Source: Candidatus Latescibacterota bacterium
GTDB lineage: Bacteria > Latescibacterota > UBA2968 > UBA8231
Reading direction: 5' to 3'
NCBI GenBank assembly: GCA_965248265.1
Contig: CBDFJF010000001.1
Span: forward strand, 128,001 to 192,000
DNA length: 64,000 nt
Shown here: one piece after another, positions 1-64,000 of the stretch
How the letters are laid out: every line of letters starts with the position of its first letter
How positions within the stretch are numbered: the first letter of the stretch is position 1
The notes under the pieces: model-generated
What the model was told of the DNA's origin: nothing
Database searches by the model: none
Seen by the model: the letters and a program-made list of their open reading frames with translations, nothing else
Program-made: the position numbers and the translations under genes

Positions 1-102
1 TTTTTCATCGGCTTGATCCTCGGCCAGTTTGTCTCCGCCGGCTTCTGGTGGGTCATCGACTATTTCACCGGAACCAGCGGCAATCATGTGATGTTTGTGT
101 AG
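1..102 (+). CDS. 3' end of a DUF6785/DUF6784-like membrane protein (truncated by window edge)
   Basis: Frame 1 reads FFIGLILGQFVSAGFWWVIDYFTGTSGNHVMFV*, matching the C-terminal PFFLGLIMGE motif of 43333..45270. Confidence 0.7.
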   Translation, partial: FFIGLILGQFVSAGFWWVIDYFTGTSGNHVMFV

Positions 103-111
103 TTCACGGTT

Positions 112-278
112 TAGTGCCTGTCACGAAAGTAGGCTTGTGAAATGAGGGCGCCGAGTCGCCCGGCCTGCAAGGCGCGCGAGTGAGGCATATCAGTGGGATA
201 TGCCGATTTGAGCGCAACGCAGCAGGTCGGGATGAATCGGCGGCCGAATACAAGAATACTTTCGTGACAGGGCACTTA
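112..278. repeat. MITE/REP-like nested palindromic element
   Basis: Terminal IR AGTGCC-TGTCACGAAAGTA (113-131) / TACTTTCGTGACAGGGCACT (257-276); inner stems CCCGGCCTGC/GCAGGTCGGG and GGCATATC/GATATGCC; intergenic. Confidence 0.7.
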
Positions 279-332
279 GGCTGAGCTTGGCAGCAGATCT
301 GTCGTGGATACTCTTTCCGCAGGAGGCGTAGG

Positions 333-2639
333 ATGCCGAAGGAACTCAAATTACGCAATGCGAAATACGATGTCGTTGCCTATGATCCGGTCACCAAGAT
401 CGCACGAGTGAACATAGATCTATATCAAGAAGCCATCGACCAGAACAAGCCGCCTTCGGACATTCTGTCCGGATGCAAGGTGATCAACCTGACCAAGCAC
501 AAGGCGGTGCCGCATCGAGTTTACTATACCAATGATCTGCAGTACGAAATGGAACAGGTATCGTGGCAGCCGGAGGAGGGAAACGAATACCGCATAGAAA
601 TATCCTCCGGGGAAGACTCAACGGCGAGGATGTTTCCCGCTGTCGGCGCGGGTGAGCCCTTGATGCTCGAAGAGGGCCCCTTGGACCTCGGGGCCTGCCA
701 TCCGCACCTCACTGTCGCTGACTGGGATGGCGACGGGAGACAAGATCTGCTCGTCGGCATTTCCGGAGAGGCGGGATACATATATTTCCTCAGGAATATG
801 GCGGACGACGACAACCCGGCATTCCATGCGGGTGTTCGGCTGCGAGCGGATGGGAAAGTCATAAAGGCCGCCGACGAGGAAAGGAAATCTGGCATCACCC
901 AACCGTGGGCAGGCGATTGGGACGACGACGGCCTTTTGGATTTACTCGTATTGTGCGGGGCGAAAGGCGAGGACTTCGAAAGCAGAATCACGTTCTACAA
1001 GAACGTCGGCAGCACGGGAAACCCACTCCTCAAGGACATGGGTCCGCTCCTGAACGAAAAAGGAGAACCTCTCGTGCTCAGTAGTGGAGCGCCCGGCTTC
1101 TACAACTGTTTCCATCCCACAGACTGGACGCGGAATGGGACGATGGATATTCTGGCCGTGATCCCTGACGAGCAGTTTCACGGCGAGAAGCAACTTGTGC
1201 TTTTCGAGAACGTGGGCACTCGTGCGATCCCGCGATTCTGCCAGAACCCCGTACCGATAACGACCAAAAGCGGCAATGGGATCAGTTTTCGAGGCCTGAT
1301 CGATACATTCCTGCCCGTGGACTGGATCAGGGAGGGCTTCACCGACATAATGCTGGCCACCTGCATGCATCACCGCACGATCTTCCTCTATGAAAATGCA
1401 GCAAAGAGCACGGAGGAACGACCCATTCTCCTGGACAGCGGCCCCAGCCCGAAGTCTGGCAGCTCTGGGTCACCGGCGCCAGAGGAATTCCAGACCGATT
1501 ATCCCGCTCCCGTTCTGAAGTTGCACAACGGCGAAGAAGCCTGTCTGCTCGACGTGTCTCCACAGATATCCTCCATTGAGGTGGTCCGCTGGGGCCCCTC
1601 CTCGAAAAGAGAACTGATCGTCGCCACCAACGAGGGCTACCTGTGTCGCTTCAGGAACCTGTCCGCTTCAGATCAAAAGCCGGTCCTTGACAGGCCTGAG
1701 GCGATCAAGGCCAGGCATCCGGCAATATTCGTGGGTGCATTCGCCGTCCCTGCATGTGCGGATTGGAATAACGACGGCAAACCTGACGTGATCGTGGGTT
1801 GTGAATGGGGTGAGCTGCAATACTTCGAGAACGACGGAACGCTAGAAAATCCCATGTTTATCGCCCGGGGGAAAGTCTGTGCGGACGGCGAGGTCATAAA
1901 ATATCCGGGGTGCTACAGACAGATTCTCGAGAATTTGAACGGCTACAGCTCGCCGATTGCCGTGGACCTGGACAGGGACGGCCTGATTGATCTGGTCGTA
2001 TCGGAGAGCAGGGGGTATTTCAACTTCTACAGAAACATCGGAACGCCGGAGAAGGCGGTCTTCGACCAGGGCAGAAGGCTGTACCTCGACGGGCAGGTGT
2101 TCCACAGTCCCTGGCGCGTCATGCCGGCGTTTTTCAACAATGATGGAGAAGGCTTCACCAACATGATCGCCAAAGAGGCGGACGGCACATTTTACTTTTA
2201 CAGGAACCGTGAAGACGACATCCTCACGTTCACCAAGACTCGTTCACTCACCATGGAGAGCGGACAGGTGCTCACCGACAACATGTATGGCAGAACCAGA
2301 ATCGCCATGGTGGATTGGGATGGAGATGGCGTCTATGATCTAGTTCTGGGCACCCACGGCCACCGGTTGATTGTCGAGGGAGATCGCTACAGGCTGGAGA
2401 CCGTCGGCGGCGGCGGCCAAGGCGCCGGGCTGATTCGTTTTGAGAACACGGGGACCAATGCCGAACCGATCTACAAGCTCCCCCGGGAGATGAAGGTCGG
2501 CAACGATATCCTCAAGCGCGGGGGGGGACATGCTCTGAACCCCAGTTTCACTAACTGGTTTGGCCACGAGAAAAACGATATGCTGCTGGGAACGGAGGAC
2601 GGGCGGGTTTACCTCTACAGGCGCGAACTCCTGTCCTGA
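333..2639 (+). CDS. FG-GAP/VCBS repeat beta-propeller protein
   Basis: 768-aa ORF, AGGAGG RBS, repeated DWDGDGxxDL / DWNNDGKPD motifs followed by F(Y)xNxG. Confidence 0.85.
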   Translation: MPKELKLRNAKYDVVAYDPVTKIARVNIDLYQEAIDQNKPPSDILSGCKVINLTKHKAVPHRVYYTNDLQYEMEQVSWQPEEGNEYRIEISSGEDSTARMFPAVGAGEPLMLEEGPLDLGACHPHLTVADWDGDGRQDLLVGISGEAGYIYFLRNMADDDNPAFHAGVRLRADGKVIKAADEERKSGITQPWAGDWDDDGLLDLLVLCGAKGEDFESRITFYKNVGSTGNPLLKDMGPLLNEKGEPLVLSSGAPGFYNCFHPTDWTRNGTMDILAVIPDEQFHGEKQLVLFENVGTRAIPRFCQNPVPITTKSGNGISFRGLIDTFLPVDWIREGFTDIMLATCMHHRTIFLYENAAKSTEERPILLDSGPSPKSGSSGSPAPEEFQTDYPAPVLKLHNGEEACLLDVSPQISSIEVVRWGPSSKRELIVATNEGYLCRFRNLSASDQKPVLDRPEAIKARHPAIFVGAFAVPACADWNNDGKPDVIVGCEWGELQYFENDGTLENPMFIARGKVCADGEVIKYPGCYRQILENLNGYSSPIAVDLDRDGLIDLVVSESRGYFNFYRNIGTPEKAVFDQGRRLYLDGQVFHSPWRVMPAFFNNDGEGFTNMIAKEADGTFYFYRNREDDILTFTKTRSLTMESGQVLTDNMYGRTRIAMVDWDGDGVYDLVLGTHGHRLIVEGDRYRLETVGGGGQGAGLIRFENTGTNAEPIYKLPREMKVGNDILKRGGGHALNPSFTNWFGHEKNDMLLGTEDGRVYLYRRELLS

Positions 2640-2684
2640 TCGAACAACCTGGCGGTGGGGTCGGCGTACGGCACCTTTCGGGAG

Positions 2685-5429
2685 TTATTCTTGACTTCCT
2701 TGTTTCCGTTCATCAAAAAAGCGCCTCACTTCCTTCGCAGACAACTGAGCAAGTAGCGCCTTCCTGTAAGCAACTAGCCGGTGCATGATATTTCGCAAGG
2801 ATTGGGTTGCCGGCAGGAGCTCCAAAGCTACATTCCCCTGCTGGATCGCATCGTCCACTTTCTTCAATTCCGTCGCCGATGTCGCATACCGATCGACTGA
2901 GAAATACCGGCCCAACACTTCCGACCATATCTGGGAGACCCGGCCGTACTGGCCGAACAGGTCGGCGTCTTCCTCCTGGAGATTGACGACAAACCGCCGA
3001 AAGTCGACAGGCCGGAATGGGAGTGCGTCCAACAGGTTATTGTCTCCCAGCTGGCTGTACTGGTGGAAACCGAACGCAGTAAAGAACTCGAGGATCGGCC
3101 GGTCATCGGTGTGCACGGGGACCTCGCCGACATAATCGCGCACGCCGTCCTCATCCAACAGCAGAAAGTGCACGAACTGAAACGGATGCGTGATATTCAC
3201 GTCCTTCAGGTCCGCACTGATACTCGAATTCGCAAACCCCTCCTGCAGGCGGTCGAGGTCGATCTCGAGCGGCTCTGGCGTGGCGACAAAGATGGAAAAG
3301 GTGGTGAAATCGTGATTCATCGTCCACACGCTCGGGTGTTCGAACACATCCGCAAACGTGTGGAGCAGGATCTTGAACTCGGCTTCGCTGAGCTGTACGT
3401 GCGGCGTCCAGGCACAGGCGATCCCCCCGCTGGCCAACCGCGATTTCATGAGCTCGAAATACTCCCGCGTATACAGATTCCCGTTCTGTTTGTATTGCAG
3501 ATTGGTCACGTCCGTCGAGATCACATCGTAGCGTGTGTCGGTTATGTGTAGATGATTGCGCGCGTCATTCAGGATCAACCGGAAGCTGGGTTGCTGCAGG
3601 GCGTTGGTGTTCTCACGAAAAAACAGGGAGGCAGCTTGCACGACCTCGGGCTCGATTTCCGCACAGTCCGTTTCAATCTCGTGCAGCGTCATCGACCGCG
3701 AGGTCCCGCCGCTTCCAAAACCGACGGTCAAGGCCCGTTTGGGTTCTGGATGCAGCAGGAGCGGCAGATGGGCGAGCATTTTTGAATCGATCCGGTTGCT
3801 GAGCGAGGAGGCGGCCACGGCCTGATCGTCAACGTACAGGGTCGTCCAAGAGGACTTGCTGCCGGGCCTTGTAGACTGTTTGGCCATGACCGTTCCCGAA
3901 CGGCCGGCCTTGTACAGCAACAGCGTGGTAGCTCTGCCGGAGTCGCTTCGAGCCGGCACGATCCAGTTCCCATCTCGAAAGACCACATTGCTGTTTTTCA
4001 AGAAGGGATGGCCGTGGACGCCATAGATGGCGGCGCCGACTCCCAGCAAGACGGAACAAGCCACGAAAGCGAACCTTCCGCGAATGGGATCGTCTTTCCC
4101 GGCCAGCAGTGTCAGGCCAGCTAACAGGCAACTGGCGCAGCACAAAAACCCCAGGCTGCCGACGAGGCCCAGCGGTGGAATGAGAAAGAAACCCAGGAGC
4201 ACGACTCCTGACATGGATCCCAGAGTGCCGATAAAGTAGTACCAGCCACTCTGTTCAGCAGTCGACTCCACGCGCGGGATCAACACCTGGCAGAGCGCCG
4301 GATAGGCCAGGCCCATGAACACGGTCGGCAGGAAGATCATCACCAATGAAAAAGACGCTTCAACACTCGTTAACATGGCCGGTGTCAGAGCCTCCTGTTT
4401 TGCCGGCATGTCGATGAATACTCTCTTCATTGCCGGAAACGAGTATACCAGAGGTAACGTGGCAAAGATTGTGAGCGCCGTTCCCAGATTGGAGAGCACG
4501 AATACTGTCAACCCCTTCACCCATCGGGCCAGCAACGGAAACAGCAGAATGCTTCCAGTAGAAAAACCCAGCAGGTACGTTGAGAGGATGAGCGTGAAGG
4601 TGATAAGACTGTTGGTGGTGTAAATGGCGAGGATCCGGAACCAGAGGATTTCGTAACCCAGGGCAAGGGCTCCAGCGAAAAAATAGATAATGACGAGCGT
4701 TTTCGGAGAGGGAAAGGGTTTCATGCCGTTTTGGCTTTCCCGTGTTCCGGATCCGTCGACTTGTACTGCGCTGTCACGCCTCAGCCAGGCGTTGGACAAG
4801 GCGATTAGCACCACCACAGCGTTTACAGAGCCAGCCACATACAGGCTATTTTGCACTCCCAATTCGCGGATCAGCACAAAACCCGTGGCCAGGCAGCCGA
4901 GCACGGCCCCGATCGTGTTGATGCCGTATGCCAGCGCAACCCCGCCTCCGACGTCACGGCCCTGTTCTACCAGGAGTCGGTTCATTGCCGGAATCGTGGC
5001 GCCCATCCCCAGCGTGGCCGGCAGGACGACCATGACGGAAAGGACAAACCGGTAAAACAGGGACAACAGCGGACCGGGCTCACTTCCCTGAAACAAATAC
5101 AGGTAGACATGGTCCATCGCGGCCAGCAAGACGGGTACCGCCAGCGCCCATACGCCTATCAAAAACTCCACCCAGCCGTAAAAGGCGAGGGTGCTTTTGA
5201 TACGTTTCAGCAATCTACCGCCGAAGTAGCTGCCGAATGCGATACCGCAGAAGAATGCAGTCAGAATGGCGGTCGTGGCCGGGGCGCTAGCGCCGAATAC
5301 CAGAATCATCTTTCGTTGCCACAAGGTCTCATAAATGAGAGCGCTGCAACCGGACAGGAAAAACAACGCCACCAGCAATCTGGAAGAGAAAATTTTCTCC
5401 GGATTCCTTTTGGCTTTATCCATGCCCAA
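2685..5429 (-). CDS. Fused multi-TM (MFS-like) / spermidine synthase-like protein
   Basis: About 12-13 hydrophobic segments (FFLSGCSALIYE, LPATLGMGATIP, YGINTIGAVLG), then a SAM-binding fold (VGFGSGGT, EIEPEV, DAR, YDVISTD, LYTREYF). Confidence 0.85.
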   Translation of the reverse strand: MGMDKAKRNPEKIFSSRLLVALFFLSGCSALIYETLWQRKMILVFGASAPATTAILTAFFCGIAFGSYFGGRLLKRIKSTLAFYGWVEFLIGVWALAVPVLLAAMDHVYLYLFQGSEPGPLLSLFYRFVLSVMVVLPATLGMGATIPAMNRLLVEQGRDVGGGVALAYGINTIGAVLGCLATGFVLIRELGVQNSLYVAGSVNAVVVLIALSNAWLRRDSAVQVDGSGTRESQNGMKPFPSPKTLVIIYFFAGALALGYEILWFRILAIYTTNSLITFTLILSTYLLGFSTGSILLFPLLARWVKGLTVFVLSNLGTALTIFATLPLVYSFPAMKRVFIDMPAKQEALTPAMLTSVEASFSLVMIFLPTVFMGLAYPALCQVLIPRVESTAEQSGWYYFIGTLGSMSGVVLLGFFLIPPLGLVGSLGFLCCASCLLAGLTLLAGKDDPIRGRFAFVACSVLLGVGAAIYGVHGHPFLKNSNVVFRDGNWIVPARSDSGRATTLLLYKAGRSGTVMAKQSTRPGSKSSWTTLYVDDQAVAASSLSNRIDSKMLAHLPLLLHPEPKRALTVGFGSGGTSRSMTLHEIETDCAEIEPEVVQAASLFFRENTNALQQPSFRLILNDARNHLHITDTRYDVISTDVTNLQYKQNGNLYTREYFELMKSRLASGGIACAWTPHVQLSEAEFKILLHTFADVFEHPSVWTMNHDFTTFSIFVATPEPLEIDLDRLQEGFANSSISADLKDVNITHPFQFVHFLLLDEDGVRDYVGEVPVHTDDRPILEFFTAFGFHQYSQLGDNNLLDALPFRPVDFRRFVVNLQEEDADLFGQYGRVSQIWSEVLGRYFSVDRYATSATELKKVDDAIQQGNVALELLPATQSLRNIMHRLVAYRKALLAQLSAKEVRRFFDERKQGSQE

Positions 5430-5438
5430 TCGGACTGA

Positions 5439-7625
5439 TCAATAGACGACGGAGAGAGTGCCGATTTGCGCGTCGTCTGCGGCGGCGTCCAGCGCCAGTC
5501 GGTACACGTAGGTCCCGGGCGGGACGAGCCGTCCGAAGCGGTCCCGGCCGTTCCACCTGAATTCATCCTGTCCGCTTCTGGACAGATTGGGTGGGAGCTC
5601 CCTGATCCGCGTGCCGGCGAGGTCGAAGATCACCAATGATACCGGGCTGTCCGCCGTTACGTCGCGCAGCCCGTACGAAATGATGGCCGTGTCATTGATA
5701 CCATCGCCGTTCGGCGTGAAGGGATTGGGGAACACGCCGATCCCCACCAACAGGTCGCCACCCACGGGGGTTGTCACGCTCAGGGTGTTGCTGGAAAACC
5801 GGTAGGTCGCGTCTCCCGGTTCGACTCGCTGTTTGACCTGGCCCGGATCCGTGCTGTTGGACACCCATCCTCTGAATTCGGTGCCGAAACGCAGCACCGC
5901 AATGTCGAAGGCGACCTCGATCTGCTTGGCACTGTCTCCTTCACCCTTGAGCTGGGGAAAATAGATGACGATACGGTCATCCTGTATGCCTGGCGGGTAA
6001 CCCGTCGTGGCGTTAGGGTCAGTGTACGCACCCAGGTCTACCGCCACACCGTCCACCTCGACCGAGCGCACCGTGTCGACGCGCGAATGAGTGAGGATCT
6101 CCAGGCGATCGAAGCCCAGATTCTCAGACAAAAAGGTGGGACGCACTACGTAGGAGAAAGTCGTCGGTGAGAAGGAGTCCACCTCGGGGGGCCAGATCTC
6201 ACCCGCGATCTCCTCCGCTGCGAAATCCGGCGATAGCTGCAGCGTTAGTTCATCGAGCCGGGGCGCGGTGTTGACCGTGGCGAAGAGCTCGATCTGGATC
6301 TGGATGTACCGGCTCGATCCCAGAGAGAGAAGAGGCGTGCCGTCTGTCCAGTCTTCGGGTGCTTGGGAGCGGTCGCGCAGACCCGCCTCGAACTCATAGG
6401 GCGGTGACCACGGGCCCCAGTTGTCAGTATCCTCGATCCGGACCTTTCCGGCTCGTGTGTCAACGGTAGCCCCTGCCCCCGCCGCAAAAAACGCTGCAGC
6501 GGTGATTTCGTCGTATTCCTCCTTGGAGATAGGGACGAGGTTGTCGTTGGGGTCTGTTTTGAAATACAGTCTCGGATCCGGCGTATTCCCCGCGCGAGTG
6601 CGGATCAGCACCCGCGTTCCTTCCGGCATGTCGCCACTCCAGCGGATCTTGCCCCAATTGACCTTCGCCCCGAAATCCAGAATGCGGCTCAGGAAGGCGG
6701 TCTCTCTGACAAATCCCCCGCCGTACACCTCGAACTCGGCGACCTCCCAACCGCGTTCGGTGTGTACTTTCAACGTCAGAAAGCGGATGGACCGGGGCGG
6801 GAAGCGCAGGTCCACGACCACATCCTTGCCCTCCGTCTCAAAGCGCAAAACTGTTGGCAGGAAGCGCTTTTGGTCGTAGGTCCAGATTCTCTCAGGATCC
6901 GGGTCGCAGGGGCCGCTGCGCCTCAGGGGGTACGAACTGTCGGCGACGCGGATTTCGTATTGGTCCACGAAATTGTCGGCAAAGCTCACCTTGCCGAAGG
7001 CCTCGTCCGGCGGTTTGGGATCTGCCAAACCCCGGATAAACAACAGACCGTCCTCGCTGCCGAGACGGGGATAGAAGCGAATGCGGTTGATGGGCAGATC
7101 CCCTCCCAGATCGATGACGGTCGGCGCCCCGTTCAGATCGTAGCCGCCTCCATCGGGATTCAGGAAGGTCGCAGTCGTCGGATCTCCGTCGAACATCGGC
7201 CTAACCAACTTCAGGAACCCGAATTCGAAGCCGCAGTCTCGGGCAAACCAGACATTCCCTCCCGTGAACGGCAGGGGAACCTTGCTTTCGGGTGACTGGG
7301 GATCGGTCAGCGTCAGGTTGACCGTTGGGTCGATAAAACGCGGTCTAAGGAAGCGGCTGTCGCGGCCTCCGATGGTGGTGTCCGCGAAATCGACCATCGA
7401 CTCCTCGCCGCCGCCGTATGGCGTGGTCGTCACCGGAACCGCGCCCTCCAGATTGCCCTGCGCATCGAAGAGCTGGTACACCCCGGCATCCTCGGACAGG
7501 GCGACCTGCCAGGGGTTTCCATCCTCGCCCCCAAGTCGGTACTCCGTTCCCCCCGGAACATCGGAGGCGCTCAGCAAGAGACCGCCCAACCACAACGCTG
7601 AGGATCGTCTGACAAGCCGAGTCAT
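5439..7625 (-). CDS. Secreted discoidin-like protein with C-terminal FlgD-Ig (PNPFTPNGDG) domain
   Basis: Signal-like N-terminus from ATG 7625 (ORF track starts 7679); DLG..IRFYPR; C-terminal PNPFTPNGDGIND...WNGRD..GRLVPPGTYVYRL. Confidence 0.8.
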   Translation of the reverse strand: MTRLVRRSSALWLGGLLLSASDVPGGTEYRLGGEDGNPWQVALSEDAGVYQLFDAQGNLEGAVPVTTTPYGGGEESMVDFADTTIGGRDSRFLRPRFIDPTVNLTLTDPQSPESKVPLPFTGGNVWFARDCGFEFGFLKLVRPMFDGDPTTATFLNPDGGGYDLNGAPTVIDLGGDLPINRIRFYPRLGSEDGLLFIRGLADPKPPDEAFGKVSFADNFVDQYEIRVADSSYPLRRSGPCDPDPERIWTYDQKRFLPTVLRFETEGKDVVVDLRFPPRSIRFLTLKVHTERGWEVAEFEVYGGGFVRETAFLSRILDFGAKVNWGKIRWSGDMPEGTRVLIRTRAGNTPDPRLYFKTDPNDNLVPISKEEYDEITAAAFFAAGAGATVDTRAGKVRIEDTDNWGPWSPPYEFEAGLRDRSQAPEDWTDGTPLLSLGSSRYIQIQIELFATVNTAPRLDELTLQLSPDFAAEEIAGEIWPPEVDSFSPTTFSYVVRPTFLSENLGFDRLEILTHSRVDTVRSVEVDGVAVDLGAYTDPNATTGYPPGIQDDRIVIYFPQLKGEGDSAKQIEVAFDIAVLRFGTEFRGWVSNSTDPGQVKQRVEPGDATYRFSSNTLSVTTPVGGDLLVGIGVFPNPFTPNGDGINDTAIISYGLRDVTADSPVSLVIFDLAGTRIRELPPNLSRSGQDEFRWNGRDRFGRLVPPGTYVYRLALDAAADDAQIGTLSVVY

Positions 7626-7687
7626 CGCTCTCTTTCTCTCCCGATTCCGACCCTTCGAAGCTGTGGCCTTGCGCGCCATGGCGCGCC

Positions 7688-8680
7688 CTACCTTTTCAGC
7701 ACTTGCTCGATCTGCTTCTGCAGTTCGGTCTGCGCCAAGGCGTGGATCCTCCGGGCTCGGTCCGTCCGGGCGAACTCCGCTGCGTGACGCCGCGCTTCCC
7801 TCACGTTTCCTGTCCGTTGGTAGACGTTCGCCAGTGCTTGGTGCACGTGGGGATCCTCCGGTGTCACCTCGAGGATTCTGCCCAGATGCTCAATGGCGGG
7901 AACGTACCGGTCCTGCCTCATCAGAAGCAACGCCAGACTCCAGCGAGCCTCCAGGTAATTCGGACTGTGCGCTACGGCTGAGCGCAGGTGCTTCTCCGCA
8001 AGATCCGTCCTCTCGGTCCGCTCCAATCGTACTGTCTCGCCGTCAGCTTTTTCGAGCCCGATCAGCAGATCCGCCATGCGAGTGCGAAGTTCCGGTTCTT
8101 GGGGAAACTCCTCCACCAGGGTTTTCCATTCTCCGATGGCGGATTGCGTGTTCCCGAGCCTTTGGTGCAGCCTTGCCAGCCGGTAGCGTACCGAGCTCGA
8201 GTCCGGGGCCATGGTCAGAGCGCGACCGTAGGCCTCCGTCGCCGGTAACAGCCGGCCCGCCGTCTCGTAGGCGTAGCCGATTTGAGCCCAAAGATCCGGC
8301 CACTGCGGCCGCCGGTCGGCGAGATCTTCAAAAACGGCGATGGCCTCGTCGTAGCGCTGTCTCCGGGCATAGGTCCTCGCCAGGCGCAACCCGACCGACA
8401 GTGAATCCGGTTGCCGGGCGAGGAATCTCCTGTACATATCGATAGCCTGAACCTGGTCCTGATCGTCGTACAACCTGGCCAGCCGCAACAGGGCCCCTTC
8501 GTGGTCTGTATGCCGTTCGAGGACCGACCGATACTCGCGGATGGCATGGGCTTTCATTCCACGTCTTTCGTAGTCCTGACCGAGGCGGTAGTGCTGGCTG
8601 CCGTCCCTGATCAGAAACACAGTAGCCATGCACATCAGGCCGATCAGAATCGCCAGGACGGCGTACCAGCGACGACGCAT
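7688..8680 (-). CDS. Tetratricopeptide repeat protein with N-terminal membrane anchor
   Basis: N-terminal hydrophobic helix and multiple TPR helix pairs; its ATG directly follows the TAG of the upstream gene. Confidence 0.85.
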   Translation of the reverse strand: MRRRWYAVLAILIGLMCMATVFLIRDGSQHYRLGQDYERRGMKAHAIREYRSVLERHTDHEGALLRLARLYDDQDQVQAIDMYRRFLARQPDSLSVGLRLARTYARRQRYDEAIAVFEDLADRRPQWPDLWAQIGYAYETAGRLLPATEAYGRALTMAPDSSSVRYRLARLHQRLGNTQSAIGEWKTLVEEFPQEPELRTRMADLLIGLEKADGETVRLERTERTDLAEKHLRSAVAHSPNYLEARWSLALLLMRQDRYVPAIEHLGRILEVTPEDPHVHQALANVYQRTGNVREARRHAAEFARTDRARRIHALAQTELQKQIEQVLKR

Positions 8681-11338
8681 CTACTCGAGGCCGGCGTAAA
8701 CGGTGATGAAGCTCTGAGTGATCGTCAGCGGCTTCCGCCCCCTGGGATCCCGGCGATCGATCTTCAGACCCAATTGGGTGATGAGCTTGTACCCAAGGTA
8801 ATCGGAGACATTGGTGAACTGGCTGGCCGCGGCCACACCGTTGAAATCGTTGTCGTCCCTGACCAGATCATTCAGGAAGGTCAATTCCAGTCCCGCCTGA
8901 AACGTAGTATGTGTCAGCATGGGCACCGCCAGGATTACGCCGCCGATTTCGGCCAGCTCCTCTCTTTTGTCAGCTGAGACGAGATCGAGGGTCTGTTTTC
9001 GGTATTCGCTCTTCCAGCGGGGCTCGATCCACAGACGGCCCAATTCGAAGCGGTAGCTGGCTTTGTTGATCACGCCGAAGAAGTAATCGCGCTTCTCCAG
9101 ATCCAGGACGTCGCGCTCACTCTGGGTCAGGCGGTGGTGATAGAACTCCCATTTCAGAGAATTGACAGTCTTCAGACCTGCGTACTGATAATCGTGGCCG
9201 ATCCAGAGGGAATTCACCCAGGTATCCGGTGCGATCAGAGGATCGATGATCTTCGTCGCCTGCCCCAGGTGGACATCGACGTTTGGCAAAAATTGCAGGA
9301 GGTCGTTGGGGATATCGTCCTTCACCGATTTCAACATGTCGAATATCCTGAAACGACCGTAGCGGGGAAGGCTCCGGTCAACGGTGAGGAGAAGGTAGCT
9401 GATCTCATTTCTCTGGTCGGTGGAAATGAGCTGCTCACGCAGTACACCGGCCATGAGTCGGATACCCGGGGCCAGATGAGTTCCCCCATATACGTTGTAC
9501 CCTTCGTGATCCCTCCGGTACGGAAAGTCTGGCTCCTCGTCGTTCTCGAACCGGTCCACCCAGACGTTGTTGTTGAGGTCGATGCCGAAGAGAAACTCGG
9601 GACGATCCACGTTGTGGCGCAGGAAAGCCTCGTCGTAGTCCGGCGTCAAATTGGGCAGGATGCGGTTGTCGTTCTGGTTGAAATCCGAGATGAAATCATT
9701 GTTCTCATCCCAGCCAGGAAAAACCGTGCGGTCGCCTGCCGGATGGTCTCTGCGCTCGGTATCCGGCTCACGATCCTGGTCGTCGTTGTCGTCCACGAAT
9801 TCCACCACAAAGCTCCGTTCATCCTCGTAATCGAAGCGGCCATCGCGGGCGGTGACGAAGGTGCTCGTGTTGTAGCGGGGATCCATACTGTACGCTTCCC
9901 CAAAAGCGAACCAGGGGTACTCGTTTCGCGAGAGATTCACCATCCAGGCCGGAGCCGATCGTGCCCCTCTAATGCCGGACGAAGAAGAGTGATCCTGCGT
10001 GGATTTATTCGGGTATTTGGTGTAGGAATAACTCACATCGTATTCCCCGTAGAAGTCAAAGCCCTTCACCTGCTGAAGCTCCAGGGACATGCCCCAGATC
10101 TGCGTCGCTGTGGGCAGGCCGTACTCGAATTCTACGATCTGTAGATTGGTGTTGTCCTGAACGTTGCCCTTCGCCTGGGCGACCAGCAGCAGGACGGGCT
10201 GCTTGGTTCGATTCAGCTGCTTGCTCGAGGTGACCCAGACCTGGTAGTCATTCCCCAGGACGAGTCGGAATTCGACCTTCTTGATTTCTTCCTTCGGCCT
10301 GCTGGCCCGGGTGGCAAAACTCGGGCCGTTGAAATCGTAACGGAGGCGGATCTCTTCGGTGCCGTCGGCCGACAGGTGCCCCTCCTGTTCGAAACCGCCT
10401 TCGATGATGGGTCCGAAGCGGATCCTCTTGCCCTCGTCTACGGTACCGTCCAAGTAGGTGATGATGATGTCCGATCCGGCCTGAAAGAAGGCGGCGCCAC
10501 CGGTTCTGTCTTCGGGGGAATCATCCCTCAGCACGATCTCGATGAAATCGATGAATTCGTTCTGGTCAATCGTCAACTCCCCTGTAATAGGGTTGCCGGC
10601 AAACCCGTCGATCAGCGTGTTGGAGTGGTGCGAATTGACGGACGTGAGCCCCAGGGTGGCAAAGTCTCCCACCTGAGCCGTGACCCGCCCACCGATCAGA
10701 GAGGTCGTATTCGTGACGAGTCGTTCGCCCGCGGTGGCCTGCCCCCCGGGCGAACTGAGCCGTGAGTATATGACCGTGGCCTCATATTTGTCGGCAGCAT
10801 AGTCGAACTGCACTCCGTCCCAGGACGGTTTGGAGAAGGTCATCGGGGTGAGGGTGGTACGCAGCTCATCGCCGATCGTCATGGCGTAATTGTGTTGCCC
10901 CTTGGAGTCGGCGGAGATGACGAGGCTGCCGAACCATTCACCGAAATTGCTTGACTTGAGTACGGAGCTACCGTCCTGCTCGGGCTGGTTCTGCGAGTTG
11001 TTGAAGATCAGCCAACCCCGGGTTACGAAATTGCCGTAGAGATCGTAGAAGTAATCGCCCTGGAGCGTCGTGCTCACGTATCTCTGGTAGGCGTTCCTGG
11101 CGTAGTTTGAGTATTCCCACTGCCGCCACCGGTATTCGTTGTAGAGCTCCTGGGGTACGTACCATTTCTTCACCGCTGGATCCAGGGCCCCGAACATGAC
11201 GCCCGGACCCTGCGGCTCATACGAGAGCTCCCCACCCCGTCTCACGGAACCCAGGCGGGCACCGTAGTCCTGGGCCGATACCTGCGCGGATGCCAGCACG
11301 AAACTGACACATACCAGGAGATGGACGTATCTGCTCAC
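8681..11338 (-). CDS. Large exported protein of unknown function, possibly outer-membrane, with Asp/Asn-rich loops
   Basis: GTG 11338 after AGGAGG RBS (ORF track starts 11362); signal peptide ending ASAQVSA; DDNDDQD, DENNDFISD, DLNNNVWVD motifs; alternating beta-strand pattern in the C-terminal third. Confidence 0.7.
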   Translation of the reverse strand: MSRYVHLLVCVSFVLASAQVSAQDYGARLGSVRRGGELSYEPQGPGVMFGALDPAVKKWYVPQELYNEYRWRQWEYSNYARNAYQRYVSTTLQGDYFYDLYGNFVTRGWLIFNNSQNQPEQDGSSVLKSSNFGEWFGSLVISADSKGQHNYAMTIGDELRTTLTPMTFSKPSWDGVQFDYAADKYEATVIYSRLSSPGGQATAGERLVTNTTSLIGGRVTAQVGDFATLGLTSVNSHHSNTLIDGFAGNPITGELTIDQNEFIDFIEIVLRDDSPEDRTGGAAFFQAGSDIIITYLDGTVDEGKRIRFGPIIEGGFEQEGHLSADGTEEIRLRYDFNGPSFATRASRPKEEIKKVEFRLVLGNDYQVWVTSSKQLNRTKQPVLLLVAQAKGNVQDNTNLQIVEFEYGLPTATQIWGMSLELQQVKGFDFYGEYDVSYSYTKYPNKSTQDHSSSSGIRGARSAPAWMVNLSRNEYPWFAFGEAYSMDPRYNTSTFVTARDGRFDYEDERSFVVEFVDDNDDQDREPDTERRDHPAGDRTVFPGWDENNDFISDFNQNDNRILPNLTPDYDEAFLRHNVDRPEFLFGIDLNNNVWVDRFENDEEPDFPYRRDHEGYNVYGGTHLAPGIRLMAGVLREQLISTDQRNEISYLLLTVDRSLPRYGRFRIFDMLKSVKDDIPNDLLQFLPNVDVHLGQATKIIDPLIAPDTWVNSLWIGHDYQYAGLKTVNSLKWEFYHHRLTQSERDVLDLEKRDYFFGVINKASYRFELGRLWIEPRWKSEYRKQTLDLVSADKREELAEIGGVILAVPMLTHTTFQAGLELTFLNDLVRDDNDFNGVAAASQFTNVSDYLGYKLITQLGLKIDRRDPRGRKPLTITQSFITVYAGLE

Positions 11339-11385
11339 GGCACGCCTCCTCTGTTCAACCAACCACCGCCGCCAATAATTGCCGT

Positions 11386-14300
11386 TCAGTAAGCCACGGC
11401 GATTGACCGCAAGAGTGTGACGTCACCCGAGTCAGTCTCCAGTCTTATCTGGCAGATGTAGATGCCGGGCAGGACTCTTCGCCCGCGTGTGTCGGTGCCG
11501 TCCCATGGCATGACCGCTCGTCCACTGCCGACCATCTGGGACTTTTCGTACACCCGGGTTCCATCGAGCTGGTAGATTCGCATCTCGACACGGCGCCCGG
11601 CGCTGAGGTCGAGGATGTTCATGTGGACGAGGGTTTCGTCATTGATACCGTCACCGTTGGGCGAGAACGGGTTGGGGGCAATGTCGGACAACTCGATAGT
11701 CCTGGTCTCGAGCGGCAGACTGATGGAGAGCGTATTGCCCTCGCGCAGCTTCGAGGCATCACCGGCTTCGACGTCCTGCCAGAGGGCCGTCGGGTCGCCA
11801 CCTCCCGCCGCGTTGCGGACGGCGACGGCGAGGGTGGTGCCGTTCCTGAAGACCGGGGCTGCAAAGCGCACCCGTATCTCAGGGCCTGCCCCGACGACTG
11901 TACCCTTCCTGTCCTGCGACAGCCGTCTGTGCCCCGTCGCATCGAGCGAATCACCGTCGACGCCAAAGGGGAACTGAGCCCCGTCCCCGAGCAACACTCG
12001 GAAATATCGTCTGGGCCCCCTCTCTTCTTCCTCCAGCTCGCCCCAGATCAACTGGGGGACCTTTTCTCCGACTGTGTCGATTTTCGTCAACCGAATCCCG
12101 CCGCCGGCGAGAAGGGTCTGGCGGAAGTACAGGATGTCTCCCTGCTCCTCCTCTTCGAGCGCTCCATAGGCTATGGCCGAGAGCGGTTGAGCTTCGTGGT
12201 CCACGGGAACCTGGTCGCCTGCGGCCGTGATCGCATTGTACGTCCTCTCGGCCTCACTCCTGGGGAGTATGTTGATGGTTGAAGACCATCGCACCCGGAT
12301 GGAATCGGTGGAGCTTGTCAATACCTGTAGCTCCTCGCCCTCATCGTCCACGAAGATGCCATCGACTCCAGAGGGGTGGAATTCCTGTTTCGCTGCTCCG
12401 GTTTGGGAGTCGACACCCACGTCGATCCCGAGCAGGTCAACGGGTACTCCCGACGGCATGACCAGCTGCATTTCATCGAAGCCCTCGCTTCGAGATCCCA
12501 CCGGCCGTTCGACGAAATGGGTCTGGATGAAGACCTCGAAGGTGTCCACCCGCCCCGCCACCGCAACGTGCGTCGGCCACAGCTCAGCGAGAAGGTCTTC
12601 GCCCACCAACTCCGTGAGTCCTAAGTCGATGGAACGGATCGACGCTGCCGCCTCGCGGGCTTGGCTTTTCAGCTTGACCTGAAGCTGCAGAAACTTCCTT
12701 CCCCCGGGCGACGTGACGGGCACGCCCGGATGCTCGTAATTGCGACTCCAGGCGCTCCAGCCGACGGTGGGTACGAAGGTCGTGTCTGACGTCCGCCAGG
12801 AATTGAGCAGACGATTCCAGGTGGCAAGGTCGATCTCGTGGCCGGTATTTTTGTTGTAGTAGCGGATTTCCTTCCCCAGGATGTCTCCCGTGCGAGTCCG
12901 GATCTCCAGGTCAGTTCCAGGCGGTGTATCGCCGACCCATGAAATGCGGGCCGGGGTGCTCCCGGAGGGGATCTCGATCAAGTCCGAGGTCAACACCGCC
13001 TCGGCGACATATCCCCTCGAAAAGAGCCCGTATTCGGCGATGCAGGCGCTAGTGTTCCTGAGTGCGTCCAGATCCTCTATAGTGGAAATTTTCATCTCCA
13101 GAAACCGCACCTGCCTGGGGGGATCGTAAACGTCCATGAATTGCTTGTAATTGTTCACCGAGTTTTCTGTGCGCTCCAGAGGACTGAGGGGTTCCAAATT
13201 AAACCCTCCGGTTACGTCCCGGCTGCCGTCTGAGCTGCGGTGTATGTATCCGTCGAAGTCCTTGCACGGGAGGCCGATAATATCCACTGCCGATACACGG
13301 ACGACGTCCAGCCAGAAGGTGGCACCGAGATCGACCGTCAAAATCCCGGCAGGGTACCCCGGAATCGCGATCTCGTGATCGTAGTAGGTGCTGAAGTCTC
13401 CGTCGAAGGCAAGGGGCGGAGGATTCAACACGGACGGCAAGAGGAGACTGAAATTGCCGCCGCCCTCCAAAAGATTCGGGCTGATGTTGTCCCCGAAACC
13501 CCACACCTCGATGTCGGCCAGGTGGGGACGCTCGCTCCGGTAGTAGTCTCTGCGCCCCTGACGCGCCGCCGGCAATCTGTTGTATTCGTCCTTTTCAATC
13601 GGTTCCTCGACTCCTTGCGAATCTTTGACGAAATAGAGGACATCGCCTCGATCCCCATCGTCCAGAGCGGCCCATTCCGCCTCGGAGATTTCCGTGTGTC
13701 TGCTACCTTTGGTGTCGGTGACGACGATCCGGATGGTTTCGACCATCCTGCCTGTCCAGCCAGGGGCTGCCTCCAGGTTGTCCTGCAGCGGAACCGAGAA
13801 AGTCCGGGCTGTATTGGGCTTGTCCGTCCCCCCCACAACCTGCAACTGCAGCTGCCGTGCATTCTGTGTGACCGGTTCCTGATGGAGAGAAGTCAAGACC
13901 CTGAACTGACGGAATGGATCGCCCCTCCCCTCGTCTGCGAATTTGAGAACCAGCGAATCCACGGGCACTGTCCGACCGAGGTCCACTTCGATCCACCATC
14001 GCTCGATCGGGTCATCGGAATCCGGCTCCCAGCATGTCGCTTCGATGCCGTCCAGGATATTCGCGGCTGAGTCCGGGTTTGAGCCCACCCGGCTGATGCC
14101 AGGTTTGACGAAATACACGTACACCGGCACGTCCCGACCTCCTCTTTTCTGCGTGATGATCTCGCCCAGCGGGTCGCGCTTCACCGTGCTGTCGATGTTG
14201 AGGATGGCAACGTCGTCGTTCCGGCGTATCAGGTCCGGGAGCTTCCGGCTGAATGTCTTGAGATCGTCGAGGACGTTGTATCGATCTCGGAAGAGCTTCG

Positions 14301-14541
14301 GTTTGACCCCCGCGGAAGTCACTTCGACGGCGTGAGTGGGCATTCCCCAGTTCTGCCAGTGCCCTTTCGCACTGACGATCACCCTGGCTTCGCCGACGAC
14401 CCGGTGCCCTTTGTTGCTCTGGGGGTGAACAGATTGCGGGGCAGTCAGAAAGAAGGCCAGTGCCCAGACATGGATGAGTGCGACCGGGATGCGGCTCGGC
14501 CCTGCACCCGTGGCGGGCGTGCTGCTGAGGAACTGCCTCAT
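11386..14541 (-). CDS. Secreted protein with two discoidin-like domains and C-terminal FlgD-Ig domain
   Basis: 1051 aa; WWIEVDLG and LTVDLG motifs; PNPFSPNGDGIND...WDGTDTRGRRVLPGIY tail; paralog of 5439..7625. Confidence 0.8.
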   Translation of the reverse strand: MRQFLSSTPATGAGPSRIPVALIHVWALAFFLTAPQSVHPQSNKGHRVVGEARVIVSAKGHWQNWGMPTHAVEVTSAGVKPKLFRDRYNVLDDLKTFSRKLPDLIRRNDDVAILNIDSTVKRDPLGEIITQKRGGRDVPVYVYFVKPGISRVGSNPDSAANILDGIEATCWEPDSDDPIERWWIEVDLGRTVPVDSLVLKFADEGRGDPFRQFRVLTSLHQEPVTQNARQLQLQVVGGTDKPNTARTFSVPLQDNLEAAPGWTGRMVETIRIVVTDTKGSRHTEISEAEWAALDDGDRGDVLYFVKDSQGVEEPIEKDEYNRLPAARQGRRDYYRSERPHLADIEVWGFGDNISPNLLEGGGNFSLLLPSVLNPPPLAFDGDFSTYYDHEIAIPGYPAGILTVDLGATFWLDVVRVSAVDIIGLPCKDFDGYIHRSSDGSRDVTGGFNLEPLSPLERTENSVNNYKQFMDVYDPPRQVRFLEMKISTIEDLDALRNTSACIAEYGLFSRGYVAEAVLTSDLIEIPSGSTPARISWVGDTPPGTDLEIRTRTGDILGKEIRYYNKNTGHEIDLATWNRLLNSWRTSDTTFVPTVGWSAWSRNYEHPGVPVTSPGGRKFLQLQVKLKSQAREAAASIRSIDLGLTELVGEDLLAELWPTHVAVAGRVDTFEVFIQTHFVERPVGSRSEGFDEMQLVMPSGVPVDLLGIDVGVDSQTGAAKQEFHPSGVDGIFVDDEGEELQVLTSSTDSIRVRWSSTINILPRSEAERTYNAITAAGDQVPVDHEAQPLSAIAYGALEEEEQGDILYFRQTLLAGGGIRLTKIDTVGEKVPQLIWGELEEEERGPRRYFRVLLGDGAQFPFGVDGDSLDATGHRRLSQDRKGTVVGAGPEIRVRFAAPVFRNGTTLAVAVRNAAGGGDPTALWQDVEAGDASKLREGNTLSISLPLETRTIELSDIAPNPFSPNGDGINDETLVHMNILDLSAGRRVEMRIYQLDGTRVYEKSQMVGSGRAVMPWDGTDTRGRRVLPGIYICQIRLETDSGDVTLLRSIAVAY

Positions 14542-14571
14542 GCGTGCCTCCTGCGGACTGCTGACCTGGAG

Positions 14572-16224
14572 TCAATCGGCCAAAAGACTATCCGGTAGCG
14601 CTTCGGCAAGACGGGACTCGTACACCCTGACCTCGGCGGCGTATTTGTCACGCAACTGCGCCAGCAACGCCTCCATGCCTTCTTTCGCTTTTTCCACGAG
14701 CAGCGTCGCCGTAGCCTGTCTCTTCGCCGTACCATACGGTTGCACCGTCCGCGGCTCCACGCTCAGCACTTTGAATACCGACCATCCCCCTTTCACTTCG
14801 ATGGGGCCGACGATCTCTCCCTCGGGCGCTGCCATGATGGCCGACAAAAGCCGGGGATAGAGAGCACTTTGGCGATAATGAAAGTGAAATCGGCCGGTGG
14901 ACTCCCGGGCCCCCTCCCTCAAGCTGCTGATCGTGAAGTCCTCCCAAGGCTCTCCCGCTGCCAGCCGCCGATGCACCTCCAGCGCCTCGTCCTTGGTCAG
15001 CAACAGCACCTCCTTGATATATGCCGAAAACTCGGTCATGAAGAATTCGGGGTTGCTGTCGTAATACTGCTTCACTTGCTCCTCGGATAGGCCTACGCGC
15101 TCGGGTGCGACGGACTTCCTGATCATTTCGAGCAGGGCTTTCTTCGCGGTTTTCTCCTCGAACTCGCGGACCTCAGGTCTGTCGTACAACCCGGCCTGCC
15201 GGGCCGCTGCGTCGAACAGGGCGGGACGGAGGACTGCCACCTCGAGGGTGGAGACGGCCTTTGCGCTGTCCGCCAGCTGTCGGAAATGGTCCGGCCGCTG
15301 CATGACTTCGTAGGCCTCGGCAACCGTTACCTCGCCGCCCTCAAATCCGTACAGTACGACCCCGCTTTTTTCCAGTCCAGTGGTCTCCTTCGTGCGATAG
15401 GCCTCCCGCAGTTCCGTCAGTCCCCCCGGATGAAGCCTGACCCCAAAGGACTCCCTGAGCGATTCGAAGTGCTCCGCTTCCAGCTGAGACATCATGTCAC
15501 CCAGGAGGTGAGACCTTGCCGCGCCCCGGTATCTCTCAAACGGTACCGGGCGCTCTTGTGTGAATCGGAGGACGGACCAACTGTTGTCCACAGGCTGAGG
15601 TTTTGAGACCTCACCCAGGGGCAGAGAGACAAAGAGATCCAGCGGGATGCCGACCGACCCTACTCTGTACCGGTCCACCCACGTATAGTGCCCTCCCTGG
15701 CTGGCGGCGCGCTCCTCCGTGGAATACTCACGGGCGACTTCCTCGAAAGGACGACCCGCCTCCAGTTCACCCACGACCTTGTCGATGTCTGCCCGAGTAT
15801 CCACCACAATCGCGGTGAACCAGCGTTCGATCTGGAAACCGTGATGGGCGGAGAATGCGCGCAGCTCATCCTCCGTGACCTCGATTCTTGACAGGATTTT
15901 GTCATGGCGGTAACGCGCCCGCACCTTCGTGGCAACCGCATTCCGGACCGACTCCCGCACCGTCAAGGTCGTGTCCAGGCCACGGGATCTGGCCTCCATC
16001 AGCAACAGGCGGCCGTCTACGAGGGACTGCAGGTAGTGTCGCCGTGCTGCCTCGCCTGTCTTCTCTGTGCGCAATCCCGGCGCCAAGCCGCTGACGAATT
16101 CTCGCAAGGCGGTGGGCGTGATCTCGTGCGATCCCACCACGGCCACCACGTCATCTGGCTCCGGTCGACTGCAGCAGGCCAGGAAGCTCGCGAAAACGGC
16201 GATGCCGAGCCGGAAGTAAACCAT
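14572..16224 (-). CDS. PpiC/parvulin-type peptidyl-prolyl isomerase, SurA/PrsA-like lipoprotein
   Basis: ATG 16224 after GAGGAG; lipobox-like FLACC; VVAVVGSHEIT; FEEVAREYS..GG; GEVSKP; second domain GEIVGPIEVKGGWSVFKV. Confidence 0.8.
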   Translation of the reverse strand: MVYFRLGIAVFASFLACCSRPEPDDVVAVVGSHEITPTALREFVSGLAPGLRTEKTGEAARRHYLQSLVDGRLLLMEARSRGLDTTLTVRESVRNAVATKVRARYRHDKILSRIEVTEDELRAFSAHHGFQIERWFTAIVVDTRADIDKVVGELEAGRPFEEVAREYSTEERAASQGGHYTWVDRYRVGSVGIPLDLFVSLPLGEVSKPQPVDNSWSVLRFTQERPVPFERYRGAARSHLLGDMMSQLEAEHFESLRESFGVRLHPGGLTELREAYRTKETTGLEKSGVVLYGFEGGEVTVAEAYEVMQRPDHFRQLADSAKAVSTLEVAVLRPALFDAAARQAGLYDRPEVREFEEKTAKKALLEMIRKSVAPERVGLSEEQVKQYYDSNPEFFMTEFSAYIKEVLLLTKDEALEVHRRLAAGEPWEDFTISSLREGARESTGRFHFHYRQSALYPRLLSAIMAAPEGEIVGPIEVKGGWSVFKVLSVEPRTVQPYGTAKRQATATLLVEKAKEGMEALLAQLRDKYAAEVRVYESRLAEALPDSLLAD

Positions 16225-16359
16225 GCTTGTGCTCTCCTCACGCGTGTGCGTGGACAGTTCCCCACCTGTTTGTCGAATGGTACTCCATATCACACCCTCA
16301 CACAACATGGTCGGCAGAGCGTCTTGTCCTGTGCGCGTAGCGAAACACCGACGCTGTCC

Positions 16360-16835
16360 TCAGCCATCCAGCAGTGTCCGCATCTCCTCCGCCACACCCT
16401 CCACCGCCGCCTCGAGAATGGCGCCGCCCTTGGCGGTCGTCGCCTTCTGCGCGTTCTCGTAGTTCAGAGAGTCGGCGCGAATGCGCTCCGGGAACACGGC
16501 CATGGCGAAGGAGGTTTCGAACTCTCCGGCGTGGCCCCCCGAGCGCTCCAGCTCCAGGTTCGCCTCGTACCACTCCTGGCTGATCGTCTCCCAGTAGGAC
16601 ACGTAGCTCACGCCCATGGCGTCGAGCCGGGCCATGGTATCCGGCGCCACGGCCGCCATTTTCTCGCGCTTGTTTCCCCCGTGACCGTTGACGACCATCA
16701 CCCTCGCCACTCCGAGCCGCACCAGGCTGTCGCACACGTCGTGGACCGTCTCCACGTGGATCTCGGGGCGCACCGTCAAGGCGCCACCCCGCGCCATATG
16801 GTGCTCCGACACCCTCATCGGAATGGTCGGGGCCG
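16360..16835 (-). pseudogene. Creatininase family protein, N-terminally truncated
   Basis: PTIP.VSEHHM, VVNGHGGN and GGHAGEFETS motifs; the N-terminal part with the first metal ligands is absent. Confidence 0.7.
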
Positions 16836-16934
16836 TGCACCGGTCTGGTTGACGGGGTCTGCAAATCTGTTCCTCACGGACCGTACAACGCCAGCGTCTA
16901 CGCGTACAGCGGCGAGGCCGGCTACGGACTGGCA

Positions 16935-19823
16935 CTAGCGCCGGCGCGCGGAAAGCAGGCGCTCCAGCTCTCTGCGAGTCGCGGTCCGCGTCGAATCGAC
17001 TTCGAGGGCTGCTCTGTAGGCGTCGATGGCCTCATCCATCTTGCCCTGGGCCGCATAGACCTCACCGAGGTTGCTGAGGGTCGGGGCCAGTTCCGGTCTC
17101 AACCGTATGGCCCTCTGGTAGGTCTGCACGGCGGCTTCGAGTAGCCCCGACTCGAAATACGCCCGCCCCAAATCACTCAGGGCCTCCACGAGGCTCGGGT
17201 CGACTTCACCGGCTTTGATGTAGGCCTCTATGGCCCGCTCGAGATACCCCTTGTAGTGGAACGCTGCACCCATTCCATAGTGCGCCATACCGTGGCCGGG
17301 ATCGAGCTTGACGGCCTTCGCGAATGAGGCGAGGGCCGCGTCGAAACGCCCCTGCTTGACGTAGGCCCGGCCCAGGCGGTAGTGCCATTCCGTTACATCC
17401 GCGTACTGCTTGATCTTGTCCGTGTACAGGTCCACCTGGTCCTGCACACGCTGCAGCCGTTCGAAAATCCGTTGCTCCCGTTCAGACGTTTCGCGTTGTC
17501 CTTCAATCTCGTACAACCGGACCAGCTGCAGGTGCGGCGCCGGCGCGTAGGGAGCCACCTTCACCGCCCTCTTGAACGCTTTCTCCGCGGCCGCCGTGTT
17601 CCTGAGGCGCAGATAAGCGAGTCCCATCCGAGCATGACTCTGCCAGGGCGATGGCTCCAGGGCGATGGACCGCTTCAGTGATTCTATGGCCCTTTCAGGC
17701 TCGTTGAGACCCAGATAGACCGCCCCCAGGAGCGCCTGGATTTCCGCCCACGAGGAGTCCTGTTGGACCGCCTCTTCGAGGACAGATGCGGCTTCCCGGG
17801 GCCTACCCAGTCCGGCATGGAGAGTGACCCCGAGGGCGTAGTAGGCCTCCATGTAGTCGTGACGCAGCTGAATCGCACCCCTCAGCCAACCCAGGGCCTC
17901 CTCGTGACGTCCCTGGTCGTAGAGCCCGGTGCCGCGTGCGTAATGCTCATCCGCCGTCAAGCTGGCGTCCACGACGTAGGCATTCGGCTCCTCCGGCTCG
18001 GGCTCCGGCGCCGATGTCGTGACCTCAATCGCGACACGCTGCTGCTTCGCTCCCGGCCCGGCGTACATCGCAATCACATTTTCCACACCCTCCCGCACTA
18101 CGAGATAGTTGCGCAGCTGTGGATCCTCCAGCACCTGCTGACTCCCCGATGGCCAGCGAATCTCCACGCGGTCTACCCGCTCTTTCCCGCCCAGACCGAA
18201 GATCAACCGCGGATCGTGCTGCGACTGGAACCCGTATCCGCGATGCACCTCCCGCACCTGAGCCAACGTGCCGGCCACCACCCGTACCCGCGCTCCGATC
18301 GCGTCCCGGTTGCTCTGAACGCCCTCGAGTTGCAGACCGAACCAGTTGTTGCCGTTGCCGCCGTCGTTTTGCAGCAAGGACGGCTTGTCGTTCAAGTTCA
18401 TCAGCAGCACATCCACGTCGCCATCGTTGTCGTAGTCCCCGAGAGCCGCGGCCCTAGTCACCTTGTCGATGGACCAGCCGGGACCGGCCTTCTGCCCCGC
18501 TTCGGCAAAGCGGCCGTGCTCATTGTGATGGAGTAAGTTGCGCTGCGCATAACGCATGCCGGAGGGGTACTCCTCCAGCTGCGGATACAGATGCCCGCAG
18601 GCTGTGAACAGGTCAAGCCAGCCGTCGTTGTCGTAGTCGAAAAAGCCGTTGCTCCAACACAACAGAGGGCGCACCCTCTCGAACAGGCCGGCAGCGAACG
18701 TCATGTCCGCGAAAGTGCCCTCGCCCTGGTTCTGGTAGAGGGTGTTCACGTCGTCGGAGAAGTTGCTGACTACCAGGTCCAGATCCCCGTCGTTATCGTA
18801 GTCACCGCTGGCCACGCCCATGCCGGCCTGGCTCCTGCCGTCTTCGCTGTAGGCGACGCCGGCCACAACCCCAATCTCCGGCAATTGCCAGTCCCCGTCG
18901 TTGCGCAAAAGCAGATTGGGCGCCGTATCATTGGCCACGTAGATGTCGAGATCCCCGTCATCGTCGTAGTCGCCGAAGACTACCCCGAGTCCCGGATGGG
19001 CGACCCGGTCCAAGCCTGTGGCCGCGCTCATGTCCGTGAAGCTGCCGTCCTTGTTGTTGCGGTAGAGTACGTCCGGTTGGTGCGGCATGGCATCGGGACC
19101 GGCCATGACCTCGAGTCCCTTGTAGAGTGCGACACCCGGCGGGTTCGCCAGGTCGAACCCGAGATAGTTGGTGACGTACAGATCGACAAAGCCATCCCCG
19201 TCCACATCCCCGAAGGCCGCGCTCGATCCCCATCTCTCATCGGCCACACCGGCGCTCTCGGCGAGCTCGACGAAGCCGCCATCACCGTCGTTGCGATAGA
19301 GCCGGTTGGGTCCCCAGTAGGTCACGTAGAGGTCGGGATCCCCGTCATTGTCGTAGTCTCCCACGGCACAACCCATCCCCCAGCCGGTATGGCCGACGCC
19401 GGCCTCTTCTGTCACCTCCCGGAAGACCCGCCTTTGCTCGCCCTCCCGTCCTGGCGCTGCTCGATTGTGGTACAGTCTGTTCGTAGCACCTTCCACAGGA
19501 CCGTCCAGCCTCGTGCCGTTGACGACGAACAGATCCAGCCACCCGTCGACGTCGTAGTCCAGGAAGGCGGCCCCGGCCGACATGCTTTCCAGCACGTACA
19601 TCTGAGTCGGGCCGCCAGACACGTTCTCGAAATCCAGTCCCGCCTCCTCGCTCACATCCACGAACTGGACGTGCCCCTGTGTCGACACGCCATCCATCCC
19701 GCCGTCGTCCTGCCCCGAGCGTTTGGAACAACCCGGGACGAGGATAAGGCCGATAGTGATTATGTACAGCCTCTCAAGTAATTGCCGTCTGTAAGCGCAA
19801 CGACTCACGAGGCCGTGTGCCAT
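16935..19823 (-). CDS. CRTAC1-like FG-GAP + ASPIC/UnbV + TPR lipoprotein
   Basis: Lipobox-like LVPGC; many GDYDNDGDxD repeats; SNRDAIGARV...GFQSQ..RLIFGLG...RWPSG (ASPIC/UnbV); C-terminal TPRs. Confidence 0.88.
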   Translation of the reverse strand: MAHGLVSRCAYRRQLLERLYIITIGLILVPGCSKRSGQDDGGMDGVSTQGHVQFVDVSEEAGLDFENVSGGPTQMYVLESMSAGAAFLDYDVDGWLDLFVVNGTRLDGPVEGATNRLYHNRAAPGREGEQRRVFREVTEEAGVGHTGWGMGCAVGDYDNDGDPDLYVTYWGPNRLYRNDGDGGFVELAESAGVADERWGSSAAFGDVDGDGFVDLYVTNYLGFDLANPPGVALYKGLEVMAGPDAMPHQPDVLYRNNKDGSFTDMSAATGLDRVAHPGLGVVFGDYDDDGDLDIYVANDTAPNLLLRNDGDWQLPEIGVVAGVAYSEDGRSQAGMGVASGDYDNDGDLDLVVSNFSDDVNTLYQNQGEGTFADMTFAAGLFERVRPLLCWSNGFFDYDNDGWLDLFTACGHLYPQLEEYPSGMRYAQRNLLHHNEHGRFAEAGQKAGPGWSIDKVTRAAALGDYDNDGDVDVLLMNLNDKPSLLQNDGGNGNNWFGLQLEGVQSNRDAIGARVRVVAGTLAQVREVHRGYGFQSQHDPRLIFGLGGKERVDRVEIRWPSGSQQVLEDPQLRNYLVVREGVENVIAMYAGPGAKQQRVAIEVTTSAPEPEPEEPNAYVVDASLTADEHYARGTGLYDQGRHEEALGWLRGAIQLRHDYMEAYYALGVTLHAGLGRPREAASVLEEAVQQDSSWAEIQALLGAVYLGLNEPERAIESLKRSIALEPSPWQSHARMGLAYLRLRNTAAAEKAFKRAVKVAPYAPAPHLQLVRLYEIEGQRETSEREQRIFERLQRVQDQVDLYTDKIKQYADVTEWHYRLGRAYVKQGRFDAALASFAKAVKLDPGHGMAHYGMGAAFHYKGYLERAIEAYIKAGEVDPSLVEALSDLGRAYFESGLLEAAVQTYQRAIRLRPELAPTLSNLGEVYAAQGKMDEAIDAYRAALEVDSTRTATRRELERLLSARRR

Positions 19824-19946
19824 GTGTGACAGTCGCGATGTCCGATGGTTTGTGTGGTCGTGATGGGGATGCAGCGGTGTCGGGCCGGCTTGTCTCAGGC
19901 GGCAAAGTCGAGCTTGTCTCGCGGATGCGGCCGTGGCAGAAGATAC

Positions 19947-22867
19947 TTATCCGCTTTGAAGAGTTGCTTGGCCATTCTCAAAAATAGACTCCAGCCATTG
20001 CCAATAGGCTTTCATCTCATCCTGGTGCTTCTCAGACCTGCTCACCAAAAGCATATAGGAGTCAAAAACCTCTCTGGCCCCTTCTTTTTCGTTCATTTTA
20101 AACAATAAATATAACCTCAGCTGATAAGACTTCTCTTTATAGGTCCAATATCTTCCGAGAATCTCATAAAACTGCACGGCCAATGCGAATTGACGCTGTA
20201 CAATCATGCCCGTTGCCAAGTGATTTGTCATATTCAGTAGTTCCTCCACAACATTGACTCGTTTTTCCCTCTTTTCCAGCGCGATAAGCTCAGCCAGTGC
20301 CTTAGGTGCTTGACCATAACTCATGTTTTCTTCATTCAGCACCTCTACTAATATGCGTTGAATAAACACATCGGAATTCAGCAAAGAGAAAATTTCGTAA
20401 TCTGTAGTATGCGGATTTGATAAGATCCAGTGCAGTTTTTCAATTCTTTTAAATGGTGTTTCATGGTTTAAGTTATGGATAGTACGCTTGGCTGAGAAAT
20501 GTGGCCTCGTCTTTTGCTGTATCTCTTGTGGCCAAATAAGATCAATATCTTTACTATCAAGAAAGATATTCACAATGGACGGATCTGCTATAAACGGGCT
20601 ATAAACCTGCGCCATTTGTTTCTTGGATTGCTCCATATCAATTGATAATCGTTTCGGATAATTATCCGTCAGCGGTTTTGCGTTCTCCAGCCATTGTTCA
20701 ATGCGTGCTCGATCCGCGATAAAATTTGATCCTAATTCCTCTGGAGAGTGCATACCCAATGCTCTCATTTCAAGGGATACTTCTTTGTCTTTCCACTGTC
20801 TCACAAACTGCTCCAATGGGACTGACCTTTTCGGCCTCTTGATTCCAACCATCATCCAATTGTAACCGCCGCCATCCCATAATGTGCAATGTTCAAAGAC
20901 ATTGCAAAATCCTCTGAGAATAGATTTGCTGCTTGTCAAACTCATTTGCGTTACCGGCAGCCAATAGGTCACGATTCCCTGATCGTTAAGTTTATCGTAA
21001 GCAAGCTGAAAATAATCCTCCGTATATAAATTATCTATCCCCTTATATGGTGGTGGTGGCGGCTCGCCTGTGATCAAATCGTACTTTTTCTTCGTAGTCT
21101 GTAAAAAGAACCTTCCATCCTCAACATGAACAGTAACACGCGGATCATGAACCGGATTATCTTTATTTTTCGGAAAAATATGCTTGCTCATCCTAAAGAC
21201 ATCATTTGATATATCAACAAAATCTATCTCTTCAATAGACTTAGTGTCCGTCAAGGCTTTGGCTGTTTGTCCGGCTCCAAAGCAGATAAGAGCTGCCCTC
21301 TCAATATGTGGATGAATGGCAACAGGCAAATAGACATACATCTTCATATAACGCCTGGGTAAGAAGCGCGTCGACGACATAGGGTGTCCATTCGTAATCA
21401 ATCGGACATAATGTGTAAATCCGAAAAATGATCTTCTCAAATATTGAATGGTTTCCGTCAATCCTTCCCTGACAGCAATACGCCTCTCACCGAGCTGCTT
21501 GTATGTCTTGGTGGGAATATCAAGATACTTTTCAATGGTGCCATGAGGGAAAAATATAAGTATCGGCGCAATACACACGGCATAAACCTTGAGGGTATTC
21601 TCTATACTCAGATAGTTCCCCTTAAGCTCAAACATGCTTCCTGCCAACAGAACATAACCAACTCCAAGAATGATAAGGGATGTCTCTATTCCGAATTGTG
21701 GAACAAAAACACTCCCGGCAACAAGCGCACCAATCATACTTCCGAAAGTATTACAAAATGTTAGCACACCCGTTGCAGCCGCATCATTGTTAACATGTTT
21801 GTGTATCAATTGTCCCAGTAGGGGAAATACTATTCCTGAACAGATGGCAATGGGACAGGCAAGAAAGAGCGCCGTTATGACAATACCGAAAGGATGGGTT
21901 TTGGGCACATTGCTATAGACCCACGTAAAAATGTGGATATATCCTACATATGTCAGAATGACGAAAATTCCTGCACTAAGGAGGCTATAGCTTACCGCGT
22001 TTTTTAGTGATACCATCTTGCTCAATTTTGATCCAACAAATCCCCCAATACTTATCCCTAATAACACGACAGCCAAGATTATAGCAAAGAATAAGCTGAA
22101 GGCATTCATAGACAATAGCATAAATCGAATCCAGATCATCTCTAGCGCTAAGAAAATTAAACCTGAGAAAAAACTGACAACAAGGATTCTTAAAGGAAGG
22201 TCTTTTTTCAATCGCAGGAAATGAATATGAACTTTTTCCTTTTGTTCAACTATCCTTTTCCCAAATTGAATAAATACAACTAGAGCTATTATCAGATTTA
22301 TACTCACAGCCACCAAGCCCGATCCAAAAATACCTAAGAGCTGCACTAAAGATAATTCCGGAACCAGTACTCCGACGACAGCCCCTAAAGTATTCAATCC
22401 ATACAATAGGCCTAGGGACGATCCAAAATCTTTTCTAAAATCATTCAGCGCAGCTACGAATACAGGCAATGTCGCTCCCATAGCCGTCGTCGGAACAAGC
22501 AACAAGCCGAAGGCAAGAAGAAATCTTAGTGAGTTCAGCTTTATTGGTTGATCTAAGAATTGTTGAAAGAGTTGGGCAAAAGATTGATTAAGGAGTGGAA
22601 AAAATATGAGAATACACAGTGCGCTGGCTGCAATAATGATCTCAAGAACACCATAAAGAAATAACGGCCTTTTGATCCTCTGGCCCCAAATCATCGTCGC
22701 TAAATTTCCCAGGGCTATCCCGCCCATAAAGCTTGCCAAGACAATGGCAGCCGCCCAGACACTATTGCCGAAGACGAGCCCTGTTAATCGAAACCAGATA
22801 TATTCATAAATGAGTGCAGCCACACCGGAGAGCAAAAAATGATGTAGAGGGAAATGCGATTAGTCAT
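19947..22867 (-). CDS. Second fused multi-TM / spermidine synthase-like protein; AT-rich; 1-nt frameshift near start
   Basis: ORF 19947..22835 with LSGVAALIYE, PTTAMGATLP, CFGAGQT, EDGR, YDLITGEPPPP; ATG at 22867 is out of frame across a T6 run. Confidence 0.8.
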
Positions 22868-22887
22868 GAATAAAAAGTTGCTGATTG

Positions 22888-23140
22888 CTAGTGGATAGTT
22901 TGTACAGTGATAGTAATTGCCTGACAGTCGCCCTGCTCGGGCGAATGGTTAGGCTGCCGTGTTTTGGGTGTTTTCGACTCCTTGTTTGGCGGGATTCCAG
23001 CCCCTTCTTGAATGCGGCCGAAGGTCATGCCGTTCATGTTCCGGCCCTGATGCGAATGCTTTTCGTCGTACTTGACGAGGAAAACATCCAGGTCTTTCTG
23101 CATGTCGTCAACGGTCTCGTACCACGTCTTGCGTCCGACT
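22888..23140 (-). mobile_element. IS481-family transposase 3' remnant
   Basis: GRKTWYETVDDMQKDLDVFLVKYDEKHSHQGRNMNG tail; TGT end at about 22901. Confidence 0.65.
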
Positions 23141-23329
23141 ACACGAATGCTCGTCGAGTAGGGTCCCCGGCGGCGAAAACGGACCCGAGGTGCGGTCCAA
23201 GTCCACCCATCATCCCTGTCCTCATCGACTGTCCTGGTGCCAGTTACTGGCGCGCGTGTTTTCGATTGACGTTTCAGAATGTCCCGACTGGGGGTGCAGA
23301 TGAAAGGGAAGTTTGCCAAAGGCAAGCTT

Positions 23330-23460
23330 TGAGAGACCGGTCTCCATTGTTGCTACCCTGACGGACCCCGCCTCGATTCGGTCATACCTCGAGGGCATCG
23401 GCCGGGGCGACCGCCACCTACCGCACCCGCACGACCTTCGCCCAGCACGAGCTCGATTAG
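23330..23460 (+). mobile_element. IS91-family transposase C-terminal remnant
   Basis: IVATLTDPASIRSYLEGIG...P.P....PAR tail. Confidence 0.55.
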
Positions 23461-23617
23461 GTGCAGCACCGGATTGTGTGCACGGGCGCGCCAGCTGCAA
23501 GGTGAGGCCGGTGTCCCGTAGCCGTTTGTCACGTTTGAGGCAGCTCGTCACTGCACATAATTCGAAGGGGTCGTAGGCTGTCTCTACCGCGCGATTGACG
23601 CGGGAAAGGAGGCAGCT

Positions 23618-24133
23618 ATGACACTCGAAGACATCGTGCGCTCACCCGAGCCGCTATCACCAGCCTGGTCGCTCGGGCTTTTGCCAAGACGGGCGTGCCC
23701 TCGCCCCACCACGGTCCTCATGCCCTGCGTCATGCCTGGGCCACACGCATGCTTGAAGAGGGCGCCCACTCAAGACCATCGCCGATCTACTCGGCCACCG
23801 CAGCTTGGAGACCACTCGCATCTACACGAAGGTAAATGTAGGCCAGCTACGCACGGTGTCCTTGCCGTGGCCGGAGGAGGTGGTCTCATGAGCCGTCCGA
23901 CATTCACCAGCGCGCTGGCCCCCACCCTCCGGTCTTTCACCGAAACGCGACAGGCCCTCGGGTACGGCGACCGATACATCGTCGACAACCTTGCGCATTT
24001 CGACCGTTACCTCACGGCTCGCAGTTGGACGCTGGCGTATCTCACACGAGACGTGGTCGAAGACTGGGTCGCCTCGAACGCCGCCCTCAAGCCTCGCACC
24101 CGCGCCCTGCGCCTGCGTAGGTGGCGCCTGTGA
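23618..24133 (+). mobile_element. RIT-like tandem tyrosine recombinase remnant
   Basis: Frameshifted GPHALRHAWATRML / LKTIADLLGHRSLETTRIYTKV...LPWP* overlaps (ATGA, 23888-23891) a truncated second recombinase N-terminus MSRPTFTSALA...RQALGY. Confidence 0.7.
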
Positions 24134-24234
24134 AACGCTTCGCCAGACTCGCGACAGTGTGCTGAGTACTCGCGACACCGGCGCTCAGACCTTCTCCGCC
24201 AAAAAGGGTCTTTGTGCGTCCTATCCGTCTCACC

Positions 24235-24420
24235 GTCGCTGTCGTCGATGCACAGGCGCAGATCGCGCCGCGCCGCCAGCTCGGCCAGGGATTCCAGGGC
24301 ATGAGAGAAACGCGCCAGCGCCGTCGCACTCGTATCGAGACCGGGTACCAGGTACGCGGTGGAAGCCTGCAGGTGGGCCGCGTGGTCCAGCCCATGGACG
24401 GCGTGCTCGATCGCGGCGCC
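24235..24420 (-). pseudogene. Sugar phosphate isomerase/epimerase (TIM barrel) internal fragment
   Basis: AAHLQASTAYLVPG...LESLAELAARRDLRLCI resembles AP-endonuclease-2 family helices. Confidence 0.35.
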
Positions 24421-24622
24421 TTTGGAAGACGTGCATCCGACGGCGGTAGAGGCTACGAACTGGGGACTCATCAAGGCTGCCGGTGCGCACCGTGTGCCTT
24501 GGGTGACAGTCGCGGTGTTTTTGTGTATTGTGTGACTGATGACAGAACGCACCTGGCTCGAAAATACTGTGTGCTGCGCCTATAGGCACGGCGCCATTTG
24601 ACGAAGGTCGTCAGTTGCAAGA

Positions 24623-26713
24623 ATGAGTGCCGCTCTGCGTTGCCTGCTCCTGCTTGCGCTCCTCTTTTCCCTGCCGCGATCCGGGTCTGCGCTGGAGACC
24701 TTCACAACCGGAGAGGGCGGACAGCTCGACTGGCACGGTGAAGGAATCGCGCCGATCGACATCATCGCTGCGGTGCATCGCGATTTCCTCAATCGCCGCA
24801 CAAGGGGTCGCGACAGCCTCGTGGTGGGAAATGCGCCCGGGAACCTGATCGGATTCGACACAGCGGATTCCCCGAATGCCGTTCACATCCTGCGCATCGG
24901 GGATGGTGAGAACATCGCCCTCGGCACAATTGAGCGACGTGGCAGTATTCGGTCACCCAATGTCGCCTTTCTTCCGCCAGGCACGCTCGAGGAGCTCATT
25001 TCGGACGAGCCGGAGGGGCTGTTGGAGGCGTTCGAACGCAAGAGTCCCGAAAACCCTCTGGGCATTATCATCTTTCTCGACCTCGGGGCGCGCTTGGGCG
25101 TCGAGAAAATCCGCTTTTATCCCCGCAACACCATGCACTCATCCCCAACCACTCCCTTCGAGATCGACTTCCTGCGGGCTTTCGACCTATCCGTCAACGA
25201 CGGGATCACCCTGACGAAAAGCGGGAGTCCGATTTGGGGTGTGCCTCTGGTGTCGGAAGAAGACAACCAGGATGCCGTTGTGGTGGTGGAGCTGGACCCA
25301 CCAAGGGTGATCCGACACATACGCCTCATCTCTCGCTCGCCCGTCGACTTCGAGATCGACGAGCTCGAAGTGATCGGCAAGGGCTTCCTGCCTTCTGCTC
25401 GCTACATCTCCGATATCTTCGATGCCGGACTTCCCGTTGTGTGGGGAAACCTGCGCTGGACTGAAACCGTGATCGGCGATCCCAGGTACTCCAGGCTGGC
25501 AATTCGGACGCGTACCGGAAGCGATTCCTCCTACTTCGTCTACAACCGCAAGCGGGTCGGCGATCCACTGGCTCCAGAGATAGCCACCTCCGTGCAGGAC
25601 CCGATGCGTGAAATGGATCTGGCCGAGTATCTGGGCCATTGGCCGCAGCGCGACAGCAGAAACCGCGACTGGACAGCCGGTTCCGTGACCGACGATCAGG
25701 TCAACTGGAGTGGGTTCAGCGCCCCTTTCCCGGAGCATGCTGCCAACGGGCCCGGGCTGCCCGTGCGCTCTCCCAGTCCCCGTCAATACTTCCAGTTTCA
25801 GGTTGACTTTCTCAGCAGCGATCTGGAGGCCACCCGCGTTCTTCGGTCCGTCTCCCTTGATCTGCTGAGGCCGTCCATGGCCGATTCCCTCATCGCCGAG
25901 ATCTACCCGCGAGAGGTCGAGGTGTCCGAGGTCGCTTCCTTCACCTATGCCGTGCGCACGTGCATGCGGATCGACGGCGTCCTCGGTTTCGACATCATCG
26001 AGGTCCGCACACCCGCCAGAGTGCACAGCATCGATGCGGTGAGCATATCAGATTCGAACGGAGAACCTGTAGCGGCCCGCGAGTTCGCCGGTATCGACGA
26101 TCCCTCCACAACCGCCGGAATTGCGATCCTCTCGGTGGCTGAAGACCGGTTCAGTCTCAGCCTTCCCCCTGTCCGGGAAGACGACACGCTCATACTGATT
26201 CAATTCAGCGCCGAGGTCCTGACCTATAGCACGACCTTTGCCGGATCGGTCAGACTCACCGACGAGCCGGACATCGCGCAGGCTGTCACCTCGGGGGATG
26301 CGACATCTCTTGGAGAGGACGATGATCCCGACTTTTCCGGCACGACGGTTCTGAGTCCTCTTGTGCTGACGGGGGGACAGTTGCTCGGCCAGTTGTTCGA
26401 CGATGTGGAGCTGGCGCCCAATCCCTTCACACCGAATGGGGACGGTGTCAACGACGAGCTTTCATTGCGCTACAGCCTGCTTTCTCTTGCAGCCGCCCGT
26501 CCCGTCGGTATCAGCGTCCACGATTTGAGCGGCCGACTCGTACGAGTCATTCACGACGGCCCCGAGCGCAGCGGCCGTTACCGCGACAAGACCTGGGATG
26601 GACTGGATGCCTGGGGTCAGCTGGTCCCGCCGGGACTGTACATCGTGCGAATCTCGGTGGCAGGAGACGCCCTTGCAGAGGAACAAGCCCGGGTAGTAGC
26701 GGTCACGTATTGA
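24623..26713 (+). CDS. Secreted discoidin-like protein with C-terminal FlgD-Ig domain (third family member)
   Basis: Signal peptide; LDLG..IRFYPR; WG.LRW, IRTRTG, SPSPRQYFQ; PNPFTPNGDGVND...WDGLDAWGQLVPPGLY. Confidence 0.82.
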   Translation: MSAALRCLLLLALLFSLPRSGSALETFTTGEGGQLDWHGEGIAPIDIIAAVHRDFLNRRTRGRDSLVVGNAPGNLIGFDTADSPNAVHILRIGDGENIALGTIERRGSIRSPNVAFLPPGTLEELISDEPEGLLEAFERKSPENPLGIIIFLDLGARLGVEKIRFYPRNTMHSSPTTPFEIDFLRAFDLSVNDGITLTKSGSPIWGVPLVSEEDNQDAVVVVELDPPRVIRHIRLISRSPVDFEIDELEVIGKGFLPSARYISDIFDAGLPVVWGNLRWTETVIGDPRYSRLAIRTRTGSDSSYFVYNRKRVGDPLAPEIATSVQDPMREMDLAEYLGHWPQRDSRNRDWTAGSVTDDQVNWSGFSAPFPEHAANGPGLPVRSPSPRQYFQFQVDFLSSDLEATRVLRSVSLDLLRPSMADSLIAEIYPREVEVSEVASFTYAVRTCMRIDGVLGFDIIEVRTPARVHSIDAVSISDSNGEPVAAREFAGIDDPSTTAGIAILSVAEDRFSLSLPPVREDDTLILIQFSAEVLTYSTTFAGSVRLTDEPDIAQAVTSGDATSLGEDDDPDFSGTTVLSPLVLTGGQLLGQLFDDVELAPNPFTPNGDGVNDELSLRYSLLSLAAARPVGISVHDLSGRLVRVIHDGPERSGRYRDKTWDGLDAWGQLVPPGLYIVRISVAGDALAEEQARVVAVTY

Positions 26714-26779
26714 ACAAGGCCGATGTATAGCGCTCTATGGTTTTCTTGGACACTTTAGGAGTTGAAGGGCGCTCGTTGA

Positions 26780-27030
26780 AAGCAGGGGTCGATGTTGCGT
26801 CTCCTGCCCCGGTGGGGACCTTGAGCTGGTGTCCCGAGAGTTGGGTGTGACGGCGGCGACCCTGAGTGGTTGGCGGGAGCAGGTCCTTGGGTCATCACCG
26901 AAGGGCCCGACGAGATGTGGGGCACCGACATGGTCACCACCGTGACCTCCCAGGAGGGCACGGGCACGGCCTTCGTCACCCGTCGACCACTGTAGCTCGG
27001 AGCGCATCGGCATCCATGCAGCGTCCACAC
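26780..27030 (+). mobile_element. IS3-family remnant with internal deletion
   Basis: DLELVSRELGVTAATLSGWREQ (OrfA HTH) joined to PDEMWGTDM...TAFV (integrase core start). Confidence 0.6.
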
Positions 27031-27034
27031 GCGC

Positions 27035-27748
27035 TCAGGGTGTTCTCTTGAAGTAGGCTTCCCATTCTTCCAGCGGTTCAAAGCCCAGAATCCTTTTGGC
27101 CTTGTCTATGCAAAATTTCCCGTGGCCTACATAACTCAGCATGTTGAAGGCCTGGAAGTTGTCGGGCACCGACTCGATCTCCAGGGCTAGCCGACAGGCG
27201 TGCTGCAAGTCTTCCCAGAGGATCCAAAAGGTCTGGAAGTCTTCCCCGGATATCTTTTTCGTGGGTTTGGGGCCCAGGCCGGCAAAGAGAAAGCAGATGG
27301 TTTGTATGCCATACGCGCGAGCGTAGATTTGGCAAATCTCCATGCTGAGCAACTTGGTTAGCTTGTAGTATCCGGTCCCTGCCGCTGGGGGTACATCGAC
27401 GATGTCAAAATCGTGCTCATAGGCTGGGAGAACCAACATCGGACCGGTGTGGATGACCTTTTTGATGCCGTGCTCAGCCGCGGCCTTCATGACGTGCCAG
27501 GCGCCCTGGGTATTGACGTGGAAGCTCTGCACCGGATCATGGCGGACCACGGTGAAGTTCATGATGGCATCCATGCCGCGGGCAGCTTCGAAGACCTGCT
27601 CATAAGAGGCAATATCCACCGTAGTAACGGGCTTGCCCTTTGGGTTAGGTTTGATATCGGCCAGACGGAGATCGTAGTATGGTTCCAGGCCCGGAAGCAG
27701 ATATGGGGCGATCAGGCCAGAGGCTCCGAGAAGTAGGACTTTTTTCAT
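27035..27748 (-). CDS. NAD-dependent epimerase/dehydratase (uronate dehydrogenase-like)
   Basis: GASGLIA Rossmann motif, YKLTK catalytic motif, GAGG RBS. Confidence 0.85.
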   Translation of the reverse strand: MKKVLLLGASGLIAPYLLPGLEPYYDLRLADIKPNPKGKPVTTVDIASYEQVFEAARGMDAIMNFTVVRHDPVQSFHVNTQGAWHVMKAAAEHGIKKVIHTGPMLVLPAYEHDFDIVDVPPAAGTGYYKLTKLLSMEICQIYARAYGIQTICFLFAGLGPKPTKKISGEDFQTFWILWEDLQHACRLALEIESVPDNFQAFNMLSYVGHGKFCIDKAKRILGFEPLEEWEAYFKRTP

Positions 27749-28126
27749 GATATCCTCAACCTTTTGAGGTTGGCTTTTTTATCGTTCAGAACCAGTTTGT
27801 CCAATTATGACGCCGCATGCCACCGGTGTCTGTGTGTGGGCGAGACCCCGCTCGACGAACTCGGCGCAGCGCTTCTATAGACGTTGGCTGGGAGGGACTG
27901 CGCATACGACGTGGCTCGACGATCGGGCCAGGGATGCCGTCGGAATGAACAGCCTGTCCTGCGTGGAGCGACCTGCAGAACCCAGCTCAGGCGCATCGGC
28001 GTAGAGCGCTACGAAGAGCTTTGCAACACCGCGTACCAGCGCGCCAAGTAGTGCGGGCGCCTCACGCGCAGCTCGCACGGTTTCGCGATGAGGGCGGCCA
28101 AGCGGCCGCCCTTCTTGGGTCGCGCG

Positions 28127-28645
28127 CCTGGGCCGCCTGCAGCACATTCCAGGTGGAAATCGTATTGACGCGAAAAACCGCGTTGGGGCTGGCATGCGGG
28201 CTGGCGCGTGCCAGGTGCACTACCGCGTCGACACCCTCGAGGGAGTACAGCGTCTCGGCGTAGTCGGTGACGTCGGCCTGCCGGTAGTGGGGACTGGGCG
28301 GCTCCGCCCGGGCGGGGAGGTCCACGCCGATCACCTCGTGATCCGCCGCGACCAGCTCTGGGAAAATCCTGCGGCCGGCGCGCCCCCCACCACACCGGTT
28401 ACCGCTACGCGCATCGTCTGCGCTCCTGGTGTGCCGGGCGGCGCCTGGGGCGTAGGTCGGTCATCTCGGTGCGAGCGGCCTTTCGGTCGCGGCCGGCGCC
28501 AGCGTGTTGACCGCCTGCGTCAGAGCCTGCATGTAGCCGATAGAGTAGCCAAGGCTTGCTCGCTCGCCGCCCGCGCCGGTCATACTCGGGACGTGGTCCG
28601 GGATGGCGCAGCCGTCGAATCCGACCTAGCGCCGCCATCACCAGC
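28127..28645 (-). pseudogene. Degenerate inverted copy of uxuA 3' end plus epimerase 5' half
   Basis: Reverse complement aligns by eye with about 37915..38417, with indels. Confidence 0.85.
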
Positions 28646-28664
28646 CAGGCCAGTGAAATAAAGA

Positions 28665-28706
28665 AACCCCTGTCTCACTCCCGCCTTCGGGAACGAAACA
28701 GGGGTC
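28665..28706 (-). terminator. 19-bp stem hairpin downstream of the TWGxIK gene
   Basis: Minus strand GACCCCTGTTTCGTTCCCG-AAGG-CGGGAGTGAGACAGGGGTT followed by TCTTTATTT. Confidence 0.55.
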
Positions 28707-28774
28707 GGTTGTCAGCGAAAAACAGCAGGATCGGAGAGACCTGCGTTTTTCCAGAATCCGACGATCTTATCGAT

Positions 28775-29713
28775 TCATATGCCGGCCTTGATAGTGCCCC
28801 AGGTCTTGTCCTGGATCACCGTAAAAATATCCGGCTCCAACGGCGCTAATGCAAAATCGGTTTTGGGAGGGTTGTCCGGTCCGGGAGAAATTGACCAGAT
28901 GCCACTGTATAACGACTCCCAGGTTTTCCCACCAGCCGCTTTTATCTTGGGGTCCCTGTCTGGCATCATGATGTTTATGTGGTAGATATCCCCCTCCACG
29001 AGATCCACGAGTGGGGGGAGTGGTGAAGGCGGATCTCCTGAGGGTGTGGGTTCAAAATGATGATAGGACAGCTCGTAGTAGTAGGTCGACTCGCCGAACA
29101 TTTCGCCGTCGAAACTCCAGCCGAACTCCCAAATCTCCGTGTTCCCCTCTTGCAGAAAATCTGCAGCAGTTGACCACGGAAAAAAATCGAAATACCCGGT
29201 AATGCCTACCGACCCACCCTCGATGGGGGGAACTGCGATGAGGAAATGCGAGAGGTTTAAGTCCCCATCGGTGGCGCCCTCGTTCATGTCCTCCCACGGA
29301 ATGTTGGTTGCCACGCGGACTTCCCAGTCGTCGTCATCCCACAAGCAATTGCTCTCGGAGTCCCGGTCGTGTTCGTCGTCAAATACCAAGGTCGCGAAAT
29401 AGAGCCGGTCAGTGTTGTCATTCCACCCGATGCGGTGGCGTATGAACATGTCGTCCGGGTCGATCTCACCCCGTGGCGTCCCAGCATCGCCCAGCGGCCC
29501 AACATCAAATACCTGGAAAAGCAACGGGTTGGTGATCTCGTAAGTCGGCGGCACGATATCCCATTCCGAGAGGTCCCCATCAATCTGGGGAATTGCCCCA
29601 TCCGGCCACTGGAAGACGAAGTTGACCTCACCTGGTGGGGCGTGGGCCTTCGCCATTCCCGCCATACCAACTACGAGAAGCGCTGTCATACCCAGCAAAC
29701 TAATTCTTCTCAT
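28775..29713 (-). CDS. Secreted CBM9/DOMON-like protein with C-terminal TWGTIK motif
   Basis: ATG 29713 after GGAGG; signal peptide ..AKA-HAPPG; PQIDGDLSEW, GWNDNTDRLYFA, DDDWEV; ends IQDKTWGTIKAGI. Confidence 0.7.
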   Translation of the reverse strand: MRRISLLGMTALLVVGMAGMAKAHAPPGEVNFVFQWPDGAIPQIDGDLSEWDIVPPTYEITNPLLFQVFDVGPLGDAGTPRGEIDPDDMFIRHRIGWNDNTDRLYFATLVFDDEHDRDSESNCLWDDDDWEVRVATNIPWEDMNEGATDGDLNLSHFLIAVPPIEGGSVGITGYFDFFPWSTAADFLQEGNTEIWEFGWSFDGEMFGESTYYYELSYHHFEPTPSGDPPSPLPPLVDLVEGDIYHINIMMPDRDPKIKAAGGKTWESLYSGIWSISPGPDNPPKTDFALAPLEPDIFTVIQDKTWGTIKAGI

Positions 29714-29788
29714 CAGATGACCTCCTGGGACTGCGACGTCCCTTACAAGTGACCCTCTTGTCTGCTTACTTAATCTTAATAGGTAGTC

Positions 29789-29817
29789 AATGTATTGAGC
29801 GGCTTGCGCGAAGTCAA
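29789..29817 (-). promoter_or_regulatory. Sigma-70-type promoter
   Basis: TTGACT-N17-TACATT about 75 nt upstream of ATG 29713. Confidence 0.55.
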
Positions 29818-30100
29818 CAGGTTTGTCCTGGAACAACCTGCATGTCTCTGTTTTTGAATGAGTTATTCGTGCCATCCTGACGATGCCCATATCGCGTACC
29901 TATGGCCTGCGCGGAGGGATAAGTCCCCCGAATCGTGGCCTTGTGTCGTACAGCGCAACGGCGGCGGTCCGGTAAGACCGGGCGATGCCCCGTGCTGGCC
30001 GCAAGGAGAAAGAGCTGACCAAATCCGCGGCCCCGCCGTATGTTTGGGATGGATGGGGTGCTGGGGCGAGGCGGAGTCATCCTGACTGCGGGGAGCGTCT

Positions 30101-30319
30101 ATGGGTACCGAGAATGGAGGCGTGCGTGTGGCCGGCCGATGTTTCAGCCCGCGGGAGCTGGGCGTGGTCGCGCGGGTGGTCGCCGACGGGGAGGGGTTGA
30201 GCCGCACGCAGTTGATGGATCGGGTGTGCCAGCGCTTGGACTGGCGTCGGCCCACGGGCGCTTGCAAGATCCGGGAGTGTCGCACCGGCGGCATGGGTAT
30301 GCGCCGAAGCGGGTGCTGA
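30101..30319 (+). pseudogene. DUF4338-like protein N-terminal fragment
   Basis: GRCFSPREL...LSRTQL..RVCQRLDWRRPTG..K..ECR; truncated. Confidence 0.55.
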
Positions 30320-30332
30320 GGAATCATCTACG

Positions 30333-31250
30333 ATGATCGATATCCAGCTTCAACCGCAGGACTTCAAGGCCGTCGTCACCGTCGACGGTGAGCTGTTCAC
30401 GGCGTACCGCTACGGCCACTTCGTGTGCAGGCCCTACTTCTACCCGGTACTGACCCCTGGCGGCCAACGCCTCACGCGCGGGTACCCGACAGAGGAAATC
30501 GAGGGGGAAACCGATGACCACTATCACCACCGGAGCATCTACACGGCCCACGAGATGGTCAATGGATTCGATCTATGGGGAGAAGGTCACGGCCATGGCG
30601 CCATGCTGCAGCGGGGCGAACCGGTTGTGGGACTCGCCGGAGACGCCGCCGCCATCGACGGGATCGTGGACTGGTTCGGCCCCGAGGGACAGCGCCTGCT
30701 GGAGGAACGACGCACCATACGTATACGCGCAGTCGGCGATCTGCGAGTGATGGACCAGAGGAACGAGCTCAGGGCGAGATACGGGGACGTGACCCTGGGC
30801 GATACCAAGGACGCAGGGCTGCTGTCCCTGCGGGTGGCGACTTCGATGGACGCCACCGGCGATGGCCGCATCGAGAACTCGGAGGGTGTGGTCTTCGACA
30901 GCGGCCGTGGCGAGGAGGTGACATGGGGAAAGCGCGCTGCCTGGTGTGACTACTCCGGCGCCCTGGCGAACGGGGAGGAGTGGGGCCACACCATGGTCGA
31001 CCATCCGAAAAACCCCCGCTACCCCACCTACTGGATGGTCCGCGGCTACGGTCTGTTCACGGCGAATCCCTTCGGCGTCTCCCGCTTCGAGGCCGACGAC
31101 AGCATCGACGAGAGCATGACGATTTCAGCCGGCGACAGCGTGGTGTTCTGCTATCGCCTCATCATCCATCCAGGCCGCGGTCCCGGGGATCCGAAGGTAT
31201 CGGAGTTGGTCGAGGAGTTTGGGAAAGAGGGTTTCGTGATCCAGCTGTGA
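30333..31250 (+). CDS. DUF6807 / 'PmoA-family' beta-sandwich protein (not methane monooxygenase)
   Basis: RPYFYPVLTPGG..LTR, DHYHHRS, DHPKNPRYPTYW.VRGYGLF.ANPFG. Confidence 0.75.
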   Translation: MIDIQLQPQDFKAVVTVDGELFTAYRYGHFVCRPYFYPVLTPGGQRLTRGYPTEEIEGETDDHYHHRSIYTAHEMVNGFDLWGEGHGHGAMLQRGEPVVGLAGDAAAIDGIVDWFGPEGQRLLEERRTIRIRAVGDLRVMDQRNELRARYGDVTLGDTKDAGLLSLRVATSMDATGDGRIENSEGVVFDSGRGEEVTWGKRAAWCDYSGALANGEEWGHTMVDHPKNPRYPTYWMVRGYGLFTANPFGVSRFEADDSIDESMTISAGDSVVFCYRLIIHPGRGPGDPKVSELVEEFGKEGFVIQL

Positions 31251-31392
31251 TCGGGGTCCGGGTCGTCGTAGAGAGTGCTGGCGTAGGTGAGGTGATTGCC
31301 CTCCCAGGGGCGATCCGGCACCAGCGTCGGCTCCGATTTCTCGGCTTCCTGCACCGCCAGCCGAACTCCCTGCTCATCGTCATGGCAACCTT

Positions 31393-31869
31393 TCGGACTG
31401 ATCAATAAACGACGGAGAGAGTGCCGATTTGCGCGTCGTCTGTGGCGGCGTCCAGCGCCAGTCGGTACACATAGATCCCGGGGGGGACGAGCCGCCCGGC
31501 GGTGTCCCGGCCATTCCACCTGAAGTCATCCTGGCCGCTTGTGGACAGATTGGGTGGGAACTCTCTTATCCGCGTGCCGGCGAGGTCGAAGATCACCAGT
31601 GATACCGGGCTGTCCTCCGTCACGTCGCGAGGCCCGTACGAAATGATGGCCGTGTCATTGATGCCATCCTCGTTCGGCGTGAGGGGATTGGGGAACACAT
31701 CGATCTCCACCAACAGGTCGCCACCCACGAGGGTCGTCACGCTCAGGGTGTTGCTGGAAAACCGGTAGGTCGCGTCTCCCGGTTCGACTCGCTGTTTGAC
31801 CTGGCCCGGATCCGTGCTGTTGGACACCCATCCTCTGAATTCGGTGCCGAAACGCAGCACCGCAACGTC
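31393..31869 (-). pseudogene. 477-bp duplicate of the 3' end (FlgD domain) of 5439..7625
   Basis: Colinear direct repeat of 5430..5906, roughly 90% identical by eye; no 5' gene part. Confidence 0.9.
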
Positions 31870-31989
31870 AGATAGAAGACCCACAGGGGTACCTGCACGA
31901 TCGGAAAGGAGAGTTGCTCTCCTTCTTCAACACCCCTGCCGCCATCGTCCTCAGCCGTGTTCGAGCGCCGCCAGGCGCGCTCAAGCGTG

Positions 31990-34095
31990 TCAGCTACGGC
32001 GCAGGTACAGGACACTCATTCCGTAGACGATGAGGCGTGGAATCGTGAAGCTGAGGTTCGATCCGCTCGTTTCGTGTTCCAGCACAACCGGCTCTCGCAT
32101 CTCCGGATAGCGCCACTCCACCCGCTCTACCTGAAAACCGTCCGGGACCTCACACTCGGCCTGCAGCGGCCCGATTGGAATCGGTATTTCGATAGCGGCC
32201 TCCTCGTCCTGTCGGTAGTTGATCCAGTGCAGGACCAGAGCGTCAACTGCGTGCGGACGCCATGCCCGCACACGCACGAACCAGGGGGCATCCGTGACGA
32301 GCCGGGGGCCGCCGACGAGCTGTTCCAACTCCGTCAGGAACTGTTGACCAAAGGTGTCGTCCTCGAGCCTGGGGTTGATGGGCATCTCGGCGTCGAGTCC
32401 CTTGATCAACACCATTTCCGGGCGCCAGGGGCCTGTCGGAATGTGCATCATCCGACCGCGACCAGATTCTACGAGAGCTGCGATCGATCCGACGGCGGGT
32501 GCTCCACGCCATGCCTGGAGCAGTGGCTCCTCGTGCGCCGACCCGTCTGTGTCGCGACGGCCCGTATTGCCGGTGAACACCAGAGAGCCGCCGGCGCGGA
32601 CAAACTCCTGTAACCGTTCGCCCTCTGCAGCGCTCAGCCGCTCAACGTCCGGCAATATCAGCACATCGTAATCACCGGCGCGCTCCATCAGCTGTTCGTC
32701 GAGGATGATGTCGAAGAGCCAGTGCCCGCTCTCCAGGAGCTGTCCCAGTCTCTTGAGTGCGTCGAGGCAGTCCATCTCCGCCAGCAACTCGGCTCTTCTA
32801 GGGTAGACCAGGGCTATTTGGGACCACGACATCGCCGGGTGGAGTAACTCCTCCTGGGCCGCCATGAACCGCTGGTACCGAATGACGGGGCCATAGTAGT
32901 CCTCCGGCGCTACGTTGCCGCTATCTTCCTCCTCCAGCCCAGGCGGCCCGGAATGAAAAGCCACTGCCGTCCCGTGGTGAGCGCATGCCTCGGCCACCAA
33001 CACTCGCCAGCGCCGGTAGTCGTACTTGTTTATGACGAAGGGTCGGCCTCCCCCGGCGGCGTACATGAAGCGGGCGGGCAGGCCCATATCGGCCAGGTAC
33101 CCCTGAGAAAGTGAGCTGCCCCATTTGTAGCGTCCCTGACTGTACCAGATAAAATCCTCACCCTTCGCCCACAAATCCCGAGGTAGCAGGCTGCGCTCGT
33201 CTTGGGGTTTGAAATCGTACTTGTGATACCACTGGGCTAGCAGCAGCCCCGGTTTGAGAGAACGGCCGTATCCGGCGAAGATTTCGTCGAACGACTCTTT
33301 GCGCCGGTACGCGGCCCCCTGGCTGAGGATAAACTCCAAATGAGCCTGCGCCTCCTTGGAACAGTCAGGCCCCGGTGAGAGGAGATCCGTTACCTGCTCA
33401 AGATCGGCGTTACCGTAAATATGCTGGAGTTCCTCCTCCTGCAGCCGCGTACGGAGCCACGAGCTGGCGTATTGCCGACAGTGTCGGCAGTGGCAGAAGG
33501 ACTCGAAGTGGTAGGTCGCGTTAAAGCCGTCGAGCCCAATTTCGATTCCCTTCCGCACCATGGCCTTGAGGACATCGAGCCACAGAGGGTTGTACATGCA
33601 GCCGTGATATACGCGATACGGCCAACCCTTTGTGCTCTGCCACTTGAGCGAACCGTCTAGGTTCCGCTGCGATACTTCCTGGGCTCCACCACACGGCGGT
33701 GAGCCCAAGAGGTCGTCAGTCCACAGGTGCTGCCAGGTCTCGCCAAACAGACCTCGCCCCCTCTCGTGGTCACCGAGGAACATGGCAGTCGAAAAATGGC
33801 CGACGACTTGCGCACCGGCCACATGTATCTGCAGAATTACATCCGCCGCGAGTTCCAGGTTGGCCTTCGTGCCGACTAGTGGCATTCCCACCCACCATCG
33901 CTGGACCTTGTCGTCCTCAGCGAGCGAATAGAAATCCGCCCCAAAGTGCCCGACCTGCACTACCTGTATCTGCGCACGGCGAACGTGATCGACGACCTGG
34001 TCCACCTTGGGTAGTATCCAGTGTTCGATGATACGGCTGATGTGGCGATACTCGTCCATTTCTCTGCCTTGGTTAGATGCCAATCTGAACCTCAC
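31990..34095 (-). CDS. Putative glycoside hydrolase-like TIM barrel with GATase-like/beta-galactosidase trimerisation domain
   Basis: CMYNP.W, FCHCRHC, IALVYP, YDVLILPDVERLS...FVRAGGSLVFTG. Confidence 0.6.
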   Translation of the reverse strand: MRFRLASNQGREMDEYRHISRIIEHWILPKVDQVVDHVRRAQIQVVQVGHFGADFYSLAEDDKVQRWWVGMPLVGTKANLELAADVILQIHVAGAQVVGHFSTAMFLGDHERGRGLFGETWQHLWTDDLLGSPPCGGAQEVSQRNLDGSLKWQSTKGWPYRVYHGCMYNPLWLDVLKAMVRKGIEIGLDGFNATYHFESFCHCRHCRQYASSWLRTRLQEEELQHIYGNADLEQVTDLLSPGPDCSKEAQAHLEFILSQGAAYRRKESFDEIFAGYGRSLKPGLLLAQWYHKYDFKPQDERSLLPRDLWAKGEDFIWYSQGRYKWGSSLSQGYLADMGLPARFMYAAGGGRPFVINKYDYRRWRVLVAEACAHHGTAVAFHSGPPGLEEEDSGNVAPEDYYGPVIRYQRFMAAQEELLHPAMSWSQIALVYPRRAELLAEMDCLDALKRLGQLLESGHWLFDIILDEQLMERAGDYDVLILPDVERLSAAEGERLQEFVRAGGSLVFTGNTGRRDTDGSAHEEPLLQAWRGAPAVGSIAALVESGRGRMMHIPTGPWRPEMVLIKGLDAEMPINPRLEDDTFGQQFLTELEQLVGGPRLVTDAPWFVRVRAWRPHAVDALVLHWINYRQDEEAAIEIPIPIGPLQAECEVPDGFQVERVEWRYPEMREPVVLEHETSGSNLSFTIPRLIVYGMSVLYLRRS

Positions 34096-34149
34096 CGCGG
34101 CGCGAACAGTCGCGCGTGGTGAACATCCCAGGCAGCCAGGTGCGCCAGG

Positions 34150-34380
34150 AGGCCGCTGCGTTCATATTCATGCTCGCCGCGCATCGCGCTCCCCGACTGC
34201 GGTGCATGCGTGGCCTGCAAGCAGACACGACACTAGCTGCGTTGTTCAAAAGCCTCGCAACGGTGATCGGGGATACACCTCATCCATACAACTGGAAAGC
34301 GGCCGCATCTTCACGACAAGCTACGCGAAAAACGCCCGCGGCATTACTGAAATCCACGGGGACTCTTGGGATTTGCCGTG
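34150..34380 (+). pseudogene. Sialidase/BNR-like beta-propeller C-terminal fragment
   Basis: GDRGYTSSIQLESGRIFTTSY resembles the GDxGYPxSVQLxDG terminal blade. Confidence 0.5.
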
Positions 34381-34574
34381 GGCCTTATTGGTGCGTTCGG
34401 AAAGCGGTGTCTGATGGCCTTTTCCGTTTATCTGAGCAGACTCCTGAGCGCCCACCGAAATGAAAATCGACCCCCAGCAGGCCAGACCCGATTCAGCATG
34501 GTCCAAACGGGAAGGCTTACCCCGGCGTAGACAAATCACCCAATCGTGTTAATGTGTTCCATTTGCATAGCCGG

Positions 34575-35470
34575 TCAATAGACAACAGAAACGATGCCGG
34601 TTCGCTCATCACCTCTCTCGACTTTGATTGCTAATCTGTATACATAGGTGCCGGGCGGGACCAGCGCACCAGAACTATCGTGCCCATTCCATTCAAAGTG
34701 GAACTGGCCGCTTGCACCAATTATGGGAGGAAGCTCCGTTATCGGCATGCCTGCAAGATCGAGGACCTGCAGCGTTGCTACTCGCTTCTCCGTGACGTCG
34801 CGAAGTCCGTAGGCGATAGTTACCGTCTCGTTGATGCCATCCCCATTCGGCGTGAAGGGGTTGGGAGATACATCCACATTGACCAACAGGTCACCAACCA
34901 ACGGGGTAGTCACGCTGAGGGAGTTGCCGGAGAACCGGAATGTTGCATTACCCGGTTTGATCTGCTGCACGAATCGGTCGGGATCTGTGCTGGTGAACAC
35001 GCCCCTCTGAATTCCGTGCCAAAACGCAACACAGAGACGTCGAAGACGACCTCGATCTGTTTGGCACTATCCTCTTCGCCCTTGAGTTTGGGAAAACCTA
35101 CCACGACCCGGTCCTCCTGTATGATAGGCGGGAACATACTTCGGTCGACGTCCACACCGTCGACCTTGATCGACCGGATCGTATCGACGCGGGCATGAGT
35201 CAAGATTTCCAAGCGATCGAACCCCTCATTGCTCTCCAGAAGTGTGGGACTTACCGCGTAGGTAAAGGTGGTTGGTTCGAACGAATCTACCTTGGATGGC
35301 CAAACCTCCCCCACAATTTCGTCGGCTGCAAAGTCCTCTTCTAAGCGCAGCGTCAACTCGTCGAGCCGCGGCGCTGAGTTGAGTGTGGCCCGGAACTTGA
35401 TCTCGATCTGGACGTACCGGCTCCTTGGGAGAGAAAGAAAGGATGTCCCGTCCTTCCAGACCTCGGGGAA
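34575..35470 (-). pseudogene. 5'-truncated, frameshifted FlgD-family paralog
   Basis: SRYVQIEI..APRLDELTL...VLRFGTEFRG, frameshift at about 35002, then PNPFTPNGDGINE...VSVVY*. Confidence 0.85.
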
Positions 35471-35479
35471 AAAAGTCGA

Positions 35480-35656
35480 ATTGCGGAGGCTGGTCTGAAA
35501 GACAATGGCGAGTCGAAGTACAGTGGTGCCTGGTCAATTTCTCCCGGACCGGACAACTGGCCGGAAGTCGACTTCGTGATGGCGGAGTTGGAGGACGTTG
35601 ACTTTATGACCGCGATCGAGGACAAGACCTGGGGTACTATCAAGGCCGGCCTATAA
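35480..35656 (+). pseudogene. 3' fragment of a TWGxIK-tailed paralog of 28775..29713
   Basis: YSGAWSISPGPDNWPEVDF...AIEDKTWGTIKAGL*. Confidence 0.85.
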
Positions 35657-35731
35657 ATCAATAAGATCGTCGGACTCTGGAAAAACGCGGGTCTCTTCGA
35701 TCCTGCTGTTTTCCGCTGACGTTCCTCAACC

Positions 35732-35773
35732 GACCTCTGTTTCGTTCCCGAAGGCGGGAGTGAGACAGGGGTC
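35732..35773 (+). terminator. Hairpin homologous to 28665..28706, between convergent genes
   Basis: GACCTCTGTTTCGTTCCCG-AAGG-CGGGAGTGAGACAGGGGTC. Confidence 0.55.
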
Positions 35774-35820
35774 TCTCTATTTCACTGGACACCTGCCGAT
35801 CGGTGACCTGACATTGTGGC

Positions 35821-36873
35821 TTATCCACTCTGCTGCTCGGGGAAAGGGGCCCGCAGATCGTAGCGTCCTTCCTTCAGGACCGGTAAGGTGTCGTCTGCGA
35901 CCATCATGTCCAAGGGGCACTCGCGCGTCGTCAACGGCATGGTCACGACGCCCTTGATGCGCAGGGACTCGAAGATCGCCATCATGATCTCAAGCGTGTA
36001 ACGCGCCTGCCCGGCGTTGCTGCGGTGGCTTTCTACCCGGCCTTCGATCCAGTCGATTAACTCTTGATACTGATCGGTGGAAACGGGCGGGGGTTCGATC
36101 TCTCGCCAATCACCCTTGGCATCGCGATGCAGCATCAGTTTGCCCTCCTCTCCCCGGGCGATCTTGCCTTCCGTGCCGGTAATCTCGGGCATCGAGATCA
36201 CCGGGCCCGGCAGATCGCCTTCATAGATCCCACGAGCCCCACCTTCGAAACAGACCAATCCCATGCATAGATCCTCGCACCTGCTGCGTCGCTCCCAGCG
36301 ATCGGTGGTGCGGCTGACTTGGCCGATGACCCAGAGTGTTTCGGGGTCCGAGAGGTAATAGCGCCATGAGTCGATGGCGTGAGTGGCGGTGTTGAGCAGC
36401 CCGGCGTCGGGTTTGGCGATGTAGTGGACGATCCGCGGTTCGCCGATGGCGCCGGCTGCAACCAGGCGGCGAATCTCATTCAGGTCCGGGTCGAAGCGCC
36501 TATTGTGGCCGATGGCGAGCTTGACGTCGTGCTCGTCGCAGGCGGCGATCATGTCGTCGGCGTTGCCGAGATTGTCGGCGATGGGTTTTTCGCCGAGGAT
36601 TGCCTTTACCCCGGCTTCAGCGGCGGCGACGGTGGCCGCCGCGCGCGCGCCCTGCCAGGTAGGGATGCTGACGATGTCGAGATTCTCATTTTCCAGCATT
36701 TCGTCGTAGTCGGTGTAGGCCGCCGGCACCGAATACTCTGCGGCCAAGCGTTGGGCTGACTCCTGCGAGATGTCCGTGGCCGCCATGACCTCGGCATCGT
36801 CGCGTTGGCTCCAGCTTCTGGCGTGCGAACGGCCCATGGCGCCGCAGCCGATGATTCCCACTCGATAAGTCAT
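35821..36873 (-). CDS. Gfo/Idh/MocA family oxidoreductase
   Basis: VGIIGCGAMG, EKP and GHNRRF motifs; start at ATG 36873. Confidence 0.9.
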   Translation of the reverse strand: MTYRVGIIGCGAMGRSHARSWSQRDDAEVMAATDISQESAQRLAAEYSVPAAYTDYDEMLENENLDIVSIPTWQGARAAATVAAAEAGVKAILGEKPIADNLGNADDMIAACDEHDVKLAIGHNRRFDPDLNEIRRLVAAGAIGEPRIVHYIAKPDAGLLNTATHAIDSWRYYLSDPETLWVIGQVSRTTDRWERRSRCEDLCMGLVCFEGGARGIYEGDLPGPVISMPEITGTEGKIARGEEGKLMLHRDAKGDWREIEPPPVSTDQYQELIDWIEGRVESHRSNAGQARYTLEIMMAIFESLRIKGVVTMPLTTRECPLDMMVADDTLPVLKEGRYDLRAPFPEQQSG

Positions 36874-37009
36874 TGGCTTGTGTTCCCCCCGTGGATGGTG
36901 AGCGCCATCAACATCAACGCCAAGATAGCGCATCGACGGTAGCATTAGTAGGTGTCAGCCTGAACACATTGACGGGTAAACGCGAAGGCGTTTATGTTCC
37001 CGAATCACC

Positions 37010-38086
37010 ATGGGCACCCCATCTGAGCGATCGGCTTCCTATCCGCTGCGCGCGGTTCCCGGGTACTACGGCACCCATTCCGGCATTCAGATCGGCACCT
37101 ACGTCCCGGCGCTGGCCGGCGACGACGAGCTGCGATTCCTTCAGCAGCTCGGCGTCGAGTGGGCGATGCTCGCCGTGCCCGACCAATCGCTTCACAGCGT
37201 GGCGAACTACAAGGCCTGGATTGACCGGTTTGCGCGCTTCGACATCCAGATCTACCGCATCGCGAACCAGAGCGTGCACAACATGGAGGCGGTCACTCTC
37301 GGGCTCGATGCCCGGGACCGCAAGATCGACGAGTTCATCGCCTTCATCCGCGACCTCAGCGCTGCGGGCATCCACTACAACACCTACGCGCACATGGCGA
37401 GCGGCACCTGGACTTCCGGCCTGACCACCGGGCGTGGCGGCATCGAGGCGCGCACGCTGGACCTGCGCGACGCATGGGGGCGCTGGGACGGCAAGCGATT
37501 CGATGGCGAACTGCCTCACGGGCGCCGCTATACTGAGGACGAACTGTGGGACAACTACGCCCACTTCATCGCCAGGGTGGCGCCGGTGGCTGAGGACGCG
37601 GGGGTGTACATCGGTATCCACCCGGATGATCCGCCGGTGTACCCGCTCGGCGGGGTACCCCGGTGCATCTTTGGCACGTTTTCCGGCTACCAGCGGGCGC
37701 TGGAAATCGCCGCCAGCGACCACATCGGCGTGTGTCTTTGCGTCGGCTGCTGGCTGGAGGGAGGTGCCGCTGGTATGGGTGCCGACGTGGTCGAGGCCAT
37801 TCACACGTTCGGCAAGCAGGGCAAGCTGTTCAAAGTGCACTTTCGCAATGTGACCAACCCGCTGCCGGAGCCGTGGCGAGAGACACTGATGGACGAGGGC
37901 TACATGGACATGTCGCTGGTGATGGAGGCGCTGGGCGAGGTCGGATTCGACGGCTGCGCCATCCCGGACCACATCCCGAGTATGACCGGCGCGGGCGGCG
38001 ACCAGGCAGGCCTTGGTTATTCCATCGGCTACATGCGGGCTCTGACACAGGCGGTCAACACGCTGGCGCCACGCGCGCCGCCGTGA
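37010..38086 (+). CDS. uxuA: Mannonate dehydratase (UxuA) family protein
   Basis: IHPDDPP, CVGCWLE, KVHFRNV, DEGYMDM, PDHIP motifs. Confidence 0.8.
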   Translation: MGTPSERSASYPLRAVPGYYGTHSGIQIGTYVPALAGDDELRFLQQLGVEWAMLAVPDQSLHSVANYKAWIDRFARFDIQIYRIANQSVHNMEAVTLGLDARDRKIDEFIAFIRDLSAAGIHYNTYAHMASGTWTSGLTTGRGGIEARTLDLRDAWGRWDGKRFDGELPHGRRYTEDELWDNYAHFIARVAPVAEDAGVYIGIHPDDPPVYPLGGVPRCIFGTFSGYQRALEIAASDHIGVCLCVGCWLEGGAAGMGADVVEAIHTFGKQGKLFKVHFRNVTNPLPEPWRETLMDEGYMDMSLVMEALGEVGFDGCAIPDHIPSMTGAGGDQAGLGYSIGYMRALTQAVNTLAPRAPP

Positions 38087-38132
38087 TCGACCTGCGCCCC
38101 AAGCGCCGCCCGGCACTCCAAGAGCCAATACG

Positions 38133-39029
38133 ATGCGTGTAGCGGTAACCGGTGCTCTGGGACGCGCCGGCCGCTGGATCGTCCCGGAACTGGTCGCGGC
38201 GGATCACGAGGTGATCGGGGTGGACCTCCCTCCCCGGGCGGAGCTATCCGGTGCCCGCTACCGGCAGGCCGACGTCAACGAGTACGCCGAGACTCTGTTC
38301 GCCTTCGAGGGTGTCGACGCGGTGGTGCACCTGGCACGCGCCAGCCCGCATGCCAGCCCCAACGCGGTATTTCGCATCAATACGATGACCACCTGGAACG
38401 TGCTGCAGGCGGCCGAGGAGCTCGGCCTCGGCAAGCTCGTGCTGGCCTCATCGGTCAATGCCATCGGCGCGGCATTCAACCTGATGCGAACGCCGCCGGA
38501 ATACTTCCCGATCGACGAACAGCATTCGACCCGCGCCCAAGACCCTTACAGCATCAGCAAATGGGCCGGTGAGCAGATCGCCGACGGATTCGCACGACGG
38601 CTCGCGGCGCAGGGTCGCACCATACAGATCGCCAGCTTCCGCCTGCACGCGCTGCTCGACGACGAGCGCGTCGCACGCGCCGGTGCCGAGCGCGGCGACC
38701 CCGAACAGCACGCTGCAGATTTCTGGAGCTATACCAGCCTTCGCGAATGCGCTCGGGCCTGCCAGCAGGCCCTGAAGTCGTCGTGGCGGGGGCACGAGGT
38801 GTTCATGGTAAACGCCGCCGACACGACGCTGAGCATTCCGACTGAGCAGGCCATCGCGCAATGCTACCCGGGCGTGCCGATGCGCCGGCCGCTGCCTGGC
38901 TTCGCCTCGGCATTGGACACCCGCAAGGCCCTTCACTTCTTCTCAGATCAGGGTCCCCACGTTCAAACTTTCGCAAAAGGAGGTGCCGGGGTCTGGCACC
39001 TCCCCCGAGCGGTTGCACTCAGAAGTTGA
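38133..39029 (+). CDS. NAD-dependent epimerase/dehydratase, C-terminus possibly replaced
   Basis: VTGALGRAG, ASS, YSISK; after LDTRKA the sequence loses family resemblance and overlaps the convergent gene. Confidence 0.8.
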   Translation: MRVAVTGALGRAGRWIVPELVAADHEVIGVDLPPRAELSGARYRQADVNEYAETLFAFEGVDAVVHLARASPHASPNAVFRINTMTTWNVLQAAEELGLGKLVLASSVNAIGAAFNLMRTPPEYFPIDEQHSTRAQDPYSISKWAGEQIADGFARRLAAQGRTIQIASFRLHALLDDERVARAGAERGDPEQHAADFWSYTSLRECARACQQALKSSWRGHEVFMVNAADTTLSIPTEQAIAQCYPGVPMRRPLPGFASALDTRKALHFFSDQGPHVQTFAKGGAGVWHLPRAVALRS

Positions 39030-39921
39030 ACACGAAGTCGATGTACGGAACTCCAGGAAAAAAGGCATCTTCACCCATCGGAGTGAAGAAGGCCAGGTCG
39101 ACGCTCAGAGCTTGTCCGAAAAAGCGGATCCCATAGGAAATCACGGGCTGATCCACTTTGGCGAACATCCAGTTCTCCGTGACAAACGCCATACGTCTCG
39201 ATATTCGCTTCTCCCCTCCAAGCATCAGCATCGGGTTTTCGGCCAGATCTCCATCGACAGATCCATAACCTAAGCCAGCAGTGATGCTGTTGTCCGCTGT
39301 CCCGTAGGTGGCTACCCCATAGAGAATGCGGACCAGCGATGACTCATGAGGCACTTTCACGAAGAGAGCTCCTGCCGCAACATTCAGATTCTTTGCCACC
39401 GTTGACCCGACTTTTGGTGAGAAATACAACATCTGGTCCATATAAGGAAACAGAGATATTCCACCTCCGATCGTGATGTGATCGGTCACTCCATATGCAA
39501 CGCCTGGAAAGAAGAGATAGTAGTCCGAAAAATAGCCCTGGCCGCGCTTCAGCATGCGCCCGGTGGGAGCAAAGTAGAGTCTTGTAGCGTTGGGGTTTGC
39601 GAACCAGTATCGCCCGTTTCGTAATGAAGATTGCGACACCTCACTCAGCTCATCTATTTCCGCGATAGGGATCGCTACCGTTCCAAAGGCTGTTTCGAAC
39701 TGGACATTATCCTCACCGATTCCCACGATGCGGCCAATATTCGTCGATCCGTCTTTCGCGGTTAGCATTTGAACACGGGTCGAATCGGAGATGCTCAGGC
39801 CTTGGATGACCGCCGTCTGTTCTTTGGCATGTGCTTCCTCTTTGGGGAGTGCAGCCAGGGCGATCCAAACACCCAGAAGGGTACCTGTGGTAGATGTCAT
39901 TTTGTTCATGCTGGCCTCCAT
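39019..39921 (-). CDS. Exported, probable outer-membrane protein of unknown function
   Basis: Signal-like N-terminus; beta-strand-rich; ends PYIDFVFNF with terminal Phe. Confidence 0.7.
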   Translation of the reverse strand: MEASMNKMTSTTGTLLGVWIALAALPKEEAHAKEQTAVIQGLSISDSTRVQMLTAKDGSTNIGRIVGIGEDNVQFETAFGTVAIPIAEIDELSEVSQSSLRNGRYWFANPNATRLYFAPTGRMLKRGQGYFSDYYLFFPGVAYGVTDHITIGGGISLFPYMDQMLYFSPKVGSTVAKNLNVAAGALFVKVPHESSLVRILYGVATYGTADNSITAGLGYGSVDGDLAENPMLMLGGEKRISRRMAFVTENWMFAKVDQPVISYGIRFFGQALSVDLAFFTPMGEDAFFPGVPYIDFVFNF

Positions 39922-40049
39922 CGTACCCCATGGTTTGTCCTGTGCCCAACCGACCCACTTGTCGTTGAAGCCGTCCGTAACAGGCTTCGCATCTCCCGAA
40001 AGCGGGAGACCAACCCACCACGTAGATTACTCAAATTGGAATACAACAG

Positions 40050-40065
40050 GGCAATCTCCGTGCCA
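40050..40065 (-). promoter_or_regulatory. Sigma-54 (-24/-12) promoter for 39019..39921
   Basis: TGGCAC-GGAGA-TTGC on the minus strand. Confidence 0.7.
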
Positions 40066-40216
40066 AAACAGATTCCCACTCATGCGCTCTCCAGGGGCAG
40101 GAAAACCACCTCTGCGAAGCGGGATGTGCCCTTGTCCGAGCCCGTAACTGCCCCAGTTTTATTGCACGTGAAAGCAAAGTCTTGCACCTTTCCCCCCTTC
40201 CGAATCCCAATGTTCA

Positions 40217-40232
40217 TGGCACACAGTTTGCA
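40217..40232 (+). promoter_or_regulatory. Sigma-54 (-24/-12) promoter
   Basis: TGGCAC-ACAGT-TTGCA consensus match. Confidence 0.7.
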
Positions 40233-40417
40233 GTTCTCTTCGGCGTGAAAAGACGAATTGCTCCAGGCCGGGAATGGAGTGAGGACACACAAGTTGGTGG
40301 TGGTGAATAGGGGAAGCGGCATTCGGTACTGAGAGATAAATGCAATGAGCATACATGCTATAAGCTGTCAGGCCTGTCGGGGGAAGCTGAATCGCCCCGG
40401 GTTTTTCGGAGACTCGG

Positions 40418-41649
<1,232 letters not shown>

Positions 41650-42471
41650 GACTCCAATCCTCTCAAGAAATGGAGCCTCCGGCAACCCCGGGGCGATTCA
41701 AGCTGGGAATGCTATTAGTCCTTGTGCTACTTGTGAGCATAGCGAGCCAGCCTAGGAGTCGGGGTTAGAAGTTGGATGTTGGGGCTGCAAGTACCGTTGG
41801 GTGTCCGTATGTAGCAAAGGGGTGTTACCCAACCTGGCAGGCACTGGAAGAAAGACCGACCGCCAAGAGCCCGCTCTTCAGTTTTCTCTGTATGTAGACA
41901 ATTCTCGCACCATACGCGGTGAATTTGCGGGCGCTTCATCAGAGGGTAGAGTGTTCGTTGACGCAGACTGGTGATCCAAAGTCAGATGACGTGATCAAGA
42001 GCGAAGTAAAGTTGTTTGAACGCAAGGAGGAGTTCGTGCCTTACTTTCCTGAGGCGGAGTACGTATTCACAATGAAGAGAACGGCGGATAGAATCGTCCT
42101 CCTGGAAGGACACCCTGACATCTGTGATCGAGGGAGAGTCCCTGTGCAATGAGCCGGTTGTTCAACATGCTTGTGCATTGAAAGAGGCCGGGGACTCGGT
42201 GGCTGTTCTTTCCGATGGCCAGACATTTACAGGATCGTTCTGGAAAAATTAGCTGGGCGGGACTGTTCTGTTGACGCTTGAGATGTTCCTCAAGACTCTA
42301 TTTACCTTTCTCGTCGGCGCCGTTATGTGGACGGTGGCCATGGCCATCGTCGGCGCCATTACAGGAATTGGCATGGTCTGGCTGTTGCGACAACCAGCTC
42401 TCGATCATCGATGATGCCGACCCTCAACACTGCAGCTACACCCTGAACGAAAGAAACCTGGAGAAGCGACC

Positions 42472-43170
42472 ATGCGAGTACTGATCACGGGCGCCGGCGG
42501 CGCCATCGGATCCCACCTGGTAAAGGAGCTGGGGGAGCGCCATGAGCTGCGTGGCCTGGACTGCGTGGAAATGGAGGCACCCCAGGACGCGATCGTCGGT
42601 GACATCGGAGACCTGGATTTGTTGCTCGAGGCGACTGAGGGTATGGAGGCCGTAATCCACCTGGTCAGCGTGACCGGCGGGGACGAGTGGAGCAACGCCC
42701 TCAGGAGCAAGATCGGAATGTACAACACCTTCGAGGCAGCCAGACGCAACGGTGTGCGCCGCATTGCCGTCGCCAGCCGGGCGGGCGTGTTGTCGAGGGC
42801 CTACTACGGCAGCACCCGCAGGACACCTGATATGCTGCCGAAACCGGGCAACCTCTACACCATCACGAAAATATTCGCCGAGAGTATCGGGTATATGTAC
42901 GCGACTCGCTACGATATGGAGGTCGTGGCCCTGCGAATCGGCAACTTCCACAGAGACCGCGACCAGCCGACACACCCCCATCATCTCAGCCACGGCGATT
43001 GCGTCCGGGTCTTCGAGCAGGCCATCACGCATCCCGGCGTGCAGTACGAGGCCGTATTCGCGGTCTCGGACAGCAACTGGCCGTTATACGATCTTGAGCA
43101 CGGGCGCCAGGCGATTAACTACCATCCGCAGGATCGCTCGGAAGTTCCCGAGGAAGAGCAGGTTTGGTAA
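42472..43170 (+). CDS. NAD-dependent epimerase/dehydratase (uronate dehydrogenase-like)
   Basis: ITGAGGAIG, YTITK, LRIG, LSHGD motifs. Confidence 0.85.
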   Translation: MRVLITGAGGAIGSHLVKELGERHELRGLDCVEMEAPQDAIVGDIGDLDLLLEATEGMEAVIHLVSVTGGDEWSNALRSKIGMYNTFEAARRNGVRRIAVASRAGVLSRAYYGSTRRTPDMLPKPGNLYTITKIFAESIGYMYATRYDMEVVALRIGNFHRDRDQPTHPHHLSHGDCVRVFEQAITHPGVQYEAVFAVSDSNWPLYDLEHGRQAINYHPQDRSEVPEEEQVW

Positions 43171-43335
43171 CACGATGGGTGGGTGAAGATCGGCCGTCAG
43201 AGGAACGGCCGCTCGGAACCTTGTCAATTGTAGGGCTTGCTTGAATCCAACGCTCGGGCTGCCAATAATTGAGGGCATCCGGATGTTCTCTCAGATCCCC
43301 TTTCTTGTTTCGCCCGCTCGCCGATACAGAGCTTG

Positions 43336-45270
43336 ATGACGCCATCAGCGAACGCTTGCACCCTTCGAGGCCTCATCGTCGGCACCCTCGGGTGCCTGGT
43401 AGTGGGTGGGGGTTTCCAGTACACCGACCTGGTGCTCCACGTCACCGCGTTCGCCACCTGGTTCTACACCCTCGGCGCCAACATCATGCTTTTCATGATG
43501 GCGCTGCTGGTGAATCCGCTCCTGGGTTTGGTACGGCGCAGCTGGATGTTCACGCCGGCGGAGCTGGCGCAGATGTTCGTCATGTGGACGGTCGGCTCAG
43601 CCGTGGCCACGACTGGGTTCATATCCTATTTCCTACCCGAAATCACGACGCTCGCGTACTACGCCGGCCCCGAGAACAACTGGGCCGAGGTCCTGCTGCC
43701 CTTCGTACCGGACTGGATCATCCCGACCAAGGAAGGCGAGCTGTTGAAGGATTTCTACGAGGGCAGAAGCGACGGAGCCATCCCGTGGGCTCTGTGGCTG
43801 CCGGCGCTCCTTCACTGGGCGCCCTTCGTGCTGAGTCTGTACGTCGCCATGATCGCCATCGTCGTCATCCTGCGCAAGCAGTGGATCGACCACGAACGGC
43901 TCGTTTTCCCGATGATGCAGCTGCCGATGGCGATGATTGAGGATGACGACAGCGCGCGGCCGTCGTTGATCAAACCCCTGTTCCGGAACTGGCTGTTCTG
44001 GTTGGGCTTCGCCCTGCCCTTCATCATCGGCATCAACAACGGCCTGGGCCGGTACTTTCCCATCGATCCGATCCATGTCGGTGGCACCTACTTCTATTTC
44101 TTTCGCGAAGCCGTGGGGCTGCGCATGGGCATCAGTTTCATGATGGTCGGCTTTGCCTACTTCATCCGCCGCGACGTGACCCTGGGCCTGTGCTTCTTCT
44201 ATCTCCTGTATGTCATCTACGAGATTATCACGACCCTGCAGGGAGGCGGTGAGCACGATCCCATGCTGAGCTCGTGGTCGCGGGGCGCCTCAACCTTCGC
44301 CTACCAGGGTCTGGGAGCCTTCGCCGCCCTGGTCGGCGTCGGCCTGTGGAACAGCCGCGCCCATCTCGCTCGCTTCGTCCGCCACGCCGTCAGTCGAGGC
44401 AAGAGCTCAAAAGAGGGTGATGGTGTTGATGACATAACCGAGATCATGTCCTATCGCACGGCCCTGATCGCCGCCGTCGGCAGCCTGGCCTTCATCTGCT
44501 TCTGGATGTGGCGCGCCGGCCTGCCGGCCTGGATCGTCCCACTCTTCGTGCTGATCGCCTTCATCCTCTACCTGGGCATCACCCGCATCATCGCCGAGAG
44601 CGGCATTCCCTGGTTCGTGACCCCCATCATCGCCGCCGATGCCGTCGTCGGCGGTGTCGGCACGCGCGCCCTGGAAACGGACGGCATCATTGCCCTCAGC
44701 TTCACCTACCCCTGGGCCTCCGACATGATCATCCTGGTGATGGCCTCGGTCGCCAACGGCCTCAAGGTGGTCGAGGAGACCATACGCCGGCGGCGCCGGT
44801 TGATTTTCTGGAGTATGGTGATCGCGATCGCCGTGAGCCTGTGCTCCGCCGCCGGCCTGACCCTGGACGTAGCCTACGAGCACGGGGGCTTGAACACTTC
44901 ACACTACTTCCGGGGTCAGACCCTCTACCCGTGGGAGGATGCGGCCACCCGGTTGGAGACCATGACCGAGCCGGGATGGTCGTACTGGAGTCACGCCGGC
45001 CTCGGCGCCGTGTTCATGGGGCTGCTGATGCTGGCCCGCCACCGCTTCGTCTGGTGGCCGTTCAATCCCATCGGCTTCCCCATCAGCGTGGCCGCCGACA
45101 AGATGTTCATCAGCGTCCTGCTCGCCTGGGCGATCAAGAGCGCCGCCATCGGTTATGGCGGCCCCCGCCTCTACCGCAGGCTGCGCCCGTTTTTCCTGGG
45201 CCTCATCATGGGCGAGTGGATGCCGCGGGGCGTGATGGCGCTGTACGAGTTCGTGCGTTTGAGCCAGTGA
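43336..45270 (+). CDS. DUF6785/DUF6784-like polytopic membrane protein (putative transporter)
   Basis: About 16 hydrophobic segments; LRKQWIDHERLVFP, WWPFNPIGF, YGG..LYR.LRPFFLGLI.GE. Confidence 0.75.
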   Translation: MTPSANACTLRGLIVGTLGCLVVGGGFQYTDLVLHVTAFATWFYTLGANIMLFMMALLVNPLLGLVRRSWMFTPAELAQMFVMWTVGSAVATTGFISYFLPEITTLAYYAGPENNWAEVLLPFVPDWIIPTKEGELLKDFYEGRSDGAIPWALWLPALLHWAPFVLSLYVAMIAIVVILRKQWIDHERLVFPMMQLPMAMIEDDDSARPSLIKPLFRNWLFWLGFALPFIIGINNGLGRYFPIDPIHVGGTYFYFFREAVGLRMGISFMMVGFAYFIRRDVTLGLCFFYLLYVIYEIITTLQGGGEHDPMLSSWSRGASTFAYQGLGAFAALVGVGLWNSRAHLARFVRHAVSRGKSSKEGDGVDDITEIMSYRTALIAAVGSLAFICFWMWRAGLPAWIVPLFVLIAFILYLGITRIIAESGIPWFVTPIIAADAVVGGVGTRALETDGIIALSFTYPWASDMIILVMASVANGLKVVEETIRRRRRLIFWSMVIAIAVSLCSAAGLTLDVAYEHGGLNTSHYFRGQTLYPWEDAATRLETMTEPGWSYWSHAGLGAVFMGLLMLARHRFVWWPFNPIGFPISVAADKMFISVLLAWAIKSAAIGYGGPRLYRRLRPFFLGLIMGEWMPRGVMALYEFVRLSQ

Positions 45271-45576
45271 TTGCCCGCCGATCCGCCTCCGGTCGGCAGA
45301 CGGTCGCACTCGCGAAGCCGACTCCATTCCCTGCCTCACTCCCATGTATACGAGGAAGAGGGTGAGATAGTCGGATGGTCGCATGTTCGACCTTCCTGGC
45401 CTGAAGGCGTATGGATCCTCGTCTGGAATTGCATCCTTAGGCTTGCCATCCAAATACGTCGTCAGAGACGCTCCCCTCGCGGCGAGTTGGATCCCATACT
45501 CCCGATGTGATTGTTTGACGGCTTTCGAAGCTACTCCCACTTTGGCGTGGCGATTCTGGACAATAGGAGCAGCCCA

Positions 45577-47211
45577 ATGGACGAGAAGAGGAGAGCCGCG
45601 CGCTGGCGCAAGCGTCGCATCATTTACAACAATGATGGAAACGACGTGAGAGAGGCGTGGACGGGAGTAGAACATCGCCATGACGTCGAGGAGAAGCTGT
45701 TCGCGCGCAGCGGGGCTGAGCTGATCGATGACTTTCTCAATGCCCGCAGCACGGCGCTGGTTGGGACCCAAGTGGACAGTATCTGGTATTGCAGTTGCAT
45801 GGCCGGCGTCACGTTCTCGCACCACACGAAACTAGGTGGGTTCTATGGAGAAGGAGTTCCGCAAGAGCTCGTGGAAAAGTATGGACGCGACAACCTGCAG
45901 ATTCAAACAGATTTCTGTCACGAGAATGACATAGAGGTATTCTGGTCATTGCGCATGAACGACGCAGCCGATTCGTTTCCCAAGGGTTCTCGCAGATGGA
46001 CATTCGCTTTGGATCACTTCAAGCGGGAACATCCCGAATATGTGATGGGCGAACCGGAGGAGTGGGTTGAGGGGCCGGCACACAATAAATACTGGTCGTA
46101 TCTCGACTTCAGTTATCAACAGGTTCGGGAGCACATATTCTCGTTGATCCAGGAGGTAGCCCAGAACTACGACGTGGATGGGATAGAGATGGATTTCTTC
46201 AAGAGATTCCCCTATTTCCGCGAGACGGTAGACTGGCTTCCGGTAGAGGAGCAACACCTGGACATGATGACAGACCTGGTGCGGCGATTGAGGAAGATGG
46301 CAGACGAAACAGGACAGCAAAGAGGGCGTCCCGTGCTGCTGGCGGCACGTGCACCCTTCAATCTTTCCGATGCACGTTTCATTGGGTTGGATCTGGAAAA
46401 ATGGCTGCAAGAGGATCTCATCGACATTCTGATCCCAGGCGGTCACTACGAGTCGGAAATGACCGAGTCCTTCAAGGAGATCGTGAACCTCGGGCACAAA
46501 TACGATGTACCGGTGTATCCCTGTATCGACTGGTGTTTCTGGGATCACTGGGCTTTTCTCGATCTGGGAGCGGAAGAGCACCGCAGATTTGAGTCGTGGT
46601 TGAGCACCCTGTACGGCGGACAGCCTGACCGTGGGGGGAAGCCGTCTTATGCGGTGACGCTCAATTCGTGGGAAGGAACCATGGCGGCATGGCGTGCTGC
46701 AGCGACGAACCTGTTCAACGCCGGTGCAGACGGCATCTACACCTTCAACGCCTTTTTGGCCAAGCACGACCTGTGGCGAGAGATCGGAGATCCGGCAGCT
46801 ATGGCTGGTAAGGACAAGATATTCGGCGTGGACCGATTCGCCGGTGACTCCAGCTTCGAAGACGTGTGCGAACTGGAGCTCGAGCAAGGAGAGCCCGTCA
46901 GCGTGCACTTTCAGGTAGGTGAGGATGTGGAGTCTGGCAATGCCGCCGAGTTGCGATTTCGTCTCCACCTCTGGGAGTTCACAAGCAATGATGACATAGA
47001 CGTAGAACTCAACAATGAACCTCTCGATGACCTCAAGCCAGCCGGCCGGCAGATACACTCGGCGGGGCAGTGGCTGGAATGCCAGCTGAGACCCTCTCAG
47101 GTCAACAGGGGCAAGAACAGGGTTGAGATAGTTACGAGGAAACGGGATGAATCCATGCAGACTCCCCTCGTCCTGGACGCGGTGCAGCTACATGTTCACC
47201 ACAAGGGATAG
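45577..47211 (+). CDS. GHL10-like (family 10 glycosyl hydrolase-like) TIM barrel protein
   Basis: IIYNNDG, SLRMND, LDFSYQQVRE...YDVDGIEMDF, GADGIYTFN. Confidence 0.7.
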   Translation: MDEKRRAARWRKRRIIYNNDGNDVREAWTGVEHRHDVEEKLFARSGAELIDDFLNARSTALVGTQVDSIWYCSCMAGVTFSHHTKLGGFYGEGVPQELVEKYGRDNLQIQTDFCHENDIEVFWSLRMNDAADSFPKGSRRWTFALDHFKREHPEYVMGEPEEWVEGPAHNKYWSYLDFSYQQVREHIFSLIQEVAQNYDVDGIEMDFFKRFPYFRETVDWLPVEEQHLDMMTDLVRRLRKMADETGQQRGRPVLLAARAPFNLSDARFIGLDLEKWLQEDLIDILIPGGHYESEMTESFKEIVNLGHKYDVPVYPCIDWCFWDHWAFLDLGAEEHRRFESWLSTLYGGQPDRGGKPSYAVTLNSWEGTMAAWRAAATNLFNAGADGIYTFNAFLAKHDLWREIGDPAAMAGKDKIFGVDRFAGDSSFEDVCELELEQGEPVSVHFQVGEDVESGNAAELRFRLHLWEFTSNDDIDVELNNEPLDDLKPAGRQIHSAGQWLECQLRPSQVNRGKNRVEIVTRKRDESMQTPLVLDAVQLHVHHKG

Positions 47212-47289
47212 ACGAGAGGCCTGGGGCTTCGCATACTGGGTGACCGTCAGATAATGAGTGCGATGGCGGTACCGGCTGTCCAGACGACT

Positions 47290-47465
47290 CCCGATTCAGA
47301 AGCCAGACCTCGGGCTCGGTGAGGGCAGCCACGATTTCATGAGCCAGCCACAACTGGGGCATTGGGTGACGTCGATGTCGAACACGCGTGCGAGCAGCTT
47401 AGCCCAGGGTAGACGGTGGGCACACGGCTGGTTGGTCGAGCTATCGCCGGCACGCCCTTGGCTGG
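47290..47465 (-). mobile_element. IS91-family transposase C-terminal remnant
   Basis: LPWAKLLARVFDIDVTQCPSCG / IVAALTEP, frameshifted. Confidence 0.65.
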
Positions 47466-47468
47466 CCC

Positions 47469-47610
47469 TTATTTGACCAGTATGAGCTTCCTGGTCTGAA
47501 CTAGCGACCCGGATCGCAGGCGGTATAAGTAGACGCCGCTGGCCAGCCCTTCAGCGTTCCAGGTGTAGCTGTGACGGCCAGCCGCCAGCTCTTCCGACAC
47601 GAGCGTGGTC
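47469..47610 (-). pseudogene. Orphan T9SS-type-A-like/FlgD C-terminal sorting domain fragment
   Basis: TLVSEELAAGRHSYTWNAEGLASGVYLYRLRSGSLVQTRKLILVK*. Confidence 0.7.
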
Positions 47611-47675
47611 TGTCGGAGCGGGAGCAGAGCCTGTTCCGTCACTTCAAGCCCTACGTAGAGGGCATGTCGTAGGCC

Positions 47676-48835
47676 TAGTGCTCTGTTAAAGAGTGGGCAT
47701 TGAGTTTTGGACTTTGGCCAGCTTGGCGTTGTCGGTGTTCTTGTTTCGCCACCTCAGGTACTCCTGCATGCGCTGGCCGACTTCTCGATGATCGTTGGGA
47801 TCGCTGTTTTTAATGACGAAATAATGGGCTGCGGTGAGGTGACATTCGAGCCGATTCATCCATGACGCGTTGGTGGCGGTGAAGACCGGCGAGACCCGGT
47901 TTCGTCGGCACCACTGCAAGATCGGCGGTGTCTTGTGCGTCGACAGATTATCCATGACGACATAGATCCGCTTCGCCGTGCGATAGCGGAGCCGAATGGC
48001 CTTGAGGAAATCGAGTACGACCGACGCGTGTTTCTTGGGTTTGTGATGCATCCACAGGATGTCCTCATGGACGTTATAGGCTCCAAAGAAATAGCTGACG
48101 CCGCCGTGGCGGCTATAGGTTGCCCGATGCCGGACCGGGCGCTTGTGTGGGGCCCAGGAAGCACCGGCATGCGGCTTGATCTGGACTGGTCCCAGTTCGT
48201 CGAAACAGACTACGACCGTGTCTTTCGGCGCCCGCTTGTAGAGTCGGTTGATGCGTTTTTTTTAGAGACAAACTCCGGGTCCTTTGATTCTTTCCAAGTG
48301 CGCGTGCGTTGATAGGTAACCTTATGTTGATCCAAGATTTTTCCGATGGTCACATGCGAAACCTCGGGAATCATCTGCCGTCCCACCAGGCAGTCAGTCA
48401 GCTTGCGCAACGACCACTGGTTGAACGGCTGGCCGAACGCGCGAGGAGGCATCGTGGCAATTTCCACCACCACGGATTCGTCTTCCGGCGTCAACTTCGA
48501 AGGACGCCCCGGACGTGCCCGAGTGCGCAAAACCGTCAATCCCCCTTCGTTGTACTGGCGGATCAACTGGCGAACGTACTCCTCATGCAGATGCAGTGTA
48601 TCCGAGATCTCCTGGACGCGCATGCCCTGGGCGCTGAACGAGATCAACTGCCCACGGCGCATCTGCACGGCGTTGCGAGGCCGTTTCAGCCACCGTCCCA
48701 GTTCCTTAGACTCCGCCGCGTTCGGCGAACGAGCATGGAGACACATAGCATCACCCTCCTGAAGGATTCACCATATGTATCCATGATACCACGACTTACG
48801 ACAAAGTACAAGCTCGATTTCTTAACAGAGCACTA
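47676..48835 (-). mobile_element. IS630-family insertion sequence, apparently complete
   Basis: IR TAGTGCTCTGTTAA at both ends in CTAG context; HTH ORF 48210..48746 joins the DDE frame (FDELGP, MDNLSTH, SWMNRLE, ending 47686) via an A8 run at 48256-48263. Confidence 0.9.
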
Positions 48836-49881
48836 GGCAGGCAAAATTGCCCCCGGAAGGAATGCCACCTGTCGTATCCGGGAGCGATCAGCTGACCAAA
48901 CGATCACTGCTTTTCGGCAATCAATTCTCTGACCTTGTCGTGATCCACACCGAAATGGGCCAGCAATTGGGCCGATATCGCCTCCTGGTCGCTGAGCAGG
49001 GCGAGCAAGACCCGACAGCTCACCATTGTTCACTTCGGCTCGCAAAAACAACTGACGTTCCGTCACCAAATGCCGATTAAGGGAGGAGGAGGCCGCGTGC
49101 CCACGAGAAAGCGCTGGTAAGCGCTTAGGCGGCCATCATCCTCCAACACGGTACAGCCTATAGGAACTGCGAACGATACCTGGAGACTATCGATGGACTC
49201 CGGGATCTGGACCATCGGACCAGATGGCCCCCGAGACAGAATCTGAGACAGCTCGGGTTCACGGACGTTTCTACAGGAGTAGCGCATGTACCGGTGCAAG
49301 TCCATCGCCCCCACGGCGATGTCCCTCAACGAAAAACGCCTCATCCGTCCGACTCTCCGCACTGGCCAACTCCAGCATCACCTCAGCGAGTTGGCTCTCT
49401 CGTCTTGCCTTCACGACATGAAACGACGGAAACACCGTGAGTTGTCGCTCAACACCAAAGCGATGCTGATGTTGATCCTGTTGATCGGGGAACACCCCCC
49501 TGAGCCTGCCGAGGGCGAAGTACTAGTGGCGGAGGCCTCGTAAGGACAGCCGCGGATGGGCTTCAGCCCAGTGATGGGCAATCCGTAGCGCTCCCAACTG
49601 AGTAATGCCGGGCGGGAATCAGTCAAACCTGTGATGGCTCGCCGGGCGTCACCGTGATATTCCGATGGTCGTCCGAAGTGAAGCTACAGATACGACGCGT
49701 CAATGGGGCCTACAGCTGCCTTGCACTCTTCCGCCTAAAGAGATAGATAGTTAAGATCGGTTTGCGGCTTGGTGTCGAAACGAAAACTTGAGGTTTTTTT
49801 TGAGGGGCGGGATTGGTATATGGGGCTTGCCGGATCAAGCGGTGCTGCGAATCGGATGGAGGCCCTCGGCGGCTGAGAGCC

Positions 49882-51438
49882 ATGCTGACACTGAGACAAT
49901 CCATGGAATTGGCCGGGACGAATCTGCTCAACTCCCTGTCAGCCGACGAAGACCGTCTGCCCCTGTGGTCGGTCACCATCGACCCCGACATGCGGGCCCG
50001 ACCTAGCCTGCGCTGGCCGGAGCACAACGTCGGCAGATGGTGGGACGCCATGCTGCGGTTGGAAGCAGCCGCGGGATTCGCGCCACCCGCCCACACGGAA
50101 GCGGCCATGTTGCGGCACCTGGGAAGCTGCCTGGACAATCCACTGGCAGTCTGCGCCTCCATGGACACGACGGCGAGCTGCTTTGACGACCACTCGCAAC
50201 GGGAGGTCCTGTTGGCCCTGGCAGCCCTGGTGCGCTGGCGCGACAACGACTGGGCCGCACAGGCGGGCCACCGCATGGTCCTTGCGCTCGACCGCTTCAT
50301 TCAGGATGACGGCTCCTGGGATCGCGTGCTGATGAACGAGACGGCCGCCAAGGGAGGAAGACACGTCGACGCCCCACCCGCCGACCCCAAGGCCGACAGG
50401 TCAAAACCGGGAATCGAGCTGACGGGCTCCCACGGGCGCATGATCGAGGCGCTGCTGGAGCTCTACACCGCCACCGGAGACACGGCCGCCATGCTCCTGG
50501 CCTCGCGTCTGGCCGAGTTCCACCTCGAAGCATCCACGCGCCCCGACGGCACGGTCCCCGAATACAGCGGTTACGTCCATACCCACTCACTGTTCGGGAC
50601 CTATCGCGGACTGCTGATGTACGGCCAGTTGACTCGCCAGCGGCAGTACATCGACCGGGTCGCTGAGACGTACGCCTGTACCGTTCGAACGAAGGTCTTC
50701 CGCTCCGGGTTCATCTCCCACGACTGGGGCAGCGAGCAGAGGGGCGAAACGACCTCACCGGGCGACGCGGCCCAGCTGGCCCTGTGGCTGGCGCAACTCG
50801 GTTACGGGGAGTTCTTCGATGACGCCGAGCGCATCGTCCGCGCCCGCATCCTGCCGTCGCAGATTACCTCGCCGTTGGGGCTGCAACCGGCGGACGACGA
50901 CGATGGCCCCCCGGAAGATCTCGACGCGCTGACGGTGGGCGCCTTCGGCGGCATGCACACCCATCCGCACGGCGGCATCCTGCCGACGACGGACATCACC
51001 GCAGCCGATTTGCACACCCTCTGTGACATCTACACCCATGTCGTCGAAGAGACAGAGGCCGGACTGGTCGTCAACTTCCACTTGGACTACGAGGACGACC
51101 TGGTATGCGTTGAGACGACCCGCGGGGACAGTGGAAGGCTCACTGTCCAACCGAAGATCGCCAGGCCGGTCCTCATCCGCATCCCCGGTTGGGCGCCGCC
51201 TGGATCCGTCGAGCTCGAGGTCGACGGCAAGCGCGAGGCCACGTCATGGATTGGTCATTCGCTGCTTGTATCAGCACAGAACCCACCGGCGCAGATCGAG
51301 GCGTGTTACGAGTTGCCAGTAAAGAAGACGGTAGAGCACATCGATGGCGACGACTACCATCTCACCTGGCGCGGCGACGACGTCGTCGGACTCGTGCCGA
51401 ACACGGACTTCCTTCCTTTTTATCCCACCCCGGACTAG
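49882..51438 (+). CDS. Putative (alpha/alpha)6 glycoside hydrolase, GH127-like C-terminal region
   Basis: HTHS, ETTS, AERIVR, VLIRIPGWA, WRGD.V motifs; start at ATG 49882. Confidence 0.55.
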   Translation: MLTLRQSMELAGTNLLNSLSADEDRLPLWSVTIDPDMRARPSLRWPEHNVGRWWDAMLRLEAAAGFAPPAHTEAAMLRHLGSCLDNPLAVCASMDTTASCFDDHSQREVLLALAALVRWRDNDWAAQAGHRMVLALDRFIQDDGSWDRVLMNETAAKGGRHVDAPPADPKADRSKPGIELTGSHGRMIEALLELYTATGDTAAMLLASRLAEFHLEASTRPDGTVPEYSGYVHTHSLFGTYRGLLMYGQLTRQRQYIDRVAETYACTVRTKVFRSGFISHDWGSEQRGETTSPGDAAQLALWLAQLGYGEFFDDAERIVRARILPSQITSPLGLQPADDDDGPPEDLDALTVGAFGGMHTHPHGGILPTTDITAADLHTLCDIYTHVVEETEAGLVVNFHLDYEDDLVCVETTRGDSGRLTVQPKIARPVLIRIPGWAPPGSVELEVDGKREATSWIGHSLLVSAQNPPAQIEACYELPVKKTVEHIDGDDYHLTWRGDDVVGLVPNTDFLPFYPTPD

Positions 51439-51700
51439 CCGTCGAGTATAGGACCGATAAGGACCCGTCCGTGCCCGGCTTCGGACTGCGCCCTTTACGC
51501 AATCGCATTCGCGGTTCGTGTCAGCCAACTCCCGAGGTCTTGGTTATGTTAGGCGTCGTCGTCGCCGCGGCTCACGCGGTGTTTTTGCATATCAACAAAG
51601 GACGCTGAGCGAGCGTGCGTGCGACTTTCTGTCGCGGGACTTTCCAACCGATAGCCATCCGTCATCTCTCGGCGACTGCCAACTGAACAGGAGGTTTATC

Positions 51701-52582
51701 ATGATTTACGGTGAAGGGGACTATCGCTACGATGAGATCAAAGACTGGGCGCAGCTGCCCGAAGGCTGGGTATTCGCGCAGGTATCGGACACGGCAGTTG
51801 ACTCGAAGGGCAGGATATACGCCTTTACGCGTGGCAAACACCCGATCGTAGTCTTCGACAAGGACGGGAACTTCGTCACCTCTTGGGGCTACGGGGATTT
51901 CGGGATCTCGCCCAATCTCGTCAGCCAGTCCCACGGTATTTTCATCACACCCGACGACAAGGTCTACCTCACCGACTCCCTCCAGCATATCGTTCGTCGC
52001 TACGATCGGCTCGGCGAACTGGAGCGCGAGTGGGGTACCCGAGGCGTGCCCGGGGCGAGCTTCCATCGCCGCGAGTACAACATGCCCACCGGTGTCGCCT
52101 TCGCGCCCGACGGCCAGCACTTCTACGTCTCCGATGGCTACGGCAGCCGCTGCGTGCACAAATACGACAGCAACGGGGAGCACATCCACGTGTGGGGTGA
52201 AGGCGGCAGCGGGCCAGGGCAGTTCGCCCTGGTACACAACATCGGCTGCACGCGCGACGGGCGCGTCCTCGTCTGCGACCGCGAGAACAACCGCATCCAG
52301 GTGTTCGACCCCGACGGCGTTTTCATCGAGCAGTGGACCGATGTCATGATGCCGGGCGATGTGGCCATCACGTCTGACAACACCGTCTACGTCGCCGAGC
52401 AAGGCGGCGGCGGACGTATCAGTGTCTGGTCGGCCAACGGAGAGCTCATCTGCCGCTTTGAGGACAAGGCCGCCGTCCAGTCGCCTCACGGCCTCTGTGT
52501 TGACAATGACGACAACATCTACGTTGCCGAAATCGGCATGGAGGGCCAGGGGCAAAGGCTACAGAAGTTCGCGAGGGTGTGA
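51701..52582 (+). CDS. NHL-repeat beta-propeller (peptidyl-alpha-hydroxyglycine lyase-like)
   Basis: AGGAGG RBS; WAQLPEGW, SHGI, YVSDGYG, GPGQFALVH, DRENNRIQVF. Confidence 0.85.
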   Translation: MIYGEGDYRYDEIKDWAQLPEGWVFAQVSDTAVDSKGRIYAFTRGKHPIVVFDKDGNFVTSWGYGDFGISPNLVSQSHGIFITPDDKVYLTDSLQHIVRRYDRLGELEREWGTRGVPGASFHRREYNMPTGVAFAPDGQHFYVSDGYGSRCVHKYDSNGEHIHVWGEGGSGPGQFALVHNIGCTRDGRVLVCDRENNRIQVFDPDGVFIEQWTDVMMPGDVAITSDNTVYVAEQGGGGRISVWSANGELICRFEDKAAVQSPHGLCVDNDDNIYVAEIGMEGQGQRLQKFARV

Positions 52583-52687
52583 AGACCGGTAGACTGAAAT
52601 TCGCGGTGGGAGAGGTCTCCAGAATGAGCTGAGAGACACCGCATTTGCGCGATTCAATCACTAGGTTAGGTGACTGAGAGGCACTCG

Positions 52688-53138
52688 TGGAATAAAAAGG
52701 CAACCCGTATCCGCCAATCTATTTTGCCGTTTCGCTTGCTCTGATGGTCACGTTGCACTATCTCGCTCCAATCCATCAACTGCTTCCAATGCCTTTCAAA
52801 TATGCCGGGGTACCGCTTGTACTTGGCGGCATTTGCGTTACTGCGGTCGCGGCTAGGGCATTTACGAGGGTTGGAACACCCGTAGTTCCTTTTGAGAAAT
52901 CAACCGTAGTTGTAACAAATGGGTTGTTCCGGTTTAGCCGCAATCCAATGTATCTGGGTATGGTCATGGCACTCGTTGGCGTAGCAATGCTTCTTCGTAG
53001 TGCGGCTGCGTTCGGTCCAATTCCTATTTTCGCGTGGCTAGTCTATCACCAATTCATTCATCCTGAGGAACAGTTTCTAGAGGAGCTTTTGGTGAGGAAT
53101 ATTCGGCGTATAAGCGTAAAGTACGGCGATGGGTATGA
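52688..53138 (+). pseudogene. Isoprenylcysteine carboxylmethyltransferase/PEMT family, disrupted
   Basis: FRFSRNPMYLG, EEQFL; in-frame TAA after GTG GAA; frameshift at T4 (about 53088) before GEEYSAYKRKVRRWV*. Confidence 0.75.
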
Positions 53139-53189
53139 GTTGTGCAGCTACCAGGGCATCGAGCGGATGCAGCAACTCTCTCTGCGCGC

Positions 53190-53431
53190 CATCCGACGCT
53201 TGGCGTCAGGGACAGCTGCCGACTCGGAAACCACGACGCGTAGAGATTCGGCAAGCTGAACTGGCCAAGAACGCCTCCCGGTACCTGAACCGAAGTGGTT
53301 TCCGAGAACCCTCCTCCGGTTGTGTGCGAAAGTCCAAACTGCGTGCCCATCTCGAGGCCCGAGGCACGGTGGAAGCCTCCGTGGCCCAGCAAGACTGCCA
53401 TCACCACAGCAGCGATCGAAGTAAACTTCAC
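53190..53431 (-). pseudogene. N-terminal fragment of an exported beta-strand protein
   Basis: AGGAAG RBS, GTG start, signal-like FTSIAAVVMAVLL; runs into the convergent pseudogene. Confidence 0.4.
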
Positions 53432-53506
53432 GGTCTTCCTCCTTTGCAAAAATTGCAATAGCGTCCTGACCTACTTGTCGAGCTTGCTCTTGGGTAGGCA
53501 CGCGGG

Positions 53507-53669
53507 TTTCAAGGGTAGATATGTCACTACTCTCTCTTTCTTCTTTCTCTATCTCTCTCTGACATTTCTACCCCTCAAAAGGGATGTGAGGTGATTTGGA
53601 GAATAGAGTTGTCACCATGGTTATTCCTCTTTCTTTGTCTCATTCTCTCTAACATTTCTACCCTTCAAA
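53507..53669. repeat. Two tandem units of 20-bp inverted arms around pyrimidine-rich spacers
   Basis: TTTCAAGGGTAGATATGTCA/TGACATTTCTACCCCTCAAA and TTTGGAGAATAGAGTTGTCA/TAACATTTCTACCCTTCAAA. Confidence 0.75.
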
Positions 53670-53881
53670 TAGCGCACGAGGAGGAAGGCACGTTCGCCTA
53701 CTATCCCCGTAGTCGATCAAGTGTTCTCTGAGGCCATCAGACGGCCCAGAATCGTCGATCGGTACGTAGGTGGCGTACGGGTACCCGTGGACAGTATAGA
53801 GCGTCAGAACGGCCGTGAGAACGCAGTACACCGGGACGCAATCATCTCCGTCCTATACTCGATTTGCGATTCAGGCACATA

Positions 53882-53973
53882 GACACACCAAGACGGAGGT
53901 TTCAGGAAAGTCTGTATATAGAGCTGTATAGAGAAAGTTTGCCGAAACCTGTGTCGGGGTGTGTCGTGTCAGT
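53882..53973. repeat. Imperfect palindrome A
   Basis: GACACACC..AGGTTTCAGGAAAG / GTTTGCCGAAACCT..GGTGTGTC, followed by GTGTCAGT. Confidence 0.7.
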
Positions 53974-54113
53974 GGCTAAGCGCCGTGATGGTTCGTGAAA
54001 GTAAGGGCTGATCGTTCAGATTGCAGTCGAGGAAGCTGGCGCTGTTCAGTGCCTGAAACTTGCCGCCGCCATGCAGAAGACAATTTCGATTCTGAATCAG
54101 GCATATGTCGGCT

Positions 54114-54995
54114 CTAGGACGGATTGGTAGATAGATCCTTAGCAGAGTTCACCTCTCGACGAACTCGAACCGCAGAGCTACCATACTCACCTCCGTCCGG
54201 CAACATGCTGACGCGTAGAGGCAAGGCCACTTGCTCCCACTTTTCATTCTCCACTGCTGAGCCCATAGCGCCGCCCATACCGCCGCCAATAAGGGCACCG
54301 GGGAAACCTACAATTAATGCACCGACAAAAGTAGTTACAACAACGCCAACCGCATCCATGCCATGGTAAACGCCCAAGGAGTGGCCTAACCATGATCCCA
54401 CAGTTCCGCCAATGAGAAGACCAATGAGCGCTCCTTTGCTTGCCGCCGCGTCACGCGAGATCCCACCACGACTGACTTCCAAGTGAGCCAAAATGCTCAG
54501 AGGAATAGCTAAGGTAGTGCCTCGGCTTCTCAGTACGAGCGAGTCAGCTGATATCGACACAACTGTTCCTATAAGCCAATGTTCACCTATGTACATGAAA
54601 CCATCATGCCGAATACCGGGAGAACGCACTTTGATCCGCACCCGGTCCCTAGGCTTAATCGACGGGGCCTCTTGCACCGCAAGATCCGTCCACGAAAGCA
54701 GGACACCCGGCAGAGATACTTCCTTCCATCGTTCACCCAATATTCCACCTCCCTGGCTGACTTCGAATTTGGTTATGGAGTCGAGAGGGATTGCAAAAAA
54801 GGTCCGTTGATCTTCGGCGTTCAGCACGACGAGAGTGTCGGTGTCCAACGATACTACAGAGCCTATGAGTCGGTTGATGGTATAGGAGGGAGCCGAGACA
54901 CGTACCCGTGTCCCACGGTGGACGAGCAGCGTTTCTTGCGCCGCCAGGTCCGTCAGCGGTATCAGCAGGAGAGCAACGAAAAGCAGTCTCTTCAT
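54114..54995 (-). CDS. Exported hypothetical protein with internal duplication and glycine-zipper-like TM segments
   Basis: Signal peptide MKRLLFVALLL; RVRV..LIG.VVS...D.LV..AIPL...EVS.G occurs twice. Confidence 0.7.
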   Translation of the reverse strand: MKRLLFVALLLIPLTDLAAQETLLVHRGTRVRVSAPSYTINRLIGSVVSLDTDTLVVLNAEDQRTFFAIPLDSITKFEVSQGGGILGERWKEVSLPGVLLSWTDLAVQEAPSIKPRDRVRIKVRSPGIRHDGFMYIGEHWLIGTVVSISADSLVLRSRGTTLAIPLSILAHLEVSRGGISRDAAASKGALIGLLIGGTVGSWLGHSLGVYHGMDAVGVVVTTFVGALIVGFPGALIGGGMGGAMGSAVENEKWEQVALPLRVSMLPDGGEYGSSAVRVRREVNSAKDLSTNPS

Positions 54996-55036
54996 GTGGC
55001 TATTCCGGGCAACGAGGGTGGGATCATTGGTGTCAG

Positions 55037-55155
55037 TCATGCCTCCACCGCCACAACCACGCAGGTCATGTCGTCAGCCTGCTCCGCATCACCAGCAACA
55101 CCTTCACCTTATCAACCAGCCGATTGATGACAGCACTCGCCGGGAGTCCACTCTC
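55037..55155 (-). pseudogene. PP2C/SpoIIE phosphatase C-terminal fragment
   Basis: GLPASAVINRLVDKVK / AGDAEQADDMTCVVVAVEA*. Confidence 0.65.
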
Positions 55156-55217
55156 ACGCCGTTCTCAAAGTTTCCTTCGTGCGCTCCGAACCCGATCGCC
55201 AATCAGCACACCGCTCC

Positions 55218-58200
55218 TCATCTCGCCGCCAGCTTTAGTTGTGACTCCTCCAGCCTCTGAACGGCAGCGGTTAGCGCGTCCAACTGCGTTCGCAACTCAA
55301 TGTCCCTCTGCTCCAATTGTTCGTTGCGGGCGGTGAGTCGCGCTATATCCTGCTCCAGTGATACATTGCGCGCCATCAACTCCCTCGTCTGTGAGTCGAG
55401 TTCCTGCACGGCGGCAACCAACACCGGACGCACGCTATGTGTATCCACTTGCAGGTACCCGGTGCCGTCGTCCTGCACGCTTTCAGGAAATACCTCCTGA
55501 AATTCCTGGGCAATAAAGTTGTAATAGATGCGGTTGCCAACCGATGGATGCTCCCGCTGGTAATCCTCGTTATAGCGGAATCTGACCGGCCTCAACTGAC
55601 GAATCGTCTCCATGCCCTTCTCAACTTCCTCGATGTCCATCTTCAGACGCCGGTCGGAGTTGGCAAGCCAGTCACCGGCTGCGGTTTTGGAGGCATTACC
55701 CTCGACCTCGAACGGATTGGCCGTCGGTGCTCGGCCAACGCCGACCTCTCCACTGTTGGCAATTGTCATCCTGGTTGAGGGTGCGGTATTGACAGCGCCT
55801 GTCTGGAACGCAATCGTGCCGCCGAGAGCCAACGCAATGGCCGTCGTCCCGGCGCCTACATTGGAAATCACATCGGCACCAGCATCGTCCAATTCATAGT
55901 TGGTTGATAGGACCATCGCGTTCGTATACGGGCCATTCTGGTTTCGCCAGATGTAGCCAAAGAAGTTACCCAGGGCCATTCTGAATCCGTGTGTTGTATT
56001 CGTCGGTCCCGCTATGTAAACGTCCCCTTCGTCTATCTGAAGCTTGTAAGTCGGGCTTGTCGTGTTGATGCCGACATTGCCTCCGAGGAACAGTCCGGCG
56101 TAGCCGGTACCACCGTCCAGTACGCGGCCGTAAACTGCCACACCAGGTTTAGTGTAGCCTGCAACTCCAAACCAGTTGTCATCGAAGCCCCCGAGTGCAC
56201 CGTATGTGTAGGCGTTTGAACCCGCATCCGCTTCCGCGTTTGTCGTCAAGCCGGTCACTGATGCGTGTTGAAGTGTGTGTGGTGCGGTCGCCGCCAGACT
56301 ACTCCCAGAGTTGTCCAGGACACCGATCGCTGATCGAGTCTTCAGATTCGTGCCAGTAAAGGACCCGCCGATCACGTGTAACCTGCTCTCCGGCGCTGTC
56401 GTGCCGATGCCGACGTTGCCGTCACCTTGGATATGAACCGCGTCAACCGCCGTCCCTCCGGTCTTGGTCCTGAACCTGATGTCGCCGTCCGCGTTGTTGT
56501 AGAGGTTGTCGAAATACGTGTGCCCCGTGTTGTAGTCATGCCACATCTGCAAGCCTGTTGTCGCGCCGTCGTCTCTCGTCAGGAACAATCCCACGTCACC
56601 AGCACCAACCGACCGCATATCCAGCACCCTCGCATTGCCGGAATCAGAATTGAAAGCGGCCGGCAAATTGCCAGCCGGAACCGTCGTGTTGATGCCGACA
56701 TTGCCCGTAGCCGTAATGCGCATCTTCTCCACAGCCGTGGCGCTGTTCGACGTGAAGAATCGCATGGACGTGCCGCCAGCTGTTGAATTCGATGCAATAT
56801 CGAGTATCCCGGTACCTGTGTTGTAGTTGATGACGCCAATGTTTGACGTGGTGAGATCCGTAGCCGCGGAATTTGTGATACGCATCTGACCACTGTTGAT
56901 GTGCAACGCGTCTCCCGGGCTCGTTGTGCCGATGCCGACGTTGTTGTTGTCATCAATCGTCATGGCTGGTGAGGCCAGTGACGTGGTACCCGTAAGTCGC
57001 AGTTTTCCGTCCCCATCGTGGATGCCCAAACCTGCCCAGTTCGCGGTGCCGTCGTGGTCCGAATCGAACCACAGCTCGCTGTCATTCCCGGCACCCGCGC
57101 CATTGTTCGTCAGAAATACAGCATTCACACCGCTGGCCTTGTGCAGGTGGAGTAGTACATTCGGATTTAATGTCCCAATCCCCACATTGCCGTTTGTCAG
57201 CAAACCCATCCCGGCAGTGCCACCTGGCGAGATTTGCAGATGTTCGGTGGCAGATGTCGAAAGAATGCCAAACCCGCCCGCCGATTCGAGCCGTATGTGT
57301 TGTGCGGGAGTTCCCGTAAGTGATGAGCGTATCGCACCTTCAACTTCGAGCAAATCGTTGGGGCTGCTTGTACCGATGCCGACGTTGCCGTTCACGGTGA
57401 GTCCGCCAGCCCCAGCGATGTCTACCGCTCCATTGTCCGCCGTAATCGTACGCCCAGCGCCGGCACCACCCTCGTCGTAGGCCCCGTCGAGGGTGTTCTG
57501 GGTGTCGGTATCAGTATCCGTGTCCGTAGCGTTGAAGGTCAGGGTGTTGCCCGAAGGTGCGATGGCCATGTTGGTACCGGCAGCCAGGGTCACGGCATCC
57601 GTAAGGCTGTTCACCGTCTTGACCACGGCCCCTGCAGCCACATCACCGGCCACTATGGTAGCATCGGCAATCTCAGCCGAGGTGATCGCACTGGCGGCGA
57701 TCTTGGCGGTCGTGACAGCGCCCGCGGCCAGTTCCGTGGTGCCGACCCCGCCTGCAGCGATATCGAGGGTTACATCACCGGTAGTGCCGCCATTGGCAAG
57801 GCCCGTACCCGCCGTTACCCCGGTAATATCACCGCCAGCAGTGGCATCGATGGTAAGCGTGTTACCGGTCGGGGTGATGGCAATGTTAGATCCCGCCGCC
57901 AGAGTGACGGCGTCTTCCAGGCTGTTGACGCTGGTGACTACCTGACCGGCGGCGATGTCGGCAGCCACTATGGTTCCATCACCAATCTTCGCCGAAGTGA
58001 CGGCGTCAGCGGCCAGTTCCGCACTGTCCACAGCACCAGCCGCGATTTCATCAGCGTCCACTGAATCAGTCGCCAGGTCGGCTGCCGAAATGGTGCCATC
58101 GGCGATCTTGGCACTCGTTACGGCATCGGTACCCAGATCAGCCTCCGCGATCGCGCTGTCGATGATCTTCGCACTCGTGATCGAGTTATCCGCGATGTCG

Positions 58201-59174
58201 CCAGTACCCACTTCATTACCACCGGTGGTCGAAATCGTGATGTTCTGTCCGACTCGCTCAATGTCGATGTTGGCACCTTCGACCAGGGTTACATCATCAG
58301 TGGCCTGGTTCAGGCTTGACACAGCGGCCCCAGCGGCCACCTTGGAGGCCGTTACCGCAGCGTCCTGAATTTTGGCCGTCGTCACGGCATCAGCGGCAAT
58401 CTGCGTGGCCGTTACAGCATCGTCGGCCAGATCCACGGTTGCGATCGTGCCATCGGCCAGTTTGGCCGAAGTCACCGCGCCATCAGCCAATTCGCCTCCA
58501 GAGGCCGTGATCGTCACCGTATTACCGGTAGTGGCCACGGTGACATTGTTGCCGCCCGCAATGGTGACGCCGTTGGCAACGGTATTGACGCTCGTCACCA
58601 CCGCTCCAGAAGCGATGTCTGCGGAGCTTATGCTGCCATCGGCGATCTTGGCTGCGGTCACGGCATCGTCGGCCAGCTCTTCATCGGTGATCGCAGCATC
58701 TGCAATCTTGTCGCTGGTCACTGAGCCTTCCGCAAGCTGCTGCATACCCACGGCGCTCGCAGCGATCTTATCCGCAGTCACCGCACCGTCTTCAACATCC
58801 TTGGCGTAGAGGCTGTAGGGAGCCGCTACCAGCGCAATGCGGGGCGACAACTCATCGCCTGCGCCGATGGAAATGCCCAGGTAATAGGGCCGGTCAAAGG
58901 GCACTGCATCCAAGGACTCGCTCTCGCCCAGTACCACGCTGAAGAGCCCCTTGGCCGTCGTAACCGTCCGCGTCGACTCCCACGCCGCAGTACCCCCGGC
59001 AGCCTGCTCGTACAGGCGGAAGGTGATCTCATGGTCGCCATCTACGACCACATCGCCCGCGGCATCGCTCAGGTAGCCCATGTAGGAAATGGTCTTGGGC
59101 ACGGCCTCCTGGGCATGGACGGTCGATAGCGAAATTGCCAGGTAAAACGCGGTGGCAAGTAGGCGTTTCATCAC
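55218..59174 (-). CDS. Secreted trimeric fibre/adhesin with peptidase S74 intramolecular chaperone
   Basis: Signal peptide; many AVTxAKIADG repeats; VxSxN...VTL.AG.N modules; GNVGIGT.P repeats; SDRRLK..LRPVRFRY..FIAQE (S74) and a coiled coil. Confidence 0.85.
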   Translation of the reverse strand: MMKRLLATAFYLAISLSTVHAQEAVPKTISYMGYLSDAAGDVVVDGDHEITFRLYEQAAGGTAAWESTRTVTTAKGLFSVVLGESESLDAVPFDRPYYLGISIGAGDELSPRIALVAAPYSLYAKDVEDGAVTADKIAASAVGMQQLAEGSVTSDKIADAAITDEELADDAVTAAKIADGSISSADIASGAVVTSVNTVANGVTIAGGNNVTVATTGNTVTITASGGELADGAVTSAKLADGTIATVDLADDAVTATQIAADAVTTAKIQDAAVTASKVAAGAAVSSLNQATDDVTLVEGANIDIERVGQNITISTTGGNEVGTGDIADNSITSAKIIDSAIAEADLGTDAVTSAKIADGTISAADLATDSVDADEIAAGAVDSAELAADAVTSAKIGDGTIVAADIAAGQVVTSVNSLEDAVTLAAGSNIAITPTGNTLTIDATAGGDITGVTAGTGLANGGTTGDVTLDIAAGGVGTTELAAGAVTTAKIAASAITSAEIADATIVAGDVAAGAVVKTVNSLTDAVTLAAGTNMAIAPSGNTLTFNATDTDTDTDTQNTLDGAYDEGGAGAGRTITADNGAVDIAGAGGLTVNGNVGIGTSSPNDLLEVEGAIRSSLTGTPAQHIRLESAGGFGILSTSATEHLQISPGGTAGMGLLTNGNVGIGTLNPNVLLHLHKASGVNAVFLTNNGAGAGNDSELWFDSDHDGTANWAGLGIHDGDGKLRLTGTTSLASPAMTIDDNNNVGIGTTSPGDALHINSGQMRITNSAATDLTTSNIGVINYNTGTGILDIASNSTAGGTSMRFFTSNSATAVEKMRITATGNVGINTTVPAGNLPAAFNSDSGNARVLDMRSVGAGDVGLFLTRDDGATTGLQMWHDYNTGHTYFDNLYNNADGDIRFRTKTGGTAVDAVHIQGDGNVGIGTTAPESRLHVIGGSFTGTNLKTRSAIGVLDNSGSSLAATAPHTLQHASVTGLTTNAEADAGSNAYTYGALGGFDDNWFGVAGYTKPGVAVYGRVLDGGTGYAGLFLGGNVGINTTSPTYKLQIDEGDVYIAGPTNTTHGFRMALGNFFGYIWRNQNGPYTNAMVLSTNYELDDAGADVISNVGAGTTAIALALGGTIAFQTGAVNTAPSTRMTIANSGEVGVGRAPTANPFEVEGNASKTAAGDWLANSDRRLKMDIEEVEKGMETIRQLRPVRFRYNEDYQREHPSVGNRIYYNFIAQEFQEVFPESVQDDGTGYLQVDTHSVRPVLVAAVQELDSQTRELMARNVSLEQDIARLTARNEQLEQRDIELRTQLDALTAAVQRLEESQLKLAAR

Positions 59175-59811
59175 AACAGCTCCTGAGTGAGATTTCGTAT
59201 TGCGAGTATTACCAGCTTATGCCAGTGACCACACCACCAGGTTGTATAGTGGCGGGGTGATGGTACGGAGATTCTCAGGGTGGACCAAGCGGGGGACAGC
59301 CCCTTACGCTCATACGCCATCCCCAGGGCCATCAGCGTCACAGCCGAGCGCTGCATCTCGCGTGCACCCTGCAGACAGGCAATGGCGAAGTCGATCTGAC
59401 CGTTCAAAGCCCGTGGAGACGAAATCAACCATCGACGTTGATTGGGCGAATATGTTCCTTAGAGGTCTGTCTGTCCGTTACGCTTGATGCAGCTGCAAGG
59501 ACTCCCTTGAGTAGGGGATAAGACGATGATTTGTGGAAAGTTACGATCACATCTTAAGACGTCGACCGCACGGAAATCTTTCCAACGCTTCGAAGTTTCA
59601 AATGATCGCTTGCCACGACGGAGCACCGTCGTCAGTCTCTGTGGGCTTGGCTTGTTATCGAACGAAGGGGATGGCCGATCTGTACCGGCCGGTGGACGAA
59701 GCGCGAGATATTCTCCAGTCCGTCGATCAAATAGTCGTCGAACAGCTGGCGTTCGTTGCCAATGTCCAGGACTACCGGCCGGCGGGGTACTGTGGGTTCG
59801 GCCATTGTTGG

Positions 59812-61443
59812 CTACTCCTTCGCACGAACCCGCAGCTGCGCTGCGTCAAGCACGACCTCAGACGAAGCGGACTCGCCGCGGTTCTGCACCGCCACGTCCA
59901 GCTGATTCTCACCGCGACGGATCTGTCTGGCATCGAGCTTGCCCTGCAGCCACTGACCTTCCTTGGGTTTTCGGTCCGGATCGGCCGGTTCCAGCCCCTC
60001 GACAGCGGCGCCGTTGAGTTTCACCGAGAAGTCGTCACCGGGAGCCCAATCCCACAGATGCAGGCTGAAATCGATGCTGCGCGCACCGGCAGATCCGACC
60101 TCCTCGCCCACCTGAAAACCCGCGGACACGGGGAGGGTAATCTCCGGGACTTCGGTGAAGCTATTGGGGCCTACAAAACACTCGATTCCGTAGAGCCTGT
60201 CTTTTCCCGCAATAGTTGCCGGTTCGCCGATCTCGCCCCACCATTCCGGCTCGCCGAACGCGGGATTGAAGAGGTAGAGCCCATCGGCGCCGGAATTGAA
60301 CAGATTCGAGGCGGCTCCCCGCCACGCGGCCATTGTGCCCTCCCAGCTGTTGAACACGAGAATAAACGACGGTCTGCCGACGCGCTCGGGCTGAGCTCCG
60401 CAGAGGGTCTCTACCCACGACCCGAACTGTCTGTATTTGCCATCGGTAAGTCCGAGAAAGGCCCAGCGACCCCAGAAGCCCCAGGACACGCAGGGATAGA
60501 CCGGAACCTCGTACTTGTGTCCCAGTGCGATCATATCGTTGTAGGAACTGCAAAACACCGATTCCAAGTTGCCGCCGGGCATGAGCAGATCGATCAATCC
60601 CTCCGCCAGCCACGTTTCCAGGTCGACCCCCACGTGTATCGAATCGGCAAGGCTGAACGGCGTATGCGCCGCCAGCAGCAGTGGGCGGCCGCGGCGGTTG
60701 GCCTGCTCGTCGGCCATGTCCCGGATGCGCCGCAAGAAATCGTTCATCAACTCCAGATGCTCCGGTTCGACGGGATTGCCCTCCAGTGACTCACGGAAGA
60801 AGGGCCAGTACTTGAAGAACTCCATGCCGATACAGTCCACGTCGTAGTTCTGCGCCACCTCCTGAATGATGCCGAAGATGTGCTCGCGCACCTCCGGAAT
60901 GGCGAAATCCATTTTCGTCCAGTAACAACGCGGGTGACCCCTCGGGTATTTCTCCCAATCGCCCTCCGTGCCCATCATGTATTGCGGATGGTCTCGCTTG
61001 AACTTGGCCAGACCGTAGGTCCATCGACGCGAACCCATGGGGAAGGAATCATGGGGATCGTTCATGCGCAGGCACCAAGCTGCTTCCAGGCCATGCTCGT
61101 GGCTGAAATCCAGCTGTACCTGCAAGCTGTCGCGCCCGTATTTCTCCACCAGCTCCAGCGGGATCCCCTTGCCGTAGAATCCGCCCAACTTCGTATGGTG
61201 TGAAAAGGTGAGGCCCGCCATGCAGCTGGCGAACCAGTTGCTGTCCACCTGGGTGCCGATCAGAGGCGTGCTGCGGGCATCGAGAAAATCTTGTACCAGA
61301 TCTCCGGTGGCGCGTACCGTCTGGGCTCCGGCGACGTCATACTCATGTTCCACTCCGGAGCGTGCTTCGATTACATCGTCGCCGTCGTTGTTGTAAATGA
61401 TCCGGCGTTGCCGCCAGCGCGCCTTCATCCGGTCTGCATTCAC
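59812..61443 (-). CDS. GHL10-like protein, paralog of 45577..47211
   Basis: Shared blocks RRIIYNNDG, SCMAG.TFSHHTKLGGFYG, NSWEGTMAAWR.AA.NLFN. Confidence 0.75.
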   Translation of the reverse strand: MNADRMKARWRQRRIIYNNDGDDVIEARSGVEHEYDVAGAQTVRATGDLVQDFLDARSTPLIGTQVDSNWFASCMAGLTFSHHTKLGGFYGKGIPLELVEKYGRDSLQVQLDFSHEHGLEAAWCLRMNDPHDSFPMGSRRWTYGLAKFKRDHPQYMMGTEGDWEKYPRGHPRCYWTKMDFAIPEVREHIFGIIQEVAQNYDVDCIGMEFFKYWPFFRESLEGNPVEPEHLELMNDFLRRIRDMADEQANRRGRPLLLAAHTPFSLADSIHVGVDLETWLAEGLIDLLMPGGNLESVFCSSYNDMIALGHKYEVPVYPCVSWGFWGRWAFLGLTDGKYRQFGSWVETLCGAQPERVGRPSFILVFNSWEGTMAAWRGAASNLFNSGADGLYLFNPAFGEPEWWGEIGEPATIAGKDRLYGIECFVGPNSFTEVPEITLPVSAGFQVGEEVGSAGARSIDFSLHLWDWAPGDDFSVKLNGAAVEGLEPADPDRKPKEGQWLQGKLDARQIRRGENQLDVAVQNRGESASSEVVLDAAQLRVRAKE

Positions 61444-61465
61444 GTCTCAATCTCCTCGCTCTCGG

Positions 61466-61624
61466 TTAATTGGATCCGGTAGTACTCGCCGGTTGGAAAA
61501 GTTCATGCTGATGCCGTCCGGATCTTCCATATACACGCCCCAGGCCCCCTTGTTCACACCCGCAGTGATGTGGACGGGCGACGAGCGAAATTTCACGCCC
61601 GTGGCGCGCACCGACGACTTTCAT
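61466..61624 (-). pseudogene. VOC/glyoxalase remnant
   Basis: GVKFRSSPV....NKGAWGVYMEDPDGI / ELFQP; N-terminal part deleted. Confidence 0.55.
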
Positions 61625-61635
61625 ATTCCTCCTCT

Positions 61636-61890
61636 TCAGAAAAGCTGATACGCTCCCCAGCCGCCGTCCACCCACAGCACTTCCCCCACGATGTAGGAAG
61701 CTTCGTCGCTGGCCAGATAGAGCACGGCTTCGGCAATCTCCTGCGGCGTGCCCAACCGCCGCATGGGGGTACGACGCTCGTACATCTCCTGCGAGGCGGT
61801 GCCTTCGGCCAGGCCTTTCTCGACCATCTCGGTCAACACCACGCCCGGCGCCAGCCCCACTACCCGCACACCGCGATCGGCCCACTCGAT
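61636..61890 (-). pseudogene. SDR oxidoreductase C-terminal fragment
   Basis: EWADRGVRV..LAPG..TEM...PMRRLGTPQEIA...ASYIVG..LWVDGG. Confidence 0.85.
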
Positions 61891-61904
61891 GCACCCGACT
61901 ACCG

Positions 61905-62587
61905 ATGCTCAGTGGGATGAGGGAACGGTCGAGAAGCTGCAGAAGTGGGCAGCCGACAAGGAGGCAGTGCGTGCCGTACTTCTCACCGGCAACAGGGCAG
62001 GACCGCCAGGATCATACGATGCGTTGTCGGATTTCGATGTCGTTCTGGTCGTTCGAGATGTCCATCCTTTCCATGTGGACCGAATCTGGATAGGCGACTT
62101 TGGCGTCGTTCTGGTGACCTACTGGGACGCACTCTATGCGGACCAGGAGACTGGACTTGAGATCTTTGCCAACGTCGTGCAGTACGAAAGTGGATTGCGG
62201 ATCGACTTCACGCTTTGGCCTGTCGAAAAGGCGCGCCGGGTTGGCCAGACCTCGGAGCTCCCTGCTGGCCTTGACGTTGGTTATTCGGTGCTCGTTGACA
62301 AGGACAATCTTACGACGGGCTTCAGGGCCCCAAGCTTCATGGCGTTTGCCTCAGCAAAACCGAGCGCAGTGGAGTTTTCGCGGTTCGTTGAAGAGTTCTA
62401 TAGCGATGCGCCGGCTGTCGCCAAGTTTCTGATGCGCGGCGACTTGATGCCGGCCAAGTGGGTCCTTGACCAAGACATGAAGCAGGTCTATCTGAGGCGG
62501 CTTCTGCAATGGCAGATTGCCCTGGACACTGACTGGAACGCGCAGTTCCGATCGCTTGGGAATGATCTACAGCGACGGGTATGTTGA
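61905..62587 (+). pseudogene. Aminoglycoside 6-adenylyltransferase-like nucleotidyltransferase, truncated
   Basis: VRAVLLTGNRA...DALSDFDV, RIDFTL, VLVDKD, EEFY...VAK.L.RGDL; no in-frame start, short C-terminus. Confidence 0.65.
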
Positions 62588-62818
62588 CACGAATGGCCCC
62601 GAAGTACGCACCTCTTGCCGCCCCACCGATTCCGAGTCGTCCCTTGTAAGTGGCGGCATCCGTCTCAGAAACGATTTCCGCAGCGACTCCTAGTCCCAGC
62701 AGATCCTCGAGCAGTCGCTCACCTATCCTGTCCTTTATGGCTTCCATCTAATCCGATCTATGGACTATCTATAATGTGCCTTATCTTTCCCACCCTATCA
62801 CCCTGTCTAGACCTCGAT

Positions 62819-62931
62819 ACTGACACACTGACAGAGTCCGACACAGTATCGGGAAAGGTTTTCATAGAGGGGTGAGATCCAGTATGGAGAGACTACCCGG
62901 AAGCTGGGTCTGGGTACGTCAGTGTGTCAGT
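62819..62931. repeat. Imperfect palindrome B
   Basis: Perfect 14-bp ends ACTGACACACTGAC / GTCAGTGTGTCAGT with a partially complementary interior. Confidence 0.8.
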
Positions 62932-62963
62932 CATGCCTCCACGGCCACAACCACGCAGGTCAT
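62924..62963. repeat. 40-bp direct repeat of 55030..55069
   Basis: GTGTCAGTCATGCCTCCAC(G/C)GCCACAACCACGCAGGTCAT, 39/40 identical. Confidence 0.9.
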
Positions 62964-62976
62964 CTCCGGCAATGCA

Positions 62977-63537
62977 TCACGAGTCGAGTTTCTTGGAGAA
63001 AATTGCACTGGCCTCCTGGCACGTCGCCGCGTCACTGACTGGAATCTCGACCCACTCTCCACTGCTATGTAGGACTTCCAGTCCGCCCTCAGCCTGCCTG
63101 CAAGCGGAGAGATCGGTCCAACTGATGAAGTCGGATCTCTTCTCCTGGGACGGGTCCGTTTTTGTCGTGCGCTCGTCGGCATCCTTTACCTTCGGTAGCA
63201 GAAAGCCAAAAAAGGGGGTGCGAGATTTTGAAATCCCATCCGTTCCCAGTTTGTAGTGGATCGGCCTCGTGAGGAACTGAGAGATCCCGAAAATGATCGC
63301 CAGAACTGCAGCAAAGACACCTCCTATCTGCCTCGTCGTCATGCTCCTGGCGGTGTGTTGCACATCGATAAGGGCGAAGGCAATCAGCAGAAGAGAAAAC
63401 ACAGCGGCGAACACAAGCCATACCATGTATCGCGCCGCAGCTGGCTTCGTGTACTCCCACTCCAGGAATATCTCATCCTCCCACTTCGGGTAGGAGAGCT
63501 TCTTCCAAGTTGGCGATGACCGCATAACCACGTCCAC
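62977..63537 (-). CDS. Hypothetical two-TM membrane protein
   Basis: 186-aa ORF with two hydrophobic helices and a soluble tail. Confidence 0.55.
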   Translation of the reverse strand: MDVVMRSSPTWKKLSYPKWEDEIFLEWEYTKPAAARYMVWLVFAAVFSLLLIAFALIDVQHTARSMTTRQIGGVFAAVLAIIFGISQFLTRPIHYKLGTDGISKSRTPFFGFLLPKVKDADERTTKTDPSQEKRSDFISWTDLSACRQAEGGLEVLHSSGEWVEIPVSDAATCQEASAIFSKKLDS

Positions 63538-63564
63538 CTGTTTCGCCAGTCGTACTTCGTCGAC

Positions 63565-63664
63565 CTACCGCTCCGTCAGAGCGCTCTCCGTATTCTCAAA
63601 CACTCCCACATCCTGACTCAGCTCCACAATATCAAACACCTTCCTGAAGTGCTGCTTCAACTTT
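63565..63664 (-). pseudogene. STAS (anti-anti-sigma) C-terminal fragment
   Basis: LKQHFRKVFDIVELSQDVGVFENTESAL. Confidence 0.5.
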
Positions 63665-63704
63665 ATGGATTATGGGCATTGTCGTCAGCGAATGATCATG
63701 CTTC

Positions 63705-63842
63705 TTAGCTCTCGGACTTGGCATTGAGCCGCTGGTCAATCGATTCCAGGCCACGTATGACTTCGTTGAAGCCCTTTTTCATCGCAATCAGAATCCCCAA
63801 AAGCACTGTCATAATTGCAGCAAGCAAGATGGTATCGATCAT
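63705..63842 (-). CDS. Small single-TM hypothetical protein
   Basis: GGAGG RBS; MIDTILLAAIMTVLLGILIAMKKGFNEV... Confidence 0.5.
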   Translation of the reverse strand: MIDTILLAAIMTVLLGILIAMKKGFNEVIRGLESIDQRLNAKSES

Positions 63843-63910
63843 GATGGGTCCTCCGATGACCAATGGCGGTACGTGATCAGGCTTGTGGGTGACTTCGGCT
63901 GTGAGCTCGC

Positions 63911-64000
63911 TCATAATTCGACTCCTACGACCACGATCGTCTGATCGTCCTCCTGCGTGTGGTCGTCTCCGAACCCTTTACTTTTCCGCCAGAAGCTCCT
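63911..64000 (-). pseudogene. PP2C/SpoIIE phosphatase C-terminus (window edge)
   Basis: KGFGDDHTQEDDQTIVVVGVEL*. Confidence 0.55.

Follow-up and report, generated by a model that had tools for sequence, protein, structure and literature searches.

A repeated Latescibacterota gene cassette with a predicted outer-membrane beta-barrel and exported proteins carrying CHU_C-like sorting domains

Introduction

The biology of the T9SS (type IX secretion system) is known almost only from Bacteroidota. In the SusC/SusD loci of Bacteroidota, proteins that bind at the cell surface accompany a large outer-membrane barrel, and many paralogous loci occur per genome. In the T9SS, type-B cargo is bound by PorP-like barrels (PMC9143113), and the shuttle gene is placed directly downstream of the cargo gene (PMC12618676). 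Cognate pairs (PMC9143113, PMC12618676) are PorP-PorE-PG1035 from P. gingivalis and SprB-SprF and Fjoh_3952-Fjoh_3951 from F. johnsoniae. A literature search found no paper on a T9SS in Latescibacterota, and the term "type IX secretion" was absent from the Gemmatimonadota and Fibrobacterota papers that were listed.

The region described here is one copy of a gene cassette that is repeated many times in uncultured Latescibacterota. It comes from Candidatus Latescibacterota bacterium (GCA_965248265.1, CBDFJF010000001.1, 128,001-192,000), and this whole 64,000-nt stretch is referred to as the window, in which the interval 2685..22867 was studied. Like the PorP/SprF pairs, the cassette features a barrel gene directly downstream of a cargo gene, many putative cognate pairs per genome, and a T9SS core at other sites of the genome; its C-terminal sorting domains (CTDs) resemble the CHU_C/type-B kind, and a nearby TPR protein recalls P. 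gingivalis PorE. Unlike PorP/SprF, the barrel has ~890 aa and ~24-26 strands; it is roughly three times as large and has no recognisable sequence in common with that family. Bacteroidota pairs feature one varied adhesin, whereas three fixed cargo families accompany each barrel here. A SurA-like PPIase is encoded within the cassette itself, as is, in most copies, a GT-C/TPR glycosyltransferase. The cassette CTDs also differ from type-B cargo in that they score under the TIGR04131 cut-off and belong to Latescibacterota, not Bacteroidota. The cassette resembles SusC/SusD loci in its large barrel with surface binding proteins, its paralogous multiplication, and the FG-GAP/ASPIC proteins nearby, but it is without a plug/TonB-dependent-receptor domain, SusD, or a TonB/ExbD gene at the locus, and its surface partners are not lipoproteins and are proposed to arrive by the T9SS. 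The extended SprA/Sov complex (PDB 8gl6 and 8gl8) likewise brings a large barrel together with CTD substrates, a TPR protein, and a PPIase; SprA/Sov has ~2100-2400 aa, whereas the barrel described here is far smaller, has no match to TIGR04189, and does not occur in 57 of the 151 genomes sampled from the phylum.

Gene organization of the locus

The ORF listing of the window reveals nine minus-strand ORFs between 2685 and 22835, all of which are co-oriented (Table 1). The spacing between successive ORFs, from 2685 to 22835, is 9, 8, 0, 23, 30, 51, -1, and 123 nt, and at the junction of the barrel and TPR330 genes the TAG (8683-8681) is followed at once by an ATG (8680-8678), which bears out the tight spacing described in a first-pass annotation of this DNA. 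Searches of the window proteins against Pfam and NCBIfam identified two fused MFS/spermidine-synthase proteins, two CHU_C/FlgD_ig-tailed proteins, a TPR protein, a double-parvulin PPIase, an FG-GAP/UnbV_ASPIC/TPR protein, and a creatininase fragment. Export signals were also found on nearly all products, as had been noted before: cleavable-looking signal peptides on the barrel, CTD1051, and CTD746, the lipoboxes and the membrane anchor listed in Table 1, and bundles of 13-16 hydrophobic segments in the two synthase fusions, 16 of them in SpdS1.

Table 1. Features of the cassette and its surroundings (positions in the window)
Feature	Position	Strand	Assignment	Basis
SpdS1	2685..5429	-	fused MFS/spermidine-synthase membrane protein	NF037959, 114 bits (cut-off 40)
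CTD746	5439..7679	-	exported chain of beta-sandwich/jelly-roll domains, CHU_C/FlgD_ig sorting domain at end	Pfam, model
TPR330	7688..8680	-	TPR protein, one N-terminal membrane anchor	TPR families in Pfam; hydrophobic segment at residues 6-24
BAR893	8681..11362	-	predicted large outer-membrane beta-barrel, undescribed family	AlphaFold2 model; no family match
CTD1051	11386..14541	-	exported, F5/8 type C (discoidin, lectin-like) domain and C-terminal CHU_C sorting domain	Pfam
PPI578	14572..16308	-	SurA-like lipoprotein, two parvulin PPIase domains	Pfam, lipobox FLAC
Creatininase-family fragment	16360..16935	-	bystander remnant	PF02633, profile positions 57-187 of 238
ASPIC962	16935..19823	-	lipoprotein with FG-GAP repeats, UnbV_ASPIC, TPR (CRTAC1-like)	Pfam, lipobox VPGC
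SpdS2	19947..22835	-	second fused MFS/spermidine-synthase	NF037959, 86.8 bits (cut-off 40)
CTD696	24623..26713	+	third CTD-protein family of the cassette	FlgD_ig 24.7 and CHU_C 21 bits, both under cut-off

Related loci were compared for the closest 79 of 499, with paralogs from the same genomes included, and 49 of these have at least 9 kb of flank on each side. In 41 of the 49 loci all four partners (the PPIase, CTD1051, the TPR protein, and a CTD696/746 member) are kept around the barrel, so the gene clustering is not due to chance, and the core gene order is kept at 35-55% protein identity. The conserved core consists of the barrel, three CTD-protein families, the SurA-like PPIase lipoprotein, and the TPR protein. 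A promoter and terminator scan was no richer than shuffles (4 vs 4.3 and 18 vs 14.1), and therefore no operon boundaries were drawn. In one metatranscriptomic run (X22), contigs of 182-314 nt match stretches of the genes for CTD746, the TPR protein, the barrel, CTD1051, the PPIase, and ASPIC at 90-99% likeness; these are not evidence of co-expression because the RNA library may hold DNA and because neither the strand nor the transcript can be read from contigs. Positions 20528-21855 are without cover in runs X1 and X5, which is not interpretable.

The barrel

The BAR893 gene starts at a TTG at 11362 (893 aa) or at 11338 (885 aa). The protein carries a signal peptide. Its N-terminal stretch at ~30-146 is conserved and gave no model, a beta-sandwich is inserted at ~273-400, and an Asp/Asn-rich loop lies at ~526-606. 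Residues 147-893 hold ~24-26 long strands in the AlphaFold2 model (pLDDT 68.6, pTM 0.69), and the protein models as an outer-membrane beta-barrel. This agrees with the part of the first-pass annotation that placed the ~885-aa protein in the outer membrane; a role as translocon, also considered there, is quite improbable.

The barrel belongs to no named family. There was no match in Pfam at E<=5 or in NCBIfam at E<=0.01, and solved structures searched by sequence with the barrel profile gave 0 matches at E<=1. Foldseek and VIA-align searches with the model returned generic barrels only (SlpA, MtrB, FimD, LptD, SprA, FhaC, TamA, and porins) with TMq <=0.27, Z <=14.2, and rmsd of 6-12 A, and therefore no family was assigned by fold. 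The ESM Atlas gave unnamed clusters, and the nearest named entry was DUF6029 (0.89, 161 shared features), which is a lead only, since Pfam gave no such match. The family features 867 homologs, none of them named, and 725 sequence clusters at 50% identity, and relatives occur at 499 places in other genomes. The source genome carries 18 paralogs, eight of these within ~70 kb, and other genomes hold up to 173 first-look barrel candidates.

The CTD proteins

CTD1051 matches PF00754 (31.8 bits), PF22633 (32.2 bits), and the CHU_C family PF13585 (31.1 bits, cut-off 27). In the window its gene is directly upstream of the barrel gene, and 53 of 65 loci have a CTD1051 homolog in this position, co-oriented with the barrel gene, with a CTD696 homolog there in 5 more. 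CTD746 scores 31.8 bits against PF13585 and 24.5 bits against TIGR04131, for which the cut-off is 35; TIGR04131 gave no match to CTD1051 and CTD696 at E<=0.01. The CTDs are thus only CHU_C-like, and their class is assigned by Pfam. The model of CTD746 (pLDDT 78.7) is all-beta and multidomain, Foldseek matched it to Ig/FN3/discoidin chains only (TMq<=0.16), and neither revealed an enzyme fold. The modelled CTD is a seven-strand sandwich, and type-B CTDs are predicted as a four-strand sheet by Paillat et al. (PMC12618676). CTD696 is 28% identical to CTD746, and a CTD696/746 member occurs <=9 kb from the barrel in 47 of 49 loci. The CTD696 gene lies outside the interval first noted, beyond the foreign synthase gene SpdS2. 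A complex prediction that paired the C-terminal 132 residues of CTD1051 with the barrel (residues 30-893), run without controls, scored 0.00 and weighs neither way on binding.

The PPIase, the TPR protein, and accessory genes

PPI578 features matches to Rotamase_2 (73.7 bits) and Rotamase (46.4 bits) above the cut-offs and to SurA_N_3 at 17.5 bits (cut-off 27), and it missed every cut-off among the NCBIfam equivalogs. Members of its family are found <=9 kb from the barrel in 44 of 49 loci, and 7 of the 8 members in the source genome are <=10 kb from a barrel. A TPR homolog is located <=2.5 kb downstream of the barrel in 60 of 66 loci. Both proteins are conserved members of the unit, as had been supposed from this copy. 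In four other loci (L005, L003, L051, and L069) the gene that follows the barrel encodes 674-779 aa with an N-terminal PMT_2 domain (PF13231) and C-terminal TPRs; TPR330 corresponds to the C-terminal half of this PMT_2 (GT-C glycosyltransferase) and TPR protein.

The remaining genes are variable. The ASPIC962 type occurs in 31 of the 49 loci, and of its 27 paralogs in the source genome only 6 are near a barrel; it is a frequent accessory and not part of the core. A synthase fusion occurs <=10 kb from the barrel in 18 of 49 loci, and in the source genome 2 of 5 and 2 of 9 members of the two fusion families are near a barrel. SpdS1 has a 91% identical counterpart in L001 and is an accessory. SpdS2 has a GC content of 0.37-0.47 across the gene vs ~0.6 on either side and is a foreign, one-gene low-GC island that is probably not part of the unit. 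Both fusions missed every polyamine aminopropyltransferase equivalog cut-off. The modification step that uses SAM or dcSAM, proposed earlier from a synthase at each end of the cluster, is therefore not a core feature, given these counts and the low-GC island that forms the right-hand copy. The creatininase fragment has no match in L001, the 92% relative, and only 1 of 9 family members in the source genome is near a barrel.

The T9SS core in the genome and the phylum

The T9SS core is encoded elsewhere in the source genome. SprA scores 296.9 and 276.6 bits, above the cut-off (gene at C1:391223-396271), three PorU genes are above the cut-off, and a PorV-like gene that adjoins one PorU (C1:1897904-1898908) scores 155.6 bits, under the cut-off of 250. 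The barrel does not match TIGR04189 (SprA/Sov) or NF033710 (PorV). In a sample of 151 genomes of the phylum SprA is present in 150 and the barrel in 94; every barrel-positive genome has SprA, as do 56 of the 57 genomes without a barrel, the exception being G026, which is without both. The presence of SprA, PorU, and a PorV-like protein elsewhere in the genome together with the CHU_C tails indicates that the cassette is not a new secretion system, and it is most likely an add-on to the T9SS. The undescribed export system proposed in the first-pass annotation is therefore not supported. That annotation had named a link to the T9SS as evidence against its own reading, and this link holds by half: the tails are of the T9SS type, and the barrel is distinct from both SprA and PorV.

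The barrel gives no signal with the PorP/SprF profiles PF11751 and TIGR03519. PF11751 matched none of 63 genomes in the family of the source genome, and TIGR03519 gave no match in the source genome, although its control matched nowhere. Of the 151 genomes, 29 have weak PF11751 matches (20-28 bits), and most of these belong to family f2 (25 of 30), which is without the barrel. Family f3 has neither PF11751 nor the barrel (0 of 19) and four genomes (G001, G009, G031, and G035) have both, so the complementarity between the barrel and PorP/SprF is only partial.

Coupling of the barrel and the CHU_C tails

The CHU_C tails track the barrel at three levels. In the source genome 21 of 28 CHU_C matches above the cut-off are <=10 kb from one of the 18 barrel paralogs, a zone that makes up 3.9% of the genome, and the type A tail (Por_Secre_tail) is this close in 1 of 22 cases. 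The other 7 CHU_C matches are far from any barrel, and 5 of the 18 barrels are without a CTD-family gene within 10 kb. Across the 151 genomes, CHU_C (E<=1e-6) is found in 90, which are 90 of the 94 barrel-positive genomes (all except G003, G044, G060, and G147) and 0 of the 57 barrel-negative ones, a pattern that goes back to few independent clade-level events; in family f8, G030 alone has a barrel or CHU_C. Additionally, mirror-tree comparisons of paralogs in one genome show that the barrel co-diverges with CTD1051 (r=0.92) and CTD696 (r=0.86), values reached by 0 of 2000 permutations each, and with CTD746 (r=0.61, 60 of 2000 permutations); barrel and partners have duplicated together. Conserved synteny, phyletic co-occurrence, and co-divergence uphold the earlier suggestion that the FlgD-tailed proteins are partners of the barrel.

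Discussion

We give a little better than even chances to the barrel being the cognate outer-membrane partner of the CTD cargos, a non-homologous analogue of PorP/SprF. The analysis shows the gene content, the fold of the barrel, the Pfam class of the CTDs, synteny, phyletic coupling, and co-duplication, whereas contact between barrel and cargo, the sequence of events, glycosylation, and the nature of the ligand are inferred. In the model, CTD1051, CTD746, and CTD696, which are multi-domain, lectin-like, and non-enzymatic, would be exported by Sec and handled in the periplasm by the SurA-like PPIase lipoprotein and the membrane-anchored TPR protein of the cassette. In most other copies a GT-C glycosyltransferase is fused to the TPR part, and this fusion protein may glycosylate the cargos. 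With their CHU_C-class C-terminal domains the cargos would cross the outer membrane through the single SprA translocon of the genome, and the 893-aa barrel would collect and/or anchor them. Barrel and cargos may then make up a complex at the cell surface whose ligand is probably a glycan. The role of the barrel would be like that of PorP/SprF for type-B cargo in Bacteroidota, without relatedness. Several observations speak against this reading: each cassette has the same three cargo families and so looks less like a varied-cargo shuttle than like a multi-subunit machine of fixed make-up, the barrel differs from PorP/SprF in size and sequence, the CTDs are only CHU_C-like and model as a seven-strand sandwich, and some barrels and CHU_C tails occur apart.

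The barrel could instead be mainly a solute or oligomer channel like SusC in a PUL-like uptake unit, with T9SS-delivered lectin-like proteins as substrate-capturing lids and one substrate per cassette. We consider this unlikely, even though the barrel is large, its paralogs are numerous and partly clustered in the source genome and elsewhere, CTD1051 features an F5/8 type C domain, and CTD746 has no enzyme fold. A distant barrel subfamily (25-30% identity), represented by three barrels at C2:1329320-1337078, also lies ~6 kb from an ExbD pair (C2:1322236-1323057). At the cassette itself there is no ExbD or TonB_C nearby; the genome has 5 ExbD and 2 TonB_C, and the nearest ExbD on the contig is at C1:1812707. 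The barrel was without a plug (PF07715) or TonB_dep_Rec (PF00593) match in Pfam at E<=5, no SusD family was found among 11 window proteins or 15 proteins of related loci, the conserved core is without a glycoside hydrolase, and a channel role leaves the tracking of the barrel by the CHU_C-class tail unexplained. The uptake reading overlaps with the cognate-partner reading, as anchor and channel could be one protein. A combined scenario is less likely than not: Latescibacterota may have swapped the PorP/SprF shuttle for an unrelated giant barrel and built up a PUL-like repertoire by multiplying cassettes of a barrel plus three lectins, each equipped with a chaperone and a glycosyltransferase, so that the barrel would anchor T9SS-delivered capture proteins and also pass the captured substrate.

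An autonomous, SprA-independent export or assembly system, with the barrel itself as translocon and the PPIase and TPR protein as chaperones, is quite improbable. The composition does resemble the "extended translocon" SprA-PorV-PPI-RemZ-SkpA-SprE that PDB 8gl8 names, and ushers and LptD are among the structural matches of the barrel, but these matches are generic in score and rmsd, every barrel-positive genome of the sample has SprA, the tails belong to a T9SS class, and the cassette is without a conserved energy source or inner-membrane component. That the genes are merely side by side as envelope genes is scarcely credible: the variable ASPIC, synthase, and creatininase genes, one gene being foreign, would fit such an arrangement, but the kept core order, the co-divergence of the paralogs, and the phyletic coupling (90 of 94 vs 0 of 57) do not.

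The analysis describes a phylum with near-universal SprA in which a second class of sorting tail tracks an undescribed barrel in gene neighbourhoods, between genomes, and in the trees of paralogs. Should the barrel be a cognate shuttle or anchor, the logic of assigning a cargo class to a dedicated barrel would be older and more flexible than PorP/SprF, and a barrel family of this breadth, currently without a role, would gain one. If the barrel also conducts substrates, the cassettes may represent SusCD-independent polymer feeding in abundant uncultured marine and sediment bacteria, and a PUL-like replacement would amount to a second, independently evolved means by which the FCB group captures glycans at the surface and takes them up.

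Matches to the barrel also came from MAGs that are labelled as other phyla. MAGs labelled Bryobacterales and Acidobacteriota have one barrel copy each, for which mis-binning is possible because the contigs are only 4.7 and 2.7 kb. MAGs labelled Planctomycetota and Gemmatimonas, whose kinship is not given by the search, hold 19-32 barrel matches.

Organization of the Gene Cluster

Nine ORFs, all co-oriented on the minus strand, occupy 2685-22835 with inter-ORF gaps of 9, 8, 0, 23, 30, 51, -1, and 123 nt, and the 893-aa gene ends in a TAG (8683-8681) with no gap before the ATG of the following gene. Inspection of the N-termini revealed signal peptides in the 893-aa protein and in both tailed proteins of the interval, lipoboxes in the PPIase and the ASPIC protein, a single membrane anchor in the TPR protein, and 13-16 hydrophobic segments in the synthase fusions, in agreement with the first-pass annotation, which described a co-oriented, tightly spaced cluster of envelope-targeted genes. 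It also described a synthase-like enzyme at each end. The fusions do sit at both ends, however, the GC content is 0.37-0.47 exactly over the right-hand gene versus ~0.6 on both sides. This suggests a foreign-looking, one-gene compositional island, recently acquired from a low-GC donor, so the symmetry is partly an accident of insertion. The creatininase fragment lies between the ASPIC and PPIase genes and begins with ~38 Arg-rich codons that look non-coding; no counterpart was found in L001, a locus that is a 92% relative of the window's.

Table. Features of the cassette and related loci. C1 and C2 are contigs of the window's genome, L numbers are related barrel loci in other genomes, and CTD denotes a C-terminal sorting domain. 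The last column gives family members within 10 kb of a barrel in the window's genome.
Feature	Coordinates	Strand	Basis or remark	Near barrel
Fused MFS/spermidine synthase, left-hand	2685-5429	-	NF037959, 114 bits	
CTD746, 746 aa, CHU_C/FlgD_ig tail	5439-7679	-	Pfam	
TPR protein, 330 aa	7688-8680	-	Pfam	5/6
893-aa protein (barrel), without family	8681-11362	-	Pfam/NCBIfam	
CTD1051, 1051 aa, F5/8 type C domain and CHU_C tail	11386-14541	-	Pfam	8/9
Double-parvulin PPIase	14572-16308	-	Pfam/NCBIfam	7/8
Creatininase fragment	16360-16935	-	profile positions 57-187 of 238	1/9
FG-GAP/UnbV_ASPIC/TPR protein	16935-19823	-	Pfam/NCBIfam	6/27
Fused MFS/spermidine synthase, right-hand	19947-22835	-	NF037959, 86.8 bits	
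CTD696, third CTD family	24623-26713	+	beyond right-hand synthase gene, outside the interval first annotated	
160-aa ORF	31402-31884	-	nearly all CHU_C/FlgD_ig tail	
701-aa ORF	31990-34095	-	Glyco_hydro_42M match	
Second short CHU_C frame	C1:162587-162865 (window ~34587-34865)			
SprA	C1:391223-396271		profile search	
ExbD pair	C2:1322236-1323057			
Three distant barrels	C2:1329320-1337078		25-30% identity	
Eight packed barrel paralogs	C2:2113814-2181084		three in tandem at 2170139-2181084	
PMT_2+TPR gene	L005:12675-14894			
PMT_2+TPR gene	L003:12674-14965			
PMT_2+TPR gene	L051:12630-14969			
PMT_2+TPR gene	L069:12683-14707			
DUF6785/DUF6784 membrane protein	L005:25-1575		300.6, 102.6 bits	

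Sorting Tails and the Type IX Secretion System

The "FlgD tails" of the two interval proteins score 31.8 (CTD746) and 31.1 bits (CTD1051), at a cut-off of 27, on PF13585 (CHU_C), which has the Pfam title "Type IX secretion signal domain", and both are under the cut-off on FlgD_ig. TIGR04131, the type-B sorting domain, gives 24.5 bits versus a cut-off of 35 for one tail (CTD746), so, by their profile scores, the tails are termed CHU_C-class or type-B-like without being certified as type B. The genome of the window (7.32 Mb in 2 contigs, 92% complete) encodes SprA and three PorU genes above cut-off, one of which is adjoined by a PorV-like gene. Because the tails are of type IX secretion system (T9SS) class and these genes lie elsewhere in the genome, the cluster is, as judged from its sequences, not a free-standing secretion system.

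In its model (pLDDT 78.7), CTD746 consists of beta-sandwich and jelly-roll domains arranged in series, the last being a seven-strand sandwich at the C-terminus. Foldseek searches with this model returned multi-Ig/FN3/discoidin proteins only (TMq<=0.16), with no enzyme fold among the matches, and CTD1051 features a discoidin domain in Pfam. Both look like surface proteins for binding or structure.

The 893-aa Barrel

The 893-aa protein has no Pfam match even at E<=5 and no NCBIfam match, and its profile has no match among PDB sequences at E<=1. Homologs make up 867 of the 8000 scored candidates, none features a Pfam domain, and all that are named are a "hypothetical protein" of Latescibacteria MAGs. 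At 50% identity, 725 clusters among 1.84 billion representatives match the protein, including 207 at E<=1e-30. The AlphaFold2 model, built on an alignment of 53 homologs (pLDDT 68.6, pTM 0.69), features ~24-26 long strands over residues 147-893 and an inserted beta-sandwich at ~273-400; two parts are unmodelled, namely an Asp/Asn-rich loop (526-606) and the N-terminal region (30-146), which is strongly conserved and rich in aromatic residues. Foldseek and VIA-align searches with the model returned generic large barrels only. The protein is thus predicted to form a barrel in the outer membrane and to represent an undescribed family, and the model bears out the localization part of the earlier outer-membrane scaffold or translocon proposal.

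Conservation of the Cassette

The window's genome encodes 18 barrel paralogs at 25-62% identity. Eight are packed with CTD, PPIase, and TPR genes into ~70 kb of C2. Among GTDB species genomes, a relative of the barrel is encoded at 499 of 538 pattern matches. Neighborhoods were counted for the best 79 of the 499 loci, which include several paralogs from the same genomes, and only where there was enough flank. Of 65 loci, 53 have a same-strand CTD1051 homolog directly upstream of the barrel (5 more have a CTD696 homolog there), and in 60/66 a TPR homolog is encoded no more than 2.5 kb downstream. Within 9 kb, a PPIase is found in 44/49 and a CTD696/746 member in 47/49. All four partners surround the barrel in 41 of 49 loci, so the neighborhood tabulation proposed in the first-pass annotation finds barrel homologs syntenic with PPIase, TPR, and CTD genes. 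A synthase fusion is near the barrel in only 18/49 and ASPIC in 31/49; in the window's genome, 2/5 and 2/9 members of the synthase fusion families have a barrel within 10 kb. From these counts and the proximity shares in the table, the cassette core is taken to be the barrel, three CTD-protein families, the PPIase, and the TPR protein.

In other loci, the gene after the barrel encodes a longer protein of 674-779 aa, in which the TPR is preceded by a PMT_2 (GT-C glycosyltransferase) membrane domain; the window and L001 have the anchored TPR half only. A DUF6785/DUF6784 protein, absent from the window's cassette, is encoded upstream of the PPIase in L005.

Association of the Barrel with CHU_C Tails

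In the window's genome, 21 of 28 CHU_C matches above cut-off are no more than 10 kb from a barrel, compared with only 1 of 22 Por_Secre_tail (type A) matches; this distance covers 3.9% of the genome. Barrel pairwise identities correlate with those of the neighboring CTD1051 (r=0.92, 8 pairs), CTD696 (r=0.86, 8 pairs), and CTD746 (r=0.61, 7 pairs), with 0, 0, and 60 of 2000 permutations as high, respectively; the comparison is confined to one genome, where speciation cannot mimic co-evolution. Each cassette behaves as a single unit in duplication and divergence.

Across the phylum, 151 genomes were sampled evenly; with CHU_C counted at E<=1e-6, SprA is present in 150 of them, the barrel in 94, and CHU_C in 90. 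Each of the 90 CHU_C-positive genomes also has the barrel, and CHU_C is missing from all 57 genomes that lack the barrel, a pattern that rests on a handful of clade-level events since kin are not independent. By family, the barrel and CHU_C occur in 63 and 61 of 63 genomes (f1), 12 and 11 of 13 (f10), 5 and 5 of 6 (f9), 1 and 1 of 5 (f8, both in G030), and none of 30 (f2), 19 (f3), and 2 (f4). Four barrel-positive genomes (G003, G044, G060, and G147) gave no CHU_C match at this threshold. Three genomes of the window genome's family (G060, G085, and G147) have 122-173 first-look barrel candidates with best E-values of only 1e-68 to 1e-75, and none or one CHU_C match at E<=1e-6; their barrels appear to belong to a divergent subfamily that has undergone a huge expansion, perhaps coupled to a different tail class.

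Proposed Role of the Cassette

According to PMC9143113 and PMC12618676, Bacteroidota type-B cargo goes not via PorV but via a cognate PorP/SprF-like barrel, whose gene is usually directly downstream of that of the cargo, and the cargo remains bound to its barrel on the surface. The Latescibacterota cassette shares the genetic logic of these pairs, but with a barrel that is unrelated to theirs and three times the size. A profile search of the window's genome found no PorP/SprF (a control query likewise had no match), and 0 of the 63 genomes of its family have one. From the shared logic and this absence, we infer that the barrel is the cognate outer-membrane partner of three fixed subunits of CHU_C class, which it would bind as their shuttle and/or anchor. 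In the periplasm, the PPIase would act as a dedicated chaperone and the TPR protein, or its GT-C-TPR counterpart, may serve as a handler or a glycosylating enzyme; the step order and the ligand are putative.

The main rival, which is compatible with the cognate-partner reading, holds that the cassette is a PUL-like unit for capture and uptake, with the barrel doubling as a channel. Such a unit would fit the expansion of barrel paralogs, the lectin-like partners, and a distant barrel subfamily, three members of which lie ~6 kb downstream of an ExbD pair. However, a genome search found no ExbD or TonB gene near the window's cassette, and no plug domain was found in the barrel with Pfam. As a cognate partner, the barrel would, by comparative inference, be the basis of a conserved, undescribed T9SS accessory module. 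The earlier idea of an undescribed export system is thereby narrowed: the tails are T9SS-class and SprA is elsewhere, and what stands is the module with its new barrel family. Literature searches turned up no publication on T9SS in Latescibacterota or on the barrel family. The module should interest specialists in T9SS and the outer membrane.

Additional Tailed Frames

The 160-aa ORF lies 105 nt downstream of the 701-aa ORF, and a stop or frameshift may have split a single tailed, glycosidase-like gene into these two. The second short CHU_C frame is also located in the window.
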